Part shown: in pieces, positions 1-57,089 of the stretch | Position numbering within the stretch: the stretch's first letter is position 1 | Layout: each line of letters opens with the position of its first letter | Source: a virus | DNA length: 57,089 nt | Direction: 5' to 3' (one strand) | IMG/VR virus record: IMGVR_UViG_3300025867_000001 | Made by a program: the position numbers and the translations under genes | The notes under the pieces: generated by a model | Seen by the model: only the letters and a program-made list of their open reading frames with translations | Told to the model about the DNA's origin: nothing | Databases searched by the model: none

Positions 1-127
1 GTTCCGTCCTTAGAATACTTCCTCTCTAACCAGTTTTCCAACGCGTTTCCCACCGGTTCAGAGATTCCACCTAGGTAAGAATCGTCATACTGCAACACTT
101 TTAAGTTCCCAACAAGCTTCCAAAAGA
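1..127. repeat. Terminal direct repeat copy A, identical to 56963..57089. Most likely an assembly overlap of a circular or circularly permuted genome.
   Basis: Bases 1-127 match 56963-57089 base for base. 127 is a common maximum assembler k-mer length. Confidence 0.95.
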
Positions 128-458
128 GGTCCGTCCTGCTCCACTTATCAGCGTATTGGCCTCCCCAAAGCTGCGAATGGATGCGTTCTGACAAGCCTAT
201 AAGAACTTCCAAAACTCTCGGACACCCGAAATCCGACTCCAATCCGGTCTCAGCAGACCACTTTTCACGATATGCTAAACCGTCTTTCCCCCTGTCTTCA
301 TCATGCGGAATCAGCGAGTAGAACTCCTTTTCCCAAAATTTTTGGAGCAATCTGGTATACTTGGCATCCTTACACTTACAAAAATTATCGGTCAACCAGT
401 CCAAATATAACGCCTCATCATCCATCAGCCAGTCCAAATATAACGATTCTTTACCCAT
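1..458 (-). CDS. Hypothetical protein, N-terminal part of a gene that crosses the contig junction. The joined gene is 185 aa and its C-terminal part lies at 56863..57089.
   Basis: ATG at 458-456 follows AAAGGAG (470-464). The frame is open to base 1, and joining it through the 127-bp overlap gives 558 nt in frame (MGKESLYLDWLMDDEALYLDWL...VREEWPL). Confidence 0.7.
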   Translation of the reverse strand, partial: MGKESLYLDWLMDDEALYLDWLTDNFCKCKDAKYTRLLQKFWEKEFYSLIPHDEDRGKDGLAYREKWSAETGLESDFGCPRVLEVLIGLSERIHSQLWGGQYADKWSRTDLFWKLVGNLKVLQYDDSYLGGISEPVGNALENWLERKYSKDG

Positions 459-500
459 TTAGGCTCCTTTCTACCGTCAAAAAAGAAAGGCCGTGAGGGC

Positions 501-530
501 CCTTCTCATTATATTCCATGATTTTATTGG
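501..530 (-). promoter_or_regulatory. Promoter-like motif, a family member lacking the upstream TCGCA element.
   Basis: Minus strand reads CCAATAAAATCATGGAATATAATGAGAAGG. It has a perfect TATAAT (513-508) followed by GAGAAG, upstream of the junction-spanning gene. Confidence 0.4.
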
Positions 531-1381
531 TCCATTATCTGTTTCATCCGAGCTTTTCGATTGAATTCCCGCTCGCGGTCTGTGCCGATAAAGCCGGCAA
601 CGACCTCCGAATATGCCTGCGGAACCGAATGAATTTCGTACATAGTCTTCAATTTATCGTTGCGGACCCAGGCATTTGTCTGTCTGAAGAACACTTTTTC
701 CCACTCGTAGCCTATCAAATCCTCATATTCATCAATGATTTTGTCGTCTTCGTCACATAAAACGGCATCCTCATTGTAGAAAAACAGCGCTTCCCGCTCA
801 TATTTCGGCTCATTTTCCTCAAAATCATCATAATCGATGAGGTACGGGGTGTCGCTGTGCTTCTCTGCCCAGTCAGCGGCTTCGTGCATCGTCTGAGAAT
901 CGAGCCCTATTTTTTCAACATCTTCCGAAGACTCTTCAATATCGCCTTCATCTTCTTCCGAATCTTCTTCCATCCCGATGTCTTCATCATATATTCCATC
1001 CTCCTCAAGTTGTTTTTTGATTTTTTCTGCCATGGCTTTAAGCTCGGGTTTAACTTTATTGTAGCTGATAATGGGTTTTCCTTTGTCCTGACCCGCGTAT
1101 AAGGTCTGATTTACAAGCGTATTCAGATGCTCGAGCGACTCTTGCTGGTCCTTTTCAAAGGTTTCTCTATCCTCAACCTCAGAAATATAAAACTCCGAGT
1201 CGGGCTCCATTTCGGATTTTCCTTCACCATTTTGCCTTTTTAGCCCCTGTAATTGCTCTTTTACCTCATCCAAATCTCTTTGGTATGAGGCTTCGAGCTG
1301 CTTTTTGCACCATAAATATCCCACTCCAAATCCCAAACCGAGCATTCCGAGTGAGAATATCCCAAAAGTAATCTTTGACAT
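524..1381 (-). CDS. Hypothetical membrane-anchored, very acidic protein.
   Basis: 285-aa ORF with an N-terminal hydrophobic helix (ITFGIFSLGMLGLGFGVGYLW) and long D/E-rich stretches. I recognise no family. Confidence 0.7.
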   Translation of the reverse strand: MSKITFGIFSLGMLGLGFGVGYLWCKKQLEASYQRDLDEVKEQLQGLKRQNGEGKSEMEPDSEFYISEVEDRETFEKDQQESLEHLNTLVNQTLYAGQDKGKPIISYNKVKPELKAMAEKIKKQLEEDGIYDEDIGMEEDSEEDEGDIEESSEDVEKIGLDSQTMHEAADWAEKHSDTPYLIDYDDFEENEPKYEREALFFYNEDAVLCDEDDKIIDEYEDLIGYEWEKVFFRQTNAWVRNDKLKTMYEIHSVPQAYSEVVAGFIGTDREREFNRKARMKQIMDQ

Positions 1382-1399
1382 CGTCTTGTTACTCCTTTT

Positions 1400-1753
1400 C
1401 TATTCAATATAAATTGCATTTTGGTAAAATCCGAGCTGTTCTTCTTCCCATCGGTCCCATAACTCACGAATATCACAGTCTTGCGGGCACCATAGGCATC
1501 TGTGAGTGCACAATTGCTCTTCAGTTTCCGAGTCAGGGTAATACAAAGCGCATATTTCACCCCGACGATCGATCATATAACTCGATTTTTGTTGCTTTTT
1601 CCATAAATCGAGCTGAACCGTACTGAAATAGCTGTGCAAATCATCCAAAACATTGCCGTTTTCGTCGGCGAATCGATTAATTGAAGGATAAAAGAACAAA
1701 GCATTAGTGACCTCTAGCGGATTTGTCGGCTCGTACGACAAAATATAACTCAC
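1400..1753 (-). CDS. Hypothetical protein with a Cys-rich C-terminus.
   Basis: 117-aa ORF containing CTHRCLWCPQDC. Its start overlaps the stop of the upstream FEN gene. Confidence 0.6.
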   Translation of the reverse strand: MSYILSYEPTNPLEVTNALFFYPSINRFADENGNVLDDLHSYFSTVQLDLWKKQQKSSYMIDRRGEICALYYPDSETEEQLCTHRCLWCPQDCDIRELWDRWEEEQLGFYQNAIYIE

Positions 1754-2640
1754 TTCATCTCCTCCAGCAATCGCTTGATTTCAAGCAAAATTCTCTCATC
1801 AATATCACTGAGTTCGTCCAATTCCGCCATTGAAATCGGGCCATATCCATTTTTGGAAAACTGACGGAAATCTGCAGGTCGGATTGGTAAATTTATGTTT
1901 AATTCAATTAATTGAAGAGCCTTAATATAGTCTTCCATGCCCTGCTGGCCTGCAATCTCCCAAATATCCTCCTCGACTGATCCAGCATTGATAGCGATTC
2001 GAGCCTTGACCGGCCCAAAACCTGTAACGCCTTTGATGTTGTCAGAGGTATCTCCCCAAAGAGCCTTCCAGATGGGAAAATCCGCAACCGGAATATCATA
2101 CTCTTTCTCAAACCATTGGCGGTCAAACCTCTTACCTTCGCGCCAAATGGTCACTCGATCCCATGCTAACAGCTGCTGAAGATCACGATCACCCGAGAAT
2201 ATCACGATATCGGTCGTATACCCGTCTGCGCAATGACAATTTGTGCACTTTGTCTTGCAGTAGCACCTATGGCAAGTAGTAGCTACAATACTTGCAATGC
2301 AGTCATCCGCCTCATACCCTGGATAAGAGATAAGGGCCCAGTTAAGCCTCTGCAGTAGGTCACATAGGCCCTGTCTGTACTGACGGAATTCTTCATTTTT
2401 ATTGGGTACTCTGTTCGACTTGTATGCCGGATCGATTTTCTTGCGCTCGAGTGGAACCCGTGACTCCCCACAAAATATCAATTCGATGGGGACATTGGGC
2501 TGCTTTACTTTATGCACGCAGGCTCTGAGCATATCGAAGAATCGAGCATAGGCGACCCACGTTTTGTCTACGCTCGAAAACCAGCTTCGATACATCGTAT
2601 TTGACCAGTCGACCAGAATCAGGGTCTTTGTGGTATTCAT
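1750..2640 (-). CDS. 5'-3' exonuclease / flap endonuclease (PIN-like, Pol I N-terminal / T5 D15 type).
   Basis: Motifs seen: LILVDWSNTMYRS, YKSNR, GYEADD, SGDRDLQQL and the H3TH-like GDTSDNIKGVTGFGPVKA. Confidence 0.85.
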   Translation of the reverse strand: MNTTKTLILVDWSNTMYRSWFSSVDKTWVAYARFFDMLRACVHKVKQPNVPIELIFCGESRVPLERKKIDPAYKSNRVPNKNEEFRQYRQGLCDLLQRLNWALISYPGYEADDCIASIVATTCHRCYCKTKCTNCHCADGYTTDIVIFSGDRDLQQLLAWDRVTIWREGKRFDRQWFEKEYDIPVADFPIWKALWGDTSDNIKGVTGFGPVKARIAINAGSVEEDIWEIAGQQGMEDYIKALQLIELNINLPIRPADFRQFSKNGYGPISMAELDELSDIDERILLEIKRLLEEMK

Positions 2641-3638
2641 CTCATTTCTTCGCGGACAGCATTGATATCAAATATCGAGCCATCAATATTGAAATCCAGT
2701 ATGACGCTGTCGCCGTCCTTACCAGTTGCCCAATTTCCATCAATACCAGCAGGCTGGAAAGATATATAGTTGTCACCACGAGCAGACTTATATCGCCATC
2801 CCGCTATCATTCCCGCATCTGTGCGAGGGAATCCCAGCTCGTCGTAGACGTCGTTCATTGTCACGAATCCTTTGGACACGAGCATATCATTGAAATATGA
2901 CTCCTTTGCCTGCAGGAAGGACAGGTTGTAATCATGCACAGGACTCCACTGAGTCGATCCTGTCCACCCGCCGTATTGATCAGGCTTGTCGGGCTCAAAT
3001 ACTCGAGCGAAGCCACTCAGTTTGATTCCAGGAACGATTTCTTCTTTCTCTGTCTTAACTTTCTTTTTCTTACCGGTTTCTTCATCCGTCACAGTCTCTT
3101 CGTTGGCCACTGTCTCGGTGCCGTAACGGAAGTGCGCATCTTTGGCTTCACCGAGTTCGCCAACGACATGCTGACGATATTCATTGAATGCCTGCTCAAC
3201 GACTTTGTATGCCGCCATGAGCGCGACGTTACGTTTTGCCATGATTTTATGCGCACCCAGGATGCAGCCTATGGAGGCGCCCATAAGGGTCACAGAAGGC
3301 CCGTAGAGCTTCACAAAGCCGATTACTGTCTGGGTTGTGATTAATATACGGTCCTGCTTTGCGTCGTCCTGAGAGTAGTCTACGAGGCTCCTGGAGCCTT
3401 CCAGAACTGGTTCATTGGCCATCTCGAGTGCTTCGTTGACTTTGCCCATCTCGAGTGCTTCGTTGACTTTGCCCATCTTGTCGTTATGTGTATCCAAGAG
3501 CGCCTCACATTTGAGGGTTGCTTTGCATGCCAGAACGGTGCTTCCAACTACACCTACAATACCCACTCCCATGAGAATCTCAGGTGAGTATTTCTTTAAG
3601 GTGAATACAATTGATCCACCGATTGCTTTAATATTCAT
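2637..3638 (-). CDS. Membrane-anchored hypothetical protein, paralog of 15308..16039.
   Basis: Shares an N-terminal TM segment (YSPEILMGVGIVGVVGSTVLACKAT vs NSPQILTGLGCAGVVTTAILAVKAT) and an RN(V/A)AL.A.Y...E.AF.EY core with the other copy. Confidence 0.75.
   Translation of the reverse strand: MNIKAIGGSIVFTLKKYSPEILMGVGIVGVVGSTVLACKATLKCEALLDTHNDKMGKVNEALEMGKVNEALEMANEPVLEGSRSLVDYSQDDAKQDRILITTQTVIGFVKLYGPSVTLMGASIGCILGAHKIMAKRNVALMAAYKVVEQAFNEYRQHVVGELGEAKDAHFRYGTETVANEETVTDEETGKKKKVKTEKEEIVPGIKLSGFARVFEPDKPDQYGGWTGSTQWSPVHDYNLSFLQAKESYFNDMLVSKGFVTMNDVYDELGFPRTDAGMIAGWRYKSARGDNYISFQPAGIDGNWATGKDGDSVILDFNIDGSIFDINAVREEMR
3420..3473. repeat. Perfect 27-bp tandem duplication (2 copies plus a partial third) inside the CDS 2637..3638.
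   Basis: catctcgagtgcttcgttgactttgcc occurs at 3420-3446 and 3447-3473. It is in frame and duplicates the peptide EMGKVNEAL. Confidence 0.95.
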
Positions 3639-3661
3639 TATTCTCTCCTTTTTAAATATAA

Positions 3662-3781
3662 TTAGTCGTCTTTACTACTATTCCGCATCTCACGGACAAA
3701 TATCCAGATAAGCCAGAGTCCACCAGTGATAGAGCACATGAACAAGTCAAATAGAAAGCTTCCGATTGTGTATTGCCTCAT
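3662..3781 (-). CDS. Small membrane peptide (39 aa), below the ORF-track size cutoff.
   Basis: GAAAGGAG lies 5 nt upstream of ATG 3781. Product: MRQYTIGSFLFDLFMCSITGGLWLIWIFVREMRNSSKDD. The stop abuts the RBS of the next gene. Confidence 0.5.
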   Translation of the reverse strand: MRQYTIGSFLFDLFMCSITGGLWLIWIFVREMRNSSKDD

Positions 3782-3852
3782 TTTAATCTCCTTTCTTCAA
3801 AAATATAAAAGGAAGATACTTGTTTTCACAAATATCTGCCAAACGCCGAATG

Positions 3853-4104
3853 TTATTTCGTTTCGTCTTCGGTTTTCGTTTCGGTGTCTTCACCATCCTC
3901 ATCATCAGACTCTTCCAGTCGCTCTTCGGCGATGGTTTGTTTCTTGCTTCCAAGGACTATTGCCCCCAGAACCAATCCTATTACCACGCCACCTGCGATT
4001 AAAAGTTTCTTCTTTATGGATTTTTTCGGTTTTTCCACCTCCACAATTATTTCCGTATCCGCTTCTTCCTCATTAAGGTCTATGCCGATTTCTTCGTTTT
4101 CCAC
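3853..4104 (-). CDS. Small single-pass membrane protein with acidic N- and C-terminal tails.
   Basis: The track ORF starts at 4140, but that ATG is inside the TATAATG promoter box. GTG 4104 follows AAGGAGG with 8-nt spacing. TM segment: LLIAGGVVIGLVLGAIVLG. Confidence 0.6.
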   Translation of the reverse strand: MENEEIGIDLNEEEADTEIIVEVEKPKKSIKKKLLIAGGVVIGLVLGAIVLGSKKQTIAEERLEESDDEDGEDTETKTEDETK

Positions 4105-4133
4105 TATAATATCCTCCTTATAATTTTTATATG

Positions 4134-4163
4134 TTCTCATTATAGTCTATGTTTTTTTCGCGA
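4134..4163 (-). promoter_or_regulatory. Promoter-like motif (phage consensus).
   Basis: Minus strand reads TCGCGAAAAAAACATAGACTATAATGAGAAC. TATAAT at 4144-4139 overlaps the stop of the upstream gene. Confidence 0.5.
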
Positions 4164-4334
4164 TTCTTCGACTATGCTATCACATAGAATATATACGATA
4201 AACACCATCGGATACCAAAATAGTATATTCGTCAGGAGCACTAGTGTATCCCATTCTGCCACCAAATAGATTGTACCGCAATAACAGCCTATCAAGACAA
4301 TTAATGCTAACGCACGAATGGCGCACTTTTTCAT
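4140..4334 (-). CDS. Small membrane protein (64 aa).
   Basis: ATG 4334 follows AAAAGGAGAA. The longer track ORF (to 4370) would run into a terminator hairpin. Two hydrophobic segments. Confidence 0.6.
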   Translation of the reverse strand: MKKCAIRALALIVLIGCYCGTIYLVAEWDTLVLLTNILFWYPMVFIVYILCDSIVEESRKKHRL

Positions 4335-4366
4335 AATAATTCTCCTTTTAATTAGCAATCGCGTAA

Positions 4367-4390
4367 GCAAAAAGGGATCGAATGATCCCT
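4367..4390 (-). terminator. Rho-independent terminator.
   Basis: Minus strand: AGGGATC-ATTC-GATCCCT followed by TTTTGC. Confidence 0.65.
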
Positions 4391-4401
4391 GTGAATTTGT
4401 A

Positions 4402-4479
4402 TTACTTTTTCGAATTATCTTGCTTGACGTATCTTACGATCAAGTATATAATTGCTAAAGCGATTACTAATTCAAGCAT
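4402..4479 (-). CDS. Possible 25-aa hydrophobic peptide, translationally coupled to the upstream gene.
   Basis: Its ATG overlaps the upstream stop (GATGCTTGA). Product: MLELVIALAIIYLIVRYVKQDNSKK. It is very short, so this is tentative. Confidence 0.3.
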   Translation of the reverse strand: MLELVIALAIIYLIVRYVKQDNSKK

Positions 4480-4663
4480 CTTTCTTACCCTCTTTCTTGA
4501 GTTCAACACTCACACTCTTTGTTGATTTATTTCTCTGTAGTTCCTCTACCAGGCCATCAAGCGTAAGGCATATTCCGATGGCTATCGCGACTCCAAATAT
4601 CGAGCCGAAATAACCTCCTATTAATACTGCCAACGCCATTATCCCGAAGCTAAACTTCTTCAT
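4472..4663 (-). CDS. Small membrane protein (63 aa).
   Basis: RBS TAGGAG. TM segment: FSFGIMALAVLIGGYFGSIFGVAIAIGICL. Confidence 0.65.
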   Translation of the reverse strand: MKKFSFGIMALAVLIGGYFGSIFGVAIAIGICLTLDGLVEELQRNKSTKSVSVELKKEGKKDA

Positions 4664-4692
4664 AATAACATCTCCTAAATATAATTAAGTAT

Positions 4693-4722
4693 CTCTCATT
4701 ATAGAGGATGTTATTTTTGCGA
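4693..4722 (-). promoter_or_regulatory. Promoter-like motif (phage consensus).
   Basis: Minus strand: TCGCAAAAATAACATCCTCTATAATGAGAGA, directly after the terminator at 4723-4744. Confidence 0.55.
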
Positions 4723-4744
4723 GAAAAGGAGAGCCGAAGCTCTC
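4723..4744 (-). terminator. Rho-independent terminator.
   Basis: Minus strand: GAGAGC-TTCG-GCTCTC followed by CTTTTCT. Confidence 0.65.
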
Positions 4745-4747
4745 TAG

Positions 4748-4894
4748 TCATTTAAGAAGTTCTCGTATAATCTTGTACGTAATGTATATGATTCCTCCTA
4801 TCCATAATATCCCGACTAATGCCGGAATTATTGTAGCTACGAGCAAATATAACAATACTGCCAAGACGACGAAACTTAAAATCGTCATGAGCAT
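4748..4894 (-). CDS. Small membrane peptide (48 aa), below the ORF-track cutoff.
   Basis: AAAAGGAG lies 7 nt upstream of ATG 4894. Product: MLMTILSFVVLAVLLYLLVATIIPALVGILWIGGIIYITYKIIRELLK. Confidence 0.5.
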   Translation of the reverse strand: MLMTILSFVVLAVLLYLLVATIIPALVGILWIGGIIYITYKIIRELLK

Positions 4895-4898
4895 TTTC

Positions 4899-5081
4899 TT
4901 ACTCCTTTTTTCTTACCTTGGCTTTGAGTTCCTCGACCTTAGATTTCGCTTTTACACAAATTGTGTCTCTTAGCTCAGGATTATTGGCTATAATTGTTGC
5001 CGTGCCTATTATGACGGGCCCCAATATGCCAGTAATCCAGAGTCTAATTTCACGACTTGCTTCAATTTGCTTATAAGTCAC
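4899..5081 (-). CDS. Small membrane protein (60 aa, GTG start).
   Basis: GGAGGTG RBS. TM segment: LWITGILGPVIIGTATIIA. Confidence 0.6.
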   Translation of the reverse strand: MTYKQIEASREIRLWITGILGPVIIGTATIIANNPELRDTICVKAKSKVEELKAKVRKKE

Positions 5082-5102
5082 GAGTTTTCACCTCCAATAT
5101 AA

Positions 5103-5132
5103 TTCTCATTATAGGCTAAGATATAAATGAAA
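5103..5132 (-). promoter_or_regulatory. Promoter-like motif, a weaker upstream match.
   Basis: Minus strand: TTTTTCATTTATATCTTAGCCTATAATGAGAAT, directly after a hairpin terminator. Confidence 0.45.
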
Positions 5133-5146
5133 AAGGCCAGAGGCCT
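5131..5146 (-). terminator. Short hairpin plus T-tract terminator.
   Basis: Minus strand: AGGCC-TCT-GGCCT followed by TTTTC, just after stop codon 5155-5157. Confidence 0.5.
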
Positions 5147-5154
5147 AGGTTTCC

Positions 5155-5418
5155 CTAGACCTCTATTCCCATTAACCATAATCCGTTCATTGTTGCCCAA
5201 TATTTTTCATAAACATCTTGCCTTAAATCTTGGTCTGTCGGAAATTCTTCGTACATGACAATTGCCAGCGCAAGACTTTTCACTTGATATAATTTTGTTA
5301 CGATTCTTTCATCGAATACGCCATACCTTTCAAGTTGTTAAGTCTTTAGCTTATGTAGTTGTTCCTGTATGTCAGTGACATCCGTTTCGCAGATTCTTAC
5401 AAATAAGTTCTTTTCCAT
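5155..5418 (-). pseudogene. 87-codon reading frame interrupted by one in-frame TAA (5340-5338). It could be a nonsense-disrupted gene, a readthrough candidate, or only a 26-aa peptide.
   Basis: ATG 5418 has a GGAGGC RBS. Reading: MEKNLFVRICETDVTDIQEQLHKLKT-TAA-QLERYGVFDERIVTKLYQVKSLALAIVMYEEFPTDQDLRQDVYEKYWATMNGLWLMGIEV-TAG. The second part has no SD or start of its own. Confidence 0.45.
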
Positions 5419-5445
5419 TTTATTAGCCTCCAATATAATGATTAT

Positions 5446-5476
5446 TTCTCATTATAGGGTAAGATTTTACTGCTAA
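5446..5476 (-). promoter_or_regulatory. Promoter-like motif, a weaker upstream match.
   Basis: Minus strand: TTAGCAGTAAAATCTTACCCTATAATGAGAAA. Confidence 0.45.
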
Positions 5477-5934
5477 AATATCACGACGTACTGATTCGGC
5501 GAGGCAAGAAATACACCCAGATGCTTGTTATAAACTTTGGGCATATTCGGAATATAACGACCAAACTTGACGAGAATTTGCCCACGATATCTTTGAGCTG
5601 CTTGGATGAAGCTGTCGCTTGTGATACTAATATCATACCCGGTATATATGATTATTGGAGTATCCTGCCCCCGAGCAACTCCTGCATCAATAAAGCTTAC
5701 AACTTCGTCCATATTGCAGAAAGGCTCTAATCCTCCCATAACAATTGCGCTTGTTATGGCGTTTTTCTCATACCTTCCCCAAATTTCTTCATCCGGGAAA
5801 TTTTTGGTTTCCAATTCGGCAAGATGTGTATTCTGACAGCCTTTGCATTTCCAAGTACATTCGGGAACGACCAGAAGCATTGATGCCTGTTTGTAATCGC
5901 CAAAACTTTCGTCAATTATTTGTTTTAGATGCAT
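5473..5934 (-). CDS. nrdG: Anaerobic ribonucleotide reductase activating protein (radical SAM).
   Basis: CxxxCxxC cluster in VVPECTWKCKGCQN, small size (153 aa), and position just downstream of nrdD. Confidence 0.8.
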   Translation of the reverse strand: MHLKQIIDESFGDYKQASMLLVVPECTWKCKGCQNTHLAELETKNFPDEEIWGRYEKNAITSAIVMGGLEPFCNMDEVVSFIDAGVARGQDTPIIIYTGYDISITSDSFIQAAQRYRGQILVKFGRYIPNMPKVYNKHLGVFLASPNQYVVIF

Positions 5935-6325
5935 TCGAGACCTCCTTGGCCTCCTTGGCGTTCAAGAAATCTAATGCTCCACGATAGTTATAGAGCATCC
6001 CGGAAGGGGTCATTAGAACCGGTAATTCCACGACGCCGTCCGGATACTCTGTTGACTCGACGTAATTTTTTTCCATTCGGTCGAGTTCTTTTTTCAAGAT
6101 GTTGCAGCGAGGACAGCCCTCGCGCGTAAATATAATATAGTCCGCTGGAATCTTTGTATATAATCCACAAGTACAATCGCCCATAAACTGATCCCGGAAT
6201 TCTTGACAAGGGCATTTAGTAGTCACATCATGGTTAGGCTTGCATAAGCAAAAACCTCCGTTTTTATGCATGACTTCTTCAAGAACCTCGGCTCCAGGTA
6301 ATTTTTTGATTATACTAGTTTCCAT
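5912..6325 (-). CDS. Fusion of a Cys-rich domain (ferredoxin-thioredoxin-reductase-like) with a glutaredoxin/NrdH-like domain.
   Basis: N-terminal part: CLCKPNHDVTTKCPCQEFRDQFMGDCTCGLY. C-terminal part has a thioredoxin-fold CPRC motif (IIFTREGCPRCNILKKEL). Confidence 0.55.
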   Translation of the reverse strand: METSIIKKLPGAEVLEEVMHKNGGFCLCKPNHDVTTKCPCQEFRDQFMGDCTCGLYTKIPADYIIFTREGCPRCNILKKELDRMEKNYVESTEYPDGVVELPVLMTPSGMLYNYRGALDFLNAKEAKEVSNASKTNN

Positions 6326-6337
6326 TTATAAACTCCT

Positions 6338-8272
6338 TTAAACTGTTTTATTTTCGATCCACTTACGAGTCTTGTATTCTTCTTTTCGACTCGGTATCCA
6401 GTTCTTCACAAGGGTTATGAACCCTACAGGCCGAGTAGCTTCACCGGCCTTTGGCTTTCCGCAAAGCGGGCAAGTGTCTCCGTAGAAGCCGTGCTCATCC
6501 TCACAGACGTCAATCCGGGTATTGAATGCCTCGTAAATGACACCCATTTCCGCGGTTTTGTTTAAAACGTTCCAAGCCTGCTCCGAGTTTGTAAACGGAG
6601 CATCGATATTAATATGTAGAATTGATCCCCCTCCGCACAGTTTATCGAGAACGGCAGCGTATTCGGCTCTGTCGCTAATAGACCGATACTCGCTCAAGGG
6701 AATCCATTGATTGCTATAGCAATCGAGTAATTGCACATCTTTGCCAAAGGTTAGCTTGTCCTTCTGAGCAAGTTTGACGCAAGCGGACTCACCAGGAATC
6801 TGCTCGACGTTAATAGAGTAATCTTTGTCTTCCGCAAATTTTTGTGTGGTCTTGGTGATAAGCTCGAGGACCATTTTCTCGAACTTCAAAATATCATCAG
6901 ACTCTGTAAGCCCCATAATTCGGGCGCAGTCATATAGGCCTATAAATCCCACGGTGTTGAACTGCCTCTCAATCGTCGCCAACTCGAGATCGTAAATCTT
7001 TAAAGCTTTACGGTCAATCAAGTCCTGGATTACAGCCCGAACACAATGTAAATATTGGCAGGTTTTAAGCGTCATTTCGGCAATAGAATCAAGTAAACAA
7101 TTTTTAATTTTAAACCAGCTGTCGGCCTTGAGCGTAAATATAAAACTATTGAATGCCTTATAAGCCAGATGGGGGAGATTCATTGTGATGACACCGACGC
7201 TTCCAATATTGAGGTCGGATCCGCCTATGAAATTGGTAAAGCCATGCAATTTTTCCTGTTTGGCGTTCATTTCGTCAACATTATTAAGAACCCTGCAGCA
7301 TGTACTCAGGGTTGAAATATCATCGCCGCAGTACAAGTTGGAATTCGACCATTGCATATTGAGGTCGCTGAATTCTTTTCCTGTTTTGCCATTGACAAAT
7401 TCGGATTTTTCCCTATCGTAGAGCAGGCAGTCAGTGTTCACCGGGAAGGTCATAACTTTATGACACAGAATATCATTTACACATTTGAGGAATTCTTTCT
7501 CAAAGTCGACTATTTCAGAAATATGCTTGATAACCGGTTCTCCGTTCGGGAATAGCCTGTCCCCGAAGAAGTGCTCAAGATATGATTCGTCCATACATGA
7601 CGTATTAGTGAAGGCCGCTTCGTTCATCCGCATCTCGGAGCCATTCAGTTTATAGACAAGCATTTGAATTTGCTGCTTGAGGTATCTGGCCGGGTCGGAA
7701 ATATAATTTTCGCGCTTGTCCTTGTCCCAGAAGTACCACATGTAGGGAAATAAAGCCGGCATTCCAACGGCTCCAGTTGTCTCGCGGCAGGTCACTGCAA
7801 CAAACTCAATGACGTGCTGAATGAAGCTGTCAAGATGCTGAGCCGGCCTGTCGGAAATATCAGTGAAGAACGCCCCATGCTCTGCCAATTTGTCAAAGTC
7901 ATAGGCGAAGCAGTAGGGTTTTGTCGAAATATTCACAGAGTTGTGGACATAAATCGAGCCTATAATTTCACGAGAAAGAAAGAATGTGGCTTCCTCGTGC
8001 CCGTAAATATCATAGATTTTATTAAAAAGAATCCGATAGTTTTCGGTCTTTTCGTACATGTTGTTGAACTCTTTTAGGAGAATGCCCATGTACCGGTCAC
8101 GGGTATTCGCATTGCCGTCATCGGTTTTATCCGCAATCTTCAGATGGACAGGCTTATAAGCATAGCTCTCTCCATCAAATATAATTTCACATAAACCGGA
8201 TTTGGCATAATGTTCGGGATACTTCTTTTGAATACGCTTTAATGCCTGATAAAATACCTTGTCATTTGTCAT
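6338..8272 (-). CDS. nrdD: Anaerobic (class III) ribonucleoside-triphosphate reductase.
   Basis: 644 aa with a C-terminal Zn site and glycyl-radical region (CEDEHGFYGDTCPLCGKPKAGEATRPVGFITLV), and the adjacent nrdG. Confidence 0.85.
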   Translation of the reverse strand: MTNDKVFYQALKRIQKKYPEHYAKSGLCEIIFDGESYAYKPVHLKIADKTDDGNANTRDRYMGILLKEFNNMYEKTENYRILFNKIYDIYGHEEATFFLSREIIGSIYVHNSVNISTKPYCFAYDFDKLAEHGAFFTDISDRPAQHLDSFIQHVIEFVAVTCRETTGAVGMPALFPYMWYFWDKDKRENYISDPARYLKQQIQMLVYKLNGSEMRMNEAAFTNTSCMDESYLEHFFGDRLFPNGEPVIKHISEIVDFEKEFLKCVNDILCHKVMTFPVNTDCLLYDREKSEFVNGKTGKEFSDLNMQWSNSNLYCGDDISTLSTCCRVLNNVDEMNAKQEKLHGFTNFIGGSDLNIGSVGVITMNLPHLAYKAFNSFIFTLKADSWFKIKNCLLDSIAEMTLKTCQYLHCVRAVIQDLIDRKALKIYDLELATIERQFNTVGFIGLYDCARIMGLTESDDILKFEKMVLELITKTTQKFAEDKDYSINVEQIPGESACVKLAQKDKLTFGKDVQLLDCYSNQWIPLSEYRSISDRAEYAAVLDKLCGGGSILHINIDAPFTNSEQAWNVLNKTAEMGVIYEAFNTRIDVCEDEHGFYGDTCPLCGKPKAGEATRPVGFITLVKNWIPSRKEEYKTRKWIENKTV

Positions 8273-8483
8273 TATTCTGGGCTCCTTTGAAATATAAATT
8301 TATTACCAGCTGAGCATCATCTCTGATTTCTGTGTCAATCTGGATTTCCCATGGATACAAGTTGTGCATATTGCAATACTCTCTCATCGCTTTGACGAGC
8401 GTATCGTAATAATGATTAATCACTTCCTCCAGTGTTACTGGATTTTCCTCCATCGTCACTTGATCCAAACCCTCCTTCCCCAC
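8262..8483 (-). CDS. Hypothetical small protein; start uncertain.
   Basis: 73-aa ORF overlapping the dUTPase 3' end. GTG near 8459 (10 nt after GGAGGG) is a plausible alternative start. Confidence 0.45.
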   Translation of the reverse strand: MGKEGLDQVTMEENPVTLEEVINHYYDTLVKAMREYCNMHNLYPWEIQIDTEIRDDAQLVINLYFKGAQNNDK

Positions 8484-8886
8484 GTTCTGTTACGCTTAGA
8501 TCGGTGTCTATCACCTCGATCTTCTCGAACCGGTAAGGCTGTACAATCAATTGGGCCAGTGCAGTCCGAAGACCCCACTGGCCGTTGATGCGGATTACAT
8601 CAGAGAATATATTCTTAATTGGTAACATAATTTCTCCGCGATATGAGCTATCGATTATGCCCACATTATTTGCGAGAGTTAAGCCTTTCTTGTGTAAGGA
8701 GCTTCTCGGGTAAATTGCTCCAAAATGATTCCTTGGAATTTCCACATGTATGCCAGTAGGTAGCAGATATGTCTCTCCTGGCTGGAGCTCGTATTCATAG
8801 GCGGTGTCGACATATAAGTCCAACCCCGCCGACCCATTATCCGCATATTTAGGAGTTACGGCTGTCGGACTTTTTGTTATTCTCAC
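8416..8886 (-). CDS. dut: dUTP diphosphatase (trimeric dUTPase).
   Basis: Motifs seen: NGSAGLDLY, PRSS, GIIDSSYRGEI and the C-terminal ERGEGGFGSS. GTG start after GGAAGGAG. Confidence 0.9.
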   Translation of the reverse strand: MRITKSPTAVTPKYADNGSAGLDLYVDTAYEYELQPGETYLLPTGIHVEIPRNHFGAIYPRSSLHKKGLTLANNVGIIDSSYRGEIMLPIKNIFSDVIRINGQWGLRTALAQLIVQPYRFEKIEVIDTDLSVTERGEGGFGSSDDGGKSSNTGGSD

Positions 8887-8995
8887 CGAAATACTCCTTC
8901 CATTTTTTCATCTCTTTGCGTCGTTCATCGCGGTTTAATCCCTGTTTTTTCAGGTGATCCTTAAGTATCGCTTTCTGTTGTTCAGATATTTTCAT
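8852..8995 (-). CDS. Possible 47-aa basic peptide.
   Basis: GGAGGT lies 8 nt upstream of ATG 8995. Product: MKISEQQKAILKDHLKKQGLNRDERRKEMKKWKEYFGENNKKSDSRNS. It overlaps the dut start out of frame, so it is tentative. Confidence 0.3.
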
Positions 8996-9230
8996 CTTCT
9001 ATACCTCCACATTCCGGGCATTCTTTCAAATAGGCCGCCACTATGGTCCCACAGGACTGGCAAATATAAACGTCATCGCGCATATTGGTGTACGTGGCAA
9101 TAATTTGTTCATCTGACATATGCTGGATTTTCTTCTTCCAAGATATTTCCTCCTTCCAAGATGGACTCTCAGATTGGTGCAATAACCATAGGCGCATCTG
9201 CGAAACCTTCCTTGAAAAATTTATGCTCAT
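8982..9230 (-). CDS. Zinc-ribbon small protein.
   Basis: CQSCG...CPECGG pair in an 82-aa ORF. Confidence 0.6.
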   Translation of the reverse strand: MSINFSRKVSQMRLWLLHQSESPSWKEEISWKKKIQHMSDEQIIATYTNMRDDVYICQSCGTIVAAYLKECPECGGIEDENI

Positions 9231-9242
9231 AATGCCTCCTCA

Positions 9243-9881
9243 TTACAACGATTTGACGGAAGGGAATCGGATCACGTACCCATTACGTATGCGGTCCGTA
9301 TAGGCCGAACGCAGATTAGACCACCCAAATCCATCGTCAACATAACTGGATGGAACTCCGCTAAGGTCATAGAAGTTCATGACCGAAGCTTGGCCATACT
9401 CAATCGTCAGGTCGACAAGAGAGCTCAGGACCGCCTCAGCCTCGCTACGGCTGTCGAAGACAATATCATCAAAGTCATGCTGGACCTTTGCATTTCTGTT
9501 CGGCTCAGCTTTGTCGTTTGCAGAGCTTTGATAATATTTGTCATAGCTGGAGAATGTCCGGTTTCTCGGAGGACTCGACCCACGGCGTCTCTCGCCGAAT
9601 AAAAACATGTCCGTTCCTCCACCGATCATTTCGCTGAGCATATTTTTTACTGTCGGAACCAGAATATCATACAACAAATATTCGGATACCGACTTGGTCG
9701 TGTCTCCCAGAAAGGCTTCCTTGAACTTTTGACCCACGGATTTTTTCTGCTTTGACACTTTACCTTTAACCACCGGGGCGAGCTTTTTCCTTTCCTTGGA
9801 TTCCTGAGGCTTTACTGACTTAGCATTGGATGGGATCATGTTGTCCAGACTCGAACGGGTAAGCTTTGATTCTTCGGGCAT
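9243..9881 (-). CDS. Hypothetical protein.
   Basis: 212-aa ORF with a GGAGG RBS, a basic N-terminal part and a conserved-looking C-terminal domain (DFDDIVFDSRSEAEAVLSSL...GFGWSNL). No family recognised. Confidence 0.7.
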   Translation of the reverse strand: MPEESKLTRSSLDNMIPSNAKSVKPQESKERKKLAPVVKGKVSKQKKSVGQKFKEAFLGDTTKSVSEYLLYDILVPTVKNMLSEMIGGGTDMFLFGERRRGSSPPRNRTFSSYDKYYQSSANDKAEPNRNAKVQHDFDDIVFDSRSEAEAVLSSLVDLTIEYGQASVMNFYDLSGVPSSYVDDGFGWSNLRSAYTDRIRNGYVIRFPSVKSL

Positions 9882-9895
9882 TTATATGTCCTCCT

Positions 9896-10111
9896 TTATC
9901 GATGTCGACGGGAAAAATCAGTGAAATAGAATTGGCAGAACAGAGCATTGATTACCTTGATTGGTAAATCTTTATTTGCTGAATTGATACTCAGACTCAG
10001 TTCATCGCTAGTAGCCTTTATCCTGAGGAAGTCCTCCTTGTAGGCGCATACACTAAAATGATCGCAACTGTCACAACAGCATACGGGCTTCCTATCCTGC
10101 ATCTCAGCCAT
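9896..10111 (-). CDS. Cys-rich small protein, tandem paralog of 10104..10433.
   Basis: CCCDSCDHFSVCAYKEDFLRIK aligns with CNKCSHFGVCTYKDDFLKLR in the neighbouring gene. Confidence 0.6.
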   Translation of the reverse strand: MAEMQDRKPVCCCDSCDHFSVCAYKEDFLRIKATSDELSLSINSANKDLPIKVINALFCQFYFTDFSRRHR

Positions 10112-10433
10112 CTATTTGCCCCTCCTTATCGCGAAATAGAATATCAGTGGAATAGAATTTACAGACCAAATTAATTGGCTTAATAAATGGAATATCCCGG
10201 ACACATATCTTCTTGACTGTGGAATCTTTATTCGCCACATCGATCACCAGTTCGTCAATAGTTGTCCGTAACTTAAGAAAGTCGTCCTTATAAGTGCATA
10301 CGCCGAAATGGCTACACTTATTACAGAAGGTTCTGTTATCCATATTATCCTCCCCACCAGCAAATATAACATGCATTTCAGCAGTCTTCGGAATCTGTCG
10401 ACTCCAGCTCCAACTTTCAGATGTCATTTCCAT
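10104..10433 (-). CDS. Cys-rich small protein, tandem paralog of 9896..10111.
   Basis: Same CxxCxHFxVCxYK(D/E)DFL core. Its start overlaps the upstream stop. Confidence 0.6.
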   Translation of the reverse strand: MEMTSESWSWSRQIPKTAEMHVIFAGGEDNMDNRTFCNKCSHFGVCTYKDDFLKLRTTIDELVIDVANKDSTVKKICVRDIPFIKPINLVCKFYSTDILFRDKEGQIDG

Positions 10434-11122
10434 CAGTTGTATCCCTTCCTCACTATAATAATATCAGAACATGGAAGCATCTTGATCCAATTGCAAAAGT
10501 CGTACCACTCATCGAGCTTATGGTCGTTTCTGTCCGGATAGATTCCTGCCAAGACCTCATAGTTCATCATGATTGTTCGTTTTTGATTATAAGAGGAAGG
10601 GAGAAGCTGAATCATCTGCCACCAGTATTTTTTGTCTTTGGTTGTGAGATATGACTCCCTGGCGCAATTTAACCCATTGACGATGCTGTTTAAAACATCA
10701 TAACCATTAAATAAGCGGTCGAAACTTTCTAAATGTTCATGCGAAAAATCATCAAGAGTAAACTCCTTTTCATGAATTTTATGCATTGTTGAGCAAGAGT
10801 TTGCAACGGTACCAACTTTATATGTGTCGAACTCTTTCCACCAATACAGAGGCGCCGTAATATCAGTATAGACAACGATCATTCGCCGATACTTGGCGTG
10901 AACCGATCCACCTTTAGCGAGCATCATCATGAGCGCCTTGTCGGTTGCGCCAACCAATAATCGGCTGTCTCCGTCCCAATCGGATTCTATTTCAATATCT
11001 CCTGGTTTATCGCCTCTTTTGGTCCAGCCGCTGTCCGATTTGTCCCAGCTATTCATTGGGTTACGCATTCCTCGAATAGCGTGATCCCATCCCATTGTCT
11101 GGGTGTTATCAAATGTGATCAT
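10433..11122 (-). CDS. ThyX-like (flavin-dependent thymidylate synthase family) protein, divergent.
   Basis: HAKYRRMIVVYTDITAPLYWWKEFDTYKVGTVANSCSTMH resembles the ThyX core (H..lR...v.f.i.ap..v..ql.RHR..S..q.S.RY). The RHR motif is not present (TYK instead). This is pattern recognition only. Confidence 0.4.
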   Translation of the reverse strand: MITFDNTQTMGWDHAIRGMRNPMNSWDKSDSGWTKRGDKPGDIEIESDWDGDSRLLVGATDKALMMMLAKGGSVHAKYRRMIVVYTDITAPLYWWKEFDTYKVGTVANSCSTMHKIHEKEFTLDDFSHEHLESFDRLFNGYDVLNSIVNGLNCARESYLTTKDKKYWWQMIQLLPSSYNQKRTIMMNYEVLAGIYPDRNDHKLDEWYDFCNWIKMLPCSDIIIVRKGYN

Positions 11123-11271
11123 TCTTTCTCTCCTTTTTAAAATATAAATGAGAAGAATACAATGCTGTTTTCTATCTTCAGAGTCTTACTCGCGTTTCCG
11201 CTGATAGATCCCATGCTACTTAAATCTGAATGCATTATTGATCATCACATTGTACCGGTCAGAGCCGTTTC

Positions 11272-11304
11272 TTCTCATTATAGACGAAGTTAAATCTGCG
11301 CGAA
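11272..11304 (-). promoter_or_regulatory. Promoter-like motif (phage consensus) preceding a ~150-nt leader.
   Basis: Minus strand: TTCGCGCAGATTTAACTTCGTCTATAATGAGAAG. It overlaps the ligase 3' end. Confidence 0.5.
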
Positions 11305-12177
11305 TTGTTTGAATATGGGTAAATTAAGCGAAATTCCACCATTTCTATTCTTTGAATATGAAAAAGCATCAATCTCAATTTCTTTTCCAATTGGGGAATT
11401 TACTGTCATCTCGAGTCTCTCGGCGTCGGTGAATCCGCTACCGACTCGAACCGGGACGGTGCATTTGGGAACTTCGCAAATGACCGCAGCGACCATACCA
11501 TCAATCTTCGTCCCAGGCCGAGCCATCTCAATATCAATAATCTTTCCAGTGAATTCTTTCATCTGCTTTACTTTGAGAAGAGCCTTACTACGTCCTGCAA
11601 TGTATGGAGAATCCATATCCATTAGCATAAGGCCTTCGCCATTCTTCTTGATGACAGAATCCATAGTTTGTTTTAGGGTTTTGGTGTCTGCTCCCCAAAT
11701 ATTTCCGAAGATAGGTACTCGGATAATGGGGTCGGCCTTTGTTGCTGAATTGAACAGAGAATATAATTCAGCATCTCGAACCTGACCCCGTCTGGTATCT
11801 CCTCCGAGCTTAAAGATGTCAAAACAAACAGCCATGAGGTCAAGCTTATTGTCGGAATATTGCTGGCTTGCTTTTGCGCTGGTGTTTTGACGAAGGACAA
11901 AGCTGGGAACATTTTTGAAATATAACTCTCTATCCACGAGCTCGCAGTCGTAGACAGTTTCGGTGGGGAACCAAGGAGCGTCTAGGAATCCTGTAATGTG
12001 CCCAAGCCATTTGTCTTCATGCCCGGTTCGGCTCCATGCAGTTACGGATCCGTCAAGTGATTTGCAGAATAGCCGTCTAACGCCATCTATCTTTTCAGAC
12101 ATGCGCCACAATTTACCATCTAAGACAGAGTCCGGGTAATTTATGAGGTTTTCACCCAACATTGGCGTAATCTGCAT
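11290..12177 (-). CDS. ATP-dependent DNA ligase.
   Basis: Adenylation motif I KxDG (SEKIDGVR), EGLMLMD (motif IV-like) and LLKVK (motif V-like). Confidence 0.8.
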   Translation of the reverse strand: MQITPMLGENLINYPDSVLDGKLWRMSEKIDGVRRLFCKSLDGSVTAWSRTGHEDKWLGHITGFLDAPWFPTETVYDCELVDRELYFKNVPSFVLRQNTSAKASQQYSDNKLDLMAVCFDIFKLGGDTRRGQVRDAELYSLFNSATKADPIIRVPIFGNIWGADTKTLKQTMDSVIKKNGEGLMLMDMDSPYIAGRSKALLKVKQMKEFTGKIIDIEMARPGTKIDGMVAAVICEVPKCTVPVRVGSGFTDAERLEMTVNSPIGKEIEIDAFSYSKNRNGGISLNLPIFKQFAQI

Positions 12178-12214
12178 GGAAATTCCCTCCTTTTATCAAT
12201 TTTTTGAATGAACT

Positions 12215-12709
12215 TTAATCTTTGGACATAGATTTAGCGATTGAACTATAAATTTTCTGAATGTTGTTGAGATTATCGTTAAATTCCTCTAAGAGGCCGT
12301 TTAACTTACTGTCAAATTTCTCAGCAACCGCCGTCTTTGCTTGGCTTATCACTTCGCGTTCCATATCAGAAGTATTAACTCTTTTTACCTGATTTGCAAT
12401 CTCTGCAGCCACTGATTTCTTAATATCGTCCGAAATATCATTCACAGAGTTCTTTACTTGGTATTTAATTTCCGAATATGCTTCGTCGCCAATTCGGTTT
12501 GAAATGTATTTGACCTCGCGATTAATTGCTCGCTGAGTGGCCTGCTCTAACAGGTCATCACTAATAGATATGTCCATATCTTCAGATAATTTATCAACAG
12601 CCACATCCAACATAGATGATAGTTTACAAATTCGAAAATGAAGATAAGATACATACCCAATTGCGCCTGCTATAGCGGTGCCAATTAATATTTTCGTACT
12701 ATTGGTCAT
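12215..12709 (-). CDS. Membrane-anchored coiled-coil protein.
   Basis: N-terminal TM segment (ILIGTAIAGAIGYVSYLHF) followed by a charged helical region. Confidence 0.65.
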   Translation of the reverse strand: MTNSTKILIGTAIAGAIGYVSYLHFRICKLSSMLDVAVDKLSEDMDISISDDLLEQATQRAINREVKYISNRIGDEAYSEIKYQVKNSVNDISDDIKKSVAAEIANQVKRVNTSDMEREVISQAKTAVAEKFDSKLNGLLEEFNDNLNNIQKIYSSIAKSMSKD

Positions 12710-13050
12710 ATTATTCTCCTTTTATCTTCTATAAGCTGCGTATCCGCCCAAGCAATAACTTTGCAATGTAGTGCTTCCTCTAACAGTCCAAATTCAATGT
12801 CACGTAACCACCATTTGCCATCCCTCAATTCAGCAATATAAGGGATCCCGTCCTTAATAAAATCAGTCTTAACTAATACCCAATCATATTGTCCTTTTGG
12901 AGGAAGCCCGACTTCAGAAATATAATTCCATTTACACTTTTTCCTATTTGCGATTTTTACTCCTTTCTCGTACTCGTAAGCGATCTGGTAGAAGGCATAG
13001 ATATTCATTACTAGGATAAGTATGAATGCTATCAGGAATAACCACTCCAT
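12706..13050 (-). CDS. Membrane-anchored hypothetical protein, possibly with a DUF551-like C-terminal domain.
   Basis: N-terminal TM segment (WLFLIAFILILVMNIYAFY). The C-terminal GLPPKGQYDWVLVK...AELRDGKWW pattern gives weak family recognition. Confidence 0.6.
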   Translation of the reverse strand: MEWLFLIAFILILVMNIYAFYQIAYEYEKGVKIANRKKCKWNYISEVGLPPKGQYDWVLVKTDFIKDGIPYIAELRDGKWWLRDIEFGLLEEALHCKVIAWADTQLIEDKRRII

Positions 13051-13081
13051 AAGTATAACTCCTTTTAAAATATAAACGAAA

Positions 13082-13157
13082 GGGCATGGCTAGTGGCTTC
13101 GAACCACGTCTCCGATTGCTCGGCGAGTTACCATTACTCCATGCATTTAGCATGCCC
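13082..13157 (-). ncRNA. 76-nt tRNA-like cloverleaf RNA candidate without an anticodon loop; not a canonical tRNA.
   Basis: Minus strand: GGGCATGCTA...TAGCCATGCCC closing stem (7+3 bp); D-like hairpin GAGT-AATGGTA-ACTC; CCGA-GCAA-TCGG (GNRA tetraloop) where the anticodon arm should be; T-like hairpin GTGG-TTCGAAG-CCAC. The 5' G lies 5 nt after TATAAT. Confidence 0.35.
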
Positions 13158-13186
13158 TTTCATTATACGGTATGTTATTTGTGCGG
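13158..13186 (-). promoter_or_regulatory. Promoter-like motif (phage consensus).
   Basis: Minus strand: CCGCACAAATAACATACCGTATAATGAAAGG, with TATAAT at 13167-13162. Confidence 0.5.
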
Positions 13187-13187
13187 A

Positions 13188-13349
13188 TTAGAATTTGTAG
13201 ACAATGACCACCCAACCCTTGATGAATCGGCCACCTTCGCCCCGGGCCTGCTTAAGGGTGAAATGGGTTCCGTCCTTAAGCCTATGTATCTTAGCCAGGG
13301 CCTGTTTCTTGGTTTCAAATGCAAATTCTTTAAATTCCGGTATTTTCAT
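13188..13349 (-). CDS. Small hypothetical protein (53 aa), below the ORF-track cutoff.
   Basis: AAGGAGAA lies 5 nt upstream of ATG 13349. Product: MKIPEFKEFAFETKKQALAKIHRLKDGTHFTLKQARGEGGRFIKGWVVIVYKF. Confidence 0.5.
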   Translation of the reverse strand: MKIPEFKEFAFETKKQALAKIHRLKDGTHFTLKQARGEGGRFIKGWVVIVYKF

Positions 13350-13373
13350 TATAATTCTCCTTAAAATATAAAT

Positions 13374-13398
13374 AAAAGGGCCAATGTTTGACCCTTTT
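13374..13398 (-). terminator. Hairpin terminator.
   Basis: AAAAGGG / CCCTTTT stem with an 11-nt loop. On the minus strand it is followed by ATTTATATTTT. Confidence 0.5.
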
Positions 13399-13406
13399 GC
13401 TTGTAG

Positions 13407-13661
13407 TTATTCTACTTCGGTTTTCTTCGGAAAAAGTCCTTTGATTTGATCGCTGGCCTCTGTCCACTGGTCGTCGACATAGTCGGTAACCTTATCCGCC
13501 GCCATGGCCGATACCGCCAATCCTCCGACCCCGCAAGCAATCTTTTTGATCACTCCGAGGTTTTGAGGTTTGACTAATCCAACCGCGTTGCCGGCTAAGA
13601 TTCCAACTCCTATCGAGACCAATAGCTCGAGGCCGCCTTTCAATAATTCTAACTTTTTCAT
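13407..13661 (-). CDS. Small membrane protein (84 aa).
   Basis: Two Gly/Ala-rich hydrophobic segments, with RBS AAAGGAGAC. Confidence 0.65.
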   Translation of the reverse strand: MKKLELLKGGLELLVSIGVGILAGNAVGLVKPQNLGVIKKIACGVGGLAVSAMAADKVTDYVDDQWTEASDQIKGLFPKKTEVE

Positions 13662-13683
13662 TTTAGTCTCCTTTCAAATATAA

Positions 13684-13710
13684 CTCATTATAGGGCAAGT
13701 TATTGGTGAG
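13684..13710 (-). promoter_or_regulatory. Promoter-like motif, partial upstream match.
   Basis: Minus strand: CTCACCAATAACTTGCCCTATAATGAGTTA. Confidence 0.45.
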
Positions 13711-13933
13711 AGGCCATAATATCAACGGCCTTTATCTTGCCCGGTATGTATTTTGGAAGGTAGACGTAATAGGAATCGCCGTAATGAACGAGTTGCTCAG
13801 GGTTTTTCACTCCGTACTCTTTCATACAGTTCAGAGCATCACCCAACTCGGTGAATTTAAGGACATTCCACTCTTTCATCTCTATGGGGCCCATGGTAAG
13901 GCCTCCTGAGCCCCCATACCCGTCGTTACTCAT
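13700..13933 (-). CDS. Hypothetical small protein.
   Basis: 77-aa ORF whose start overlaps the stop of the upstream holin-like gene. Confidence 0.55.
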   Translation of the reverse strand: MSNDGYGGSGGLTMGPIEMKEWNVLKFTELGDALNCMKEYGVKNPEQLVHYGDSYYVYLPKYIPGKIKAVDIMASHQ

Positions 13934-14354
13934 TACTCTGCTCCGTAGCAGCCGGCTGCTGAATTAGCGCTTGTACGTCCTTATTAGTTTCCCAAAGAGC
14001 TTTAGCCTCAATTAGTGCTGTTTCAATAATATTATCAAGGTTACTTTCATCAATATACTTCTTAAATTCGGCAGGAATACGAGCATATAATTCGTCCATA
14101 ACAGCTGAACGCTTAAGCGCTCCTGTACCGCCGCCATATATAACCTCCGCATTTGTCACAAGGCTTAAGGCTATAGGCATAAGGTTCTCCAAAAGTCGCT
14201 TGGAATATGCGATTTTTTCCTCGGGCGTCATCTCCTTCAGTGTCACCCAGATATGTTTTATCCAGTTGACAAGTCCGACGATGCCGGAAATTACCGCAAT
14301 TAAGACAATTAGAATACTATCCCAATTGTCTAAGATAAACTGTAAAGCTTTCAT
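13926..14354 (-). CDS. Holin-like protein (LL-H / superfamily-6-like pattern).
   Basis: Single N-terminal TM segment (ILIVLIAVISGIVGLVNWI) followed by a soluble helical domain with GGGTGALKRSAVMDEL...IETALIEAK. Confidence 0.5.
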   Translation of the reverse strand: MKALQFILDNWDSILIVLIAVISGIVGLVNWIKHIWVTLKEMTPEEKIAYSKRLLENLMPIALSLVTNAEVIYGGGTGALKRSAVMDELYARIPAEFKKYIDESNLDNIIETALIEAKALWETNKDVQALIQQPAATEQSNE

Positions 14355-14357
14355 TAA

Positions 14358-14672
14358 TTAACCTCCCATATTAGCTAATGTCGAAATATCAATAGGTTCT
14401 TTACATGTATTGTATGTATTACCATACTGAATCTTCAATAAATTTTCACTCTTGGCTTTCCACGAATAGAATCCAATGGCCGTTGCCGTTGGTGTTCCAA
14501 TATACGTGGCCAATGCTATAAACATTCCACTATCGACAGCATTCCCGAGGTGAATATCATTAACGGCCGATACTATTACAAGAGCCACTCCCAGCAAGGC
14601 GCCTAATATGTAAAGCACCATTACGCAAGCGAGGATCATCTTGCTGAATGTCAACTTTTGCTCCGTTACCAC
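14358..14672 (-). CDS. Holin-like multi-TM protein (GTG start).
   Basis: Three hydrophobic segments and a charged tail, FYSWKAKSENLLK, which is typical of Firmicutes phage holins. Confidence 0.5.
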   Translation of the reverse strand: MVTEQKLTFSKMILACVMVLYILGALLGVALVIVSAVNDIHLGNAVDSGMFIALATYIGTPTATAIGFYSWKAKSENLLKIQYGNTYNTCKEPIDISTLANMGG

Positions 14673-14752
14673 ATAATAAAGCCCCTTTCATCCAAATATA
14701 AATAGACATAATTGCTACGTCATATGCATCACCAATCCTTTATTTGAATGAT

Positions 14753-14926
14753 TTAGAGCTTATGCGGATCTTTGTCCAGGCAGATTTGCAGGTTATCGGC
14801 CTTGATTGTGATTGTGATCTTCTCACCAGAATCCTGCGGAATATCAATGGTGGTTTCGAACTTATTTATTTTTCCGCATAGACCCGCATTTAAGAGAATA
14901 TTGGACACAATTTCGGTGAGCTTCAT
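14753..14926 (-). CDS. Small hypothetical protein (57 aa), below the ORF-track cutoff.
   Basis: AAAAGGAGAC lies 4 nt upstream of ATG 14926. Product: MKLTEIVSNILLNAGLCGKINKFETTIDIPQDSGEKITITIKADNLQICLDKDPHKL. Confidence 0.5.
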   Translation of the reverse strand: MKLTEIVSNILLNAGLCGKINKFETTIDIPQDSGEKITITIKADNLQICLDKDPHKL

Positions 14927-14946
14927 ATAGTCTCCTTTTAAAATAT

Positions 14947-14973
14947 AAAAGAGAGACCTTTTACGATCTCTCT
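14947..14973 (-). terminator. Rho-independent terminator.
   Basis: Minus strand: AGAGAGA-TCGTAAAAGG-TCTCTCT followed by TTTATATTTT. Confidence 0.6.
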
Positions 14974-14991
14974 TGTTCTCAGGTTGATTGA

Positions 14992-15276
14992 TTAAACTCG
15001 ACCTCTCAGGACGAATCCTAACGCTTTGGATGTTATGATGTCCAGCTTTTCGTGTTTCAGAATCAGTACGATACCCAGCAGATTCCCGGCGACAACTAAT
15101 ATCGTATCAGGACTTATGCTCCATGTTGGTTTCAACATTTCCGTATAAGCCTGATGACGCTTATTAAGCTCTCTCCATTCCTCATCCGAAATATCAGGAC
15201 GACTCATCCTCTCAAATACTGCATCACACTCCTCTTTAATTTTGGTTTTCGTGCTCTTATTAAATCTAAAGTTCAT
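14992..15276 (-). CDS. Small protein with a C-terminal TM segment.
   Basis: The track start 15294 lies inside the TATAATG box. ATG 15276 follows GGGAG. TM segment: ILVVAGNLLGIVLIL. Confidence 0.6.
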   Translation of the reverse strand: MNFRFNKSTKTKIKEECDAVFERMSRPDISDEEWRELNKRHQAYTEMLKPTWSISPDTILVVAGNLLGIVLILKHEKLDIITSKALGFVLRGRV

Positions 15277-15289
15277 CCTATCAACTCCC

Positions 15290-15318
15290 TTCATTATAGA
15301 GCAAGTATTATCTCCGAG
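15290..15318 (-). promoter_or_regulatory. Promoter-like motif, partial upstream match.
   Basis: Minus strand: CGGAGATAATACTTGCTCTATAATGAAGGG. Confidence 0.45.
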
Positions 15319-16039
15319 GATACACTTTTGAGGATATCACTAAGACTGGCGTACCATGCTCGTCCAATTGGCTCGAATAATCAAGCTCAATTAAGCCTCG
15401 GTCAATGTCCCATCCCATCTCATCTCCAAGAACTGTATTCGGGAGATCGAGGGCATAATATAAATCATTGAGACTGAGCCACATCTCCGAGAGAAGATCC
15501 CTATTAAGCTCGTTGACACTTTGCCGAATCTTTTCAATGTCCGATTTGAAATACCGTCCTGTCAAGGCATCAAGGCATAAGACATCTCCCTTTCCTGTAA
15601 ATATAACTTCGTGGTTTCCGACTGGATTAGCCAAAACCTTGTCCTTAGCAACTTCATCTCGTATTTGCCGATCCTTAGTCTTGCCAATTGTCTCAACGAC
15701 CTTGCCTTGGTACTCCCTGAAGGCTGCTTCGCTCAGAGAATATAAAGCGGCTAAGGCCGCATTGCGCTTGGTACTTATTGTATTAGCGCCTATAATACAG
15801 GCAATTGATGTAACGCCAACGATTCCTGCGGGAATATAACACTTCCATGTGAGCTTAATCTTCCCCAAGCCATTTAACTCTTCGCTATCCTCCAAAAGTT
15901 GGATGGCCCTAGGAGTGGCCTTTACCGCTAATATAGCTGTGGTGACCACACCAGCGCATCCAAGCCCTGTAAGGATTTGAGGACTGTTTTTAGAAATGAC
16001 ACCCCCGAGATTTTTTGCTATTTGTTTAATTGGAACCAT
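15308..16039 (-). CDS. Membrane-anchored hypothetical protein, paralog of 2637..3638.
   Basis: See 2637..3638. Shared TM segment and RNAALAALYSLSEAAFREYQGKVV core. Confidence 0.75.
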   Translation of the reverse strand: MVPIKQIAKNLGGVISKNSPQILTGLGCAGVVTTAILAVKATPRAIQLLEDSEELNGLGKIKLTWKCYIPAGIVGVTSIACIIGANTISTKRNAALAALYSLSEAAFREYQGKVVETIGKTKDRQIRDEVAKDKVLANPVGNHEVIFTGKGDVLCLDALTGRYFKSDIEKIRQSVNELNRDLLSEMWLSLNDLYYALDLPNTVLGDEMGWDIDRGLIELDYSSQLDEHGTPVLVISSKVYPRR

Positions 16040-16467
16040 TAAGAATTCCTCGATTCTGCATTGGTGGATGCTGCATATGCAGCATGAATCAAATCCTCTA
16101 GTTCTCTTTGTTCGAGGTACTGTTTTCTGAAGAGCTGTATTTTTGGGTCTAACGCAGGCTCGCTTTCTCGAACTATTGCGCTAAGGAGCAGCATATAGTT
16201 GATGGCATCGCCGAGCTTTTCGTTCCATACCGTTAATGGGTTGCTCTTGCCCGCACTTGCGTCTCTGCACATATCGTAAATACTCACAATATGCTTGAGC
16301 ATAAAAGATGCGCAGACTTCCTCCGGGCTTCTCTGACATAGTCCTGCGCCCGCATGAAAATTGTGTAATCTGTCTTCTGTTGCATACTCATCTCCTTTTT
16401 TGATTAGTGTGTCTTTACACCGCTGGATCTGGTCCTCCAAGACTTGATTAAATTCTGTTGCGTTCAT
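16039..16467 (-). CDS. MazG-like / DUF1599-like all-alpha nucleotide pyrophosphohydrolase family protein.
   Basis: ATG 16467 follows AAAGGAGGAG. Pattern: KKGDEYATEDRLHNF...KHIVSIYDM...GDAINYMLLL. Confidence 0.45.
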   Translation of the reverse strand: MNATEFNQVLEDQIQRCKDTLIKKGDEYATEDRLHNFHAGAGLCQRSPEEVCASFMLKHIVSIYDMCRDASAGKSNPLTVWNEKLGDAINYMLLLSAIVRESEPALDPKIQLFRKQYLEQRELEDLIHAAYAASTNAESRNS

Positions 16468-16508
16468 AATGCTCCTCCTTTTAAAATAAAAAGTAATGTT
16501 TTCATTGC

Positions 16509-16538
16509 TTCTCATTATAGTCCATGTTATTGCTGCGA
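16509..16538 (-). promoter_or_regulatory. Promoter-like motif, the best consensus copy.
   Basis: Minus strand: CTCGCAGCAATAACATGGACTATAATGAGAAG. 27 nt (16512-16538) are identical to 16706-16732. Confidence 0.6.
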
Positions 16539-16540
16539 GG

Positions 16541-16566
16541 ATAAAAAGAAACCACTCGGTTTCTTT
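16541..16566 (-). terminator. Rho-independent terminator.
   Basis: AGAAACC-(4 nt)-GGTTTCT hairpin flanked by A/T runs on both sides. Confidence 0.7.
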
Positions 16567-16574
16567 TTAATTCT

Positions 16575-16679
16575 TTATAAAAACATTAATATAGATTGCC
16601 AAATTATCATTCCTAATCCAATGCCCATTATAACACAAAACATGTAATAACACACCCAATCCCAATTAAATTTTTTCAT
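16575..16679 (-). CDS. 34-aa hydrophobic peptide.
   Basis: TAGGAGGA lies 9 nt upstream of ATG 16679. Product: MKKFNWDWVCYYMFCVIMGIGLGMIIWQSILMFL. It has its own promoter motif and terminator. Confidence 0.45.
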   Translation of the reverse strand: MKKFNWDWVCYYMFCVIMGIGLGMIIWQSILMFL

Positions 16680-16704
16680 TATTATTAATCCTCCTAAATA
16701 TCAT

Positions 16705-16732
16705 TTCATTATAGTCCATGTTATTGCTGCGA
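16705..16732 (-). promoter_or_regulatory. Promoter-like motif, the best consensus copy.
   Basis: Minus strand: TTCGCAGCAATAACATGGACTATAATGAAATG. Confidence 0.6.
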
Positions 16733-16756
16733 AAAAAGAATAGGCGCCGAAGCGCC
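16733..16756 (-). terminator. Rho-independent terminator.
   Basis: Minus strand: GGCGC-TTCG-GCGCC followed by TATTCTTTTTT. Confidence 0.65.
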
Positions 16757-16762
16757 AAGTCC

Positions 16763-17002
16763 TTATTCAAATATTACTGAAAAAGTTTCTGTAAACCAAT
16801 TACGAAATCTTTTGCTGCAAGCGCAAGCGATCGTCGCCGGAATAAGTATTACGAGCTTAAGTGGTATCAAAATGATCTCAAGCACTGTGAGGAATATCCA
16901 CCACCAGTGCTCTTGAATTTTTTCAATATGCCACATAAATCCCATAGCCATACCAATTCCAAAGCCAATGCACAGGGCCTTTACCGTTTTGATTATGTTC
17001 AT
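16763..17002 (-). CDS. Small multi-TM membrane protein (79 aa).
   Basis: Hydrophobic segments ALCIGFGIGMAMGFMW and WWIFLTVLEIILIPLKLVILIPATIACA. Confidence 0.65.
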   Translation of the reverse strand: MNIIKTVKALCIGFGIGMAMGFMWHIEKIQEHWWWIFLTVLEIILIPLKLVILIPATIACACSKRFRNWFTETFSVIFE

Positions 17003-17030
17003 GTTTTATCTCCTTTTCAAAATATAAATG

Positions 17031-17060
17031 TTCTCATTATAGGAGATGATAAAAATGCGA
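17031..17060 (-). promoter_or_regulatory. Promoter-like motif (phage consensus).
   Basis: Minus strand: TTCGCATTTTTATCATCTCCTATAATGAGAAC, directly after a terminator. Confidence 0.5.
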
Positions 17061-17088
17061 AAAAAGAGACGCCCTGTTAAGAGCGTCT
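17061..17088 (-). terminator. Rho-independent terminator closing the structural and lysis block.
   Basis: Minus strand: AGACGC-(10 nt)-GCGTCT followed by CTTTTTT. Confidence 0.65.
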
Positions 17089-17094
17089 ATTGTT

Positions 17095-17805
17095 TTAAGC
17101 ATCGATGATACCTATTGTATTGATACGGCGGTTTTCCGATGTCTTAAGTATTGGGGCCCCCACAGTCGAAATATAAGAACCGCCGCCGTCAAGACCTATA
17201 AGATTGTCAAGTTTTAAAGTCTTTAAAGCGTTAAAGACTTCTGAGGTTTTAAGGAGATTACTTGTATTCGATTTACCAGAAATCAAATACAGCGTCTGAC
17301 CTTTTCCGCCAATCATGTTGCGATAGGCGGATCTGAGAATATCATCATACCAGCCTTGTGGCTTAAATGTATTGGTGTACGAGACATCTTCGCCTTTTCG
17401 GATTATCGGGTATCCTGAGATCGCATACTTGCAGTCAGGAGGCAGAACCAAGAGTTCATAAAATGAAGCCAACCCGAGTTCGCTGATGACCAGCGTCGTA
17501 ATGGCTTTGTTTTTGAATTGAGTACTTCCATTTTGATTGACTGTCAGACGGACTTTTCCCTTGTCTACTGAGCCGCCCCAGGACACAACATCCTGCTTCT
17601 GCTGGAGGCCAATAGTCCCACTATCCACACAGACATTCCCGCCGGGAAGCGTGTATTTGGTTCCCCCAGCACTGTAGTTACCGAAGAAACCAAGGTTAAA
17701 GGCGTTCTTCGGCGAACCGTTCTTCGGCTTATCCCACCAAAGAAGTCTGAGGTTTTTGGGATCAAATTCGGTGATACGGTATCCCGCATATGTATATGTC
17801 TTCAT
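17095..17805 (-). CDS. Phosphodiester-glycosidase (NAGPA/DUF2233)-like protein, possibly cell-wall active.
   Basis: True start is ATG 17805 after AAAAGGAGA; the 312-aa track ORF is an upstream extension. C-terminal LIGLDGGGSYIS pattern gives moderate family recognition. Confidence 0.4.
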   Translation of the reverse strand: MKTYTYAGYRITEFDPKNLRLLWWDKPKNGSPKNAFNLGFFGNYSAGGTKYTLPGGNVCVDSGTIGLQQKQDVVSWGGSVDKGKVRLTVNQNGSTQFKNKAITTLVISELGLASFYELLVLPPDCKYAISGYPIIRKGEDVSYTNTFKPQGWYDDILRSAYRNMIGGKGQTLYLISGKSNTSNLLKTSEVFNALKTLKLDNLIGLDGGGSYISTVGAPILKTSENRRINTIGIIDA

Positions 17806-17818
17806 ATCATTCTCCTTT

Positions 17819-18139
17819 TCATCGGTCGATGACCTTTGCATTGAGTTGCAGGTGCGCTTTGACTTCGCCGTCTTGCTCGACGTGCGTGTAGCGGGGAAAG
17901 CTCGCGAGGGTGCCGAGGTGGATGCGTTCGGCTTCACCGCGTCGGCATAGGCGAACATTTCCGTTATTGTCATGTCCGAATATAGCTGTCTTTGTCTGAC
18001 CTGCCCAATCTGGCGAAAATATAAATTGGGCATACAGATAATTCTTGCTATCTTCTACAACTTCGGGTATGCCAGCACATTTAATTATTTGATTTCTCAA
18101 ATAAAATGTTAAAACCATGGTATGTGATAGCGGTATCAT
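17819..18139 (-). CDS. Hypothetical protein in the tail-fibre-associated region.
   Basis: Strong GAGGAGGTGG RBS before ATG 18139. 106 aa. Confidence 0.65.
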   Translation of the reverse strand: MIPLSHTMVLTFYLRNQIIKCAGIPEVVEDSKNYLYAQFIFSPDWAGQTKTAIFGHDNNGNVRLCRRGEAERIHLGTLASFPRYTHVEQDGEVKAHLQLNAKVIDR

Positions 18140-18158
18140 TGGTCCACCTCCTCGATTG

Positions 18159-18290
18159 TTAGGAGTATATCTCTCCTGTGATGAGCTCGTATTCTTCGGC
18201 CGTGATTACTTTTTTCTTCACTGCCATTTTGACCATTGCTTTTGTCCAAAGACCACGGTCATAATTACGCTTGATCATTTCGAAGTTCAT
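18159..18290 (-). CDS. xkdX: XkdX-family small phage protein (43 aa), below the ORF-track cutoff.
   Basis: Product: MNFEMIKRNYDRGLWTKAMVKMAVKKKVITAEEYELITGEIYS, with the XkdX hallmark W...V...V.K..IT.EEY..ITG. Confidence 0.7.
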   Translation of the reverse strand: MNFEMIKRNYDRGLWTKAMVKMAVKKKVITAEEYELITGEIYS

Positions 18291-18293
18291 TGA

Positions 18294-18641
18294 TTATTCC
18301 TCCTCCTCGTCATCGGGCAAACTTGCCAGAGTCTGGAACTCCAGCATTGCTGCTATGCGCTCATTGGCTGACGGCGTTTCCTCAGGGGCCGGCGCATTCA
18401 TTATAGCCTCAAGCTGTTCGATCTTTTCGGCATCCGATAGGGACTGAGACACACCATGAATTCCGCATAAAGCGGACAGCATCTGTATAGCGTATGAGAC
18501 TTCTCCGCCCTCATCAGTCAGCACGACATGCTTGACAGTCAGGGCAGCTGGGAACTTGCGTAGAACGTTTTCTGTAGTGTCTATCTCGCTATTAGGAGCG
18601 ATATAGACTTTATTGCCTGTATACAATTCAAGTTTATGCAT
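18294..18641 (-). CDS. Hypothetical protein with an acidic C-terminus.
   Basis: 115-aa ORF upstream of xkdX, in an XkdW-like position. Confidence 0.6.
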   Translation of the reverse strand: MHKLELYTGNKVYIAPNSEIDTTENVLRKFPAALTVKHVVLTDEGGEVSYAIQMLSALCGIHGVSQSLSDAEKIEQLEAIMNAPAPEETPSANERIAAMLEFQTLASLPDDEEEE

Positions 18642-18659
18642 TATTATGTCTCCTTTTAA

Positions 18660-19820
18660 TTAAAAGTAAGTGAATGCGTCGACAACAGCCGTATTGTTTC
18701 CGCCACCCAACAGAGCGTATTCTCTCGTACTATAGGGAACCCAAGTTGCCGCTAAGCCTGGTCGGAGCGAGGAACTAATTGCACTCGGGGTTAGCCGCTG
18801 TAATGATGAGTTGATGATTGTCACCGTGTTTAACAAATCACCAGCGAAAACGGCCTGGTACACTGCTGTTTCTCCTTCATATCCTCGGCAACTAGTTCCA
18901 ACAAGACCAGATTGGGCGGTTTCCAAACCAGTTGTCAAAATTGTTCGCTGCAAGGAGTCACTATACGCCTCAATCAAAGTCTTCTTTGAGGAGCCATCAT
19001 TTCCCCCAGCAAATAATGTATAACGTTTAGCATCTGTCGTATTTATAATATTGGCTGCAGCCGGTAAAGCCCTGCCGACTGACAAAGGAGTGGGCGTTGA
19101 TTTCTGCAAGGAATTATTATATGCCGTTACCTGTGTTGAAACCTCGCCACCGCTAAGATACCCACCAGCAAATATAGCATAGACCCCAACATTCCCTCCA
19201 GCAAAATCGGAAACCGCGGTTGTCAAAGCAGGAGTACCAAATCTCTGCATAGAGGCATTATATGAATCAACATCTGTTGAAGTAATACTACCGCTAAGAT
19301 ACCCTCCGGCAAATACTGCATAAGTATAGTTTCCTGTACACGCAGATGCCAGAGAATACCGAGGATTCCTTAAGGTAGCCGAAGACTTTTGGAGGGATGA
19401 AGAATAACCTTCAATGGTGTCATACACGGTCCAACCCCCTGATGCCGAACCCCCACCCGCAAACATGGCGTATCCAGAATTACCTTGACCCGAATGGTAC
19501 CGTTTATTCGTAGAAAGTGCGGTTGGGGTTCCTTTCTGCAGGGATCCATTATAACTCGTTACCTGTGTTGAGGTAGAACCTCCAGCAAATAAGCCATAAT
19601 CGCCTATACTAGCAGCCTCTGGAGTGGATGCCGCCGCATTTAGTGGATCCACTGTCTGGTAAAACTTAATACCCTTTGCCAGACTAAAAAAAGGTCGGGC
19701 TTTACCGGCAACGCCAATATAGCCATTGACAACTTTTCTGGCTTTGCCAGCAACACCAACGTTAATGGCCTTTATGGTTCTGGCTTTGCCCGATACACCA
19801 ATATAAGAATTTTGTGCCAT
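18660..19820 (-). CDS. Repeat (Kelch / beta-propeller-like) tail fibre or receptor-binding protein.
   Basis: About 6 repeats of Y..FAGG...(S/T)..V..Y(N/S)(S/G)SLQ(K/R), plus an N-terminal IGV(S/A)GKAR x3. Confidence 0.55.
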   Translation of the reverse strand: MAQNSYIGVSGKARTIKAINVGVAGKARKVVNGYIGVAGKARPFFSLAKGIKFYQTVDPLNAAASTPEAASIGDYGLFAGGSTSTQVTSYNGSLQKGTPTALSTNKRYHSGQGNSGYAMFAGGGSASGGWTVYDTIEGYSSSLQKSSATLRNPRYSLASACTGNYTYAVFAGGYLSGSITSTDVDSYNASMQRFGTPALTTAVSDFAGGNVGVYAIFAGGYLSGGEVSTQVTAYNNSLQKSTPTPLSVGRALPAAANIINTTDAKRYTLFAGGNDGSSKKTLIEAYSDSLQRTILTTGLETAQSGLVGTSCRGYEGETAVYQAVFAGDLLNTVTIINSSLQRLTPSAISSSLRPGLAATWVPYSTREYALLGGGNNTAVVDAFTYF

Positions 19821-19832
19821 TATATCTACCTC

Positions 19833-21500
19833 CTATTCGTATTGCAGGTAGATAACACCCGTAGTCAAATCGGTTGTACCAGCAGTCATGGCATCGGTTC
19901 CCGCATAAATATTGCGAGCACCTTGGACGGTAACTTCTTGGTTCGCAGCAATAATATTACCGGTCATCGTGCCACCGGCTAATGGCAACGCCGCCAATGC
20001 TTTGCTATAGGCATCTGGAGTTATCAGGGCCCATGTTGCACCAACATACTCTAAGAGAATCGTGGAAAGGGTCGGCCATATTAACGCATTAGAAGGCGCT
20101 GCGGACTGGTATTTGATTGCCTTTTCCCCAAGGGAGTTAATATTTAAGGTTGGTGACGTAGCACTATTGCCGTATAGGACCCTCAGCATTAGTAATGTGC
20201 CTGCAACTAAATTAGCGGAAGTAAAACCAGTTATAGTAACCGTCTTTGCAACTGTCGCAATTGACGTTTCACATATTCCATACCAAACATTTTGTATTGT
20301 TTTATTGTTGTCGACATACTGCTTGGTTGCAGCGCCAAGGCTGGCCGATGGGTCGGCGCTAAGGACAAGAGGTCCCGTCATCGTACCGCCAGCTTTATCA
20401 AGTTTACCATTGACTGTAGTTGCAAGGGCGTCCCAGCCAACCAAACTCATTGTCCCATTGGTTTCAACAAATATCTTACCGTTCGTTGTTCCGGCATCAC
20501 TCTTAACTAACCCAAGCGTGTTGGAATCGGCGATACCAACAGGATCATAGGTAACAATGTATCCGAAGGCGAATCCATTGGTTGTTTGGTTGACCGTACT
20601 GGTCCCCTTTATCCCGTTATAGATCCACCGGGTCGTGGCAGAAGAATGCCCTTCGTCATCCAATACAAAGCAAAAGTCTCCGACATTTACAGATGAAGGA
20701 ACGGTATAGGACTCCAGTGCAGCCTTGGTCCCGAACGATTGATTGATAAAACGCCCACCTTGCTGCTGCAAAGCTGTAACGTCAGACCGCAAATTTGTAA
20801 TCTCGTTATACGATTCGGGAGGCATAACACCCATCGCAATAGCCGAGGCAACAGGAAGGGTCTTAGTGAACTGAGTTGTCTGCTGGGTGCTGGCATTATA
20901 CCGACTTATAGTCAGTAATACCTTTACAGCATCTTGAGAATATACCCAGTCGACGATCAACTGAGCCAATTCGGATCTATTAGGTTTAGCATTATCAAGT
21001 GACGTTTCGGCATTCTGAGCCCTAGTTTTCTCGGTGCTTTCTGCCGCAGTAGCTCTGGCAATTTCGTCAGCCAATCCTTTGACCAGTCCACTAGATGCAC
21101 CACCAACTGTCGTTTCTAAATCGTCAATTGAGTCGCCGTACTCCGAAATATCATCTTCCATACTATTGGTGAGATCGATGTTGTCAGAGACATTCTGTTG
21201 AACGGCCAATAAATCAGCCGCGGTAAAGACACGAGCGCATTGCGTTCCAGCGACCCAAGCTATAGCTCCCGATTGCCGGGTGATAGTTAACACGTTTGTT
21301 GTAGAATTTACATTGGTTACAATTACTGTTTCTGTAACTGTTTTATCAATACCCAGGGTTAGAGGAAATGGAACGACCGATGGCAAAGATAATGTGCTTG
21401 CCACCGTCATTACCGTATCTGTCCCCGAAATATTACCCGATAAGAATGTTACCGGAGAATCTTTCTGTGGAGGATACATGGTTCTTTTCGTTATCGGCAT
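19833..21500 (-). CDS. Tail fibre protein.
   Basis: 555 aa, with a coiled-coil segment then a Gly/Thr/Asn-rich beta-type C-terminal part. It sits between Tal and the propeller protein. Confidence 0.55.
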   Translation of the reverse strand: MPITKRTMYPPQKDSPVTFLSGNISGTDTVMTVASTLSLPSVVPFPLTLGIDKTVTETVIVTNVNSTTNVLTITRQSGAIAWVAGTQCARVFTAADLLAVQQNVSDNIDLTNSMEDDISEYGDSIDDLETTVGGASSGLVKGLADEIARATAAESTEKTRAQNAETSLDNAKPNRSELAQLIVDWVYSQDAVKVLLTISRYNASTQQTTQFTKTLPVASAIAMGVMPPESYNEITNLRSDVTALQQQGGRFINQSFGTKAALESYTVPSSVNVGDFCFVLDDEGHSSATTRWIYNGIKGTSTVNQTTNGFAFGYIVTYDPVGIADSNTLGLVKSDAGTTNGKIFVETNGTMSLVGWDALATTVNGKLDKAGGTMTGPLVLSADPSASLGAATKQYVDNNKTIQNVWYGICETSIATVAKTVTITGFTSANLVAGTLLMLRVLYGNSATSPTLNINSLGEKAIKYQSAAPSNALIWPTLSTILLEYVGATWALITPDAYSKALAALPLAGGTMTGNIIAANQEVTVQGARNIYAGTDAMTAGTTDLTTGVIYLQYE

Positions 21501-21519
21501 ATATAATCTCCTTTACGTA

Positions 21520-23598
21520 TCAATATTGTCCTCCTCCACGTGCATTAGTAAAGAGACGGATTTGGAAGGAACATTCAACTCTCGTTAGAGAATTAGGAGT
21601 AATCTTTATTTTATGTGTTCCACGCAAAATATTACCATTCGCGTTTTTACTCATGAATGCAATCAAGTTAACGTCTGTCACAGATGCACTATATGTCCCA
21701 ATAGAGACATCATCCAAATAAATAGTCATCGAGGATCCGGATGGACCTTTGTAGATCCCATACTCTATATCATGCGTATGGTTTGGTAATGAAATTTGAT
21801 GTGAGTGAGGGCTAATCGGGACGCTATGAGTATGTGATTCAAGCGAAATTGTGTGCGTGTGCGACGGCACTGTAACATAGTGATTGTGCCCACCAATATT
21901 AATACTATGATTATGCTGAGGAATGGTCACAGTATGCGTGTGACTTGGTATGTTAATTGAGTGATAGTGGTCGCCTGAGGGAACCCAACCAGGATGCGTG
22001 TAAACTAGCAAGTCTGTCACATATCCGGAGGTATTCTTTTGAGCAACGACATTAGTTACAATAACCGTGCCAAGGGGCACACCATGGTTATGAACAGTTG
22101 GGCCAGAAGTCGTACCGGCAAGCACATATGAAACGCTGACAGATTGGCTAGCCTCACCAGCATAACTCGATGTGGTTACTTGTTGAAAATTATACTCACT
22201 CGTTGTGTTGACCTGTCCACCAGAAGTTGTGGTAGGCGACGAACTGCCTCCCTGCCCAGTTTGAGTATTTACAATTCCTCCGCCAGCGTACGTCGTAGGC
22301 GTTGACCCACCACCGGCTTCGGTCGTTGTTACGCCAGATCCGCCACCTTTGATTGCTCTACTATAAGCCCTAAAAGGTGTTAGCCGAGCATTGAACCGTA
22401 TCTCGTTAACGTGCACAGCGTTTTCTGGAATTATAAAAGTCGCCTCAATTGGGTTGGAGGCGTCGGCGTTATCCATATATGAATCCATAAATATAGATTC
22501 ACTACCTTGGCTATAGGTCTCACTTATACGTTGCCGGTCCGCCAGCTCCGCCATACTTGAGCTTATGTCCACTGTGCCATTTCCCACAACAATCTGACCA
22601 GAACGTGGCGCACCAGTCAAATCATCTTTACTAATTTGTTTGACGATCATGTATTCGTCCAGGGAACCAGTAACCACACGGACTGTATCGCCTATTCGCA
22701 AATTAGCAGCATTGTAAACGGTCTGGATGTTTATGTCGTACGTTATCGCCGGCTCTTCAAGCTTCTTAAGCATTGCTTCGCCTACAGCCTTAAGAGACTC
22801 GGCAACGGTAATCTTTTCATCCGTCCAGACCTGAGTAATTATTCCGTACTTCGATACATTCGGGGATTCCAAATAAGGAATATCATCATTAATTTCGGCG
22901 ATACCAAGCTTGTTATCTCCGTCACCGTAGCCATAACAATATAAACGAGTTGTCAAATTTGATGGATCAACGGTTTTTACAACACCGGAGAGGTTTTTCT
23001 TATAGCGAATATCAGTCACAGGTATCGGCGAAACTTTTTGCAATCTTAGCTGCCATGGGTACACCGTTGTATCAAAGTCCCAATAGTAATCGGTTTCACT
23101 AAAGGGCGTTACAATGGAATATAACGCAGACAAAAGATTTTCATCCTGCCAGCCATATAAATATTCATGCTCATAGTCGCATCTTTGCAACACCCATCGA
23201 CTTTGTGATTGTTGCTCCAAAATATAAGCAATCGCTTGACTGGTGTAAACCTCGGTATCGCCAATTTCGTGCCAACCGAGCATAACGTCATCCAATAGAG
23301 TGGACAGAACGTGCTCAAGACGGTACTCAATATAGGCACCCACACCTAACGATTCCTCAGTCTGTGGCAAAATGCGGAATAGCCCAATATAACGGTCGCC
23401 ACCACCACCATCGATATCCCAAATCTCAATTAAATTAAAAGATTCGCAATACTTGGTCTTGTAGTCACCAAATGGTAATTTGAAAGATGCGGTCCATAAA
23501 GCATTTATTGGCTGCATATAACTTATGTTATATGCATTTTGTAGATAGGCAAGACGTTTCATAGTATGCCCATCGTAAACAGTTAATGGTTTAGCCAT
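21520..23598 (-). CDS. Tail-associated protein (Tal, prophage-tail-endopeptidase-like N-terminus) with a C-terminal HxH repeat fibre.
   Basis: Tal-like N-terminus (VYDGHTMKRLAYLQNAYNISY...), then about 9 HxH repeats: HYHSINIPSHTHTVTIPQHNHSINIGGHNHYVTVPSHTHTISLESHTHSVPISPHSHQISLPNHTHDI. Confidence 0.65.
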   Translation of the reverse strand: MAKPLTVYDGHTMKRLAYLQNAYNISYMQPINALWTASFKLPFGDYKTKYCESFNLIEIWDIDGGGGDRYIGLFRILPQTEESLGVGAYIEYRLEHVLSTLLDDVMLGWHEIGDTEVYTSQAIAYILEQQSQSRWVLQRCDYEHEYLYGWQDENLLSALYSIVTPFSETDYYWDFDTTVYPWQLRLQKVSPIPVTDIRYKKNLSGVVKTVDPSNLTTRLYCYGYGDGDNKLGIAEINDDIPYLESPNVSKYGIITQVWTDEKITVAESLKAVGEAMLKKLEEPAITYDINIQTVYNAANLRIGDTVRVVTGSLDEYMIVKQISKDDLTGAPRSGQIVVGNGTVDISSSMAELADRQRISETYSQGSESIFMDSYMDNADASNPIEATFIIPENAVHVNEIRFNARLTPFRAYSRAIKGGGSGVTTTEAGGGSTPTTYAGGGIVNTQTGQGGSSSPTTTSGGQVNTTSEYNFQQVTTSSYAGEASQSVSVSYVLAGTTSGPTVHNHGVPLGTVIVTNVVAQKNTSGYVTDLLVYTHPGWVPSGDHYHSINIPSHTHTVTIPQHNHSINIGGHNHYVTVPSHTHTISLESHTHSVPISPHSHQISLPNHTHDIEYGIYKGPSGSSMTIYLDDVSIGTYSASVTDVNLIAFMSKNANGNILRGTHKIKITPNSLTRVECSFQIRLFTNARGGGQY

Positions 23599-23616
23599 CT
23601 AGGAAACGTCCCTCCC

Positions 23617-24396
23617 TTACAACCATCGATTTTGCCAAATTGCAGTCACATCCATATGTTCTGCGGAATCAGTATTGATAGCTATTTCATTATCGCCCGG
23701 AGATAGTTCAAAAAATATCGAATCGGTTGTCACAGAACTAACGTCTTCAATACTGTTGAATAGAACGGTTAGTAGATCAGTATCGATTATAACCGTCTCA
23801 CCAGGCAATAGGTTAATGTCTTCAAGAGTAAAGGACTTTTCATTCAAAGCACTAAGTCGGCGAAGAGTAAACACTGACGCCCCAGACATAGCAATCGTTA
23901 TGGGTATCTGGAAATTCAGATTTTTGACCGTCATCAAACTTCCAGAAGATAGGTTGACATTATCAAGAAATGCAAGACTATTTATTTCAATACCAACATC
24001 GCTGACCCCAACAAATGAAACATTCAAATTTTGCAGGACCAATACCCTATTATCGATTTCCAATGACGCGTAACCCGAGAGATTTGCACTCAGTGGCATC
24101 CGCAGATTCATGTTGACTGTAACATCGCCACTGGCTTTAATATTGGTTATCGGAACCTGATAAAAGACTACTGTCAATTCATTAATTCCACCGGAGCCAG
24201 AGAATTCTGTCCCAAATAAGGCAGAGGCGTACAATCCAGGAACCAAGGATGAGGAACCACTAAAGGATATAGAAATAGGAGTCGGGAACCCCATGTTTAA
24301 CTGAAGGGCTCCCGATGCAACAATGCTGATACTTATCCCACTTGAGGAGACGCTTCTGTCGAAAGCGTTCCTGTCGAATTGAATCCTATCGAACAT
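23617..24396 (-). CDS. Siphovirus tail component (Dit-like C-terminal signature).
   Basis: C-terminal part: LLPGETVIIDTDLLTVLFN...ELSPGDNEIAINTD...IWQNRWL. Confidence 0.5.
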   Translation of the reverse strand: MFDRIQFDRNAFDRSVSSSGISISIVASGALQLNMGFPTPISISFSGSSSLVPGLYASALFGTEFSGSGGINELTVVFYQVPITNIKASGDVTVNMNLRMPLSANLSGYASLEIDNRVLVLQNLNVSFVGVSDVGIEINSLAFLDNVNLSSGSLMTVKNLNFQIPITIAMSGASVFTLRRLSALNEKSFTLEDINLLPGETVIIDTDLLTVLFNSIEDVSSVTTDSIFFELSPGDNEIAINTDSAEHMDVTAIWQNRWL

Positions 24397-24418
24397 CCGG
24401 CGTCACCTCCTCAAATAC

Positions 24419-24814
24419 TTAGGTCTCTGCTACCGTCAGAGATCCTATAGGAATAATCGGCTGAACTCCCTGGTTAAGCTGATAGGTTGCGGCAAGGGGG
24501 CCGTAATAAATTAGATCACCACCAGATTGAGCAGAACGAAGAGCCGCATAAGCGATAGATCCACTTGCACTGGGAACAACCGCGAACTGAATAAGGTTTG
24601 AATTCTGAATTATAGCAGAACCGCCGGACAGCTGAGGAGCCGAGAAAGTTACTGCCTGTCTCTGATAACCCGAATAACTCGCTTCAGTGCCTGTATCGGC
24701 ATCTGTGGGGTTTGTGGCATACAGCGCCAAATATAACTGCGCCGGCTGCGTGACAGACTGGTTACGGGCTAAAAAGTTCAGAACCATTGTCTTCGATGTA
24801 TTTGATTTAGGCAT
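24419..24814 (-). CDS. Hypothetical tail-associated protein.
   Basis: 131-aa ORF between two Dit-like genes. Confidence 0.55.
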   Translation of the reverse strand: MPKSNTSKTMVLNFLARNQSVTQPAQLYLALYATNPTDADTGTEASYSGYQRQAVTFSAPQLSGGSAIIQNSNLIQFAVVPSASGSIAYAALRSAQSGGDLIYYGPLAATYQLNQGVQPIIPIGSLTVAET

Positions 24815-24832
24815 TAGGTAGTACCTCCAATA

Positions 24833-25381
24833 TTAGTCGTTAATAAATTTGGACACAACGATTAGATTATGAATTGTATTTGTTCCGGTATTTTTTATGA
24901 TCAAGCGTATAGGCGTTGACACGGTTCCATCGGTTGTAATTGTAAAAGAATCCCCAGAATTTAAATCAAATTTTAATTCCTGAGCCGTCTCATAAGCAAA
25001 TGGATGGTTAATCGTGAATTCCAACTCAAACGCAGCGTACTGCATTGACATCTGTTTAACTGTGGGAGGGGAAGAGCTAAGGAATGCATTGTAATGCATC
25101 TCGGGTTCGTAATCGTACGTTAGCTCTCCTATCCCATCCAGCCATCCGGCAATAAGTCTGCATTGACGTTGTAAATTAGCACCTTCGGGGGCGACATATG
25201 TGCATAAAATAGATTCGACCCTAGCGTTGTATCCGCCATCCTCTTGAACAAACGCCTCTGATCGGCCAGGAATTTGAATTAGGGATCTTCGTTTCTCAGG
25301 AAATAAAACCTGATCCCTCGGTGTTTCAAAGACGCCATACACCGAACTATGAATGCCCTTAAAGGTAAATCCTCCTAACAA
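24833..25381 (-). CDS. Distal tail protein, N-terminal-domain type (TTG start).
   Basis: FTFKGIHSSVYGV...IQIPGRSEAF pattern immediately after the tape measure gene. Confidence 0.55.
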   Translation of the reverse strand: MLGGFTFKGIHSSVYGVFETPRDQVLFPEKRRSLIQIPGRSEAFVQEDGGYNARVESILCTYVAPEGANLQRQCRLIAGWLDGIGELTYDYEPEMHYNAFLSSSPPTVKQMSMQYAAFELEFTINHPFAYETAQELKFDLNSGDSFTITTDGTVSTPIRLIIKNTGTNTIHNLIVVSKFIND

Positions 25382-25395
25382 ATATAATCACCCCT

Positions 25396-28300
25396 TTAAT
25401 ACGAAAATGCTTTTAGTCCACGACCACGCATTGCTGTCTGTTGTTTATTATAAAGTTTCTGTGCAATATCGTCGATGTCGGCATCGGAACGAACCTGCAT
25501 TCCAGTAAGATTGAAATTATTATTAATGACAGTTGATGTTTCTACACTTCCATTTTGACGATCTTTCGTCGAGGCCGCCAACTTAGCAGACTGCTGAGCA
25601 ATTTGATAAGAATTGGAAGAATCAAGAAGATCGTTCGCCGTTTGAAATTGCCTTCTTGCAACAGACAAGTCAACAACTGGAGTAATTACTGGTGAGAACT
25701 CCGAGTCCGTGCCTTCGAGCATAGCCAAAGCATTGCCCATGGCAGCTATAATGTTTTGAGCCATTGTTTCGGTAGAGTCTTCGGCTTTTGACGAGTACGC
25801 AGTGATTCCCTTTGCGAATCCTTCAGATACAAAACGACCCATTGCCATAAAGATTTTTGATGGAGAACCTATGTCAAGCGCTTGGTTTGCTGCGGCAACA
25901 GCGGCATTAGCTAATGCCTGAGCTGCCAACTGTGCATACCAAGTTCCATCCCGCAATCCTGTTGCAAAAGACTGAGCAGCGTTAAGGCCAGCAGTATAAA
26001 ACCCAGTCGATGCACTTTCAACTTTGGTAACAAGATCGTCCATCTGCTGAGAAGTGTTTGTGACAACATTCCCAAGAGTAGTATCAAAGTTCTCTTCCAA
26101 AGTATCAAGTTGAACATCGATTCCATTATTAATGTCTTCGATTTTCTTCTTAAATACTTTGTTGAGTTCATCAAGTTCCTCGGTTGACTTCTCTTTGACC
26201 GTCTTCATTGTATCAGCGAAGTTCTCTTTGATGGTCTTGAGCTGGTCCTCGAGATTTTCATTAATCTCGGTCATTTCTTTATCAAAGTTAGTCTTCAACT
26301 CTTCTAATTTTGCTGCGGCCTCGTCATTTGCTTGCTGAGTATTTTCCGCAAGGGTTTGCTGAGCCTGGGCCAATTTTGATTCAAGGTCACTGTTAATCTC
26401 AGCTAACTTTTGAGAATACGTCTGAGCAAGGTCATTCAGATCGGACGAACATTGCTGATCAATATTGCTCATTGTTGACTGGAATGTAGTCTCGAGGTCA
26501 GCTAACTCGGTCCCCGCGTCAGAGATGAGCTGACGGATGTTTTCGTTCGTCGACTCTCTAAGACCGACCAGTTCGGCTTCCGCTTGAGTCCTGGCAAATG
26601 CATATTTTCCTTGGAATAAGCTAACATATTCATCAAGTTGCTCATCAGTTAAAGTTAAAAGAGCCTTAATCTGGGCTTTTGATGAAGGACCCATTTTCTG
26701 CAGTTCTTCAATAAGTGCCTCACTGACACCACGGGCTCGAAGGGCTTCAAGACTCTGTTGCCATTCGGATAAGGCCGCACCTTGGTCCCGAAGATTCTGG
26801 AGTAATTCCTCGCCTGTGACCTCTTCGTCTGGTTTGACTTCATCAAATAAACCATATGCTCCGTAGATAGCATCAGCCCGAGATTTAACAGCATCTTCGT
26901 ATGCCTTATTCTGAGCATCAATGTCACTTAAAAGCTTCTGATTTATCTCTTTTTGCTTGTTAGCATAGTCCTCGCGGGCCCGAATCCTCTCGTCCTCGGC
27001 CCGCTTTAAAATATCGTTGTACGAATTGGAGTATTCTTGGTCTGCTGCCTGACGCTTTTGTTGGGCATCTGCGTATGCATCGGCAACGGTATCATTATAT
27101 GCTTTCTGGTAATCTGCCAGTTTGGACTGGAGGTCCGCATTAACTTGGGCTACTGCATCCGCATATTCTTTCTCAAGAGCTAGGCGATCCTCCGCAGCCT
27201 TTTTCTGTGCTGCGGCAATGTCCTCAATATATTGTTTCTGAGCCTCATAGATTTGCTTTTCGAGAGTATAAATCTCACGGTCAATTCTCTTTCGCTCTTC
27301 AGAACCCTCGGCATACTCAGCTCGGATGGCTTTATACGCTTCTAATTCTTCCTCCAGCGATAACTGCCCATAAAATTTCCTTTCATCGAGAGTCGCTTGT
27401 AATTTATCTAATAAGCTCTCAACAGCCTCTTCTGCCTTCTCAACATTTTTTGAGTCCTTAAGGGAATCCGCAAGACCATCCGCAATATTATCCCCAATCG
27501 AGTTACCGATATCAGTACCGGCTGAGCCCAATGCATCCCCGATTTTAGACCCAATATCTGCGTCCTCAACCGTAGACTGGAATTGCTCCAACAGGGCTTC
27601 GATTCCCTTGGTCAAGCTGCTACTATTAGTCGCGTCAGCTAATGTCTCGGAGATACCATCAAGTGTAAATTTGCTGGTATCAATCCCTAAGTTTTTTGCT
27701 AAGTTTAGTAACCAGTCTTTGACCGAGGTCATTCCGCTACCAAGGCTCTTAGGTAGCCATTCACCAATCTTGGCCCAAATATCACTTAGAGAATGAACCC
27801 CAAGAGCATCTCGGACTGCTTTTTCGGTGTCCAGAGCCATGTCCGTTGCAGCATCGGTAGCTAATTTGGTTTTACTTGTTATACCGAGTGCAAGTCCTGC
27901 GGTACACCATCCGCCAATTGTCATGAAGACTTTGCTCGGGGAACTGGAATCAAATATACTTTTGGCCTTTGCAACGACACTATTGGCAACATCAGCAATA
28001 GCAGTTAGTAACGATTTTTTCTCTGTCTGACTCTCAATCCCAGACTTTAATCCCTTAAGTAAATCTTCGCCAAGGGTCTTAAACTTTTTCTTATATGTTT
28101 CCGTCTTCCCAGGGAGATCCTTCGCAATTCCCTCGATGTTGTCAATAATGGGTTGCTTATTATCCGTAACCGCCTTATTGGCTTCTGTAAGAATCGCAAT
28201 AATTGCATCAATATATGGTTTCTTATTATTTTCAAAAGACTTCTTGGCATTGGCCATAACCTCGGCGCCGACTACCGCAAATGATTCATTAATCTGGCCT

Positions 28301-31300
28301 AAGGCCTCTACAGCCGGACCAACATTTGAGAAGTCAACGCCTACTAATAAATCTACAAAGCCAACAAAGTCCTTGCCAAAATCTGTTAATGGAGTATTCT
28401 TGCTGAATAATTTAAAGAACCCGGACCGGTTGTCAGTGATTTCGCCAATGTCACCAGCAAGAGTTGCAAAGTTCTTAAGGGCCGGAAGCATCACATCAGC
28501 CATTGTCTGGAGATTGGATGTCCCGGTACTCAATAACGTCGAGTCAATATCTCCGAATGTTGAAACAATGCCGGCAACACTTTCTGAGAATGTGGCTATA
28601 TCATTATCCCCGAAGAATTTCGAGATGTTACCGCCACTATTTGGGATGTACCTCGCAACATCGGCAAATCTCTTTAGATTAGTTGCCATTGGGAGCATGG
28701 CCTCGAGCGCTGCACTGGCGGGTTTAACATCGTTTTCGACATCAAGGCCTTCCAGATATCCAACGAAACCACTAAGCATCAATCCAAATGTGTCAATATC
28801 ATTCTCGCCAAGAAAATCCCCAAGAAAGCCACCACTATTCGGAATTTCTTTTGCCGAATTAGCAAGCGTTTTAAGATTATCTGCTATCGGAGCTAATTCG
28901 GCCAGAATATTCTTAGCATGATTGGCGGCATGTAACGACATACCTTCGCCATTGAGAGCATTGATAAAACCTTGCAGCATTCTTCCGTATATATCAATGT
29001 CATTATTACCAACGAAGTCTCCAAGGAAGCCGCCACTATTCGGGATCGTTTTAGCAGCGGTTGCTACCTTCTCGAGATTTTCCGCCATCGGTGCGAGGGC
29101 GGCTAAGATATCCGTAGCTCCATTCGCATCATCAACTGAGACTAACTTCAGAGCTTCAATAAGCCCAACCAATTGTAAACCGAATTTCTCCATTGGGGAT
29201 AGGCCAAAGTTTACAAGTCGCGATATCCCATCAAGTATCGCTGCCCCTGTAATTGCCAATACCGCAGCTGCCAAGTCACCAATTCCAGAGAAGGAACCAG
29301 GCTTTACCTCACTTAATGCTGCGGCAAACCCAGCGATTCCCTCGCCAATACCGGTTAATGTTTCTATTGCAAAGCCACCGATAAAGGCCCCGATAAACCG
29401 TCCAATACCTTCGGCAACCGAAACTAATAAGTCAATTCCATTTTGAAGAGATTCTGAGTTCTCCTTATAAAAGAGGTTAAGCAGTTCAGCGAGACCGACA
29501 AAAGCAAGAACAATAGCACCGACTGAAACAACTGCCGCGACTACACCAAGAAGAACTGGACCAATTCCGGCACCGAGGGCTGCCAAGGGTCCGCTAAGCA
29601 ACGAAATAGCGGTAACCATTACACCAATTAACGCAATACCGGCTACGAATTTCCCAAAATCTGACCACTCTATCTGCTTAAGCTTATCATTGACTAAAGA
29701 TATAGCAACGAATAAGCCAGCAGTTGCGGCAATCACTGCAGCTAAAGTCGCAAAGGCAGGTATAAGATTCATCAGTTGTTTGCCAATCTTACTCCATGAT
29801 GCTCCTGCATAATTATTCTTAATTAAGGCATTAAACGCCGCAAGCAACAAACCAATCCCTGCAACACCAGTCGCAAATTTGCCAAGGGTGTCCCAGTCCA
29901 CTGAATCAATAATTGGTGCTATATACTTTAGTGCAACAAACAAGCCAACTGTGGCCCCGATAATGGCAACCAGTGTAACAAATGCAGGTATAAGATTTTT
30001 AAGAACACTAATCTTTTGAGTCCCTGCTTGAATCAAGGAAAGAGCTTTTATTACAGCGGCGATCGATAACGCCATACCAGAAATAGCTATTGCTGCGATC
30101 GCGAGAGAGACACTGGCACTACGTAAATCTTCAGCTGGAATAGCACTTAATAAAGCTAAAGATATGGTCAAAGCCAGGATTGCGGCAACCGTCCCGATTA
30201 GGACCCCAAAGGATTTTGCATCACCACTAATTTTTCCCACTAAAGCGGTTATTAGCTCAATAGCCCCTATAAGCCCAACCATTGCCGAGATCGTCAACAA
30301 TCCCTGCTGAATCTCTTCAATCGTAAAGTTTTTAAGTATTGCAATAATGGCAGTAAAAGCGCCCATAGTAAGCGCAACCGACAAGAGTATTTTCTGAGTT
30401 TTATTCCCTCCGCCAATTCGTGCAGAGGCCGCTGTAAGGAGCTCAAGGGCTGCGATGATCCCGCCCATTTTGGCAATAACGATTAATCCATTATCAATGG
30501 CTACCCCGGCTTTTCCCATCTCGCTGATAATGGCAATCAACCCAAGCATTGCAGCCATCCCAAGCGTAATGGAAAGTATGTTCGATTTAAACTTACTTCC
30601 TCCGCCTATCCGGCCGGCAACACCAAATAAAACTTCCATGGCGGCCAATACCAAACTTATAAGAGCTAAGTTTTTGAGACCACTGGTGATTGTATCTGTT
30701 TTGACCATAGAGAGGATCTTCATTACACCAAGCATAGCCAGAATTCCAACAGATAAACTGAGAATATTCTGACTGACCTTATTACTACCGCCTATCCGAG
30801 CAGCCAAACCAAATACGATCTCAGCAGCACCCAAAAGGGCCATAATTCCTGCAAGTTTAATAACACCCAGAGCAACCTCGTCCTCACTTATCCCGGACAA
30901 TAGCTTAACTGCCGCGACAAGTAACAATATACCAGCTCCAAAACTAAGGAAACCAAGATCCAATGTCCCTGCCCCAGGGAGCATCATAAGAAGGGTTGTA
31001 AGTACTTCATAGGCGGCCAATAGTCCGCCAATCGCGGCTAAAACTTTAACCGATCTCCAGACCGTACTCTCATCAATTTTGCTAATAGTCTTGAGTGCAA
31101 GGACCAAGATACCCAGAGCCGCAGAAACGCCAATGAGATTGAGCGCTTGCGCCTTAATGTCCTGAAGTCCAAGTTTCTTTGTTAGAAATCCTCCGGTAAG
31201 ATTAATTACCTGAAGAGCCGCATAGACCCCAATAAACTCGAGTAATGCCAAGCCAAGGGTCTTCAATGCATTTTTAGCCTTATCAGCTGGTATGGTAGAT

Positions 31301-33387
31301 AAAACCCAGATACTCGCGGCTAAAGTACCAATAATAATTGCGAGATCCCGTAAAAGATTGGGTTTTGCTTTTTCAAATAGACCACTAAAACCAGATACAA
31401 TATTTTTTAATGCTTTGACTAAACCGGTGCTTGCACTAATAAATTTGCTAATTTGAACAACAAATAGTAATAGGACGCCAGCAACAACAAATTTAGTTAT
31501 TTGACTAAAATCCAGATTTTTTATTACGTCGCCGAATGATTTAAAACCAGACGTTACACTCGATAAATCAAACCCCTTGAAGAGGTCCGTGAAAGACTTA
31601 AATCCACTTTTTGCGAATGTCGCTATATTAGATCCTAAAGTCTTGAACCAACCGATTATAGTGGCTAAAGGTTTTGGCAATTTATTGGATAGCCAATCGA
31701 CTACCATTTTGATTGAGTCGACTATGCCGCCGAATACCTCGGAAGCAAAATCCCCAAGAACCTGTAAAGGGTCATCCGCCTCCCACAAGGTTTTGACGAA
31801 ATTTACAACAACACCAACGACAGACAAAATTGCATTACGTATTAAAAGCGCGGCTATCTCAACACCCAATAAGGCATATTGAAAAAAGCCACTAGATTTA
31901 ATTGCTTTATTTATTTCAACTAAGAAATCTCCCAAACCGGCAGTCGCTTCGCCTATTCCACCAACAAATGGAACAAGTACCTTTGCTGCAGTAAAAAGTG
32001 CATTTACGAAGAATTTAACAAGCTGCCAACCAATGTCGATGACTGCAAACAGACCAGCAAAAGTCCTTCGTATATTGTCGGCTGTTTTTTCTCCGATAAT
32101 TAATTTTTGGGTAAAATCGGAGAATATTTTGGTCATCTCTAGCCATTGCTCTTTTGTCCTCGGCGGAAATATTTGATCAAATGCTTGAGAAATAGGATGC
32201 AAAATACTAAGGAGGGCAACCGCTGCCTTTTGCAGTCCCTGGAACATATTAGAAATGCCGCCTTCTTCTTTAATCCAAGCGAGCATTTCATTCCGAACCT
32301 CACCACTGGCAGCAAAGATCGTATAGAGCGTCTCAGTCAGAGCAGAGAAGTTTTTCTTCGCTTCATCCAATTCCCCAAAGATAATCTCATATGTACGCAT
32401 CCATCCAGAAGATACGGCATCCTTAGTAGCACTAATAGCTTCGCCGAATGTTTTAGCAGTTTGCGCTGCCCTAAAACTTTCTTCTGCAATCTTGGAGTAT
32501 TGACCTGCCAAAGCATCCATTGCCTCGGATGCGGTATCGTAGACGCCTTCGTCAACAAGTTTATATGCTGCTTGCGAAAGCTCGGAGAACTTCCCGAATG
32601 CAGCTTCCATTACCCTAGTATCGGCCCACTTTTCTTGTAATGTGGTACCAAAGTTTCCAATATCAACAATAGTACCTTTAACCGTTTGGCCCTTTTCATT
32701 AAGAGCGCCCAACTCGATACCGGTTTCAATGAAAATCTGCTTAAGTTGTTTACCGGCTATGCCCGCCAGTTCTAAACTTTTCCAGTCTATATATTGTAGA
32801 TTACCTGAACCATAAGATTGGTTAAGATTATACATAGCCCTGCTAAATTCAGCAGCACCTTTGCCGGCAAAAGCAGTCGCATTTGCCACACCAGTAATTA
32901 AAGGAATCAGCTTCTCAACGTCACCGCCAGAGGAAGTCATTTGAGCAAGCGCAGCTGTCATATCCGTAAAGCCGTAGCTTGTTTCATCAGAAAACCACAT
33001 CAATTGGTCAAGATAGCCGTTAACTTCATCAATACTTTTGCCCGTCGCATTCATGATGGTCTGAACCGAAGCTAACTTCTGTTCATATTTAGTCCATCCC
33101 GATGCTAATTGATCAATCGTCAAGTTTTTCAGAAGTTTGGCGCCAGCATCTACGGCAGCTTCACCAATTCTCCGTAAAGCACCAATGCCAATCTGCTCTA
33201 AGGCAGAGAAAGAACTCGATAAGGAGCCAACAGATTTTTCTAGACCGTCAAAGTTCTTACCAGTTCCAGTATCTTTTAAGGCCTTACTAAATTCTTTTAA
33301 TGACGTTCCGGATTCTGCAATGCCCTTTTCAAACTTTTTATTCTCGAAGGACATTTCCACAATTCTTTGATCTATTTTATTACTCAT
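25396..33387 (-). CDS. Tape measure protein (2663 aa) with a long polytopic hydrophobic middle region.
   Basis: ATG 33387 follows GGAGGGAGG and overlaps the upstream stop (ATGA). Evidence is its size, its position after the chaperones, coiled-coil C-terminal third, and internal 65-aa repeats. Confidence 0.85.
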   Translation of the reverse strand: MSNKIDQRIVEMSFENKKFEKGIAESGTSLKEFSKALKDTGTGKNFDGLEKSVGSLSSSFSALEQIGIGALRRIGEAAVDAGAKLLKNLTIDQLASGWTKYEQKLASVQTIMNATGKSIDEVNGYLDQLMWFSDETSYGFTDMTAALAQMTSSGGDVEKLIPLITGVANATAFAGKGAAEFSRAMYNLNQSYGSGNLQYIDWKSLELAGIAGKQLKQIFIETGIELGALNEKGQTVKGTIVDIGNFGTTLQEKWADTRVMEAAFGKFSELSQAAYKLVDEGVYDTASEAMDALAGQYSKIAEESFRAAQTAKTFGEAISATKDAVSSGWMRTYEIIFGELDEAKKNFSALTETLYTIFAASGEVRNEMLAWIKEEGGISNMFQGLQKAAVALLSILHPISQAFDQIFPPRTKEQWLEMTKIFSDFTQKLIIGEKTADNIRRTFAGLFAVIDIGWQLVKFFVNALFTAAKVLVPFVGGIGEATAGLGDFLVEINKAIKSSGFFQYALLGVEIAALLIRNAILSVVGVVVNFVKTLWEADDPLQVLGDFASEVFGGIVDSIKMVVDWLSNKLPKPLATIIGWFKTLGSNIATFAKSGFKSFTDLFKGFDLSSVTSGFKSFGDVIKNLDFSQITKFVVAGVLLLFVVQISKFISASTGLVKALKNIVSGFSGLFEKAKPNLLRDLAIIIGTLAASIWVLSTIPADKAKNALKTLGLALLEFIGVYAALQVINLTGGFLTKKLGLQDIKAQALNLIGVSAALGILVLALKTISKIDESTVWRSVKVLAAIGGLLAAYEVLTTLLMMLPGAGTLDLGFLSFGAGILLLVAAVKLLSGISEDEVALGVIKLAGIMALLGAAEIVFGLAARIGGSNKVSQNILSLSVGILAMLGVMKILSMVKTDTITSGLKNLALISLVLAAMEVLFGVAGRIGGGSKFKSNILSITLGMAAMLGLIAIISEMGKAGVAIDNGLIVIAKMGGIIAALELLTAASARIGGGNKTQKILLSVALTMGAFTAIIAILKNFTIEEIQQGLLTISAMVGLIGAIELITALVGKISGDAKSFGVLIGTVAAILALTISLALLSAIPAEDLRSASVSLAIAAIAISGMALSIAAVIKALSLIQAGTQKISVLKNLIPAFVTLVAIIGATVGLFVALKYIAPIIDSVDWDTLGKFATGVAGIGLLLAAFNALIKNNYAGASWSKIGKQLMNLIPAFATLAAVIAATAGLFVAISLVNDKLKQIEWSDFGKFVAGIALIGVMVTAISLLSGPLAALGAGIGPVLLGVVAAVVSVGAIVLAFVGLAELLNLFYKENSESLQNGIDLLVSVAEGIGRFIGAFIGGFAIETLTGIGEGIAGFAAALSEVKPGSFSGIGDLAAAVLAITGAAILDGISRLVNFGLSPMEKFGLQLVGLIEALKLVSVDDANGATDILAALAPMAENLEKVATAAKTIPNSGGFLGDFVGNNDIDIYGRMLQGFINALNGEGMSLHAANHAKNILAELAPIADNLKTLANSAKEIPNSGGFLGDFLGENDIDTFGLMLSGFVGYLEGLDVENDVKPASAALEAMLPMATNLKRFADVARYIPNSGGNISKFFGDNDIATFSESVAGIVSTFGDIDSTLLSTGTSNLQTMADVMLPALKNFATLAGDIGEITDNRSGFFKLFSKNTPLTDFGKDFVGFVDLLVGVDFSNVGPAVEALGQINESFAVVGAEVMANAKKSFENNKKPYIDAIIAILTEANKAVTDNKQPIIDNIEGIAKDLPGKTETYKKKFKTLGEDLLKGLKSGIESQTEKKSLLTAIADVANSVVAKAKSIFDSSSPSKVFMTIGGWCTAGLALGITSKTKLATDAATDMALDTEKAVRDALGVHSLSDIWAKIGEWLPKSLGSGMTSVKDWLLNLAKNLGIDTSKFTLDGISETLADATNSSSLTKGIEALLEQFQSTVEDADIGSKIGDALGSAGTDIGNSIGDNIADGLADSLKDSKNVEKAEEAVESLLDKLQATLDERKFYGQLSLEEELEAYKAIRAEYAEGSEERKRIDREIYTLEKQIYEAQKQYIEDIAAAQKKAAEDRLALEKEYADAVAQVNADLQSKLADYQKAYNDTVADAYADAQQKRQAADQEYSNSYNDILKRAEDERIRAREDYANKQKEINQKLLSDIDAQNKAYEDAVKSRADAIYGAYGLFDEVKPDEEVTGEELLQNLRDQGAALSEWQQSLEALRARGVSEALIEELQKMGPSSKAQIKALLTLTDEQLDEYVSLFQGKYAFARTQAEAELVGLRESTNENIRQLISDAGTELADLETTFQSTMSNIDQQCSSDLNDLAQTYSQKLAEINSDLESKLAQAQQTLAENTQQANDEAAAKLEELKTNFDKEMTEINENLEDQLKTIKENFADTMKTVKEKSTEELDELNKVFKKKIEDINNGIDVQLDTLEENFDTTLGNVVTNTSQQMDDLVTKVESASTGFYTAGLNAAQSFATGLRDGTWYAQLAAQALANAAVAAANQALDIGSPSKIFMAMGRFVSEGFAKGITAYSSKAEDSTETMAQNIIAAMGNALAMLEGTDSEFSPVITPVVDLSVARRQFQTANDLLDSSNSYQIAQQSAKLAASTKDRQNGSVETSTVINNNFNLTGMQVRSDADIDDIAQKLYNKQQTAMRGRGLKAFSY

Positions 33388-33755
33388 AGGCCCTGAACCT
33401 CCCTCCAACATTCCTCAGCCATCTGATCGAATATTGGTTGCAAGGCAGGATTAATATAGTCGCGGCCTTGCACATATCCACCATTCTTAGTGGCATGACC
33501 ATATTGCAGTAAGATGGCTACAGGATAACCATTTTGGAAATTAGAATTAGAAAATCCAATTCCCCAATCCTCGATGGCATATGACCAAGATTCAGAAGTT
33601 AGACCGCTGTCTTTAGGAGTTGCCGATTTAAGTGCTTCGACACCTTTAGCTCCATATCTCGAGAGCGCGGTTCTAAGCCTACGACTGAGATTTTTGCTAT
33701 TGTCGAAGAATCTTTCAGCATTCTTAAAAGACCCGCGATGAGTCAATTTAACCAT
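33384..33755 (-). CDS. HK97 gp10-like small structural protein.
   Basis: 123 aa; LKSATPKDSGLTSESW...LLQYGH pattern gives weak family recognition. Confidence 0.35.
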   Translation of the reverse strand: MVKLTHRGSFKNAERFFDNSKNLSRRLRTALSRYGAKGVEALKSATPKDSGLTSESWSYAIEDWGIGFSNSNFQNGYPVAILLQYGHATKNGGYVQGRDYINPALQPIFDQMAEECWREVQGL

Positions 33756-33776
33756 GCTTGATTCTCCTTTACTATT

Positions 33777-34199
33777 TTAGACGCGACAATTGTTTACAAG
33801 TTCGCGATACTCTTCATTAGAGACGATTTTCCAATCTTTTTTCTTTTCCCACCAGATTGATTCTTCACCATTGCCTTTTAGATCCTTATACACTTCATGG
33901 AGCCTATTCTGAACATTAGCTTCATCGTCCGTCCATGCTCCGAGATCCCGGTTCAACTTAAAACATTGGTATAAATCATTTCGAAGGAGCGCCAAAAGTG
34001 CTTGGCTTTGAATTATCTGTAAATTACTAATACTAACTAGGTTTTGCTGAACAACCATCATTTGCTCCGACATTTTTTTTAATTCGGAGTAGTCTGTATT
34101 AACTCTTTTTACGGCCCTCAATAAACCAAGTTTATCGAGAAGCGTTATGATGGTAATGATTCCAGCACAGATACTAACTATAAGTTGCCAAACTTCCAT
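33777..34199 (-). CDS. Membrane-anchored protein downstream of the endolysin; a possible holin or lysis accessory.
   Basis: N-terminal TM segment (WQLIVSICAGIITIITLL) then a helical soluble part. Confidence 0.35.
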   Translation of the reverse strand: MEVWQLIVSICAGIITIITLLDKLGLLRAVKRVNTDYSELKKMSEQMMVVQQNLVSISNLQIIQSQALLALLRNDLYQCFKLNRDLGAWTDDEANVQNRLHEVYKDLKGNGEESIWWEKKKDWKIVSNEEYRELVNNCRV

Positions 34200-34204
34200 A
34201 GGTG

Positions 34205-35116
34205 CTACCTTCTTTTTATAAAATCAAGACTTATCCATCCGGCCCCAGATTTGAGTTTTCCCCATTTCGAAGCCCCAGAGCCAGTGGCCTCTTCGACAAT
34301 TGTGTAAACCTCATTTCGACGGACTCGGCCCGCAACCGAATAATTCGATCCTGGGCCTTTACGATAATTTAAACTGTCAACGGCAATGATAACTAAGTAG
34401 GGCTCAAACTTAGAAGGCGAAGGTGCTGGCGTGGAAATAACTGAAATAGAAACGCCAATCTGATGTTGGGTAATCAAATTCTTGAATGCATTCCATTGAG
34501 GAAGAATATAAACCGGGCAATACTTTCCAGCTGGATTAGCCTTACCGGTTCCATCATACTTATTAGTTAATGGGGAAACCTTGGCCAATGACTGGGTGTC
34601 ATGATTAGCAAGCATTTTGCCGGTTGCCAGCCAATTCGTCCAATAGTTGTGTGTATACAAATTCTTATCAACTGTCCACCCATACTTATTAAAAATATAG
34701 GCAATCAATTTTGCAGCGTTTTCCATCGAAGTCTTATCGGTCGCTGTCTGCTTTCCAGACATTATACATTCGATAGAAATTGTATCGCTATTTCCAGGTC
34801 CGTTGCCTCCGGTCGCTGAATGCCAACTGGTATAATCGTCCGAAAGGTTTCTCCAGGCTTCTTTAGCATCAACGTAGTAATGAACCCTTGCCTCACCCAT
34901 ATTGCCATTGATAGTAGCACGGGTATATTGCTCGGAATCCGTAGTCCCTGCTGCCTCTTTAATATCGTCAGTATTATGTAACGTGACACCTATTAGATTT
35001 TTCTGTCTCTTTGCCGGCATAGAAATCTTATTTGTGTTGTGAGCATTCAAAAAATACTCTTTGATCGTTAACCCTTGTGGAGTTACTTCTATTTTATCGG
35101 GAATTAAAAACGCCAT
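34205..35116 (-). CDS. Endolysin: N-acetylmuramoyl-L-alanine amidase (Amidase_2/PGRP fold) with a C-terminal SH3b-like domain.
   Basis: Motifs: IGVTLHNTDD, ARVHYYVD, WHSATGGNGPGNSDTISIEC, KYCP. C-terminal part: YRKGPGSNYSVAGRV...KWGKLKSGAGWISL. ATG 35116 follows AAGGGGG. Confidence 0.8.
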   Translation of the reverse strand: MAFLIPDKIEVTPQGLTIKEYFLNAHNTNKISMPAKRQKNLIGVTLHNTDDIKEAAGTTDSEQYTRATINGNMGEARVHYYVDAKEAWRNLSDDYTSWHSATGGNGPGNSDTISIECIMSGKQTATDKTSMENAAKLIAYIFNKYGWTVDKNLYTHNYWTNWLATGKMLANHDTQSLAKVSPLTNKYDGTGKANPAGKYCPVYILPQWNAFKNLITQHQIGVSISVISTPAPSPSKFEPYLVIIAVDSLNYRKGPGSNYSVAGRVRRNEVYTIVEEATGSGASKWGKLKSGAGWISLDFIKRR

Positions 35117-35120
35117 TACT

Positions 35121-35672
35121 TTACCCCCTTGTATGCATCTGGGCACGCCGCATTGCATTCAATTGCGAATTTCTACTTGCAGTATCTTTTCTACTCATCT
35201 TCTGTGGAGGAGAATTTTTGATATCAAAAACCCGTAAAAGAGTTAATAAGCGGTTGAGATGCCATTTTTGACATTCAATAGGTATCTGATTTGAAAACAT
35301 TCGGTAATAAAGAACCTCGGCAGTAACCGCTCCCCGGGACACGGGGCCTTGCGGACCGCGCTGTGAAAAAGTTGTCGCTGTCATCGGGTTATCTATATAT
35401 TGTTTGATGGCATTCATATTGTCGGGCGTTAAACCTACAAAAATTTCGGGCGCGACAGGAGTAACAGACATGCATGCTATGTAATCTCGATACATATCCA
35501 TACTAAAGGATTCTTTGCTAAAGGTACTTAAAAATGGTTGACGCCATTTGGCCTCCCATTTTGATATTGAGATTAAGGAATGCTCAAGAGTCACCGTGCA
35601 TGCAGGATTTGTCTTAATTACATTTGTTTGTGGATCATAGTAATCGTTTTCTGGTATGACAATCGTGAGCAT
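35121..35672 (-). CDS. Tail assembly chaperone-like protein.
   Basis: It lies between the major tail protein and the TMP. Pattern: LEHSLISISKWEAKWRQPFL. Confidence 0.45.
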   Translation of the reverse strand: MLTIVIPENDYYDPQTNVIKTNPACTVTLEHSLISISKWEAKWRQPFLSTFSKESFSMDMYRDYIACMSVTPVAPEIFVGLTPDNMNAIKQYIDNPMTATTFSQRGPQGPVSRGAVTAEVLYYRMFSNQIPIECQKWHLNRLLTLLRVFDIKNSPPQKMSRKDTASRNSQLNAMRRAQMHTRG

Positions 35673-35696
35673 TCCATCATCTCCTCATTATTTAGA

Positions 35697-36116
35697 TTAA
35701 GTTAGACTTGTCGGCGGAGGCAATACTTTACCAACCTGAGCGGCAACGTCCTCACGCATTTCTTGCGGGATTAAGCCCATAAAGAATTCCTTTGATTTAT
35801 CTTCATTATAGGCCAGGTCATAGAACAGTTCGCTGAATGCTTCCGTCTTGCTGAATTCGACGGCCAAGTCTTCCGTCTTGCGGAATTTCCCGGTTTCGGA
35901 ATCGCGTTCGCCATAGGCGCGCAATATTATTTTCTTTAACAAATCGATGGTCTTCTTGAGGTTATTGGTATCAATTGAATCCTGCAAATTTTTAATCAAA
36001 CCGCCACGAGTGTAGGTTTCCAGTTCAAGCCATTCAAATCTGTTTAGGTTGAAGTAGAAAACCTCAGTTACTTTATTACCATCGTAATCGGTGTATGTGA
36101 TCGGTCGCTTTATCAT
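35697..36116 (-). CDS. Tail assembly chaperone-like protein.
   Basis: 139 aa, immediately downstream of the major tail protein gene and its terminator. Confidence 0.45.
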   Translation of the reverse strand: MIKRPITYTDYDGNKVTEVFYFNLNRFEWLELETYTRGGLIKNLQDSIDTNNLKKTIDLLKKIILRAYGERDSETGKFRKTEDLAVEFSKTEAFSELFYDLAYNEDKSKEFFMGLIPQEMREDVAAQVGKVLPPPTSLT

Positions 36117-36145
36117 ATTAAATCTCCTTTTTATAAAAAAATATT

Positions 36146-36168
36146 AAAGGGGCGAAATCCGCCCCTTT
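36146..36168 (-). terminator. Strong rho-independent terminator after the major tail protein gene.
   Basis: AAAGGGGCG-(5 nt)-CGCCCCTTT hairpin. Confidence 0.75.
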
Positions 36169-36191
36169 ATGCTCATATCAATAATTTACGC

Positions 36192-36851
36192 TCAATCACC
36201 AGTAGTGAGTAGAGCAACGACAGCGTCAGGAAGCGGAAGTTCTGCTGTAGTGTCCGCGTCACCATATAGTTTTGCTTCAAGTGCGGCCATCTTCCCAGTA
36301 GCAACTTTTGTTGAATCCACAATCAGATGTGCAGTTGGTCTGTGCCCGGTAACCGCAACAGGAACGGTTGTGAAATCCCAGCTGAATTCAATCAGTGTCG
36401 GGGTATCGTTGATCGTCTCATACGCCGATTCAGAGACACCGGCCGTTGCGCCGTAAACCAAGTGTAATTTGTAACCGTACGCATCGCCAGAAACGTCGTT
36501 AACGATTGCTGTTCTATAGCAGAATCCGAACGTCTTACGCGGTTGCTGTGTAAGGTTAGCACCTGTAACAAGCTCAACTTCTCCTATAGCCTCCGCAAAC
36601 TCGGAAGGATAGGTATATGCACCGATTGAACCACTGAAATTTTCGGCCGATCTTAAAGTTATATACTTCTGATCATCGGCGTAGAAATCCTGAGGTTCGG
36701 CGCCTTCGGGCGAGTTCGTTACAGAACGAAGACCGTTCCATGCCACACCCGGAGAATATTTGCCTGTCTGGTCGAGCGGATAGTACACGCCCTTCGAAGT
36801 ACCGGTCTCGCCTATTCGCGAGCCGACGGCATCCCATACTAAAGTAGCCAT
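36192..36851 (-). CDS. Major tail (tube) protein.
   Basis: Pattern: KGVYYPLD...GVAWNGLRSVTNSPEGAEPQDFYADDQKY...FSGSIGAYTYPSEF. The gene is followed by a strong terminator. Confidence 0.7.
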   Translation of the reverse strand: MATLVWDAVGSRIGETGTSKGVYYPLDQTGKYSPGVAWNGLRSVTNSPEGAEPQDFYADDQKYITLRSAENFSGSIGAYTYPSEFAEAIGEVELVTGANLTQQPRKTFGFCYRTAIVNDVSGDAYGYKLHLVYGATAGVSESAYETINDTPTLIEFSWDFTTVPVAVTGHRPTAHLIVDSTKVATGKMAALEAKLYGDADTTAELPLPDAVVALLTTGD

Positions 36852-36871
36852 TATATTATTTCTCCTTTAAA

Positions 36872-37198
36872 TTAAAAATATGTCGAGTAAACGAAATGAT
36901 TAAGGTTATCAGTAACAAAAAAAGAACTGAAACTTGTATATGGTAATTTTGCTACCATATCGGGGAAGAGACTATCTGGGTTCCGATCGACAACAGTAAT
37001 CTGATATCGCTTTTTCCCTTGATAGAGTATATCGTCCGCAAATTTTTCATCAACGGCATCTAAGGAATAAACGATACACGGATACGTCATAAAGATTGTT
37101 GACGGTGGCTGAAAGTAGACCCGCTGCTTATCGGAAGATTCGTTTTTAGTACCAAGTATGTCCACCAGGAGCCAATGGAGATCCAATCGCTTACCCAT
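36872..37198 (-). CDS. Head-tail joining / tail completion protein (called by position).
   Basis: 108-aa ORF between the capsid and tail tube genes. Confidence 0.4.
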   Translation of the reverse strand: MGKRLDLHWLLVDILGTKNESSDKQRVYFQPPSTIFMTYPCIVYSLDAVDEKFADDILYQGKKRYQITVVDRNPDSLFPDMVAKLPYTSFSSFFVTDNLNHFVYSTYF

Positions 37199-37505
37199 TG
37201 TAGACCCCTCCTAATTGTAACACGACACGAGGTCTTTTGATGGAAAAAGATTGGATCTTCCACTTCTTCCCGATCCACTTAATGTACTTCATATAACAAA
37301 CATTATCGAAAGCAAATGGGTCTGCAATAATTGAAATACTATTATCAATGTTAATGTCATCGTTCACCTTATCTGCGATTTGCCACCGCAACTGATTCAG
37401 AATAACATCCCCACGATATTTTTTCTCAATTGTTTCATCTTCCCACACACCAGGACTAACTTCCTTTTGGATGACGTAGCCAACCGCGTCATAATATTTA
37501 GCCAT
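37191..37505 (-). CDS. Head-tail adaptor / head closure protein (called by position).
   Basis: 104-aa ORF overlapping the next gene by 8 nt. Confidence 0.4.
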   Translation of the reverse strand: MAKYYDAVGYVIQKEVSPGVWEDETIEKKYRGDVILNQLRWQIADKVNDDINIDNSISIIADPFAFDNVCYMKYIKWIGKKWKIQSFSIKRPRVVLQLGGVYNG

Positions 37506-37558
37506 TATTGGCTACCTCCTTCCATTTTGATTTTGGTTGGGGCCAAGTGAGCTGCTTA

Positions 37559-38533
37559 TTAAGAAGCAGTAACTGTAACCGTGTAAGTAACCGCCGCTGG
37601 AGCTTCTCCAACCGTTATCGTAAGAATATTTTCACCATTTGCCCATTCGATTCCCTGAGAAATGTCATCAATAACAGTATCTCCAAGTTTCACAGTAACT
37701 ATGGCATCATTGGGAACCGTTGTGAAGGTAAGAATATTGCTTGTATCTGTCGTAGCAGCCGTGTAGGCGACAACACCAGAGTCAAAGCTCGGAGACAAAG
37801 TGAGACTGCCAATGGTAAGAGCGCTTAGCGTCGGCGCAGGGAGTGAAGCGTCAATGTTGATGGTGTACTCGGATTTAAGAACGCCGTTCTTAATTTGCAA
37901 TGTAAATACAAGAACATGCTGTCCTTTAGTCCAATTAATTACTTCTCTTAGTTCATCGACATCGACTTCTTCCCCGTCAAGCGTTGCCGAGATAACAATA
38001 GTATGCGGGTAGTTCAAGTCATCGCCGACATCTACCCAGATAGCAGCCCGATCGCTTGTAGCTATAAGATCATAAGTAAACACATGAGGATCAAATGCGG
38101 GGGCCAAGTCATCGTCAGAATCATGAATACTAAGATCCGCCAGCAATGGAGGATTCGTCTGACTATGATACAGTACCGCATGTATTGAAGTATTTGCTAC
38201 ATAACCTGCGCCGGCAACATATTTTTCGCTTACCACGCGCTCATCATTACCCAGATCCCAAGCCGTATCCCAACACGTTAACGGGGAGACCCAATCCCTT
38301 TTATAGAAAGTAACATTTTTACTTTCAATTAATACAGAACCTTTAATAAAAAGATCCTGAAGCTCTTTGTTGCTCACCGGCCGTGAACATTCGGAATCAA
38401 AATACAAGTAATTCAGTTGGTCCGATCCAAAATCGTTAGACTTAAAGTATAAAACATATTTTGATATGTCAACGTCATTAGCGGTCATATAGAGTTTATC
38501 GGGAATCCCATCCCGACCTTTTTCAATATACAT
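37559..38533 (-). CDS. Capsid- or virion-surface protein with cadherin-like / Ig-like beta-sandwich repeats.
   Basis: Two repeats of the type LS.L(T/S)I...L.P.FD..V..Y.. (LADLSIHDSDDDLAPAFDPHVFTYDL and LSALTIGSLTLSPSFDSGVVAYTA), directly after the capsid gene. Confidence 0.5.
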   Translation of the reverse strand: MYIEKGRDGIPDKLYMTANDVDISKYVLYFKSNDFGSDQLNYLYFDSECSRPVSNKELQDLFIKGSVLIESKNVTFYKRDWVSPLTCWDTAWDLGNDERVVSEKYVAGAGYVANTSIHAVLYHSQTNPPLLADLSIHDSDDDLAPAFDPHVFTYDLIATSDRAAIWVDVGDDLNYPHTIVISATLDGEEVDVDELREVINWTKGQHVLVFTLQIKNGVLKSEYTINIDASLPAPTLSALTIGSLTLSPSFDSGVVAYTAATTDTSNILTFTTVPNDAIVTVKLGDTVIDDISQGIEWANGENILTITVGEAPAAVTYTVTVTAS

Positions 38534-38555
38534 AAAACCCTCCTAAGTCGCCCAA

Positions 38556-40433
38556 TTAGCCCTCTATTTTCGGAATAATCTCGAGCTTCCAGTAAACAAT
38601 AGCGGAATGCGGCATAGTCAAAGCGCCAGAGCACCGAGTCTCGATGAGGTACTTATACTGGTTGAAGTCGATGTCGAAGTCGTCGAACATGGCTACATTG
38701 CCGCCTTTATCGGCACCGAGAGCATAGTCGCCCATATTAACCGAAATTCCTATAAGGCGCTTCTGGATACCCGTAGCAGATTCAGTAGCCGGAGTGACCA
38801 CCACAACCGTATTTTCCATTACCGGAACTTCAACAATCTCTTTCGCACGAAGTCCAGCGGCCAGGTCGTTTTCAGTATTATAAAGACGACGGCCCGTGCT
38901 GTCTTTTATCAGAAGCATATCGCCAGAGACGTCGGGGGTTGTGAAGAATGTCGGAACGCCGGTACCTTTATACTGCTTGCGACCAAGGATAATTTTGTCG
39001 ATAAGCTGAGCAGTTGTGGCATCTGCAGCAATTTCAACCGGAACAGCATAAAGCGGATCATCCGTCGCAATAGGACGAACTTTGTCCTCTTTTATCTTAT
39101 CGTCCGATGAGGGATCGCGGCCGTCGCTGACCAACTGTGCCCGAGCAATTTCCTCTTCGAGCATCATCCGCATCTCGGCGCGAAGCCAAACGACGACATC
39201 AAAATCGGTTATGTCAATAATGTCATCGCGATCCAGCTTCTGTTTCTTGTATATGGTCTGAGGATCGGTGGTTCTCTTAAGAAGGGTGATTACCTCTTCC
39301 TTTTTACGATTGCCGGTTATGTAACCACGCGCACGAGCCTCGTCGGCCGTTATGTCTGCAAGAAGGGTCTTAATGCGGGAGAAAGGCACATGCTTTGCTC
39401 CGCCGAAAACTTTGGAAACCCATTCAGTATCTCTTTTTATGAATGCCGGAGTCGAAGATAATGTTCTGTAATCCGGGAAGAGATAACCAATGTTCTCGAT
39501 TCCATAGGGTTCGGGCGCGTCATCATGCTTTAAAGACTTCGCAGGCGCGTAACCCTCATAGGCTACATAAGCATCTGCAATGGTCTCATAGCCGTGAGCC
39601 AGGAATGCATTTTTTAAAGTGGACTGGGACTGACGAGCCTCCGTAAAGATAGTACGAAGTTCATCGCGAGTAAGGGCCCCCGACTTAGGAGCATCGGTGT
39701 TCCCTTTGTCAAAAACATTTTTCTTCATGCTTGATTCTCCTTCAATATTAGTATGTGTAACATTTGTGTCATCGTTCGCCTCGAGAGCATTTGATATAAG
39801 GGCATATACTACTGTTTTCTGTTTGTCCGTCAGTGTATCAAAAACGTCGCCGAGCGTTTCGTCTTCGGGTGTTTTTGCAGCAGCATGACTAACCGGTTTA
39901 TCTTCAGTAACAGTAGTAGCAACAGGAGGAGTCTCGACCTTGTCGGGCTCAGGAAGTTCGACGGAATCATTTAAAAACGCTCCAGCACAAATAATAGCTT
40001 CGGTCTCATCCGTTGCGATTGACCCATCACTATGCTCAAATGCCAGATTGTCAATGTACGCCTCGGGATTGGCGCCGGCGATTACCAACGAAACTTCGCA
40101 AATAACCCCATGGATCACATTTTTGGATTTCTCGACCAATGAGTTTGCATAAATACTCAGTGCCGAAATATCTCCATGCTGAACCAAAGCCTTTGCCGTC
40201 TTCCCGGAATCCGTATCATTTAATGAGCAATACGCGTATACGCCATCTTTTCTGTTTTCAAGCGTTGCGTGCCCAAGAATATTCTTTGGATCCTTATGCA
40301 TGTGCTGATAAACAAGCGGAACGGTTTTTCCGTCACTATCCTGGAATGCATCCTGGAGGATTGTTCGGCCATCCGAACATTTTAAACCGACTTTAGTAGC
40401 ATACCCACTAAAATCAAACTTTTTATCTTTCAT
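38556..40433 (-). CDS. Prohead serine protease (HK97/S78-like) fused in frame to an HK97-fold major capsid protein.
   Basis: N-terminal part: VPLVYQHMHKDPKNILGH...ISALSIYAN...CEVSLVIAGANPEAYI. The C-terminal ~390 aa are capsid-like. An internal in-frame ATG 39728 follows GAAGGAGAA. Confidence 0.7.
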   Translation of the reverse strand: MKDKKFDFSGYATKVGLKCSDGRTILQDAFQDSDGKTVPLVYQHMHKDPKNILGHATLENRKDGVYAYCSLNDTDSGKTAKALVQHGDISALSIYANSLVEKSKNVIHGVICEVSLVIAGANPEAYIDNLAFEHSDGSIATDETEAIICAGAFLNDSVELPEPDKVETPPVATTVTEDKPVSHAAAKTPEDETLGDVFDTLTDKQKTVVYALISNALEANDDTNVTHTNIEGESSMKKNVFDKGNTDAPKSGALTRDELRTIFTEARQSQSTLKNAFLAHGYETIADAYVAYEGYAPAKSLKHDDAPEPYGIENIGYLFPDYRTLSSTPAFIKRDTEWVSKVFGGAKHVPFSRIKTLLADITADEARARGYITGNRKKEEVITLLKRTTDPQTIYKKQKLDRDDIIDITDFDVVVWLRAEMRMMLEEEIARAQLVSDGRDPSSDDKIKEDKVRPIATDDPLYAVPVEIAADATTAQLIDKIILGRKQYKGTGVPTFFTTPDVSGDMLLIKDSTGRRLYNTENDLAAGLRAKEIVEVPVMENTVVVVTPATESATGIQKRLIGISVNMGDYALGADKGGNVAMFDDFDIDFNQYKYLIETRCSGALTMPHSAIVYWKLEIIPKIEG

Positions 40434-41667
40434 CTGTGTTCTCTCCTTCGTCTTTAATGGTAGACTGTTTCTTGGGTGTGTACTCCGGCATATTTCGATT
40501 CCCTAGCTCATCGGCTTGCTTCTCGGAGCTGGGTTTAATACCTATGACTTGCCTAAGTTCATTCGGTGTCAATATTGCATTCCGACTAAGCGCATCGGCT
40601 ATCTCGGCCATTTCGGTAACCGGAGTTAACCGGAACATGTCACGGAAGCCCATAATTGTATGCCCTTGACTCCTGGCGGTCTTCGTCAAAAATTTGCGAC
40701 GAAATTCTTCAATAATCACGGTAACGATAGGCTCAATCGTTCGGTCATAGTAATTCCGAAGGGCCTGCGCAGTTGCCTTACCAGTAAAAATATCTTCGGT
40801 TATCCCTAACTGGTTGTATAGCATTTGCGTTAAATATTGAACCTGCGCTAACAAGTTATTTTCGCTCGGCCGATTCAGCTGAGTGATTCTCTCAGTACCA
40901 TCTGTATAGGCGATTCCATAACGAGAACCTTTTAACTGGCTCTCAATAGCTTTGCGCCGTTCCTCCGCCTGTTTTTGACGGGCCTCAGATTTGATAACAT
41001 AAGGTAACTGAATAATCAAGTCTAGTTTGCCAGAGCTTGACTGCTCATCGACTGCGTCCAGCATATTCAGTTTCCTGATCAAACGCTGTAAAGTCGAATT
41101 TGGTTCATTCATTATTGCATACAATGGGTTTTCAATAATGGCGACCATTACTTTTGGAACAATTATCTGTTCACGGTGCCCTATTTGATCGTTGTATAAT
41201 TCAACGCGGATATGGTTCGGATACCATTCCACAATTTTGCCAACACGCATTGAATCAATAGTATAGCTTCCGCTTAGTAACGGAGAAATATCAGTCTCAA
41301 CAGGAACAACCGCGACACATCCCTCATCAAACATACTCATGCAAATATCTTGTATGAATACGCGTCCGGTCTGGTCCTTATTCGCTTCAACCGTCATCCG
41401 CTGATTTAAGGAATCATTAACTGTCTCAGAATAACGACCATTACCATCTATTTTGACATGATATATGTCAAAACTCGCAACATCGAGTGCCATTCGATTA
41501 TATACGCTTGTAATGATTGAGCGTTCGTTTCCGCGGGAGAATCGAGGGTACATCGGAGACACACTAGACCCATATCCCAAGTCTTTGTATGAATACCCGT
41601 CAGTCTCATCTCGCGCCCGGAACGCACTCCAGGCGTGTTTTATTCGAGTTGTTAAAGTTTCAGCCAT
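40423..41667 (-). CDS. Portal protein.
   Basis: 414 aa, positioned between the terminase block and the protease-capsid gene, with an acidic C-terminal tail. Confidence 0.6.
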   Translation of the reverse strand: MAETLTTRIKHAWSAFRARDETDGYSYKDLGYGSSVSPMYPRFSRGNERSIITSVYNRMALDVASFDIYHVKIDGNGRYSETVNDSLNQRMTVEANKDQTGRVFIQDICMSMFDEGCVAVVPVETDISPLLSGSYTIDSMRVGKIVEWYPNHIRVELYNDQIGHREQIIVPKVMVAIIENPLYAIMNEPNSTLQRLIRKLNMLDAVDEQSSSGKLDLIIQLPYVIKSEARQKQAEERRKAIESQLKGSRYGIAYTDGTERITQLNRPSENNLLAQVQYLTQMLYNQLGITEDIFTGKATAQALRNYYDRTIEPIVTVIIEEFRRKFLTKTARSQGHTIMGFRDMFRLTPVTEMAEIADALSRNAILTPNELRQVIGIKPSSEKQADELGNRNMPEYTPKKQSTIKDEGENTDER

Positions 41668-41669
41668 AT

Positions 41670-42155
41670 TTATCCTCCACGCTCTCGCATAAGATTCTCT
41701 TGCTTATAAGCAACTTTACCAGTTTTGAATACTCCGCGTTTCAATTGGTCCATATCATAGCCGGCATCTGCAACAGCTGTATGGACGCCAATTTGTCCAC
41801 GTTTCGCCACAAATCTGAGAACCCTGCCAGATGGCGCTTTATACTTATCTGAAACTTTTTCGTTCATTAAACTTGCCAATTTGTTATTGTACTGGAGAAT
41901 CGTCTTAGATGAAATTTTTCCATTTGGCGTATACGACATATCCAATTGAGTTTGAATGAATTGATTCATATCTTTTGAAACTGTCTTTTGTACTTTGACC
42001 TTAACCTTTTCTCCTTTGGTTTCTGCCCAACGATTGTCTTTTTTATCAAGTCGAGCCTGACCTCTGGGAGTAAGACTTCCATCAGGATTTTGATACCGAC
42101 GAATACCCCATTTTTGGCCTAAGATACCGAAATGTTGGAGGACGGTTTGATTCAT
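41670..42155 (-). CDS. Hypothetical protein carrying the shared HFGILGQKWGIRRYQNPDGSLTPRG N-terminal motif (paralog set member 3).
   Basis: The motif is at aa 7-32. The gene lies between TerL and portal. Confidence 0.7.
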   Translation of the reverse strand: MNQTVLQHFGILGQKWGIRRYQNPDGSLTPRGQARLDKKDNRWAETKGEKVKVKVQKTVSKDMNQFIQTQLDMSYTPNGKISSKTILQYNNKLASLMNEKVSDKYKAPSGRVLRFVAKRGQIGVHTAVADAGYDMDQLKRGVFKTGKVAYKQENLMRERGG

Positions 42156-42167
42156 AATATGCCCTCC

Positions 42168-42806
42168 TTATTCTTTTGGCTTATCTTTTAATGCGGCGAT
42201 TAATTTATCTGTAAATATTTTTGAGACTCCAACCAATAAACCTTTTCCCGCCTCGGTAAGCCCTTGCTTTAAAATATCTTTTCCGATTTGTTTCACGAAC
42301 GATTCACCAGTCTCGGTCTCTGCCTTGGTCAAATCCCGATAGGATTTTTCCAGCTGTAATCGCTCGTTCAAGCGTTTAAGTTCAGCATTGGATAAGCCTT
42401 TAGTCGCATTACCCCTAGATATTTGGGACTCCAGATGATCCTCTGAGGGGGTTGTTTCTTCCCGCTCTCGTTTTTTACCCTCCGAGGTCCGTGTTCCATC
42501 TTTATTTTGAAACCGACGGATCCCCCATTTCTGGCCTAAAATCCCGAAATGATAAAGTTGATTAATTGGTGTTTGCGTATCGATTTCAAAAGGCTTCTCG
42601 TATGTATCCCGCTCTCCAGAATTACGTTTCATGGTCCGAATAAGATCTTGGAGTTCTCTTTCGTTTCTGAGACGCTCCGCCATTTTGTATAATTCCTTCA
42701 TAGATAGATCGGAAATTGCTTTTGATTTGTCTGGTTCCTGTTCTATCTGTGGGCCTGAAACCTCATTAGAATACTCGTCCCAATGCCGGATTAGTTTGTT
42801 TGCCAT
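42168..42806 (-). CDS. Hypothetical protein carrying the shared motif internally (paralog set member 2).
   Basis: ATG 42806 follows GAGAGGAGG. HFGILGQKWGIRRFQNKDGTRTSEG follows an ~85-aa leader. Confidence 0.7.
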   Translation of the reverse strand: MANKLIRHWDEYSNEVSGPQIEQEPDKSKAISDLSMKELYKMAERLRNERELQDLIRTMKRNSGERDTYEKPFEIDTQTPINQLYHFGILGQKWGIRRFQNKDGTRTSEGKKREREETTPSEDHLESQISRGNATKGLSNAELKRLNERLQLEKSYRDLTKAETETGESFVKQIGKDILKQGLTEAGKGLLVGVSKIFTDKLIAALKDKPKE

Positions 42807-42829
42807 ACTGGACCTCCTCTCATAGTTAT

Positions 42830-43603
42830 TCAAACCCCCTGTTTCTTTAACCATTTCTTAGCTTTTTCTAATGCCGGTATATTTAAAGAAAGCTCATAAA
42901 GAGCGGCATTATACAATCGACCATCAATTTTTTCAATAGGGGATGAAGATATCTTTAAAGATGATTTATCGAGTGCTATTACACTTGGGCGTCTTACCTC
43001 CTTAGAAGAAGCATTCAGGGAATTAAAATCCAAAGCTACATTATAACCTTCTTTTTTATATGCCGATCCAATCTTCGCTGACATATCGCGATTAGTCGCT
43101 GCCTTAGTCATAACATCCTTCGCCATCTGAGATTTTTGTGCTGGAGTGAACGAATCGTAGGGCTTGCTTTTGACAAGATTCTGAAAATACTCATCATTTT
43201 GTATTCCAGCCTTGTTTGTTATATCTATGGCTTTATCAATAGATGGAATTTTTAAAGGCTTAGTGGCTTCAAGTTCAACGGCATATGTTTGTTTATTTGA
43301 AGCGTCTGTCATGGTTACAACATAATAACTATTTTCTGACGGCAACAATGAAGCATAAGTTCTCTCGCCAATTGGAACGCTGTAGTCATCTTCATAGACT
43401 CGATAAAGGTTAGTCCCCGAATCTAATGTTACGTCTTCTTTCTGAAGCTTATCATAAACATTTAGCATCGCTTTTTCGTTTTTTAAACGCTTTCCTAATG
43501 GGGTTAACGAACCATCTTTATTTTGATACTTTCGAACTCCCCATTGCATTCCGAGAACTCCATAATGTTTAAGCTCAGAATTTAATAAAATTGTTTGATT
43601 CAA
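42830..43603 (-). CDS. Hypothetical protein carrying the shared HYGVLGMQWGVRKYQNKDGSLTPLG N-terminal motif (paralog set member 1).
   Basis: The motif is at aa 13-37. The gene is immediately downstream of terL. Confidence 0.7.
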   Translation of the reverse strand: MNQTILLNSELKHYGVLGMQWGVRKYQNKDGSLTPLGKRLKNEKAMLNVYDKLQKEDVTLDSGTNLYRVYEDDYSVPIGERTYASLLPSENSYYVVTMTDASNKQTYAVELEATKPLKIPSIDKAIDITNKAGIQNDEYFQNLVKSKPYDSFTPAQKSQMAKDVMTKAATNRDMSAKIGSAYKKEGYNVALDFNSLNASSKEVRRPSVIALDKSSLKISSSPIEKIDGRLYNAALYELSLNIPALEKAKKWLKKQGV

Positions 43604-43624
43604 TTAATTCGACACCTCTCTCCT

Positions 43625-45370
43625 TTATTCAAAAGCCTCCTTATTTAATTTGTATGCAACATATGCATCTAATAACGCCGAAACTGCATCGATCTTTTCC
43701 TCCCGGTGTTTCTTCAGTAATTTGCGATTGCCATTTGTGTCTTCAATGGTAACGCAATTTCCCATAGTAAAAGAAAATAAAGATTGATCAAAACGTAAAA
43801 GACGTTCCTCTGACAGTTTTTTTATCTCGCCAAGTGGAACGGACTCCGTTTTAGCCCCCTGAATAACCTTCTCCAATCCATACTCACCGTTTTCTTTTTG
43901 CCATCTATTTACAAATTCCAGGGCATTATAAGGGTCGAAGCCAAAGCATCTGACATCATATCCAGAACCCTGGATGTAACGATCTAAGTCATCGTACACG
44001 GACATCATCTCCAATATGGCTCCATCCATGATCATTAGGGAACCTTCATTAATAAATTCGTCATACTTCTGCCTCATTGCCCCGGGAAGTTTCATTAGAG
44101 TTAATTCAGAAATATAGCAACGAGTCTTAATTCCGAAAGTATCTACGCCTAATGGGAAAAGAAATGTAAACGCACAGAAGTCATCCCCCTGAGACATATC
44201 CGCGCCTAATGCGCAAGGCAGACTCCAAAAGTCTTGACGCCTGTGGACCTGCGTTTCCTCATAAGTGAAGAAGTATGTATAACCTTCCATCGGCAGCCCG
44301 AATCGCTTGGCTAAAATATCGTTCCGAGTTGAAGGGGCATTCTCCGCCCTCTCGACGTCCAATTGATACGTCTCATATGACACGGTTTTTCCTAAATTAG
44401 GGTTTGCTTTGAGCCACCTATCAGGATTGCCAACTTCTTCTACTTTATCTAACCTATAGTACCAAATCGATACGTGGGGATTAATATATCTGCCATGCAA
44501 GATGTCTAACAATTCCATCTTCATTGTATCGCCAGCACTATTACGAATTGTTCCTTCAGAACTCGTACAAAGAATTAAGTAATCATCAACCTTCGATGCG
44601 CCCTGCTCGAGAGAGCCGACAACATCCTCGCGAATATCACCACTAAGCCATTCATCGACCGTCGAGATTTTTGGTCGCAGACCCTGAAGCTTGTCAATCG
44701 TCATAGGACGAACTTCAAGCAAAGACCCAGTTAAAAAATTCTCGATTCCTTTTTTGGTGGAGGCTAATTTGACACGATTTGTTCTGCTGCCCGTTGTATT
44801 AAATATGGAGCCCTCTGTTAAAAATTGTATTAATGGACCCCGTGCCCTCGTAATTGATGTCCTAATTGGAGACATCACTTCGTCGGCCTGACGCATTGTC
44901 GGAGCGGTAGTAATTTGGTGGGTAGTGCTGGTATCAACATTTAAGAAATAGTTTTGAATACAACTATCGTACATAGATTTGGCCGAACCACGAGCTATTA
45001 TAAGATACTGTTTGTTGATCAAGCGCTTTTTAACCATTTTGTTTTCATAACGACTTGGATTATCTTCAGTCTTAGGGATAAAGATTGAACGCTCGATAAA
45101 ATAATACCACCCAAAAATTTGCTCGGCCCATATCTTAAAAGAATCAAGCAAATGCAAATCGGAGCCATCGGTCAATGTTAACTCGTTCTCACAATATTTA
45201 ACAAATCCCTCAACGGCATCCTCATCATAGAACACTCCCGGATTTCGGATAAGCTCGTCAATACGATTCATTTCTAATGATATGTATTCATTAACAGGAA
45301 TTTGCCCTCTCAACACGGCTTCACGAAATTGGCCATAATACCGTGGAGTGGCCGTGTTAGATAATGCCAA
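43625..45370 (-). CDS. terL: Terminase large subunit.
   Basis: 581 aa with a Terminase_1-like layout. It follows the HNH and TerS-like genes and precedes portal. Confidence 0.75.
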   Translation of the reverse strand: MALSNTATPRYYGQFREAVLRGQIPVNEYISLEMNRIDELIRNPGVFYDEDAVEGFVKYCENELTLTDGSDLHLLDSFKIWAEQIFGWYYFIERSIFIPKTEDNPSRYENKMVKKRLINKQYLIIARGSAKSMYDSCIQNYFLNVDTSTTHQITTAPTMRQADEVMSPIRTSITRARGPLIQFLTEGSIFNTTGSRTNRVKLASTKKGIENFLTGSLLEVRPMTIDKLQGLRPKISTVDEWLSGDIREDVVGSLEQGASKVDDYLILCTSSEGTIRNSAGDTMKMELLDILHGRYINPHVSIWYYRLDKVEEVGNPDRWLKANPNLGKTVSYETYQLDVERAENAPSTRNDILAKRFGLPMEGYTYFFTYEETQVHRRQDFWSLPCALGADMSQGDDFCAFTFLFPLGVDTFGIKTRCYISELTLMKLPGAMRQKYDEFINEGSLMIMDGAILEMMSVYDDLDRYIQGSGYDVRCFGFDPYNALEFVNRWQKENGEYGLEKVIQGAKTESVPLGEIKKLSEERLLRFDQSLFSFTMGNCVTIEDTNGNRKLLKKHREEKIDAVSALLDAYVAYKLNKEAFE

Positions 45371-45373
45371 GGC

Positions 45374-45721
45374 TTACACCTCCTGAGGATTATGCTGGAC
45401 TTCTAACCGCCAATCGTACTCTTTGATTTGCTCCTCAATTGATTTAACAAGAAAAGAATTCTGGGGAGGATCAAAGAGAAGTCGAAGCCGTAAATAAACG
45501 ACATTCTTTATGAGCTCCAAATCTTGGCGCTCTCCAATAAAATCTTCCCATGTCTCAGTGTTACCCGTAATACTAAAACCAGCGGCTGGGCCAATACCCA
45601 GTTGGGTTAGAATCATCAGGACACCGTTGGTATGCATAATTAATTCTTGATCAAAGTTGAAATCACAGTCACTCAGTCCAATACCGAGCATCTGCTTAAC
45701 AGAATCTAATATACTAGTCAT
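45374..45721 (-). CDS. gp6-like head-tail connector family protein (pattern-based).
   Basis: Pattern: ILDSVKQMLGIGLSDCDFNFDQELIMHTNGVLMILTQLGI. Confidence 0.3.
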   Translation of the reverse strand: MTSILDSVKQMLGIGLSDCDFNFDQELIMHTNGVLMILTQLGIGPAAGFSITGNTETWEDFIGERQDLELIKNVVYLRLRLLFDPPQNSFLVKSIEEQIKEYDWRLEVQHNPQEV

Positions 45722-45733
45722 AGCGAATTCCTC

Positions 45734-46144
45734 TTACCATAGCCGTGTGTCCCCCTTTGTCCGTTCAACTGGCAAACGGAAAATATTTGATTCATTCCCA
45801 AAGTGTATAGCATTGTGAGTATCCAAAGATGTACAAATCAAAAATTCAGGATCTAATACATCGCCATTGCCTTGCTCGAGATCCTCGACCGCAATTGGAT
45901 TCATGTGATGAACTCGAACGTAGCCGTAAATATCCCTCCCGGCAATTCCGAGATCGCAAGACTGATCGCGAACTATCACATGATTACGAATTATCTTCCA
46001 TTGTCGGCTAGTGTAGAAATTTTGATTAATGTATCGGTCGAAACCGAATGTAGCGATCCCAATCTGTTTATTAAGTTGCAGATAACGGAATCGTTCTTCA
46101 AAAGTTTTGATCTGATTCAGCTCCGAGTAAGTTCTAATCGTCAT
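45734..46144 (-). CDS. HNH endonuclease, terminase-associated.
   Basis: RQWKIIRNHVIVRDQSCDL...VHHMNPI...HNAIH, adjacent to terS and terL. Confidence 0.8.
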   Translation of the reverse strand: MTIRTYSELNQIKTFEERFRYLQLNKQIGIATFGFDRYINQNFYTSRQWKIIRNHVIVRDQSCDLGIAGRDIYGYVRVHHMNPIAVEDLEQGNGDVLDPEFLICTSLDTHNAIHFGNESNIFRLPVERTKGDTRLW

Positions 46145-46475
46145 CTTCGTCTTCCTTCTCTGAACCAGAATATGATCTCATTGCGGCGAGAGCATTTGCG
46201 TAAAGTTCTTCAACCCGCTTCTGAGATTTTAAGGCTTCTGTCTTTGCGGTGATTAAATCTTTCTGGCGTTCAAGGATTTCGCGCTTAATATGATCCTCGG
46301 TGGAACCTCTTTTTACAAATTCAGTAATCAATTGTGAGGAGGCCGTTCCATCTCGGAGTTTTCTTTCAGCTAAATCGGTTGCTAATCGAATTAATTGGTT
46401 CTCTCTTGCTTCCGGGGTGCGAGCAGGAGGTAACTTTTTGTTCGTATCCTTACGCTTTGGTATATCTTGTGGCAT
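46134..46475 (-). CDS. Terminase small subunit-like protein.
   Basis: 113 aa; ENQLIRLATDLAERKLRDGTASSQLITEFVKRGS pattern followed by a coiled coil. It is the first gene of the packaging block. Confidence 0.5.
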   Translation of the reverse strand: MPQDIPKRKDTNKKLPPARTPEARENQLIRLATDLAERKLRDGTASSQLITEFVKRGSTEDHIKREILERQKDLITAKTEALKSQKRVEELYANALAAMRSYSGSEKEDEDDD

Positions 46476-46666
46476 ACTTGTGACCTCCTTTATATGGACT
46501 TTTGGGCCTCCACTTTTTAACCGGTTGAAGAAAAAGGAGACTGAAGATGCTCACCAACACCCTCTGTACCGAGACAAAACTTCAACCGATTAGAAAGCGA
46601 AGGCCCAAATATCACCCCCGGAGAATTTTTAAGGGCCCTGTCGATTTAAGGGGAGGGGTAATATTT

Positions 46667-46936
46667 TCATCCATCCCCCCCGGTCTCCAGACTTTCGACT
46701 GAAACTTTTTTATAAATTCCTAAAATATTTAGTTCAATAATTTCATTGATCGCGTTCTCAACGGCCTTTGCATAATCCGCAACAGATAAATCATCTGAAG
46801 TTATAGCAATCCGAGCCAGATACTCACACGTGAAGTACTTATGATCGGTGTCAAAACGCAGCCAATCATCCCACTGGGTGAATGGGTCGAATGGGTTATC
46901 AATCGTAGTTAGCATACAAATTTTTATTTTAATCAC
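46667..46936 (-). CDS. Hypothetical small protein.
   Basis: 89-aa ORF (start GTG 46936 or ATG 46915), with a TTIDNPFDPFTQWDDWLRFD pattern. Confidence 0.55.
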   Translation of the reverse strand: MIKIKICMLTTIDNPFDPFTQWDDWLRFDTDHKYFTCEYLARIAITSDDLSVADYAKAVENAINEIIELNILGIYKKVSVESLETGGDG

Positions 46937-46974
46937 CTCATTCCCCTATCTATTTTGTTTAACCCTCCCCTTAT

Positions 46975-49821
46975 CTATTTGCTTAACGCCTGGGAGATAA
47001 GAGACGTAGAAACACCCAGCATATCGGCAATCTCAGCCAACGATCGCCCTTGTTGTTGATAGATGCGGGCGCGTGCAAGTTTACTGGGAGACAAAGAAGA
47101 CTGTGCTCTCGGAGTTGCTAAATCCTGAATAGCTTTCAAGTCTGCATTATTTAAAATTTGAGATAATAAAGAATTACTAATTGCACCAGCACTGATCGCT
47201 TCCCATTCGTTAGCAGTAATCTGAATTCGTTGCTTTGATGCTCCAACACGAGTTCGCATGTCAGCCAACACTTGTCCTTTTAACTTTTTAATTTGCGATC
47301 TTTCCATATTAGGATTTGCAGCTTTCTTTGTTTCAACAATTTTATTTCCAGCTAAGTGCACCTGACGTTCGAGGGGGGCATTAGATTGCGCCACCCGGAG
47401 CTTACTTTTTAACGAGGCTACTTCAGAAGAATATGTCTGCTTCGCTGATGAAGAATAAGAAGTCATTTTGATATTGGCGCTTTCCTTACGGGCTTGATTA
47501 CCCAGGGCCTTCATATCATTGGCGTAGTTTGCATACACCAGTTCAATGGTAGCGGGGTTTTTACTGAGTAATGTACGGGCATCTTCTGTTTCATACATCT
47601 TTGTTGATTTAATCTGGGACTTAATAAACTTACCTTGGGCATTTACATATCCCTCACCTGTTGAAACCCATACCTTTTTACCAGTAGTGGTGTCAACAGA
47701 GTAGGCCCCCTTTCGAATCAGGGGGGAGTCACCAGTTTGTTCTTTGGTGAGGGCTTTTCGTTTATCGACACGTTGTTCCGAAGATGCTCTCGAAACTAAT
47801 GTTGAAGCTCCTCTTGGATTAGAAACAGTTCCTCCTTGATAGGTGGCCTTTAATTCTGCAATGCCGTTGTCAATATAGGATTGGGTATAGTTTAATTCAT
47901 GCTTCTCGGCATCAATTACAACCATGGAATGCTTAACCGCCCGAGCAATGTCATCGGGTGGTGCTCCCTTAATTGTCATGTCCGTAATTAAATTAGATAC
48001 TTTGCCCATTTCCTGTTGCTTAACCACGTTAGTAATGACGGGCATGCCTGGATACTTAGGATACGCTTTCTTGGGATCGAAGTCCTTTAATGCTACCAAT
48101 GGGGAATCAACTTTGATTAACTTAGGATTATAGGGGATAGCAATAACCGTATCCCCATCAAAGTCGGCGCCGGATAGCACCTCTGCAGTATGTGGGGTAA
48201 TACCAATAGCATCTGATGCCGTTCCTAATATTGATTTACCTTCTTTATTCCGAGTATTATTAGTAACAACCGGTAGCTCAAATGTTCCCGCATGCGGATG
48301 CCGGATCAGTACGAGCTTCTCGCCATCACGATACCTTGATGAATAACATTCATCCTCTTTCAAAGAGGTAATAGGTATAATTACATTGGACGTTTGACGA
48401 GGCATAGCGGCAGCTTTTAAATGGACCGCCTTTGAATCACAATCATCGGCAAAAGAATCAAGAAGCCGTTGTTTAACAACGGGTTGGGTAATCTTTTGAT
48501 ACTGATCAAACGTTTCCTTTTGGTCTAAGTACGACAAAGTCAATTGTTGCTTCGCTAATTCGGGGGATTGCTTTGAAAGAAACTGGCTTGATAAAGTCTT
48601 GCTCCATGTTTCCCAGCTTCCCTCAACTCCCGAATCTTGTTTCCCTGCAAACCCTACAATATTTAAAGCTGATTGCTTTTCCGTGCCATCCCGGTCTGTG
48701 TATGTAGTTTGACGGATTGTGGCACCGAACTCATTTATCTTCTGTTTGCCTTCTTTATCCAAATAAATCGCGCCTCCCTCATTATCTTCAACAGTTACAT
48801 TCATCTTCTTCATAGCACCTAGTTTGCCAACAGATGAATTTTTATTAGTATTGTAAATAATGTCAACCCCATCAGGCATGTCGTCTGAGTAAATAGCCAT
48901 ACCTTTCAGATAATGAGTGCCATCCACAGCAACTCGAACTTGGGCGTAATGTTTATCTTGCGGTAATGCAATGTCCGCCACTCCCCTACGAATCTGAACG
49001 ACACCATCCATAGAAGAGCCAGAAGGCTTATCATCATCGAACCGAACCTTAATTCTTTTTGAATCAACAGAAATGGGAGGCTTAACTGACTTATAGGTTA
49101 CGCCACCATCCGAAGACCAATCGCTAATCATACGAATGTCACCCGAATTCTTCGTCGCATGCAAATAGGCAGCGGAAACAGTTCTTTCCTCATCTGTTTT
49201 TGTGGCCCATTTTTCGGGGTACTGCTCTTTATATGCGCTTCGGGCAGTAGTTAGTGTATCGGGAGACATTAAAACACGAACGGTTGTCTTACCTGAAGTT
49301 CCTAGCTGCGGTGTTTGAATATTTGTGACCACATATCCTTCCGATTCAAGTTCGGCAATGGATACATCTAATTTTGATTTGGTCACACCAAGAAGCTGAA
49401 GATTGGATCCGGTACCAACGTCGATCATGCCTTTTTTATTTGCTTGCTCTTTAAGCATGTTCTTAGTGGCTTCGTTTACTTTGTGCCGGTCTTCTGTTTC
49501 GGGCATCAGAATCTTTTTTACTGTATTTGGAGAAACGCCAATCCTTTGCGCAATAGCGGAATCAGAATAACCCTTCGCCTTGAGCCTCACCGCCATTGCC
49601 GACTGGGCGCCATAAACGGCTTCTGATTCGGTATGAATGCGAGCCCTTAACTGAGTTGTATTCATAGCAAATGACTCGGCTATTTGCTTTTCAGACAACC
49701 CTTGTTTTTTTAATTCCGATACTTGCTGCCCAAAAGTTTTTGACCTTTGAGGCTCATCTCCAGACCCCCAAGGATATCGGCCACTGTGCCGTTTTGTACC
49801 ATAATGCATCAAAAATGCCAT
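46975..49821 (-). CDS. Two-barrel (double-psi beta-barrel) RNA polymerase-like protein with N- and C-terminal HTH domains.
   Basis: aa 302-326 THYLKGMAIYSDDMPDGVDIIYNTN is RNAP beta-like (GRHGNKGV..EDMP..DG.PVDI.LNP). aa 502-564 KLVLIRHPHAGTFELP...LSGADFDGDTVIAIPY is beta-prime-like (LNRAPTLH...NADFDGD); the DFDGD codons are at 48151-48165. HTH-like segments are at aa 38-62, 82-105 and 920-945. Confidence 0.6.
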   Translation of the reverse strand: MAFLMHYGTKRHSGRYPWGSGDEPQRSKTFGQQVSELKKQGLSEKQIAESFAMNTTQLRARIHTESEAVYGAQSAMAVRLKAKGYSDSAIAQRIGVSPNTVKKILMPETEDRHKVNEATKNMLKEQANKKGMIDVGTGSNLQLLGVTKSKLDVSIAELESEGYVVTNIQTPQLGTSGKTTVRVLMSPDTLTTARSAYKEQYPEKWATKTDEERTVSAAYLHATKNSGDIRMISDWSSDGGVTYKSVKPPISVDSKRIKVRFDDDKPSGSSMDGVVQIRRGVADIALPQDKHYAQVRVAVDGTHYLKGMAIYSDDMPDGVDIIYNTNKNSSVGKLGAMKKMNVTVEDNEGGAIYLDKEGKQKINEFGATIRQTTYTDRDGTEKQSALNIVGFAGKQDSGVEGSWETWSKTLSSQFLSKQSPELAKQQLTLSYLDQKETFDQYQKITQPVVKQRLLDSFADDCDSKAVHLKAAAMPRQTSNVIIPITSLKEDECYSSRYRDGEKLVLIRHPHAGTFELPVVTNNTRNKEGKSILGTASDAIGITPHTAEVLSGADFDGDTVIAIPYNPKLIKVDSPLVALKDFDPKKAYPKYPGMPVITNVVKQQEMGKVSNLITDMTIKGAPPDDIARAVKHSMVVIDAEKHELNYTQSYIDNGIAELKATYQGGTVSNPRGASTLVSRASSEQRVDKRKALTKEQTGDSPLIRKGAYSVDTTTGKKVWVSTGEGYVNAQGKFIKSQIKSTKMYETEDARTLLSKNPATIELVYANYANDMKALGNQARKESANIKMTSYSSSAKQTYSSEVASLKSKLRVAQSNAPLERQVHLAGNKIVETKKAANPNMERSQIKKLKGQVLADMRTRVGASKQRIQITANEWEAISAGAISNSLLSQILNNADLKAIQDLATPRAQSSLSPSKLARARIYQQQGRSLAEIADMLGVSTSLISQALSK

Positions 49822-49844
49822 TCTAAAATCCTCCTTAATCTTAA

Positions 49845-50396
49845 TTAAGAGGTAGCTTGCTCGATTCGCTTATCAAAATCTTTAATTTTTTGCATAATAT
49901 ACAAAATCTCCTCGGCATCAGGATTCCAACACAAAATTTCATCGTTCTGATAAAGACGAAGCTCAATATCTAACTCATTTGGGGAACACCGGTATTCCAA
50001 ACAAAATATAGCGGCATAAATTTCCAGTTGCTTTGCTGATGCTGGAGTTGCTCCCGTTTTCAAATCAAAGATTTTTAGCTTATTATCTTTGAACAAAATT
50101 GCGTCGCAAGTCCCAAAACAATTAACTGAATAAAATAATGTAACTTCCGGATCCATCCTAAAACCAATGCAATCATTAATATACATGTTATAGGTTTTCT
50201 TTGGGGTTGATGGAAGTTTTATTCTATTCTTTATGAGCCTCGAAGCAAGCTCGTGTAGTTCGGTTCCCCTTTGTGCGGCTTGCCATGAACTATAGACTTC
50301 GTCTAATTTTTGTTCATCATAGCGAACCCAATGATATTTAGAAGGACTAAGAAAAGCATGTCGGCCATCCAAATTCAAATGATTATTCCATTTCAC
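49845..50396 (-). CDS. PD-(D/E)xK exonuclease (RecB/Cas4/YqaJ-like).
   Basis: Motifs seen: GTELHE, CDAILFKDNKLKIFDLKTG, QLEIYAAIF. Confidence 0.6.
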   Translation of the reverse strand: MKWNNHLNLDGRHAFLSPSKYHWVRYDEQKLDEVYSSWQAAQRGTELHELASRLIKNRIKLPSTPKKTYNMYINDCIGFRMDPEVTLFYSVNCFGTCDAILFKDNKLKIFDLKTGATPASAKQLEIYAAIFCLEYRCSPNELDIELRLYQNDEILCWNPDAEEILYIMQKIKDFDKRIEQATS

Positions 50397-50689
50397 ACAT
50401 TGTATCTCCTTTCAAGCTCCTCCATAATTTCCTCCTTATTTTCCGGAAATATAAAAGTCGCATTGTTTTTTAAATCTGACTCATTAACATAATATTCCTG
50501 ATTTGGCCGATGAGAGGCTTTAGAATTTCTTTTACATTCTAACAGCATGTATTGACCATTTGGAAAATACACAGTCACATCGGGGAAGCCTTGAATATAG
50601 GTGGGGTCATTAATAACAACTTCTGTTCCTGGAAATCTATCTCGAATTTCTTTATAGAGCTTCGTTTTAAATTCAGATTCTTTTTGCAT
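50393..50689 (-). CDS. VRR-NUC domain nuclease.
   Basis: GFPDVTVYFPNGQYMLLECKRNSKASHRPNQEYY. Confidence 0.65.
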   Translation of the reverse strand: MQKESEFKTKLYKEIRDRFPGTEVVINDPTYIQGFPDVTVYFPNGQYMLLECKRNSKASHRPNQEYYVNESDLKNNATFIFPENKEEIMEELERRYNV

Positions 50690-50785
50690 ATTCAGCCTCC
50701 GATCATAAAATAAAAATAAAGAAAAAGATAAGAACTGCTAATACCCATATTAATCCGGGAATCGAACCCGGAGTCAGCTCCTACC

Positions 50786-50815
50786 TTCTCATTATAGGCC
50801 ATGTTTTTTCTGCGA
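50786..50815 (-). promoter_or_regulatory. Promoter-like motif (phage consensus), the only copy in the replication/RNAP block.
   Basis: Minus strand: TTCGCAGAAAAAACATGGCCTATAATGAGAAGG. It lies upstream of the VRR-NUC, exonuclease and RNAP-like genes. Confidence 0.55.
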
Positions 50816-50820
50816 ATTCA

Positions 50821-52017
50821 TTAATTAACAAATAGGGTTTCGTTGAAGTTTTGTTTAACATTTAAAGATTTTCGAATCGCGTTATCAATTGAACTGCAGG
50901 ATAATAAATGAAAATAATATAGATGCGTGAACGGAGTATTCATTCTATCAATTCTTCCGGCTGCTTGAATCATTTGCTTGTATGAATATGTCTGCGAATA
51001 AAATATAATGGTATCTGTTGTTATTGCATTCCATGCCTCACTTGCAGCAGTGTATTGGCAAATATAAACCCATTGTTTTCCTTCTGGAATTTCTTGATGT
51101 AAATGGCCGTTCCATTCGGAGAACTGGATATTTTGTTGACTACACCAATCTCTAAGAATTTCTAATTCATAATCAAAATTGTAAAATATAATTAGCCGGG
51201 GATGTTGATTTAATATCGCGTCTAAATTTGATACTCTCGACTCATCTGAATTAACGACCTGGCGTAAGGCATAACATAATTCAGAAATATCACGAACTGG
51301 GCTATCAGTAAAAATATTCCAGCGGTCCTGCAAAAGCCGATTATATGCCACAACATCGTAATTGCAAACCGAATCCATGTGATGCTGAACAGTATGCCTT
51401 ACATCCGGCATTCGAACAATTATTGAGTCACGTAAACGTATTAACCTTGAAATTTCCAAGTACCGTTCTACTTTAGGATATTTGCTAAATCTGGAATAAA
51501 TAATATGCCGGTTACAAAATTCAGTCCTGTTCTTATAAAAACCATTTGCAACAAAGACCGGAATATAATCGGTCCAATTATCCCCAGGAGTTGCCGATAA
51601 AAGAATCCATTGATTACTTTTAGCAATCTTAATAAATTCTTTACTCCAAGTCCCGGAGCCGACAACTCGTTGCTCATCAAATATAAAAATGGAATCTTTT
51701 ATATTAATATACTTTGAAATATTATTCCATGAGTCTATTGACTTAATATTCATTGGGATATTACTTGCTTCTTTAAGCCAGTCAGTACTATCCCTTTTTC
51801 GAGCTGTAGTAATAATATAAATGTCTGTTTGGATAGATGGCTTTCTATATTGGCCTGGGGTAACAACTGGAGTTAGACCATCCAGCCACTTTGTAAATAT
51901 AAAAGAAAGGGCAGCGAGCGATTTTCCACTCCCTACCCCGCCAACCAAAATACATCCATTATGCATTTCATTAACAGCCTTCTGCTGGTACTCAGTCAGT
52001 TGTATCAAATCGCTCAC
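50821..52017 (-). CDS. Superfamily 2 (DEAD/SNF2-like) helicase.
   Basis: Walker A GGVGSGKS, DEQ box (IFIFDEQR), SATPG and motif VI QAAGRIDR. Confidence 0.75.
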   Translation of the reverse strand: MSDLIQLTEYQQKAVNEMHNGCILVGGVGSGKSLAALSFIFTKWLDGLTPVVTPGQYRKPSIQTDIYIITTARKRDSTDWLKEASNIPMNIKSIDSWNNISKYINIKDSIFIFDEQRVVGSGTWSKEFIKIAKSNQWILLSATPGDNWTDYIPVFVANGFYKNRTEFCNRHIIYSRFSKYPKVERYLEISRLIRLRDSIIVRMPDVRHTVQHHMDSVCNYDVVAYNRLLQDRWNIFTDSPVRDISELCYALRQVVNSDESRVSNLDAILNQHPRLIIFYNFDYELEILRDWCSQQNIQFSEWNGHLHQEIPEGKQWVYICQYTAASEAWNAITTDTIIFYSQTYSYKQMIQAAGRIDRMNTPFTHLYYFHLLSCSSIDNAIRKSLNVKQNFNETLFVN

Positions 52018-52038
52018 CTCCTTATTTTTAATGATTAT

Positions 52039-52584
52039 TTACAGAGCCGAAGTACTGCCACAATTTCCGTCGCAGACCTCACAATTACCACACCCGCCAA
52101 TTGCCTCGTCGGCTCCCTCGTGGTAATTATACTTTGCGGCGAGCTCGTCGACAACAAGCGTCGCGTATAGTGACTTCAAATAAGCCTTGCAACCAGATTT
52201 TCCACCTATCGGACCCCAGTTGAAAGGATTAACCTGAACGTCGCAAAATTCAATCTCGGCCCAGTCAAGCATGTTCACCTTCTCCTCACTTAACCGAGAT
52301 TGCCGGCCTTGAGATATCACGACAATATTGGGCGGTATATTTCCAAAGGAAACTTTAACCGAAAGGACTGGTTGAGGATCCCCTCCATCCCTTGAATCAA
52401 GATAACGAATGGTCCATCCATCTTTCTCCATTTGTTCAGCAATGGGCGCATCCAAAAATATGCAAAAGTTTCTACTTCCTTTAGGATTATACTGTGTTTC
52501 TTCTCCACTAAAATTACGAAACATGAGTTTCGCATTATAAATTGTCACCGGGTCTTTCACCTGATAAACTTTAGCTACTGCCAT
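52039..52584 (-). CDS. Putative ssDNA-binding protein (T7 gp2.5/DUF2815-like pattern) with a Cys-rich C-terminal tail.
   Basis: It sits next to the replicase gene. Pattern: AKLMFRNFSG...NPKGSRNFCIFLD...KAYLKSLY. Tail: GGCGNCEVCDGNCGSTSAL. Confidence 0.4.
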   Translation of the reverse strand: MAVAKVYQVKDPVTIYNAKLMFRNFSGEETQYNPKGSRNFCIFLDAPIAEQMEKDGWTIRYLDSRDGGDPQPVLSVKVSFGNIPPNIVVISQGRQSRLSEEKVNMLDWAEIEFCDVQVNPFNWGPIGGKSGCKAYLKSLYATLVVDELAAKYNYHEGADEAIGGCGNCEVCDGNCGSTSAL

Positions 52585-55500
52585 TATTTAACTCCTTCTT
52601 GTATAGCTTGCGCTATTGTTGGTTGATGAGGATAATCGTCAAAACCAATTAAGTCCTCATTACTATCATTTGGGGCATCGGGGTTCTCGTAGTCATCGAG
52701 CAAAGTTTCCAATGGCCCAAATTTTTGAATTGTCTGGATTCCTTTATCAGCAAGAATCTCGAAATATGAAATATCAATATCGTCCTCTTTATCAAGGGAT
52801 TTAACAATTTCACTTTCTTTCCATCGATACCCTTTCGTTCCACTTAATGCAAAATAGGATCCGTCGGTTTCCCTATAGAGACAACCCCCTCCACTCCCCG
52901 CAACAACTGGAACAAATGACCCGACCTTTCCAACGTGAACATAATTGTGCTCACCTTCTGGTAAATTTTCATTGAAATCCAAGAATATCACGCTCGGACT
53001 CGTAACAGACTGAACTTGTTCATAATCCTCAAATACAATTGGTTCTTTACTAAATAATTTCTTGAATAAATAGGGTTCTGCAAACTGAGCACCGACCGCT
53101 ACCCACTTACCAATTTCCTTTGGCTTTGCGGACCAAGCATACTTCGCAATATACACAGCATTGTTAACGAGGCATATCTTTTCATAAGTGGCCTCATGCT
53201 CAAATCCATACCCATATTTCTTTGCAAATTCTTTACAGAAGTCAATAATCTCTGGAGTGGCATGAGCAATCTTAATACTATCGGTCTTAATATGAACAAC
53301 CGTAAATCCTCTAGCCTGCACCTCATCCTGAAGTGTCTTCATGAATAAAGCTCCTCTAAGAGCTATAATATTATTTACATTATCTTTATGCTTCATTACA
53401 TTTGGGAAGGACGCACTGGTGAGCCCGTAGGCGCTATTTAAGGCTATTTTAAGCGCATAGGCTAATCCATCAGCTTTTGAAGAATCGGTCAGATATGGGC
53501 TTAATTTGCCTCCTAGCATCTGTTTAGCAGCTTCGTAGTCCTTATGCTTGATTGCAATACGAGCTGCCTTAATATCCGCATAATTTTTAGTGTATTTCCC
53601 AAAGTAATTCATTTCGATTAGCGAGGTCGGATGCATTGATATAATATCCAGGATTGCGGTATCGGTATATATTCCAGGCTCAGCATAAACATACCCGCCC
53701 ATACTAACGTCGACGCCGCGATACATATTATGCATCTTATTATCTGCGCCACGAACAAATTCATATCCGGGAAATACTTCCTCAAGATGAGTATATTGCA
53801 ATGTTGGATTTCTGTCTTCCCCGAATACGATTCTCGTGACAAGAGTGTTTGTGGTCATGTTCGGCGTTCCGCCGGCAAGGTCGGCTAATATCTCACGAGC
53901 TAAGAAATCAGCCTGTAAATGATGGAATAAGGCCTCTGTGGCAAGAACATCATTTGTGCAATACTCTTGGCATAACGGCCAATACTGCTCTGGCAAGTCT
54001 TCATCGAATTTAAATGGAAATTCTTGATGGTGCAAACCTAATTCTATCTCCCATTTTTTGAGAGATTGCTTGCTTGAAGAGAAGTCATAAATATCAGTAT
54101 ACGAAATATTATATGCTTCCCGGAATCCGCTCTTAACCGAGCCTTCCTTGGATATAATTCTCATACTCAAATTATACAGCTGCTCATTAGTATAGCCAAT
54201 ATAACGTCCATACAAAATATGGTTGTCATATCGGTAATTGTTAAAGCCAACCAGTTTAAATTTGAATAATTCGCCAACTTCTTGTGGAGTAGGGTTTACC
54301 AAAGAAATAACATCGGTCGAGCCCTTCATTTTATAGCAAATCAGAAACAGATTTTTAAAGACTTCGACGTCAAAGAACATCAATTCGTCTGGTGCAACAT
54401 TTGGAATGGATTCGACGTCGGATGCAAACTTCATCTTGTTGACTAAGTCGATACAGTACGCGGATTGATTCGATGATTGTATTGCAAAGTTAAATATCGC
54501 GTTTCGCATATCAGTCACATCGTAAACCATTCCGCTCTTATATGCCTCATCCAGAAGCTTAAATATAAAATCGCATTCGGGTTTGGTTGCTCCGTGAAAC
54601 TCCTTGTTGAGGCATTTCTTAATCATAACCCGCAAGTGATTCTCATCCTCAACCGTCTTCTTGTCTAACACTCCATCGCCTCCTTTTCTCTCGCGTAAGG
54701 GCAATCCAGATGAAATAGTAGTTATTTTCTCCGAATTGCATTTGGTGAGCTTACGTCTAAGGCTCGCGTTTCCAGTAAATACCTTAATCTCAATTCCATC
54801 GGAATATATACGACTAAGGTCCAAAGACTCGCCCGAGTAAATATAATGCAGGTGAATGCCTTTACCGCTTTTACTATATTCCCCATAAGTCTTTGGCCAT
54901 TTACTAGCTGCCTTTAAATTTAACTCTTCATCCTTTTCTCCTTTCTCATTCTTCAAATCAAAATCCACGACGATGTTATTCTCAGGCACCCCGCTTATGT
55001 AATGTAGTTGATGAGGATCCAAGTCTTTCAGGGTCGTAGTACAGTTCACCCATTTAACTCTTGGGGCTTCCGTCTCCTCCCTACAATATTGAGCGGGGAG
55101 GTCTTTAAACTCTTGGTCTAACAATGATTCTGAGGAGTCGAATGATAACCATTCGGGAATCTCCTCATCACAATCTTCCACGGGGATTCGATCCTTGCCA
55201 TCAATTAAATCACTTTTGAAGCCAATATAACACGAACGATACTGCTTGTCACCCGCCTTATGCGTTTCCTTGAACATGTCAAAGTACGCCATCATATCAC
55301 CACGAAACATTCCTCGCTTTAATGGATATGTTTCGCCCGTCTCATTACAAAACTCTTTATACATGTCATAGAGTTGTTTTAAAGTAATAAAGGGTTCCCT
55401 TTTAAGAACCAAGAAATTCTCCTCTATGAAATTGAATACAGTGTTGGTTTCAAACATCATCTCTTTAGGACGATACGACCGATAGTAGTCCTCGCCCATC

Positions 55501-56507
55501 TTCTTGTAGACATTAATGCAATGATGAGCGATAGCACCCAATTCAAAGTCGATACCTGAGACTAACTTATCGTACTCGCTTTTAGTAACTTTTTTCCCTG
55601 AAGGGCGAACGTCAACCAGACGACGCAGCAGTCCCGATTTACTATCAGGAATCTTAACAGGCTTATTGGTCCCTAAATATAAAAAGCAATTAATCTTTGC
55701 TGAGTATTGTGTCTTATGCTTTTCGTTGATAACAATCTCTTCGTGCGAGATTATGGAATTGAGGGTGCTGTTGTCTTCTATCTTGGATAAGTCACCGTCA
55801 TGTTGAATAGCCACCAAAGGATTGTTCCGAAATACCTCTGTGGCAAAGGAATTGTTTCCGACTAGTTCTTTTGCATTGAACGAAATATAATACCCCTCAA
55901 TAAGTTTTTGAACAATATTGAGGAATGTGGATTTACCACTGCCTGCTTCACCATAGAGCACAATAAACTTTTGGATGTGCCGACTATCGCCAGTTAATAT
56001 TGCGCCTACTGACCACTCAAGCTTTTCACGCTCATCAGGAGAATATAACACACTGATAAGGTTTTCATAGTTTGGGCACTCACCAGCTTCCAAGGCGTAG
56101 GGGAGCTTATGAGTTGCGTAACTACTTCTCGTCAGTTCATCATTAGCAAAATATATTTTATTATCAAGCGGCTTCCAGTTATCAGGCATAAGTTTTATAA
56201 ATGAGGTGTATCTTGACCAAACTCCCGATTTGTAATTTTGGGCTAATGAATAGTGAACGGTTTGGCCCTTGGCCTCTTCCGCCTTAACCGCCTCCAAAAC
56301 AATTGCATCAATTATTTCGGGAACTTCCATTTCGTTCTTACTCCAGATATGGCGCCGCTCATCCCATACTCCATAGAAAGAATGACCACGAGTCATTAAG
56401 TCTTTTGACTTAGCAACTTTAAAATCTATGTCGAGTAAAATATCCCCAGCTTCCTGAGTTTTGCTGGTGTTCTTCGCGACCGTTTTGACCAGATTTATGA
56501 AGTCCAA
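52584..56507 (-). CDS. Replicase fusion: D5/P4-type SF3 helicase, AEP prim-pol domain and family-B DNA polymerase with 3'-5' exonuclease (TTG start).
   Basis: Helicase: VLYGEAGSGKST and LLRRL. Prim-pol: VVDFDLKNEKG and SKSGKGIHLHY. Polymerase: FFDVEVF (ExoI), NNYRYDNHIL (ExoII), YCTNDV (ExoIII), DIISMHPTS (motif A), KIALNSAYG (motif B), HIKTDS (motif C). Confidence 0.75.
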   Translation of the reverse strand: MDFINLVKTVAKNTSKTQEAGDILLDIDFKVAKSKDLMTRGHSFYGVWDERRHIWSKNEMEVPEIIDAIVLEAVKAEEAKGQTVHYSLAQNYKSGVWSRYTSFIKLMPDNWKPLDNKIYFANDELTRSSYATHKLPYALEAGECPNYENLISVLYSPDEREKLEWSVGAILTGDSRHIQKFIVLYGEAGSGKSTFLNIVQKLIEGYYISFNAKELVGNNSFATEVFRNNPLVAIQHDGDLSKIEDNSTLNSIISHEEIVINEKHKTQYSAKINCFLYLGTNKPVKIPDSKSGLLRRLVDVRPSGKKVTKSEYDKLVSGIDFELGAIAHHCINVYKKMGEDYYRSYRPKEMMFETNTVFNFIEENFLVLKREPFITLKQLYDMYKEFCNETGETYPLKRGMFRGDMMAYFDMFKETHKAGDKQYRSCYIGFKSDLIDGKDRIPVEDCDEEIPEWLSFDSSESLLDQEFKDLPAQYCREETEAPRVKWVNCTTTLKDLDPHQLHYISGVPENNIVVDFDLKNEKGEKDEELNLKAASKWPKTYGEYSKSGKGIHLHYIYSGESLDLSRIYSDGIEIKVFTGNASLRRKLTKCNSEKITTISSGLPLRERKGGDGVLDKKTVEDENHLRVMIKKCLNKEFHGATKPECDFIFKLLDEAYKSGMVYDVTDMRNAIFNFAIQSSNQSAYCIDLVNKMKFASDVESIPNVAPDELMFFDVEVFKNLFLICYKMKGSTDVISLVNPTPQEVGELFKFKLVGFNNYRYDNHILYGRYIGYTNEQLYNLSMRIISKEGSVKSGFREAYNISYTDIYDFSSSKQSLKKWEIELGLHHQEFPFKFDEDLPEQYWPLCQEYCTNDVLATEALFHHLQADFLAREILADLAGGTPNMTTNTLVTRIVFGEDRNPTLQYTHLEEVFPGYEFVRGADNKMHNMYRGVDVSMGGYVYAEPGIYTDTAILDIISMHPTSLIEMNYFGKYTKNYADIKAARIAIKHKDYEAAKQMLGGKLSPYLTDSSKADGLAYALKIALNSAYGLTSASFPNVMKHKDNVNNIIALRGALFMKTLQDEVQARGFTVVHIKTDSIKIAHATPEIIDFCKEFAKKYGYGFEHEATYEKICLVNNAVYIAKYAWSAKPKEIGKWVAVGAQFAEPYLFKKLFSKEPIVFEDYEQVQSVTSPSVIFLDFNENLPEGEHNYVHVGKVGSFVPVVAGSGGGCLYRETDGSYFALSGTKGYRWKESEIVKSLDKEDDIDISYFEILADKGIQTIQKFGPLETLLDDYENPDAPNDSNEDLIGFDDYPHQPTIAQAIQEGVK

Positions 56508-56561
56508 ACATAGGTCCTCCTTTCTTTATTTTTTGTATGAAAAAGTGCCATTTTTATGCTC

Positions 56562-56570
56562 GGGTGCAAA
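56562..56570. repeat. Iteron-like element, inverted copy (GGGTGCAAA).
   Basis: It is the reverse complement of the TTTGCACCC core found at 56657 and 56843. Confidence 0.6.
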
Positions 56571-56654
56571 TATGCAAAAATAAATAGCATTTTCGTACAT
56601 TGCTCTATATATTTTTTTAAAATTTTTCTAGAGTGTAATGTAAAAATAACTGTA

Positions 56655-56677
56655 ATTTGCACCCAAAAGTGAAGCGG
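56655..56677. repeat. Iteron-like element, direct copy 1.
   Basis: atttgcacccaaaagtgaagcgg compared with atttgcaccctaaaaatgaagcc at 56841. Confidence 0.65.
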
Positions 56678-56840
56678 ACCTAAAAACATGCCCAAAATAC
56701 CCCCAAAAACCCCGTTTTTAGGCCCTTTTTAGGCCTTTTTTGACCCTTTTTTAGGCTTCATTTTTTTTTCAAAAACGAAGCCGCTTCACTTTTTTTTGAA
56801 GCCTAGGCCTCCGCTTCGTTTTTTTCACCCCATTTTTCGG

Positions 56841-56863
56841 ATTTGCACCCTAAAAATGAAGCC
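56841..56863. repeat. Iteron-like element, direct copy 2.
   Basis: 19 of 23 identities with 56655-56677. Confidence 0.65.
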
Positions 56864-57089
56864 TAAAGTGGCCACTCTTCTCGCACAAAAATCTGCATTT
56901 GGTCCCATAAATTCAGTTTTTTGAAGTTTTTCTCAACGTCCTTTACCACGAAAATTCCGCCCGTTCCGTCCTTAGAATACTTCCTCTCTAACCAGTTTTC
57001 CAACGCGTTTCCCACCGGTTCAGAGATTCCACCTAGGTAAGAATCGTCATACTGCAACACTTTTAAGTTCCCAACAAGCTTCCAAAAGA
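56863..57089 (-). CDS. C-terminal part of the junction-spanning hypothetical gene (see 1..458).
   Basis: Same frame as 1..458 once the 127-bp overlap is collapsed. Stop TAG at 56865-56863. Confidence 0.7.
   Translation of the reverse strand, partial: FWKLVGNLKVLQYDDSYLGGISEPVGNALENWLERKYSKDGTGGIFVVKDVEKNFKKLNLWDQMQIFVREEWPL
56963..57089. repeat. Terminal direct repeat copy B, identical to 1..127.
   Basis: Exact 127-bp identity with the window start. Confidence 0.95.

Follow-up and report, generated by a model that had tools for sequence, protein, structure and literature searches.

The window, as we call the whole 57,089-nt stretch of viral DNA analysed here, contains 13 copies of a 30-base motif, all on the minus strand. 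These are probably promoters (we put the chance at about two in three) read by the phage's own 948-aa polymerase with its fused helix-turn-helix (HTH) domains, and not by the host sigma-A holoenzyme. In minus-strand sense, the consensus is T-TCGC(A/G)-N5-(A/T)ACA(T/C)-N3-C-TATAAT-GAGAA. This reading builds on the motif itself, its strand bias, its conservation across a phage clade, its co-distribution with the polymerase, and the fold and catalytic motif of that polymerase, all obtained here. The motif had been noticed in an earlier note on this DNA; the observation is real, and its description is partly confirmed. Coordinates are collected in Table 1.

Table 1. Motif copies and associated features in the window
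Feature	Position	Strand	Remarks
Promoter copy TCGCAGAAAAAACATGGCCTATAATGAGAA	50786..50815	-	Before VRR-NUC endonuclease / exonuclease / RNA polymerase operon; 43 bits with clade matrix
948-aa two-barrel RNA polymerase, proposed motif reader	46975..49821	-	Pfam, catalytic motif, fold
89-aa ORF directly after polymerase gene	46667..46936	-	Kept in 5 of 5 isolated relatives compared
Intrinsic-terminator-like hairpin and T-run, end of structural block	17067..17088	-	T-run enters TCGC block
Promoter copy, site 17041	17031..17060	-	First after structural block; adjoins terminator hairpin 17067-17088
Promoter copy, site 16713	16703..16732	-	Adjoins terminator hairpin 16743-16756
Promoter copy, site 16519, perfect consensus	16509..16538	-	Adjoins hairpin 16542-16569
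Promoter copy	15288..15317	-	Shine-Dalgarno GGGAG 3-4 nt past hexamer; ATG 16 nt past hexamer
Promoter copy, TCTCA variant	13682..13711	-	Motif scan
Promoter copy	13157..13186	-	Followed by 111-nt tRNA-like leader
Promoter copy	11272..11301	-	Followed by structured leader of about 150 nt
Promoter copy, TAGCA variant	5446..5475	-	Motif scan
Promoter copy, site 5113, weak upstream block	5103..5132	-	Adjoins terminator hairpin 5138-5165
Promoter copy, site 4703	4693..4722	-	Adjoins terminator hairpin 4729-4744
Promoter copy, TCGCG variant	4134..4163	-	Motif scan
Weakest copy, site 513, without TCGC	503..532	-	11.6 bits; hairpin and U-run directly after

All 13 TATAAT positions listed in the earlier note are found on the minus strand with flanks as described, and 13, not fourteen, is the real count; the weakest of the 13, site 513, lacks TCGC. 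The spacing given then, six bases after TCGCA, has to be corrected, as it yields 0 matches even at 3 mismatches; the true pattern, TCGCA-N5-AAYAT, is matched 9 times against 0.01 expected. The downstream half, AYNT-N4-TATAATGAR, has 10 matches (0.13 expected), 10 of 10 on the minus strand. A 41-nt weight matrix built from the 13 sites scores them at 28-50 bits, with the runner-up position on either strand at 10 bits. With a matrix from 367 related sites, 12 window sites reach 15.6-43 bits and site 513 reaches 11.6, while the best plus-strand score is 9.4 bits. A partial match, CCTATAATGAA at 35805-35810 in the tail-chaperone gene, lacks both upstream blocks, scores -4.3 bits and was not counted. 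As noted earlier, the structural block (about 17.1 to 46.9 kb) is free of sites; nearly every non-structural gene unit opens with one. Site 513 precedes genes that run on, across the window ends, to the DNA polymerase. These results support a dedicated, phage-specific promoter class serving non-structural genes, with conservation extending downstream of the hexamer. The label 'temporal' does not really fit, as the copies are the sole recognisable promoters in the genome and one of them precedes the polymerase gene.

The motif is also not private to this phage, as had been thought, but a shared signal of a very large clade of phages of Actinobacteria and Firmicutes. Hundreds of related phages carry it, in very different hosts from the two phyla, and all of them are members of one clade, whose defining feature is a homologue of the 948-aa protein; this recurrence in hundreds of phages sharing the polymerase means that the motif is most likely the polymerase's own promoter rather than a host promoter. 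The three-block signal is present in phages of Arthrobacter (Mudcat, 7 sites), Streptomyces (Rima, 13), Gordonia (Rickmore, 8), Lactococcus (1706, 11), Faecalibacterium (FP_oengus, 7) and Rhodococcus (ReqiPepy6, 2 in 8.7 kb), as well as in many metagenomic contigs. In these six phages, sites occur on the coding strand only, with none on the opposite strand, and the polymerases of relatives are only 35-47% identical to that of the window. Among 81 IMG/VR loci picked solely by polymerase homology, 75 sites share the polymerase strand and 1 lies opposite. Of the 66 loci with enough upstream sequence, 47 have a site 0.9-1.0 kb ahead of the polymerase start, the position equivalent to that of the window copy at 50786..50815; no site lies inside or downstream of the polymerase gene in the polymerase-anchored loci. 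None of the 56 loci with at least three sites has sites on both strands. In a set of motif-retrieved loci plus two polymerase-anchored ones, 66 encode homologues of window proteins. Across 367 unique clade sites, the flanking blocks are as conserved as the hexamer: TCGC is kept in 92-96%, and the cytosine of ACA in 100%, a figure that is partly circular because the sites were gathered with a matrix.

The 948-aa protein is a two-barrel RNA polymerase that resembles QDE-1 and YonO and carries an HTH domain at either end. It matches phrog_4291 (1068 bits) and, in Pfam, HTH_23 (1.2e-10), Sigma70_r4_2 (8e-7) and Sigma70_r4 (7e-5), with no match to T7-like (Pol I-fold) polymerases. The N-terminal HTH spans residues 75-105 and the C-terminal, sigma-region-4-like one residues 923-947, while the sequence GADFDGD at residues 551-557 is invariant in 23 homologues. 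The best Foldseek match of its AlphaFold model (pLDDT 74) is QDE-1 (E 3e-7), followed by RDR2 and beta-prime subunits. Among the non-structural genes kept across the clade, no other encodes a recognisable DNA-binding protein. The 89-aa ORF that follows it could encode a polymerase accessory protein.

From these results we infer the identity of the reader, the exact start site, the pairing of domains with blocks and delivery with the virion, as follows. The three blocks are spaced roughly a helical turn apart and so lie on one face of the DNA, with (A/T)ACA(T/C) about 10.5 bp downstream of TCGC(A/G), C-TATAAT a further 10 bp on, and then the purine-rich GAGA. The two upstream blocks would be bound by the two terminal HTH modules of the polymerase, and the AT-rich hexamer would be melted by its two-barrel catalytic core. 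RNA would begin with the conserved purine that directly follows the hexamer, putting the hexamer at about -6 to -1 and TCGC at about -25 to -22. T7 promoters likewise have an AT-rich element just before the start and a purine-rich initial transcribed sequence, GGGAGA (GAGA here), and they too are copies of a single phage-specific promoter, about 25-30 bp long, placed ahead of many genes. They differ in being one contiguous element rather than three separated blocks, and the window polymerase has a QDE-1-like fold.

The start site had previously been expected 6-8 nt past TATAAT, which is probably wrong. We place it right after the hexamer because Shine-Dalgarno sequences or leader helices begin at the first base past it in many sites. 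In about 19 unique sites, a Shine-Dalgarno sequence begins 0-5 nt past the hexamer (e.g. CTATAAT-GGAGG-TAAATAT-ATG), so that a start 7 nt downstream would exclude it from the mRNA; in phage 1706, the extended lactococcal Shine-Dalgarno AGAAAGAAGGT begins at nt 1 past TATAGT. By comparison, control phage sk1, which has canonical TTGACA-17-TATAAT promoters, gives 0 motif matches and never has a Shine-Dalgarno less than 7 nt past the -10. The distance from hexamer to start codon is short and fixed (median 29 nt). In 107 long leaders, the closing helix takes nt +1 to +10 past the hexamer, with predicted pairing of 61-68% there against 20-35% upstream, and in the window folding begins at the first G in 4 of 4 long leaders. 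Both arguments rest on predictions of start codons and of folds. GAGAA, being purine-rich, is in any case prone to pair with nearby U-rich tracts.

The earlier note named two candidate readers, the phage polymerase or host polymerase with a phage factor. The evidence favours the former, while the latter stays a live, if unlikely, rival. Here, the copies would be host sigma-A promoters with a perfect -10, and the TCGC and ACA blocks would bind a factor made by the phage (perhaps the 948-aa protein, through its HTH domains) that replaces the -35 contact or shuts the promoters off. The phage polymerase would in that case have some other target or function. Appropriation of sigma by MotA and AsiA in phage T4 is a model for such a replacement. 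T4 middle promoters combine a MotA box at -30 with a sigma-70 -10, have no -35, and are served by host polymerase that AsiA and MotA have remodelled; similarly, the window sites pair an excellent -10-like hexamer with a conserved phage-specific block about 12-14 bp upstream. As previously described, they lack both a -35 hexamer (at 16-18 nt) and a TG extension, which does not fit sigma-A. Promoters with a -10 only are usable by actinobacterial host polymerases. TATAAT is perfect in 13 of 13 window sites and 64% of clade sites, and clade hexamers have T at position 6 in 97% and A at position 2 in 90%, as this rival would expect. However, 10% lack that A, and certain lineages retain the other blocks next to a degenerate hexamer: some genomes often have TTTAAT, and in FP_oengus the hexamer is CTTTAT, the promoters of this phage lacking any sigma-type -10 even before the polymerase operon (CCCTTTTATGG). 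The flanks, spacing and downstream GAGA are common to phages of Actinobacteria and Firmicutes; unlike T4 middle promoters, the motif is conserved across phyla together with a phage polymerase. The close Shine-Dalgarno sequences, unlike those of sk1, and the inferred start adjoining the hexamer also speak against this rival. The clade-conserved proteins scanned include no recognisable sigma and nothing like AsiA or MotA, and the window genome has no separate host-type promoter from which a factor could be expressed first.

Reading by the phage polymerase also fits the organisation of the transcription units. Hairpin and T-run terminators directly adjoin sites 17041, 16713, 16519, 5113 and 4703, as the earlier note had it, and clade-wide such structures adjoin 26% of sites against 3% of random positions. 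Units would be short (promoter, Shine-Dalgarno, one or more genes, hairpin and U-run), the terminator often adjoining the next promoter. Transcription from the endonuclease-exonuclease-polymerase promoter may continue through the cos region and enter the structural genes, since no strong terminator follows this copy. It is very improbable that the motif is no promoter at all but an RNA-level signal (e.g. a processing site) or a repeat mediating cassette recombination. Its place on the sense strand upstream of Shine-Dalgarno sequences would suit the former; it also flanks small, variable accessory genes, and such repeats could favour module exchange. Yet with a terminator directly before 26% of sites, upstream transcripts should stop short of the motif. 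The AT-rich hexamer, the spaced upstream blocks and the short distance to the start codon make up a promoter architecture, leader helices begin past the hexamer and exclude it, and Rfam and tRNA searches gave no matches.

With the polymerase gene behind the same promoter type, either virion delivery or some host read-out is needed, and the arrangement makes it probable that the first polymerase molecules arrive with the virion. The homologue in Lactococcus phage 1706 (orf75) is labelled 'structural protein' in the original GenBank record; this is the depositor's annotation and could reflect a co-purifying DNA-binding protein. The same label on the ReqiPepy6 homologue merely echoes that of 1706. 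We give little credence to the alternative of dual specificity, in which the host weakly uses TATAAT at the onset of infection before the phage polymerase takes over via the flanks. It would solve the bootstrapping without virion delivery, and it agrees with the presence of the polymerase-operon copy in most relatives and with a hexamer near the sigma-A consensus in most lineages. Against it stand the FP_oengus promoters, the 1706 label and the lack of a -35 or TG to aid host recognition in Firmicutes.

A precedent for a phage polymerase with its own motif is Thermus phage P23-45, whose two-barrel gp96 (virion RNAP) and gp64 (non-virion RNAP) each have their own promoter motif, one of the two entering with the virion. 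Both cases have a single-polypeptide two-barrel phage polymerase with a dedicated repeated motif upstream of early genes, and relatives having the polymerase also have the motif. The window polymerase, however, is of another lineage, lacks a fusion to the tape measure protein and carries HTHs at both ends; its predicted promoter is tripartite with a sigma-like TATAAT. YonO of Bacillus prophage SPbeta, gp66 of crAss-like phage phi14:2 and the window enzyme are all single-chain polymerases with a DxDGD catalytic loop and two double-psi beta-barrels, and all three are distant relatives of QDE-1 (this analysis; Koert et al.). The promoter of YonO, which transcribes one late operon, is undefined, and gp66, a virion-packaged enzyme that transcribes early genes, produces early transcripts with no common motif. 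In contrast, the window phage has 13 sites with a sharp consensus, and its enzyme has in-cis HTH domains not reported for those two. phi14:2 also has an extended phage motif, tripartite and conserved, that proved to be read by the host's sigma-70 polymerase, which favours the host-with-factor alternative. So does the genome announcement of Gordonia phage Vardy (cluster DJ), a member of the clade, which described a 50-bp motif with TATAAT in five intergenic copies in a mid-genome small-gene region and took it for a sigma-70 -10 that might have a regulatory function. This is almost certainly the same element, and Rickmore, with its 8 copies, is another cluster DJ phage. The announcement drew no tie to the polymerase, other clusters or other phyla.

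The window carries 13 copies of a promoter-like signal, all on the minus strand, which also encodes all of its genes; we name each copy by the position at which its hexamer starts. All 13 TATAAT hexamers listed in an earlier note, made from the sequence alone, are present with the flanks described there. A 41-nt weight matrix derived from the window's own 13 sites scores 28-50 bits at these sites, while the next best position on either strand reaches 10 bits, confirming the proposed enrichment and strand bias. The first gap had been read one nucleotide too long: TCGCA-N6-AAYAT-N4-TATAATGAGAA has no match even at three mismatches, whereas TCGCA-N5-AAYAT-N4-TATAATGAGAA matches 9 sites where shuffles predict 0.01. 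Similarly, AYNT-N4-TATAATGAR finds 10 sites, all on the minus strand, against 0.13 expected. The motif is real and highly non-random, and it is almost certainly a promoter. Fourteen copies had been claimed, the fourteenth being a weak one without TCGCA; such a copy exists (site 513, 11.6 bits), but it is already among the 13. The sequence CCTATAATGAA inside the tail-chaperone gene is a partial match without the TCGC and ACA blocks, scoring -4.3 bits with the clade matrix (a weight matrix from 367 related sites); it is probably a chance match, and possibly the fourteenth copy that had been counted without a position. The structural block (~17.1 to 46.9 kb) is free of copies and one copy precedes the VRR-NUC/exonuclease/polymerase operon, both as described, but the accessory region holds one site fewer than the thirteen assigned to it. 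The terminators reported next to the sites were also recovered, with a hairpin and T-run directly abutting sites 17041, 16713, 16519, 5113 and 4703.

Although initially taken for a phage-specific signal, the motif occurs throughout a clade of phages that share a homologue of the window's 948-aa protein, a proposed phage RNA polymerase, both in isolates of two host phyla and in metagenomic loci. A megablast search with 20 kb of the window gave no match among phage genomes, and relatives were reached solely via protein or motif searches. Scanning IMG/VR for AACAT-N3-CTATAATGAGAA retrieved 81 loci, many with the three-block signal densely arrayed on one strand (18 sites within 6.3 kb of locus L070 and 15 sites in locus L073, for example). 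In an analysed set made up of motif-retrieved loci and two polymerase-anchored ones, 66 loci encode homologues of window proteins. Isolates with the polymerase carry the motif on the coding strand only: Mudcat has 7 sites, Rima 13, Rickmore 8, 1706 11, FP_oengus 7, and ReqiPepy6 2 in 8.7 kb. These isolates span two host phyla and 34-59% G+C; identity between their polymerases and the window's is 35-47%. As an independent test set, we used 81 IMG/VR loci picked by polymerase homology alone, in which 75 sites lie on the same strand as the polymerase and 1 on the opposite strand. A site equivalent to site 50796 lies 0.9-1.0 kb upstream of the polymerase start in 47 of the 66 loci with enough upstream sequence, and none lies inside or 3′ of the polymerase gene. 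Over all loci, 56 carry at least three sites, and none of these mixes strands. Lactococcus phage sk1, which lacks the polymerase, has no site above 5 bits and instead carries annotated TTGACA-17-TATAAT promoters, while the unrelated phage ReqiPine5 (GU580943), a trivial control, has no site in 9.2 kb.

The consensus of 367 unique sites, numbered from the hexamer's first T (position 0), consists of T-C-G-C-(A/G) at -19 to -15 (88-96% conserved), (A/T)-A-C-A-(T/C) at -9 to -5 (with the C at 100%), C at -1 (75%), T-A-T-A-(A/G)-T at 0 to 5 (83-99%), and G/A, A, G/A, A at 6 to 9 (commoner base 65-87%), percentages that are partly circular because the sites were gathered with a matrix. The three blocks (TCGC, ACA and TATAAT) are spaced by ~10.5 and 10 bp, and therefore lie on one face of the helix. 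The hexamer is TATAAT in 64% of sites, TATAGT in 15%, TTTAAT in 5%, CATAAT in 4% and TATTAT in 3.5%, and reads CTTTAT in FP_oengus. TATAAT, TATAGT and TTTAAT, as well as TCGCA and TCGCG, occur together within single genomes. In three metagenomic loci (L070, L073 and L087), copies with TATAGT and copies with TATAAT lie in separate stretches; in L073 the first nine promoters have TATAGT and the next six TATAAT, and the window has TATAAT only. These types may represent strength or timing sub-classes.

The TATAAT of all 13 window sites is a perfect -10 element of the TAnnnT type, as would suit reading by host sigma-A in a sigma-appropriation-like or dual-use scheme, and host sigma-70 polymerase indeed reads a conserved tripartite phage motif in the crAss-like phage phi14:2. 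However, the rest of the signal does not resemble a sigma-A promoter. As the earlier note had seen, no -35 element is present (a sigma-70 consensus scan recovers none of the 13 sites, and no hexamer lies at 16-18 bp), positions -3 to -2 are not TG, and 14 bp separate the end of the conserved TCGCA from the hexamer. Moreover, the flanking blocks are conserved across phyla as strongly as the hexamer itself. The A at hexamer position 2, the base that sigma needs most, is found in 90% of sites clade-wide; it is gone in the remaining ~10% and in whole lineages with TTTAAT or CTTTAT, while the other blocks stay. Taken together, such host-based schemes seem the less likely reading. Consensus scans of the whole window for sigma-70-type promoters found nothing above chance on the coding strand, so that the 13 sites are its sole recognisable promoters and no separate host-type early promoter is available for the polymerase.

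The position of the transcription start bears on the same question. Some 19 unique sites have a Shine-Dalgarno sequence that begins 0-5 nt after the hexamer and a start codon 12-20 nt after it, as in CTATAAT-GGAGG-TAAATAT-ATG in the clade, or TATAAT-GAAGGGAG-TTGATAGG-ATG at window site 15298. Most promoters of phage 1706 read TATAGT-AGAAAGAAGGT-N9-ATG, placing an extended lactococcal Shine-Dalgarno sequence at nt 1 after the hexamer. Transcription starting 7 nt downstream of the hexamer would lose those ribosome-binding sites; in sk1, the Shine-Dalgarno sequence is never less than 7 nt from the -10, as expected for sigma-A. The long leaders agree with an early start. In all four of the window, the 5′ arm of the predicted closing helix starts at the first G 3′ of the hexamer, and in 107 unique long clade leaders, folded together with 25 nt of upstream sequence, nt +1 to +10 are paired with a distant partner in 61-68%, versus 20-35% for upstream positions. 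From the close Shine-Dalgarno sequences and the helices starting at nt +1, we infer that transcription would start at the conserved purine adjoining the hexamer, a position that would be wrong for sigma, whose starts lie 6-8 nt downstream of the -10. The hexamer, at about -6 to -1, would then be the AT-rich element at which the DNA melts.

Turning to the 948-aa protein, it has no polymerase domain in Pfam and a PDB sequence search gave no match. Pfam does detect an N-terminal HTH at residues 75-105 (HTH_23, 1.2e-10; Sigma70_r4_2, 8e-7) and a C-terminal sigma-region-4-like HTH at residues 923-947 (7e-5). The catalytic DxDGD metal-binding loop is present as GADFDGD at residues 551-557, and D553, F554, D555, G556 and D557 are invariant in 23 homologues (56-77% identical to the 948-aa protein). 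The protein matches phrog_4291 (1068 bits). Its AlphaFold model is of medium confidence (pLDDT 74), with QDE-1 as the top Foldseek match (E 2.8e-7 to 1.3e-6, probability 1.0), followed by RDR2 and beta-prime subunits, all at low TM-scores (0.26-0.29). On the basis of the GADFDGD loop, the QDE-1-like fold and the two HTHs, we predict a single-chain two-barrel RNA polymerase that carries a DNA-binding module at each end. No T7-type (Pol I-like) polymerase domain was found in this or the other large proteins scanned; T7-like systems use a Pol I-like enzyme, whereas the predicted fold here is QDE-1-like. Homologues occur in 250 deposited phage genomes, with Arthrobacter (95), Gordonia (55), Streptomyces (54) and Lactococcus (13) as hosts, besides Curtobacterium, Microbacterium, Rhodococcus, Faecalibacterium and Bifidobacterium, and metagenomic homologues form at least 8000 protein clusters (90% identity).

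Parts of this picture were already known. The genome announcement of Gordonia phage Vardy describes a 50-bp intergenic motif, present five times, whose TATAAT was taken as a sigma-70 -10. Koert et al. (bioRxiv 10.1101/842583) made the same polymerase prediction for homologues, and regarded the gene as the signature of a supercluster that takes in phages of both Actinobacteria and Firmicutes, without discussing promoters. In the literature, we found no study that joins the motif to the polymerase or defines it across the clade.

The clade-conserved non-structural set comprises the DNA polymerase, an SSB-like protein, a helicase, two nucleases, the RNA polymerase, an 89-aa ORF, two DUF6353 proteins and phrog_4079. 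A search of this set for another HTH or sigma-domain protein returned the polymerase only, and Pfam and PHROGs recognised no MotA/AsiA-type activator or anti-sigma among the clade-conserved proteins scanned, which take in a minority of the small early ORFs. Because the polymerase is thus the sole recognisable DNA-binding protein among these genes, and its two HTHs match the two upstream blocks, we consider it probable (roughly two in three) that the motif serves as cognate promoter for a two-barrel phage RNA polymerase fused to HTHs, which may be carried in the virion. A more specific version is tentative, at slightly under even odds: a self-sufficient, sigma-independent, single-polypeptide two-barrel RNAP, borne in the virion, would use its built-in sigma-region-4-like HTHs to read a double-stranded tripartite promoter (TCGC/ACA/TATAAT, starting at the next purine) and transcribe nearly all non-structural genes. 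P23-45 demonstrates that two-barrel phage polymerases can have dedicated motifs. In contrast to the candidate motif here, which is sharp and defined by sequence, the phi14:2 enzyme gp66 has no detectable promoter motif and the promoter of YonO is undefined.

In most relatives, the polymerase operon is itself preceded by a promoter of this class, so the first polymerase molecules need another source. The 1706 homologue, orf75, was labelled a 'structural protein' in the original GenBank record (EU081845) and later renamed by RefSeq; the 'structural' annotation in ReqiPepy6 simply echoes it. The 1706 label is suggestive of virion delivery, which would liken this polymerase to the virion-delivered enzymes of N4, crAss (gp66) and P23-45 (gp96). 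In the reading direction of its operon, the polymerase is the last gene before the putative cos region and the structural genes, and no strong terminator was found between promoter 50796 and the structural block, an arrangement that fits late synthesis for packaging.

Features of the window discussed in the text, the first eight in minus-strand order
Feature	Position	Strand	Remarks
DNA primase-polymerase	52584-56507	-	first in order, then SSB-like protein and helicase
Promoter 50796		-	between helicase and VRR-NUC endonuclease genes
VRR-NUC endonuclease, exonuclease		-	in that order behind promoter 50796
948-aa protein	46975-49821	-	follows the exonuclease
89-aa ORF (phrog_4303)	46667-46936	-	directly 3′ of polymerase gene; kept in 5 of 5 isolated relatives compared
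GC-rich non-coding gap (191 nt)	46476-46666	-	3′ of polymerase operon; G-runs and blocks kept in loci L083, L089, L090
HNH, terminase, structural genes	down to about 17.1 kb	-	3′ of the 191-nt gap
Small accessory and nucleotide-metabolism genes	17-kb region	-	contains 12 of the 13 sites
Truncated ORF	1-458	-	at window position 1
ORF at other window end	56863-57060	-	
DUF6353 paralogues (phrog_2152)	2637-3638; 15308-16039	-	
NrdD	6338-8272	-	Pfam E 9e-72
Partial match CCTATAATGAA	35805-35810	-	inside tail-chaperone gene
Hairpin in structural block	36145-36169	-	11 pairs and T-run
Leader of promoter 50796	50690-50790	-	101 nt, up to VRR-NUC gene
Leader of promoter 13167	13051-13161	-	tRNA-like predicted cloverleaf
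Hairpin and U-run after site 513	459-507	-	

Within this gene order, the 89-aa ORF could be a polymerase accessory factor. The 191-nt gap contains conserved blocks such as CCTAAAAA-TCTCCGGGGG-TGATATTT and is probably the site of cos or of packaging. Published announcements report 3′ cohesive ends for clade members. A distinct late promoter was sought in the gap, where nothing motif-like was found. The window looks like a circularly permuted or closed assembly of a ~57-kb genome, since in relatives the homologue of the truncated ORF precedes that of the ORF at the other window end, followed by the DNA polymerase.

Little is known about how YonO, crAss gp66 and other minimal single-chain kin of cellular RNA polymerases locate their promoters. 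Here, a predicted member of this superfamily is accompanied by a sharply defined 30-bp candidate promoter that is easy to synthesise, and has DNA-binding domains fused in cis. Promoter recognition by minimal two-barrel enzymes thus becomes open to direct testing in culture, where suitable phage-host pairs number in the hundreds (Lactococcus 1706 and the Arthrobacter, Gordonia and Streptomyces SEA-PHAGES isolates). If the more specific version, with a self-sufficient enzyme borne in the virion, is true, a very large siphophage clade would be transcriptionally independent of its hosts, which could explain its span over Actinobacteria and Firmicutes with genome G+C far below that of the hosts. 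Confirmation of the proposed pairing would yield a small promoter-polymerase set that works orthogonally to the host's own transcription in Gram-positive bacteria, would account for the clade's unusual base composition and its spread across phyla, and would turn an 'HTH DNA-binding protein' or 'RNA-dependent RNA polymerase' into a DNA-dependent transcriptase in more than 250 deposited genomes and thousands of metagenomic contigs.

Several further features of the window deserve mention. The DUF6353 paralogues are clade-conserved in phages of both phyla. The promoter-rich region encodes an anaerobic ribonucleotide reductase (NrdD); this enzyme, the AAGGAGG-type ribosome-binding sites and a G+C content of 42% jointly point to a Firmicutes-like host that is anaerobic or facultative. 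The sole strong terminator-like hairpin within the structural block lies just 3′ of the major tail protein gene, and may be an attenuator setting the ratio of head and tail-tube to later tail proteins. In the cloverleaf behind promoter 13167, the acceptor-like stem (11 bp) starts at the first G 3′ of the hexamer; a D-like arm and a T arm are present, the latter with GGUUCGAAGCC, and the 'anticodon' loop is just 4 nt long. A U-rich tail comes next. ARAGORN and Rfam gave no match in the window, this cloverleaf included, so that the structured leaders correspond to no recognised RNA. Some promoters of relatives drive tRNA genes that look genuine (e.g. near 3657 in locus L035). The leader of promoter 50796 contains a T-arm-like hairpin (CCGGGUUCGAUUCCCGG) and a long closing helix from the first G after the hexamer, and then a U-rich stretch (MFE -28.3, z -2.1). 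Finally, the hairpin and U-run directly behind the weakest copy, site 513, begin at the predicted first transcribed base and could be an attenuator ahead of the genes leading to the DNA polymerase.

Follow-up and report, generated by a model that had tools for sequence, protein, structure and literature searches.

A cassette of motif-bearing genes between the terminase and portal genes

The window, that is, the whole stretch of 57,089 nt that was analysed, holds a complete genome of 56,962 bp, and we placed the phage in the Lactococcus-1706/Faecalibacterium-Oengus/actinophage siphovirus lineage. The window matches 247-250 lineage genomes at the DNA and protein levels, and its gene order is that of Artorias, 1706, Poco6, Bilo and FP_oengus. 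The large terminase (TerL), portal, protease-capsid fusion, HNH, Cas4/RecB nuclease and HTH-polymerase genes occur in conserved order, which places the phage in the 1706-like/actinophage supercluster defined by Koert et al. (bioRxiv 10.1101/842583). The actinophage members of the lineage include Gordonia DJ, Arthrobacter AM/AU and Streptomyces BI phages.

As the original prediction had it, four ORFs of the window, all on the minus strand, carry a common peptide motif. Three of them form a cassette that is bounded upstream by TerL (43625..45370, minus strand; Pfam TerL_nuclease 3.5e-31 and TerL_ATPase; PHROG 9) and downstream by the portal gene (40423..41667, minus strand; Pfam Phage_portal 7.3e-20; PHROG 12), the product of which is a candidate docking partner. 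The same strand encodes an S78 prohead protease fused to the major capsid protein (38556..40433; Pfam Peptidase_S78 at aa 7-131; PHROG 3270, 691 bits), a candidate docking partner and/or processing enzyme for the motif-bearing proteins. Relatives of this protein carry the label 'major capsid and protease fusion protein', and homologues have been described (PMC5513430). The tape measure protein (TMP) has 2671 aa. Three genes between TerL and portal had been regarded as an unusual arrangement; the lineage genomes that we read have zero to seven genes there, and the arrangement is the lineage norm.

The 257-aa protein (42830..43603, minus strand; TTG start, GAGGTG RBS) consists of an N-terminal motif and a folded alpha/beta cargo domain at aa ~35-250. 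Its motif, LNSELKHYGVLGMQWGVRKYQNKDGSLTPLG (43493..43582, minus strand; aa 8-37, with His13), scores 52.1 bits with a lineage HMM whose seed of 31 instances from related genomes includes the window's own three copies. In the 212-aa protein (42168..42806, minus strand; PHROG 7021/32444) the motif, PINQLYHFGILGQKWGIRRFQNKDGTRTSEG (42477..42569, minus strand; His86; 47.2 bits with the same HMM), is internal and comes after a leader of ~80 aa; we preferred this start over that of a longer 228-aa ORF because a GAGGAGG RBS lies 7 nt upstream of the ATG at 42806. The 161-aa protein (41670..42155, minus strand; RBS AAGGAGGG; PHROG 32444), encoded by the last gene before the portal gene, has the motif at its N-terminus (QTVLQHFGILGQKWGIRRYQNPDGSLTPRG; 42057..42149, minus strand; His8; lineage HMM 46.9 bits). 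The PHROG families of these three proteins are all of 'unknown function', and none of the three has a match in NCBIfam. The fourth protein is a 948-aa YonO-like polymerase candidate (46975..49821, minus strand) with a variant peptide, HYGTKRHSGRYPWGSG, at aa 6-21. Outside the motif the four proteins were predicted to be unrelated, and this was borne out: with the motif removed, the best blastp match among them has E = 0.67.

The motif is a conserved peptide of a named family

The canonical motif spans 25-30 aa and reads (D/E)2-[FY]-L-x-H-[YFH]-G-[VI]-x-G-[MQ]-[KR]-W-G-[VI]-R-[RK]. It is charge-polarised, with acidic residues upstream of the core and a basic tail after W-G-x-R-R; H, G, G, W and G are invariant, and the motif is the most conserved segment of the proteins. 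The motif already has a name, Pfam PF23847 (DUF7211), a family to which Pfam assigns no function and which describes the same motif as the canonical window copies, the polymerase variant falling outside the model. The 257-aa protein scores 36.3 bits against the Pfam cutoff of 27, which most relatives also reach. Scores of the 161-aa and 212-aa proteins fall short of it (18.6 and 14.7 bits, respectively); both keep every invariant residue and reach ~47 bits with the lineage HMM. Across the window, this HMM gave E values of about 1e-13 to 1e-15 for the three copies (47-52 bits), and everything else scored 5.3 bits or less.

Beyond this genome, 45,865 representative clusters (50% identity) match the motif profile at E <= 1e-3, and the invariant residues are retained across phyla and GC contents, from Lactococcus to Streptomyces. 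Synonymous sites differ among the DNA stretches that encode the motif; selection therefore acts on the peptide. Recent gene conversion, considered as a source of the common motif, is ruled out by the same differences. Our literature searches found no paper that mentions DUF7211 or the GMKWG core, and the genome papers on Arthrobacter, Rhodococcus and Gordonia phages leave the motif unmentioned and report no virion proteomics for the lineage.

The tag is co-inherited with one head module and is modular

We counted 57 canonical copies in 16 genomes or contigs. Every one is on the TerL strand next to TerL or portal, within a stretch that runs from ~4 kb upstream of TerL to just beyond the portal gene; no further copy turned up outside this stretch, either in the 57-kb window or in two 30-kb loci. 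Among 50,697 phage records, the canonical peptide occurs in 225 (791 places) and the polymerase-type peptide in 249 (250 places, or about one per record), on the polymerase gene in every case among the matches listed; the polymerase itself was found in 250 records at 35-47% identity. The genus counts are essentially the same for all three: Arthrobacter 95, Gordonia 55, Streptomyces 54, Curtobacterium 7, Microbacterium 4, Rhodococcus 4 and Faecalibacterium 2. The tag is limited to one lineage, in which it is inherited together with a single head module and the polymerase; within one monophyletic lineage, such co-inheritance counts as one evolutionary event and not as many independent associations. 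A word-indexed search with a 44-aa motif profile gave only fragments of 80 aa or less, and we therefore drew genomic contexts, and no domain architectures, from it.

The peptide travels with many different partners. Of 187 database matches to the 257-aa protein, approximately eight extend past the motif, the others spanning 11-25% of the query. Among the best 150 of the 45,865 clusters, a set skewed by its high scores to multi-copy proteins, there are usually two to five copies per protein at a median spacing of 210 aa, and 74% begin within the first 30 aa. One protein has a GNAT domain flanked by two motif copies; in most small relatives the motif lies at aa 2-26, and in 2H-phosphoesterase fusions at aa ~350. 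Separate single genes and fused arrays look interchangeable. The motif had been described as a shared N-terminal tag, which is true of two of the three cassette proteins; in the 212-aa protein it is internal, and elsewhere it is present in two to five copies.

The cargo domains are mutually unrelated and comprise GNAT, LigT/2H phosphoesterase, Gln_amidase (Gln-deamidase) and ART/'polyvalent-protein'-like folds, a repertoire that resembles, by analogy, the types typical of injected phage effectors. In the AF2 model of the 257-aa protein, residues 1-34 have pLDDT values of 33-49 and form no secondary structure, and the cargo reaches pLDDT 93; in the model of the N-terminal region of the polymerase, the peptide has pLDDT 45-49 and the remainder averages 88. 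The motif is thus most conserved yet disordered in two independent contexts, which, on the strength of these models, suggests that it behaves as a linear docking motif. Foldseek searches with the 257-aa cargo returned proteins of the lineage (E 1e-11 to 1e-7), 'large polyvalent protein associated domain' proteins (8e-5) and an N4-like vRNAP (6e-3). There is also a weak likeness to ART toxins (ParT, E = 0.014). The top PDB folds are all ART toxins, none with E <= 1e-3, and an alignment of eight sequences did not identify the conserved ART catalytic triad; we rejected a firm identification and keep the modelled ART-like fold as a lead only. Profile searches found no Phage_Mu_F domain in the window proteins, ten lineage proteins or ten multi-copy proteins.

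A variant peptide heads the RNA polymerase

The polymerase candidate is a single-subunit, two-barrel, YonO-like protein with HTH domains at both ends (HTH_23 and Sigma70_r4 matches). It scores 1068 bits against PHROG 4291 'RNA-dependent RNA polymerase' and has the GADFDGD loop of YonO-like two-barrel enzymes at aa 551-557 (DFDGD, aa 553-557, nt 48151-48165); it has no direct Pfam RdRP match and no PDB sequence match. The HTH-polymerase is a signature gene of the lineage, and its orthologues have been linked to RdRP PF05183 by HHpred (bioRxiv 10.1101/842583).

The polymerase-type peptide, FLMHYGTKRHSGRYPWGSG (49759..49815, minus strand; aa 3-21), has the form L-x-HYGxxRxSGRYPWGSG. It occurs in 112 of 120 metagenomic N-terminal fragments, with near-variants in another six, and no other 16-aa block within the first 230 aa is as conserved (91%, the mean being 54%). 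Pfam does not detect it (no match at E < 0.1), and its likeness to DUF7211 is limited to the first half. Over ten columns of that comparison, hhalign gave a local P of 3.8e-8 against the canonical profile, and in a column-shuffle test the Smith-Waterman score of 30.05 was reached by 0 of 2000 shuffles (null 13.8 +/- 3.0; z = 5.5). We infer that the polymerase peptide may be functionally equivalent to canonical DUF7211.

The polymerase operon is preceded by a promoter-like element, TTCGCA-N-AATAACAT-N-CTATAATGAGAA, which is present 13 times in the window, the same element lying at ~12 sites of the non-structural region. Late, head-gene-like expression of the polymerase is accordingly not suggested. 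The element has no obvious counterpart in the first 30 kb of phage 1706. One similar site is present in a gut relative.

Both motif-bearing proteins of phage 1706 are labelled structural

Garneau and colleagues are said to have identified, in 2008, 15 structural proteins of phage 1706 by SDS-PAGE and LC-MS/MS. Its motif-bearing proteins are only two, ORF7, with two DUF7211 copies, and ORF75, the polymerase homologue (35.6% identity). In the GenBank record (EU081845), where most ORFs are 'unknown', both are labelled 'structural protein'. The depositors of the record are the group that studied 1706 virions. The ReqiPoco6 record echoes the label as '1706_gp75 structural protein'. ORF71 of 1706 is labelled structural too and lacks the motif, which implies either other routes of virion entry or co-purifying proteins on the list; a DNA-binding polymerase could likewise co-purify with particles.

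Discussion

The analysis confirms the peptide and shows it to be conserved, modular and, by prediction, disordered; it sits beside TerL or portal, and it is co-inherited with the head module and polymerase. We think it more likely than not that DUF7211 is a head-incorporation docking peptide for ejected cargo, a virion RNA polymerase included. A tag on packaged cargo and a virion-borne polymerase were indeed what the original prediction had proposed, and this is the reading best supported, if indirectly, by the lineage restriction and co-inheritance, the position at TerL/portal, the disorder of a conserved peptide on hyper-variable, effector-like cargo and the 1706 labels. The motif is not strictly N-terminal.

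As to how the tagged proteins dock, with which partner, how they are processed and ejected and what they do in the host, we infer the following course. DUF7211 would be a disordered docking peptide that heads each cargo module of the 1706/Oengus/actinophage lineage. During procapsid assembly, the peptide would bind some internal part of the head machinery specific to the lineage, the likeliest partners being the portal or, in the protease-capsid fusion, its protease or scaffold-like portion, and the attached cargo would therefore be enclosed in the head. This cargo would comprise ART/polyvalent-domain-like proteins, GNAT acetyltransferases, 2H phosphoesterases and glutamine deamidases, and the YonO-like polymerase would be enclosed likewise through its specialised version of the peptide. 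The head protease may trim the tag or cut multi-module polyproteins. Upon infection, cargo would exit by way of the tail together with the DNA; the polymerase would begin phage transcription and the remaining cargo would act on the host. Points that weigh against this course include the internal and repeated copies, which differ from the strictly N-terminal classical capsid-targeting sequences, and the size of the polymerase, which at 108 kDa would need unfolding to traverse a very long tail (as gauged by the TMP). A wider proposition has somewhat less than an even chance in our judgement: that DUF7211 is a portable head-loading peptide of ~25 residues which, throughout a very large siphovirus lineage, docks on the portal or the protease-capsid fusion and recruits an open-ended set of injected effectors and, in a specialised version, a free-standing YonO-like polymerase, with the multi-copy proteins as protease-cut 'cargo trains'.

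It is conceivable, if unlikely, that the motif is mainly a recognition or cleavage signal for the S78 head protease and marks the boundaries of polyprotein modules and pro-peptides instead of serving in docking. In proteins with two to five copies, every ~200-aa module begins with one, single genes and fused arrays seem to replace each other, and an S78 protease is encoded in every lineage genome read, here fused to the capsid protein. Precedents exist in the T4 capsid-targeting sequence, which is removed by gp21, and in the head proteins of staphylococcal phage 80alpha, which share an L27-like motif at the N-terminus that a specific protease cuts. However, near-invariance over ~20 residues exceeds the needs of known S78/HK97-type sites, and the substrate of a prohead protease must already be inside the procapsid; a cleavage signal therefore presupposes targeting and mostly overlaps with head loading.

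We consider it a shade less probable again that the peptide acts during or after ejection, either in translocation through the portal, tail or TMP channel, or by binding a conserved component of the host, be it membrane, cell wall or transcription machinery, and so localising effectors and polymerase at the entry site. A disordered peptide with a basic tail after its W-G-x-R-R core, conserved in phages of both Firmicutes and Actinobacteria, would suit such a role, and the polymerase would gain from being tethered at the DNA entry pore, where the TMP-fused vRNAP of P23-45 has been proposed to be held (PMC10770324). A tag for a universal host target should nevertheless have spread to other lineages, whereas this one tracks a single head module in the phage records; head assembly is also suggested by where its genes lie, between TerL and portal, and the tagged proteins would still have to be in the virion.

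Our confidence is low that the motif proteins are not virion components at all, with the peptide serving some other interaction in the infected cell (control of packaging at the terminase or portal, a chaperone, a common regulator or a degron) and the 1706 labels reflecting co-purification. The virion evidence is an annotation label, the inclusion of ORF71 means that the 1706 list extends beyond morphogenesis-module and motif proteins, and the polymerase operon has an early-type promoter-like element. Against this, the presence of both 1706 motif proteins on a list of ~15 proteins drawn from 76 ORFs would have to be a coincidence, the GNAT, 2H-phosphoesterase, deamidase and polyvalent-protein-like cargo resembles injected effectors, and hyper-variable cargo behind a constant tag is hard to square with a packaging regulator. 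Chance resemblance or a low-complexity artefact, suggested by the shortness of the motif and by two of three window copies falling under the Pfam threshold, is already refuted for practical purposes by the HMM E values, the number of matching clusters, the invariant residues kept across phyla and GC contents and the synonymous variation in the coding DNA.

The head-loading reading has a close model in T4, where the capsid-targeting sequence of the internal proteins IPI-III and Alt is N-terminal, loads them into the prohead for ejection with the DNA and is cleaved off. This sequence is reportedly the subject of work by Mullaney and Black in 1996 and by Black and Thomas in 2012. As in T4, where the peptide is N-terminal, the four window proteins have in common a short peptide and are otherwise unrelated proteins of one phage; loading and ejection are facts for T4 and a proposal for DUF7211. 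The T4 cargo Alt is an ADP-ribosyltransferase, and the 257-aa protein has a weak ART-like predicted fold. The two tags have no sequence similarity, however, and the T4 sequence is strictly N-terminal whereas DUF7211 is also internal and repeated; T4 is moreover a myovirus with a separate scaffolding core and gp21 protease, in contrast to a siphovirus lineage with a protease-capsid fusion. The C-terminal targeting tail of the HK97 protease and the cargo-loading peptides of encapsulins, reportedly described by Duda and colleagues in 2013 and Sutter and colleagues in 2008, respectively, are likewise short, disordered, tethered peptides that are portable among cargo, and they dock inside an HK97-fold shell. 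They differ from DUF7211 in being usually C-terminal, Gly/hydrophobic-rich and unrelated in sequence, and encapsulin cargo is not ejected.

MuF-anchored polymorphic toxins and phage 'polyvalent proteins', reportedly the subjects of 2017 studies by Jamet and colleagues and by Iyer and colleagues, also combine a constant virion-association module with hyper-variable effector or toxin domains encoded beside the portal gene. The cargo fold of the 257-aa protein matches polyvalent-domain proteins, as noted above, and multi-module arrays exist. The MuF module, however, is a folded domain of ~100 aa, unlike a 25-aa peptide repeated before each module, and the DUF7211 proteins that we tested are without it.

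The original prediction knew of virion polymerases in no long-tailed phage; phiKZ-type myoviruses do in fact have them (PMC7824862), and so does the Thermus siphovirus P23-45 (PMC10770324). [quoted passage not shown] Like the window polymerase, gp66 and gp96 are single-polypeptide, two-barrel enzymes with a DxDGD loop. In N4 and crAss-like phages, however, the polymerase is embedded in a giant protein, in phiKZ it is multisubunit and in P23-45 it is fused to the tape measure, whereas here an N-terminal peptide of 20 aa would recruit a free enzyme of 948 aa that itself has HTH domains. Within the lineage, it is the record label of the 1706 homologue that indicates virion presence.

If head loading by DUF7211 is correct, a peptide tag would be a third route of virion polymerase delivery, after embedding in giant proteins and fusion to the TMP, and the 1706/actinophage lineage would prove to carry its YonO-like polymerases in the virion. 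DUF7211, at present a very large domain without an assigned function, would gain one and, given its 45,865 representative clusters, would define one of the largest families of phage-injected proteins. Hundreds of unknown cargo domains would join the GNAT, 2H-phosphoesterase, deamidase and ART-like ones as candidates for early host-takeover or anti-defence effectors. To our knowledge, how internal or ejected proteins are loaded is understood in detail only in T4, P22/T7-type and N4/crAss-type phages; the peptide would explain it for siphoviruses of Gram-positive hosts and would offer a short, ready-made tag with which foreign proteins could be brought into siphovirus heads for engineered phage delivery. 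Many phages of the lineage are held in the SEA-PHAGES teaching collections (Gordonia, Arthrobacter and Streptomyces), which makes the hypothesis directly testable.

Results

A conserved peptide on otherwise unrelated proteins

The window begins and ends with the same sequence (bases 1-127 and 56963-57089, 100% identical over 127 nt). This end repeat is an assembly overlap, and the window therefore represents a whole genome, assembled as a circle of 56,962 bp, with every gene on a single strand. All four open reading frames that carry the motif lie on the minus strand, as first described. Ribosome-binding sites back the starts of the 257-aa protein (42830-43603, TTG at 43603), the 212-aa protein (42168-42806, ATG at 42806) and the 161-aa protein (41670-42155, ATG at 42155), which have the motif histidine at residues 13, 86 and 8, respectively; in the 948-aa YonO-like polymerase candidate (46975-49821) it is residue 6. 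A longer, 228-aa reading frame for the 212-aa protein was rejected, as the ribosome-binding site favours ATG 42806.

The motif corresponds to Pfam PF23847 (DUF7211), a 25-residue model for a family of unknown function. The 257-aa protein scores 36.3 bits, over the cutoff of 27 bits, while the 161-aa and 212-aa proteins fall under it (18.6 and 14.7 bits). A lineage HMM, seeded with 31 instances from related genomes, the window's own three copies among them, scores those three at 47-52 bits and the rest of the window at 5.3 bits or less. The three proteins encoded between TerL and portal do therefore have a motif in common, as originally predicted, and the four proteins are indeed otherwise unrelated, since with the motif excised no relationship was found among them (best E = 0.67). 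The motif-coding DNA of the window copies varies at synonymous sites, meaning that selection acts on the peptide itself.

Motif anatomy was derived from 321 internal copies, collected with a pattern that itself fixed H, G, G, W and G; these residues are invariant in two independent alignments too. Among the 321 copies, acidic residues at positions -9 to -4 precede the core, [FY]-L-[EA]-H-[YHF]-G-[VI]-[KL]-G-[MQ]-[KR]-W-G-[VI]-R-[RK], whose L and R are conserved in >90%. YQNKDGSLTxxG (mostly in gut/Firmicutes-type members) or variable sequence follows, and then a Lys-rich stretch. In the AF2 model of the 257-aa protein, residues 1-34 lack secondary structure (pLDDT 33-49), and residues 1 to ~25 of the polymerase N-terminal model are similarly poor (pLDDT 45-49; 75-sequence alignment, mean pLDDT 87.9). 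A near-invariant, unstructured and flexibly tethered peptide, as these models depict it, is the hallmark of a linear motif that would fold on a partner supplied in trans.

The description of the motif as an N-terminal tag holds for most small proteins, where with annotated starts it occupies residues 2-26, but it is also found internally and in multiple copies. It lies at ~aa 350 in LigT/2H-phosphoesterase fusions, on either side of the GNAT domain in Bilo gp6 and twice in phage 1706 ORF7. The best-scoring database proteins contain 2-5 copies spaced by ~210 aa, and 74% start with one; short genes with a tag and proteins with several thus seem to be split and fused versions of one thing. One set of database proteins (P0085-P0234) comprises 500-1500-aa proteins with 3-5 DUF7211 copies ~210 aa apart and almost no other recognisable domain. 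Judged by sequence, such multi-copy proteins look like polyprotein 'trains' of cargo modules without recognised domains.

The motif tracks one head module

The window TerL, portal and polymerase match ~250 phage genomes. These include Lactococcus 1706/P092, Faecalibacterium FP_oengus, oral and gut siphovirus contigs and, among actinophages, the Gordonia DJ, Arthrobacter AM/AU, Streptomyces BI, Rhodococcus Pepy6/Poco6, Curtobacterium and Microbacterium clusters. Koert et al. (bioRxiv 10.1101/842583), who described the group, gave as its signature gene the one for a YonO-like protein that bears DxDGD and is flanked by HTH domains. Lineage members have a prohead protease-major capsid protein fusion. 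Where lineage genomes are linear, the polymerase gene is next to last at the right end; on a circular map this puts it upstream of TerL with a few small genes in between, as in the window. The window's tape measure gene (25396-33411) encodes 2671 aa, implying a very long tail. Two ENA contigs (L016, 127 kb; L017, 110 kb) have lineage genomes embedded in them, with frame breaks in the polymerase, portal and protease-capsid genes, L017 consisting almost entirely of tiny called genes; both look like error-rich long-read assembly.

The original prediction had proposed searching for co-occurrence of the motif with TerL/portal neighbourhoods and with the polymerase, and both associations were found. 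Every lineage genome read contains the canonical motif: four copies in Artorias, four in Fazel, seven in Poco6, eight in Pepy6, five in Scarif, two in one protein in both Bilo and 1706, one in FP_oengus, 1-8 in each of six metagenomic contigs and three in the window. All 57 copies, from 16 genomes or contigs, lie on the TerL strand, from ~4 kb upstream of TerL to just past portal. The TerL-portal interval holds 0 to 7 genes in the lineage genomes read, so the three extra genes of the window, first thought unusual, are normal here. In a collection of 50,697 phage records, an actinophage-type consensus occurs in 225 records at 791 places (Arthrobacter 95, Gordonia 55, Streptomyces 54, Curtobacterium 7, Microbacterium 4, Rhodococcus 4, Faecalibacterium 2), and the polymerase has identical counts from Arthrobacter to Faecalibacterium. 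The Firmicutes-type consensus gave 75 records, all from same-lineage genera or unannotated gut contigs. Within a single clade, such co-inheritance of tag, head module and polymerase amounts to just one evolutionary event. When 1.84 billion representatives were searched with a profile, 45,865 clusters matched at E <= 1e-3, and all five metagenomic contexts sampled from the matches show the same head module. The canonical peptide is also present in one Bifidobacterium phage record.

The polymerase carries a variant peptide

All polymerase homologues begin with (D/E)(D/E)x-L-x-HYG-[TMVI]-x-R-x-SGRYPWGSG. Of 120 metagenomic N-terminal fragments, 112 contain this form (six others are single-residue variants and two are truncated); it also occurs at 250 places in 249 phage records, essentially one per record, and each of the matches listed lies at the polymerase gene's 5' end. 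No other 16-residue block of polymerase residues 1-230 is as conserved (91% versus a mean of 54%). Both the acidic-L-x-H-Y-G-[VTI] half of DUF7211 and its W-G are retained, with four extra residues between these parts and a different tail. The predicted fourth motif copy is upheld in part: it resembles the canonical motif significantly (hhalign local P = 3.8e-8 over 10 columns; column-shuffle z = 5.5, with none of 2000 shuffles reaching the observed score), yet the resemblance covers half the motif, and the peptide is called by neither Pfam nor the lineage HMM. We treat the peptide as a probable specialised relative of the tag, outside the Pfam family.

Cargo domains are hyper-variable

Outside the motif the proteins are hyper-variable, with alignment extending beyond it in only ~8 of 187 matches to the 257-aa protein. 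Recognisable cargo comprises GNAT acetyltransferase, 2H phosphoesterase and Gln_amidase (papain-fold deamidase) domains. AF2 predicts a confident alpha/beta domain (aa ~35-250) in the 257-aa protein, whose structural neighbours are lineage proteins (E 1e-11 to 1e-7), then 'large polyvalent protein associated domain' proteins (8e-5) and an N4-like vRNAP segment (6e-3). The top PDB fold matches are all ADP-ribosyltransferase (ART)/NADase toxins (ParT, Tse6, Tne2, PltA, Arr, PARP4), none at E <= 1e-3 (best, ParT, E = 0.014), and an 8-sequence alignment revealed no conserved catalytic set. The ART resemblance, if real, would parallel T4 Alt, an ART packaged in the head.

LigT/2H-phosphoesterase fusions with DUF7211 are Gordonia Artorias gp12 (L001 12248-13813), Fazel gp13 (L013 7513-9183) and ReqiPoco6 gp015 (L011 14111-15724). 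They lie just upstream of TerL, some annotated as 'RNA ligase', with DUF7211 at aa ~350 followed by a further C-terminal module. If carried in virions, such a 2H enzyme might target RNA ends or cyclic-nucleotide signals.

Structural labels and promoter-like elements

Virions of phage 1706 were reportedly examined by SDS-PAGE and LC-MS/MS. In the original record (EU081845), where most ORFs are called 'unknown', ORF7 (462 aa, directly upstream of TerL), the only canonical-motif protein of this phage, is labelled 'structural protein', and so is ORF75, the polymerase homologue; the ReqiPoco6 record carries the same label over. ORF71, a small protein from the replication region (L010 1659-2012), has the label too, and no DUF7211-like peptide was found in it. 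Either the tag is not the sole virion route, or the label list includes co-purifying proteins.

Thirteen promoter-like elements of ~30 nt, TT(T)TCGCA-N2-3-AATAACAT-N3-5-CTATAATGAGAA, lie on the minus (gene-sense) strand of the window, with CATTATA anchors at plus-strand coordinates 507, 4138, 4697, 5107, 5450, 11276, 13161, 13686, 15292, 16513, 16707, 17035 and 50790. They occupy the small-gene non-structural region, plus one site just upstream of the VRR-Nuc/Cas4/polymerase operon, and the 29-kb structural block contains none. The -10 sequence is TATAAT without mismatch, the spacer and +1 region are conserved, and no TTGACA-like -35 is present at 17 bp. Their sequence makes them candidate phage-specific promoters; recognition would be by the phage polymerase or would involve a phage factor. 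The gut relative MT835495 has one similar site, and the first 30 kb of phage 1706 has no obvious counterpart.

Discussion

The most economical reading, which we regard as moderately probable, is that the DUF7211-type tag is a virion-incorporation (head-loading) peptide for variable effectors and the polymerase. Its mode of action would be akin to that of the T4 capsid-targeting sequence, and it may likewise be compared to the HK97 protease tail and encapsulin cargo peptides. The cargo repertoire resembles that of proteins that phages inject with their DNA. The main rival, in which the motif serves mainly to mark module boundaries for protease processing, overlaps with head loading rather than excluding it. 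A role for the peptide after ejection, or non-virion roles for the tagged proteins, are less likely because the tag follows a single head module and sits among head-assembly genes.

Experimental support for head loading consists of one indirect observation, the structural labels of phage 1706. For head loading of the polymerase there are specific caveats: its peptide is only half-similar to the canonical motif, and its operon shares the promoter-like element with the non-structural region. Ejection would also require a 108-kDa polymerase to traverse a very long tail (tape measure, 2671 aa).

Injected cargo with a shared tag is an established concept (T4 internal proteins, MuF-anchored toxins, polyvalent proteins), and virion polymerases are known in podoviruses. 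The original prediction knew of none in long-tailed phages, but they have been described in phiKZ-type myoviruses (PMC7824862) and in siphovirus P23-45 (PMC10770324). The P23-45 polymerase is fused to the tape measure, whereas that of the window is free-standing, YonO-like and bears a short tag. Our literature search found no paper linking DUF7211 to any function. New elements would be this peptide, its scale and its repeated "cargo train" form, together with the recruitment of a free-standing YonO-like polymerase via a short tag.

The richest cassette seen is on a 16.3-kb JGI 3300027904 contig (L020), with nine DUF7211 genes called around TerL and portal; one contains a Gln_amidase domain, and another sits between portal and the protease-capsid gene.

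Follow-up and report, generated by a model that had tools for sequence, protein, structure and literature searches.

The window analyzed here, a 57,089-nt stretch of DNA from an uncultured phage (IMG/VR record IMGVR_UViG_3300025867_000001), carries on its minus strand an open reading frame (ORF) that a preliminary description had proposed to encode a compact RNA polymerase (RNAP) with built-in helix-turn-helix (HTH) domains. The 948-amino-acid ORF was found as described, with an ATG start, and all seven peptide segments quoted (7/7) occur at the residues given, as does DFDGD (aa 553–557, codons at 48151–48165). The gene, its parts and its operon comprise the following features:

50783..50817, minus strand: promoter-like site TTCGCAGAAAAAACATGGCCTATAATGAGAA, opening the endonuclease-exonuclease-polymerase operon (R1 profile 29.7 bits, E = 2.5e-8)
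50690..50782, minus strand: structured leader downstream of this site, with a tRNA T-arm-like hairpin CCGGGUUCGAUUCCCGG in a longer stem, then a U-rich run
50393..50689, minus strand: endonuclease gene, first in the operon (phrog_93, 4.4e-10)
49845..50396, minus strand: exonuclease gene, directly upstream of the polymerase gene with a 23-nt gap (phrog_3953, 9.2e-71)
46975..49821, minus strand: putative two-barrel RNAP gene (phrog_4291 member)
49759..49812, minus strand: N-terminal motif LMHYGTKRHSGRYPWGSG, aa 4–21, strongly conserved and predicted to be disordered
49636..49701, minus strand: HTH-like segment 1, aa 41–62 (helices 44–50 and 55–82 in the model; PHROG HTH families over aa 19–61 and 27–105)
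49507..49572, minus strand: HTH segment 2, aa 84–105, of sigma-70 region 4/HTH_23 type (Pfam matches at aa 75–105)
48787..49074, minus strand: beta-like first double-psi beta-barrel (DPBB) region, ~aa 250–345 (beta-strand block 257–345 in the model)
48127..48399, minus strand: beta-prime-like second DPBB region, ~aa 475–565 (strands 477–563 in the model)
47899..48030, minus strand: conserved helical hairpin past the second barrel, aa 598–641 (MGKVSNLITDM ... RAVKHSMVVIDAEKH; model helices 598–617 and 622–641)
46984..47049, minus strand: C-terminal HTH segment 3, aa 925–946, sigma-70 region 4-like (Sigma70_r4 match and three helices, 912–947)

The polymerase gene belongs to a replication module, beside nucleases and a helicase, and its operon immediately precedes the terminase and structural block, which has the same orientation. 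The endonuclease-exonuclease-polymerase order is common to phages 1706, Mudcat and Rima. The leader is predicted to fold with an MFE of -28.3 kcal/mol (z = -2.1); neither ARAGORN nor Rfam gives a match in it. The window also encodes a primase domain fused to DNA polymerase. Consistent with the earlier statement that no additional RNAP or sigma gene was seen, no further RNAP, sigma factor or DNA-binding candidate turned up when 30 of the ~75 ORFs were compared with PHROG and 10 with Pfam, all of them outside the structural block and above the smallest ORF sizes.

Predicted fold of the core and the fused HTH domains

AlphaFold models of the full-length protein (pLDDT 77) and of the core alone (aa 230–700; pLDDT 78.6, pTM 0.66) were compared with known structures. 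The best match of the full-length model was QDE-1 (4.9e-9, probability 1.0), followed by plant RDR2, beta-prime chains and crAss gp66, while the core model matched QDE-1 (1.6e-9), P74-26 gp62 (8f5m_A, 2.1e-6), RDR2 (1.6e-5) and P23-45 gp96 (8h2n_A, 6.6e-5), with further matches to Pol IV, bacterial and plastid beta-prime and AR9 nvRNAP. For both models, all significant PDB matches are two-barrel RNAPs, and neither a primase nor a Toprim fold is among the matches. Segments from crAss-like phages appear among the BFVD fold matches. The second barrel superposes on the beta-prime DPBB with an rmsd of 3.3 Å over 140 columns. In these models the core (~aa 250–700) thus has the fold of QDE-1/RDR-type enzymes and Thermus phage two-barrel RNAPs, its closest structural relatives. 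Global TM-scores against QDE-1 are low (0.30–0.37), so the layout of domains beyond the barrels is either different or not well modeled. The proposed architecture, a beta-like and then a beta-prime-like DPBB with DFDGD in one HTH-flanked polypeptide, is supported by structure prediction and fold search, and the outcomes that would have spoken against it (no DPBB fold, or DFDGD within a Toprim or primase fold) did not appear.

The beta-like barrel (Q294, R296, K306) precedes the beta-prime-like barrel (R507, P509, D553/D555/D557). The first contains Q294-V-R296, K306-G307-M308 and the segment at aa 302–326 (48844–48918) likened earlier to bacterial beta; R296 and K306 would be its two conserved basic residues. 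The second contains R507-H-P509-H510 (48292–48303) and DFDGD. From the alignment we infer that D553/D555/D557 form the metal site, with D272 as the candidate upstream acidic residue, and the hairpin at aa 598–641 is a candidate bridge-helix-like element.

Among 50 relatives (41–69% identity), K306, G307, R507, P509, H510 and S550-G-A-D553-F-D555-G-D557 are invariant, as they are in the Arthrobacter, Streptomyces and Lactococcus phage orthologs. Invariant in the same 50 are Y292, Q294, R296, P316, G318 and N324 in the first barrel (with K306 and G307) and M605, G606, N610, L611, D614, D637, K640 and H641 in the hairpin. The N-terminal motif, with a pLDDT of 31–37, is invariant in four phages from different phyla and largely invariant in the 50 relatives. 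Compared with the other three phages, the window's polymerase has an insertion of ~30 aa at ~aa 190–220 and another at ~aa 345–360.

HTH domains are fused at both ends of the two-barrel core. Of the three HTH-like segments proposed, Pfam identifies the second (aa 75–105: HTH_23 1.2e-10, HTH_38 1.3e-9, Sigma70_r4_2 8.3e-7) and the third (Sigma70_r4 at aa 923–947: 7e-5, 22.7 bits, just below the 24.1-bit cutoff). The first has no match of its own in a Pfam scan of the 948-aa protein and is supported by PHROG HTH families and model helices. Both the NTTQLR recognition-helix motif of segment 1 and AEIA..G.S.S of segment 3 are kept across phyla. Only the HTH domains pass Pfam thresholds, and "HTH DNA-binding protein" is the label in most GenBank records, including most actinophage records of homologs, as might be expected if the protein were a dead polymerase relic now acting solely as an HTH transcription regulator. 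We consider this highly improbable, since R-x-P, the metal-binding triad, the first barrel's basic residues and the helix that follows the second barrel all stay invariant at 35–47% overall identity across phyla, which is not expected of a dead enzyme.

Sequence-level links to known RNAPs are weak. A PDB sequence search with the polymerase gave no match, and the single sequence gave no RdRP (PF05183) match in Pfam at E ≤ 1. The likeness of two short segments to beta and beta-prime, emphasized in the preliminary description, is visible by eye in the proposed register (including RpoB 1068–1098) and falls at family-invariant residues, but it is not statistically significant on its own: local alignment of the segments to E. 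coli RpoB, RpoC or YonO gave z of -1.1 to 0.9 against shuffles and missed this register. Such short-motif likeness is not evidence by itself.

A known family and its possible roles

The protein is not of a new kind. It is a full-length member of phrog_4291, whose profile covers aa 221–947 (E = 0, 1068 bits), and the family had been recognized before: the phage 1706 family was listed computationally in 2010 (Ruprich-Robert and Thuriaux, 2010; PMC2919709), and HTH at both ends of an RdRP-like core with DxDGD was described in 2021 (Koert et al., 2021; bioRxiv 10.1101/842583). At least 519 IMG/VR contigs carry the family, 813 clusters at 50% identity match it with E ≤ 1e-30, and 250 phage records carry a homolog, in some of which the RefSeq label is "RNA-dependent RNA polymerase," a name passed on from Pfam PF05183 via remote homology (Koert et al., 2021). 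We found no biochemical or transcriptomic evidence for any phrog_4291-family member in the literature.

The closest known counterparts are those of the actinophage supercluster together with Lactococcus phage 1706 and Faecalibacterium phage FP_oengus. These share with the window the full-length phrog_4291 HMM match, the HTH at both ends and DxDGD core, and the gene order DNA polymerase, SSAP, helicase, endonuclease, exonuclease, polymerase and terminase block. The cultured members are 35–47% identical to the window's polymerase over its whole length. Unlike them, the phage in the window is uncultured, has 42% GC and carries anaerobic ribonucleotide reductase genes; it has no close DNA relative among deposited phages, and no phage protein on deposit reaches 60% identity to its polymerase.

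The best explanation of the locus as a whole, to which we assign a probability of about 0.78, is that it encodes a single-polypeptide two-barrel RNAP of the phrog_4291 family. By analogy with YonO, P23-45 gp64 and gp96 and crAss gp66, for which such activity has been demonstrated by experiment, the enzyme would be a DNA-dependent transcriptase of the phage genome.

YonO, of the Bacillus prophage SPbeta, is proven to be DNA dependent and transcribes late genes (Forrest et al., 2017; PMC5467207). It too is a single-chain two-barrel RNAP (839 versus 948 aa), encoded at the head of a late operon directly upstream of the late/structural block on the same strand. R-x-P-H, DxDGD and G..SN occur in the same linear order through the beta-prime barrel and into the helix after it: YonO R492/P494/H495 and D535/D537/D539 pair with R507/P509/H510 and D553/D555/D557, and G593/S596/N597 align with G606/S609/N610 of the hairpin. 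However, the profile-profile match is marginal (hhalign E = 0.02 over a single 120-column segment), and the C terminus of the YonO family has invariant C799/C802/C816/C819, resembling a zinc ribbon, where that of phrog_4291 is an HTH. No precomputed Pfam HTH domain is among the YonO-family matches listed.

Of the other relatives named at the outset, QDE-1 proved a strong structural match and crAss gp66 a weak one. The virion RNAP of crAss-like phage phi14:2, also a single-chain two-barrel enzyme, matched (6vr4_A, E = 0.14) far less well than QDE-1 or P74 gp62; it has 2166 residues and is packaged in the virion. The Thermus phage RNAPs, likewise single-subunit two-barrel enzymes, are the non-virion P23-45 gp64 (P74-26 gp62) and the tape-measure-fused virion RNAP gp96, which has an identical DFDGD; each has its own promoter motif (Chaban et al., 2024; PMC10770324). 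These motifs, AT-rich and GC-rich, differ from the one described below. A profile search detected no sequence similarity to these RNAPs beyond the metal loop (8h2n E = 0.26), and "helix-turn-helix" has no occurrence in Chaban et al. (2024).

QDE-1 and RDR2 (PF05183) share the barrel order and the Q-x-R...KG type of first barrel, but are only 12–16% identical to the polymerase; they are eukaryotic silencing enzymes that use RNA and ssDNA as templates, and the literature examined mentions neither HTH domains nor promoter use in them. That they are the closest structural matches, that the gene lies beside nucleases and a helicase, and that QDE-1 is described as having dual template specificity (PMC9508822) would fit an RNA-dependent RNA polymerase or a primer-making enzyme for replication or counter-defense rather than a transcriptase. 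We regard this as improbable, and RNA-dependent activity as unlikely despite the database name. That name derives from remote homology, the characterized phage members of the clade are all DNA-dependent transcriptases, the phage already has a primase domain, and three HTH domains of sequence-specific type with a co-conserved motif fit transcription initiation better.

The polymerase is probably made inside the cell and not delivered with the virion; its gene would be co-transcribed with the endonuclease and exonuclease genes, just ahead of the terminase/structural block in the same orientation. If it were instead packaged and injected with the DNA, like N4 vRNAP, crAss gp66 and P23-45 gp96, it could transcribe the early units behind the motif, its own gene included, as soon as infection begins, which would solve the bootstrapping of a gene behind its own promoter type. 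The position of the gene at the right genome end in cos-type relatives and the conserved disordered N-terminal peptide would be compatible with this arrangement. It is nonetheless an unlikely one: the gene belongs to the replication module rather than to the virion genes, and the 948-aa protein has no virion-protein fusion, unlike known virion RNAPs. In the phage 1706 record, seven ORFs are labeled "structural protein," labels that we take to come from virion proteomics, and the polymerase, orf75, is without one.

A promoter-like motif and its possible readers

A motif of fixed spacing, TCGCA-N5-(A/T)ACA-N5-TATA(A/G)T-GAGA, occurs in phages of Streptomyces, Arthrobacter and Lactococcus and in this gut phage; 41 sites from four phages, which represent three host lineages, align without gaps and yield the consensus TCGCAnnnATTACAnGnnCTATAATGAGA. 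The preliminary description counted 14 promoter copies in the genome. The profile search returns 14 matches with E ≤ 1, none of them on the plus strand: 12 solid, one partial and one that is probably due to chance. In addition to the site at 50783..50817, they include:

17027..17063, minus strand: promoter-like site (R1 E = 5.9e-7)
16701..16735, minus strand: promoter-like site (R1 E = 3.6e-8)
16504..16541, minus strand: promoter-like site (R1 E = 6.9e-9)
15286..15320, minus strand: promoter-like site (R1 E = 2.5e-5)
13684..13713, minus strand: promoter-like site (R1 E = 3.6e-5)
13155..13187, minus strand: promoter-like site (R1 E = 3.9e-6)
11269..11304, minus strand: promoter-like site (R1 E = 8.7e-7)
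5442..5478, minus strand: promoter-like site (R1 E = 1.6e-4)
5103..5129, minus strand: promoter-like site with a weak upstream box (R1 E = 8.1e-4)
4690..4725, minus strand: promoter-like site (R1 E = 2.9e-8)
4130..4164, minus strand: promoter-like site (R1 E = 5.7e-7)
502..528, minus strand: partial promoter-like site, with the exact 11-mer TATAATGAGAA and degenerate upstream boxes (R1 E = 0.16), followed directly by a terminator-like hairpin

Motif copies occur on the coding strand only. Across 80 diverse polymerase loci, all of the profile matches (35/35) are on the polymerase strand and 31/35 lie 904–1051 nt upstream of the polymerase gene, so placed in 29/80 loci. A Mudcat copy, at 55496, has the same position relative to the polymerase gene, and a 59.5%-GC Streptomyces phage has 12 near-perfect copies. 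The profile has no matches in SPbeta and E. coli control DNA. The HTH recognition helices are kept in the phages sharing the motif.

How might these sites be read? Most likely, the sites would act as a ~30-nt promoter whose upstream boxes, TCGCA and A/T-ACA, are the targets of the fused sigma-4-like HTH domains. The AT-rich TATAAT would melt and, with no sigma factor involved, RNA synthesis would begin at the purine-rich GAGA or immediately past it. The enzyme would then drive the dozen non-structural transcription units, and read-through from the 50783–50817 copy would extend into its own operon and the ~30-kb structural block. Direct promoter reading by the HTH domains is plausible but unproven, and taken on its own we give this mechanism slightly less than an even chance. 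Were it correct, the enzyme would resemble T7-type RNAPs by functional analogy only, as one polypeptide with a dozen copies of a conserved ~25–30-nt promoter, AT-rich DNA right before a purine-rich start region and no sigma factor. The T7 fold is of the right-hand, Pol I-like kind, not two-barrel, and Pfam, PHROG and fold searches gave no T7-like match.

It is also possible, if clearly less probable than the two-barrel RNAP reading as a whole, that the polymerase is active but that reading of the sites falls to the host's sigma-A holoenzyme, by itself or with a phage factor on the upstream boxes. The phage polymerase would then act elsewhere, for example in processive elongation of the structural operon like YonO, which has a single late promoter, and its HTH domains would have another DNA-binding role. 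The motif contains a perfect bacterial -10 hexamer (TATAAT or TATAGT), which such a holoenzyme could read. The polymerase gene lies downstream of one motif copy, a bootstrapping problem for exclusive recognition by the phage RNAP, since its first transcription would have to come from elsewhere. The copy closest to the polymerase is degenerate or missing in Rima and 1706.

Host reading fits the rest of the motif less well. The fixed gaps, 14 nt from TCGCA to TATAAT and 5 nt from TACA to TATAAT, do not meet sigma-70 -35/-10 geometry, there is no TG extension, and a sigma-70 promoter scan stayed at background level. The full ~30-nt consensus, including the downstream GAGA, is shared by phages of Actinomycetota and of Bacillota, two groups with different housekeeping promoters, and the SPbeta control, rich in sigma-A promoters, gave no match. 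A separate activator candidate was not found among the ORFs covered by the PHROG (30) and Pfam (10) scans.

The earlier hypothesis of a self-contained, promoter-specific enzyme is strengthened by this cross-phylum result. Since the entire conserved gene set of the supercluster accompanies both promoter and polymerase, their pairing does not by itself identify the polymerase as what reads the sites. What the analysis adds to a family already known is a conserved promoter-like motif that travels with the polymerase across bacterial phyla.

Fold and active site of the predicted polymerase

The 948-aa open reading frame lies on the minus strand of the window (46975–49821), as do all genes of this stretch, and the peptides quoted from it in the preliminary description are each found at the residue numbers given there, including DFDGD at aa 553–557 (encoded by 48151–48165). 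That description had likened two segments, aa 302–326 and aa 502–564, to signatures of the β and β′ subunits of multisubunit RNA polymerases (RNAPs). By eye and in the register it used, the likeness stands (G.H..KG..DMP..G..VDI..N versus RpoB 1068–1098 and L.R.P.H...ADFDGD versus RpoC 422–464), but local alignments of the two segments with E. coli RpoB, RpoC, and YonO scored no better than shuffled sequences and missed this register. Since the likeness to β and β′ alone is not significant, this sequence basis is a lead rather than a test. Searches of PDB sequences with the polymerase (phmmer) gave no match, and a 50-sequence family profile gave only helix-turn-helix (HTH) matches and a non-significant match to P23-45 gp96 (E = 0.26).

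AlphaFold2 yielded a full-length model (38-sequence alignment, mean pLDDT 77.3) and a model of the core (aa 230–700, pLDDT 78.6, pTM 0.66), with predicted β-strand blocks at aa 257–345 and aa 477–563. Every significant Foldseek match of these models in the PDB is a two-barrel RNAP. For the full-length model, QDE-1 is best (4.9e-9, probability 1.0), with further matches to maize and Arabidopsis RDR2, to bacterial β′ chains and, weakly, to crAss phi14:2 gp66. The core model matches QDE-1 (1.6e-9), P74-26 gp62 (2.1e-6), RDR2 (1.6e-5), and P23-45 gp96 (6.6e-5), as well as plant Pol IV, bacterial and plastid β′ (rmsd about 3.3 Å, 140 columns), and AR9 nvRNAP, while a viral structure library returned phage proteins named "RNA dependent RNA polymerase" and crAss-like segments. 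As global TM-scores are low (0.30–0.37), the likeness is one of the catalytic core, with a periphery that is not shared. The models support a core of two double-psi β-barrels, which would place the polymerase, as had been claimed, in the two-barrel RNAP superfamily. An origin of DFDGD in a Toprim or primase domain, one of the outcomes that had been named as refuting this view, was rejected because no Toprim, primase, or right-hand polymerase fold is among the PDB structural matches of either model and because the phage has a separate primase domain.

In 50 relatives with 41%–69% identity, residues are invariant in the first barrel (Y292, Q294, R296, K306, G307, P316, G318, N324), the second barrel (R507, P509, H510, S550-G-A-D553-x-D555-G-D557), and the helical hairpin that follows it (M605, G606, N610, L611, D614, D637, K640, H641). 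The orthologs of the cultured phages 1706 (Lactococcus), Mudcat (Arthrobacter), and Rima (Streptomyces) are identical at all of these positions. D553-F-D555-G-D557, identical to its counterpart in RpoC NADFDGD, is invariant in all three sets compared, namely 38 close relatives, the 50 diverse ones, and four orthologs from different phyla. R507-H-P509, also invariant, faces RpoC R425-A-P427 in the register of the preliminary description, and R-x-P upstream of the metal loop occurs in Rpb1 (R446/P448) and QDE-1 (R962/P964) (PMC2919709). In the superfamily, the β-like barrel has two invariant basic residues and one acidic residue (Rpb2 K979/K987/D837; QDE-1 R738/K743/D709), for which the candidates in the polymerase are, at suitable positions, the invariant R296 and K306 and D272, which is at least 90% conserved. 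In the manual register, for which the pairwise alignment is not significant, K306 matches RpoB K1073 and R296 lies near K1065. Six putative active-site residues can be mapped: alignment places R507, P509, and the three aspartates, and the register probably places K306; for R296 and the acidic residue (candidate D272), we infer the barrel positions. This pattern of conservation argues for an active enzyme, and on the same grounds, in the 50 relatives and the cross-phylum orthologs, we rejected an inactive relic; that the protein has lost polymerase activity and acts as a regulator instead is scarcely credible. Two-barrel fold and activity, taken jointly, appear highly probable.

An N-terminal peptide, LMHYGTKRHSGRYPWGSG (aa 4–21, window 49759–49812), is near-invariant family-wide, including in orthologs of other phyla. 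Predicted to be disordered (pLDDT 31–37), it may serve in interaction, packaging, or priming.

Two of the three HTH segments that had been proposed coincide with Pfam matches, at aa 75–105 (HTH_23, 1.2e-10; Sigma70_r4_2, 8.3e-7) and aa 920–948 (Sigma70_r4, 22.7 bits, slightly below the cutoff), and both regions are kept in a four-phage alignment. For the remaining segment (aa 41–62), the evidence consists of PHROG HTH families and predicted helices. With the single polymerase sequence, the best 25 of the 31 Pfam families listed at E ≤ 1 are all HTH; the Pfam RdRP family PF05183, which matches some YonO relatives, is absent from these 25 and at best falls far below threshold.

Profile comparison with YonO, proposed in the preliminary description, revealed collinear motifs but is statistically weak. 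With hhalign, our family profile gave nothing relevant against YonO alone and a single 120-column segment against a 26-member YonO profile (E = 0.02, probability 2.3%). In this weak alignment, R507/P509/H510, D553/D555/D557, and G606/S609/N610 of the polymerase stand opposite R492/P494/H495, D535/D537/D539, and G593/S596/N597 of YonO. Judged by these alignments, the two are probably related at the superfamily level only, with the polymerase outside the strict YonO family. The YonO family has invariant cysteines near its C terminus (C799, C802, C816, and C819 in the YonO alignment; yonO at SPβ 21357–23876), which look like a zinc ribbon and which, on our reading of the alignment, mark the family, whereas the polymerase lacks them and has an HTH in their place. 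The two families may therefore carry different nucleic-acid-binding modules at the same position.

Distribution of the family and its gene neighborhood

The polymerase is a member of phrog_4291, "RNA-dependent RNA polymerase" (E = 0, 1068 bits, profile positions 201–906 of 909). By tblastn, homologs are present in 250 deposited phages, covering at least 80% of the query in 249 of them and sharing less than 60% identity with the polymerase in all. Arthrobacter (95), Gordonia (55), Streptomyces (54), and Lactococcus (13) are among the hosts; other sources are phages of Curtobacterium, Microbacterium, Rhodococcus, Bifidobacterium, and Faecalibacterium and human-gut siphovirus contigs. In IMG/VR, a relative is encoded on at least 519 contigs, and an exhaustive search (E ≤ 1e-30) gave 813 clusters at 50% identity. 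When 17 kb of window DNA were compared with deposited phages by megablast, no match appeared.

The striking novelty initially claimed for the polymerase did not hold, as the family already has a catalog entry and two treatments in the literature. The phage 1706 protein was placed among five YonO-like families (Ruprich-Robert and Thuriaux, 2010; PMC2919709), and the same architecture, with HTH at both ends and DxDGD, was reported as the signature gene of an actinophage supercluster plus Lactococcus and Faecalibacterium phages, with Pfam RdRP detected by HHpred at 95.7% probability using a family alignment (Koert et al., 2021). Our polymerase is a fairly divergent addition to this family. We found no biochemical or transcriptomic study in the literature on phrog_4291, and supplementary files of Chaban et al. 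yielded no mention of it. Deposited homologs are labeled "RNA-dependent RNA polymerase" or "helix-turn-helix DNA-binding protein," and our results argue that each label is incomplete. Because the characterized relatives (YonO, P23-45 gp64 and gp96, and crAss gp66) are all DNA-dependent RNAPs, the polymerase is, by analogy, probably a DNA-dependent transcriptase; the RNA-dependent role named in the first label, or a role in priming, appears very improbable.

On the minus strand, the gene order starts with a 1307-aa primase-polymerase, a single-strand annealing protein, a helicase, an endonuclease, an exonuclease and, after a gap of 23 nt, the polymerase, and continues with two small unknown genes, an HNH endonuclease, a virion protein, and the large terminase and structural block. 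This order is common to 1706, Mudcat, and Rima, in which no large gene lies beyond the polymerase at the right end of the genome, and the conserved neighborhood also occurs in IMG/VR fragments. Scans around the gene found no convincing terminator between polymerase and terminase, with sigma-70-type promoters and terminators at background level. In the circular genome, the polymerase gene stands at the front of the structural block and shares its strand, much as yonO heads the SPβ late operon. Delivery of the polymerase in the virion seems quite unlikely. Consistent with the earlier statement that the genome has no other RNAP or sigma gene, scans with PHROG (30 ORFs) and Pfam (10 ORFs) gave no sigma factor, second RNAP, or other DNA-binding candidate; tRNA and Rfam scans of the window found nothing.

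A promoter-like motif in phages of different phyla

The core TATAATGAGAA, reported as a 14-copy promoter consensus, is part of a longer site, TCGCA-N5-(A/T)ACA-N5-TATA(A/G)T-GAGA. A profile search of the window returned 14 matches at E ≤ 1, every one on the coding strand, yet only 12 are solid; one is partial (502–528), and one is intragenic and probably due to chance. All 12 solid sites lie between genes or just upstream of them, none in the structural block, and the site at 50783–50817 stands at the head of the endonuclease-exonuclease-polymerase operon. The motif-driven region of the window is its nucleotide-metabolism and early region, with the following genes:

5473–8272, minus strand, anaerobic ribonucleotide reductase, NrdD-like large and NrdG-like small subunit genes
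8416–8886, minus strand, dUTPase
11290–12177, minus strand, ATP-dependent DNA ligase

The anaerobic ribonucleotide reductase genes, together with those for dUTPase and ligase, point to an anaerobic host, probably in the gut.

De novo k-mer counting in the three cultured relatives identified TTTCGCATGTTTTACATATACTATAGTAGAAAG in 1706 (11 copies), TTCGCGTAAAATACAAGGGCTATAATG in Mudcat (7 copies), and TCGCAAGAATTACACGCCCTATAATGAGACCCC in Rima (59.5% GC; 12 near-perfect copies), with architecture and spacing identical to those in the window. Gapless alignment of 41 sites gave TCGCAnnnATTACAnGnnCTATAATGAGA. The profile built from these sites (R1) was run over 80 IMG/VR stretches carrying diverse relatives of the polymerase gene. 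At E ≤ 1, it gave 35 matches in 32 of the 80 loci, all 35 on the polymerase strand and 31 of them 904–1051 nt upstream of the polymerase gene, and control DNA (50 kb of SPβ and E. coli rpoBC) contained no match. A scan of IMG/VR for the exact pattern found 81 stretches, most of them on contigs with distant homologs of window genes (DNA polymerase, 41%–48% identity); two of these contigs are also among the polymerase-bearing contigs, with 44%–45% identity. Koert et al. and the Arthrobacter phage survey are both silent on promoters, and no earlier description of the motif was found in the literature searched, the original 1706 paper aside.

Several further features accompany the sites. In one clade (eight IMG/VR loci, 51%–53% GC), a variant, TCGCAA-N-CTACGCA-TATAATGATAA-GAAGGATAG, lies ~0.9 kb upstream of the polymerase; its upstream spacing differs, and R1 misses it at E ≤ 1. 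In Rima (record 25889–34062), an inverted repeat, GGGGTCTC ... GAGACCCC, brackets several sites, reaching into both the TCGCA box and the downstream GAGA, and is less marked in the other phages; because of this repeat, the Rima site could fold into a stem whose loop spans roughly 23 nt. At window 480–528 (minus strand), the last copy (exact TATAATGAGAA) is directly followed by GGGCCCTCACGGCC and a T-run, a terminator-like hairpin, such that the end of gene 524–1381 apparently holds an overlapping promoter and terminator. A paralogous pair of DUF6353 genes (phrog_2152; window 2637–3638 and 15308–16039, minus strand; Pfam 1.3e-67 and 1.1e-76) has distant homologs in most motif-bearing IMG/VR contigs of the supercluster.

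In the leader that directly follows the operon-head site (50690–50782, minus strand), a perfect hairpin resembling a tRNA T-arm, CCGGGUUCGAUUCCCGG, sits within a longer stem, and a U-rich run comes next (MFE −28.3 kcal/mol, z = −2.1). For this leader, ARAGORN and Rfam were blank; the hairpin might act as a small RNA or attenuator or be what is left of a tRNA. At the tape-measure/minor-tail junction of Mudcat (record about 23590–23640), a weak TATAATG site precedes CGGTAGGAGCT...GATTCCCG, which resembles GGTAGGAGCTGACTCCGGGTTCGATTCCCG of the window leader (50750–50785), a likeness that may be due to chance.

Recognition of the motif

Which enzyme reads these sites? A canonical sigma-70 promoter, with TCGCA or TTTACA as the −35 element, was ruled out because the spacing is 14 nt or 5 nt instead of 16–18. 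In the mechanism we favor, the HTH domains would bind the TCGCA and (A/T)ACA boxes, TATAAT would be the segment that is melted, and RNA synthesis would start at or near the conserved GAGA. Such phage-specific recognition is suggested by a box spacing unfit for sigma-70 geometry, by the retention of the whole 30 nt, downstream bases included, between phages of different phyla, by the parallel conservation of the HTH recognition helices, and by the lack of any other specificity factor in the scanned ORFs. Against it, the site holds a perfect −10 hexamer, the polymerase gene itself lies behind one copy, and the link to the motif is inseparable from the rest of the conserved gene set. That host sigma-A reads the sites is, on this evidence, somewhat unlikely, and the chance that the enzyme alone reads the promoter directly is close to even.

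In the most far-reaching interpretation, to which we give a probability of roughly 0.45, the polymerase would be a self-contained, sigma-independent, promoter-specific two-barrel RNAP. Its sigma-4-like HTH domains, fused to a minimal core, would recognize a promoter of roughly 30 nt, TCGCA-N5-TACA-N5-TATAAT-GAGA, which would have hardly changed as the phages came to infect both Actinomycetota and Bacillota.

These results bear on how minimal two-barrel RNAPs locate promoters unaided by sigma or TFIIB-like factors. The YonO study states explicitly that neither the promoter of this enzyme nor the factors it may require are known (PMC5467207). Here, a very abundant family, with candidate specificity modules in the same chain as the core, is paired with a precise candidate promoter kept across phyla, and as 1706, Mudcat, and Rima are in culture, sigma-independent recognition can be tested directly. 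If self-sufficient, the enzyme could serve as a compact orthogonal expression system in Gram-positive hosts. If the most far-reaching interpretation is true, these phages would possess a "T7-like" orthogonal transcription system derived from the lineage of cellular RNAPs, and the family would offer an extant case of promoter recognition in which the sigma-like module is covalently linked to the polymerase.
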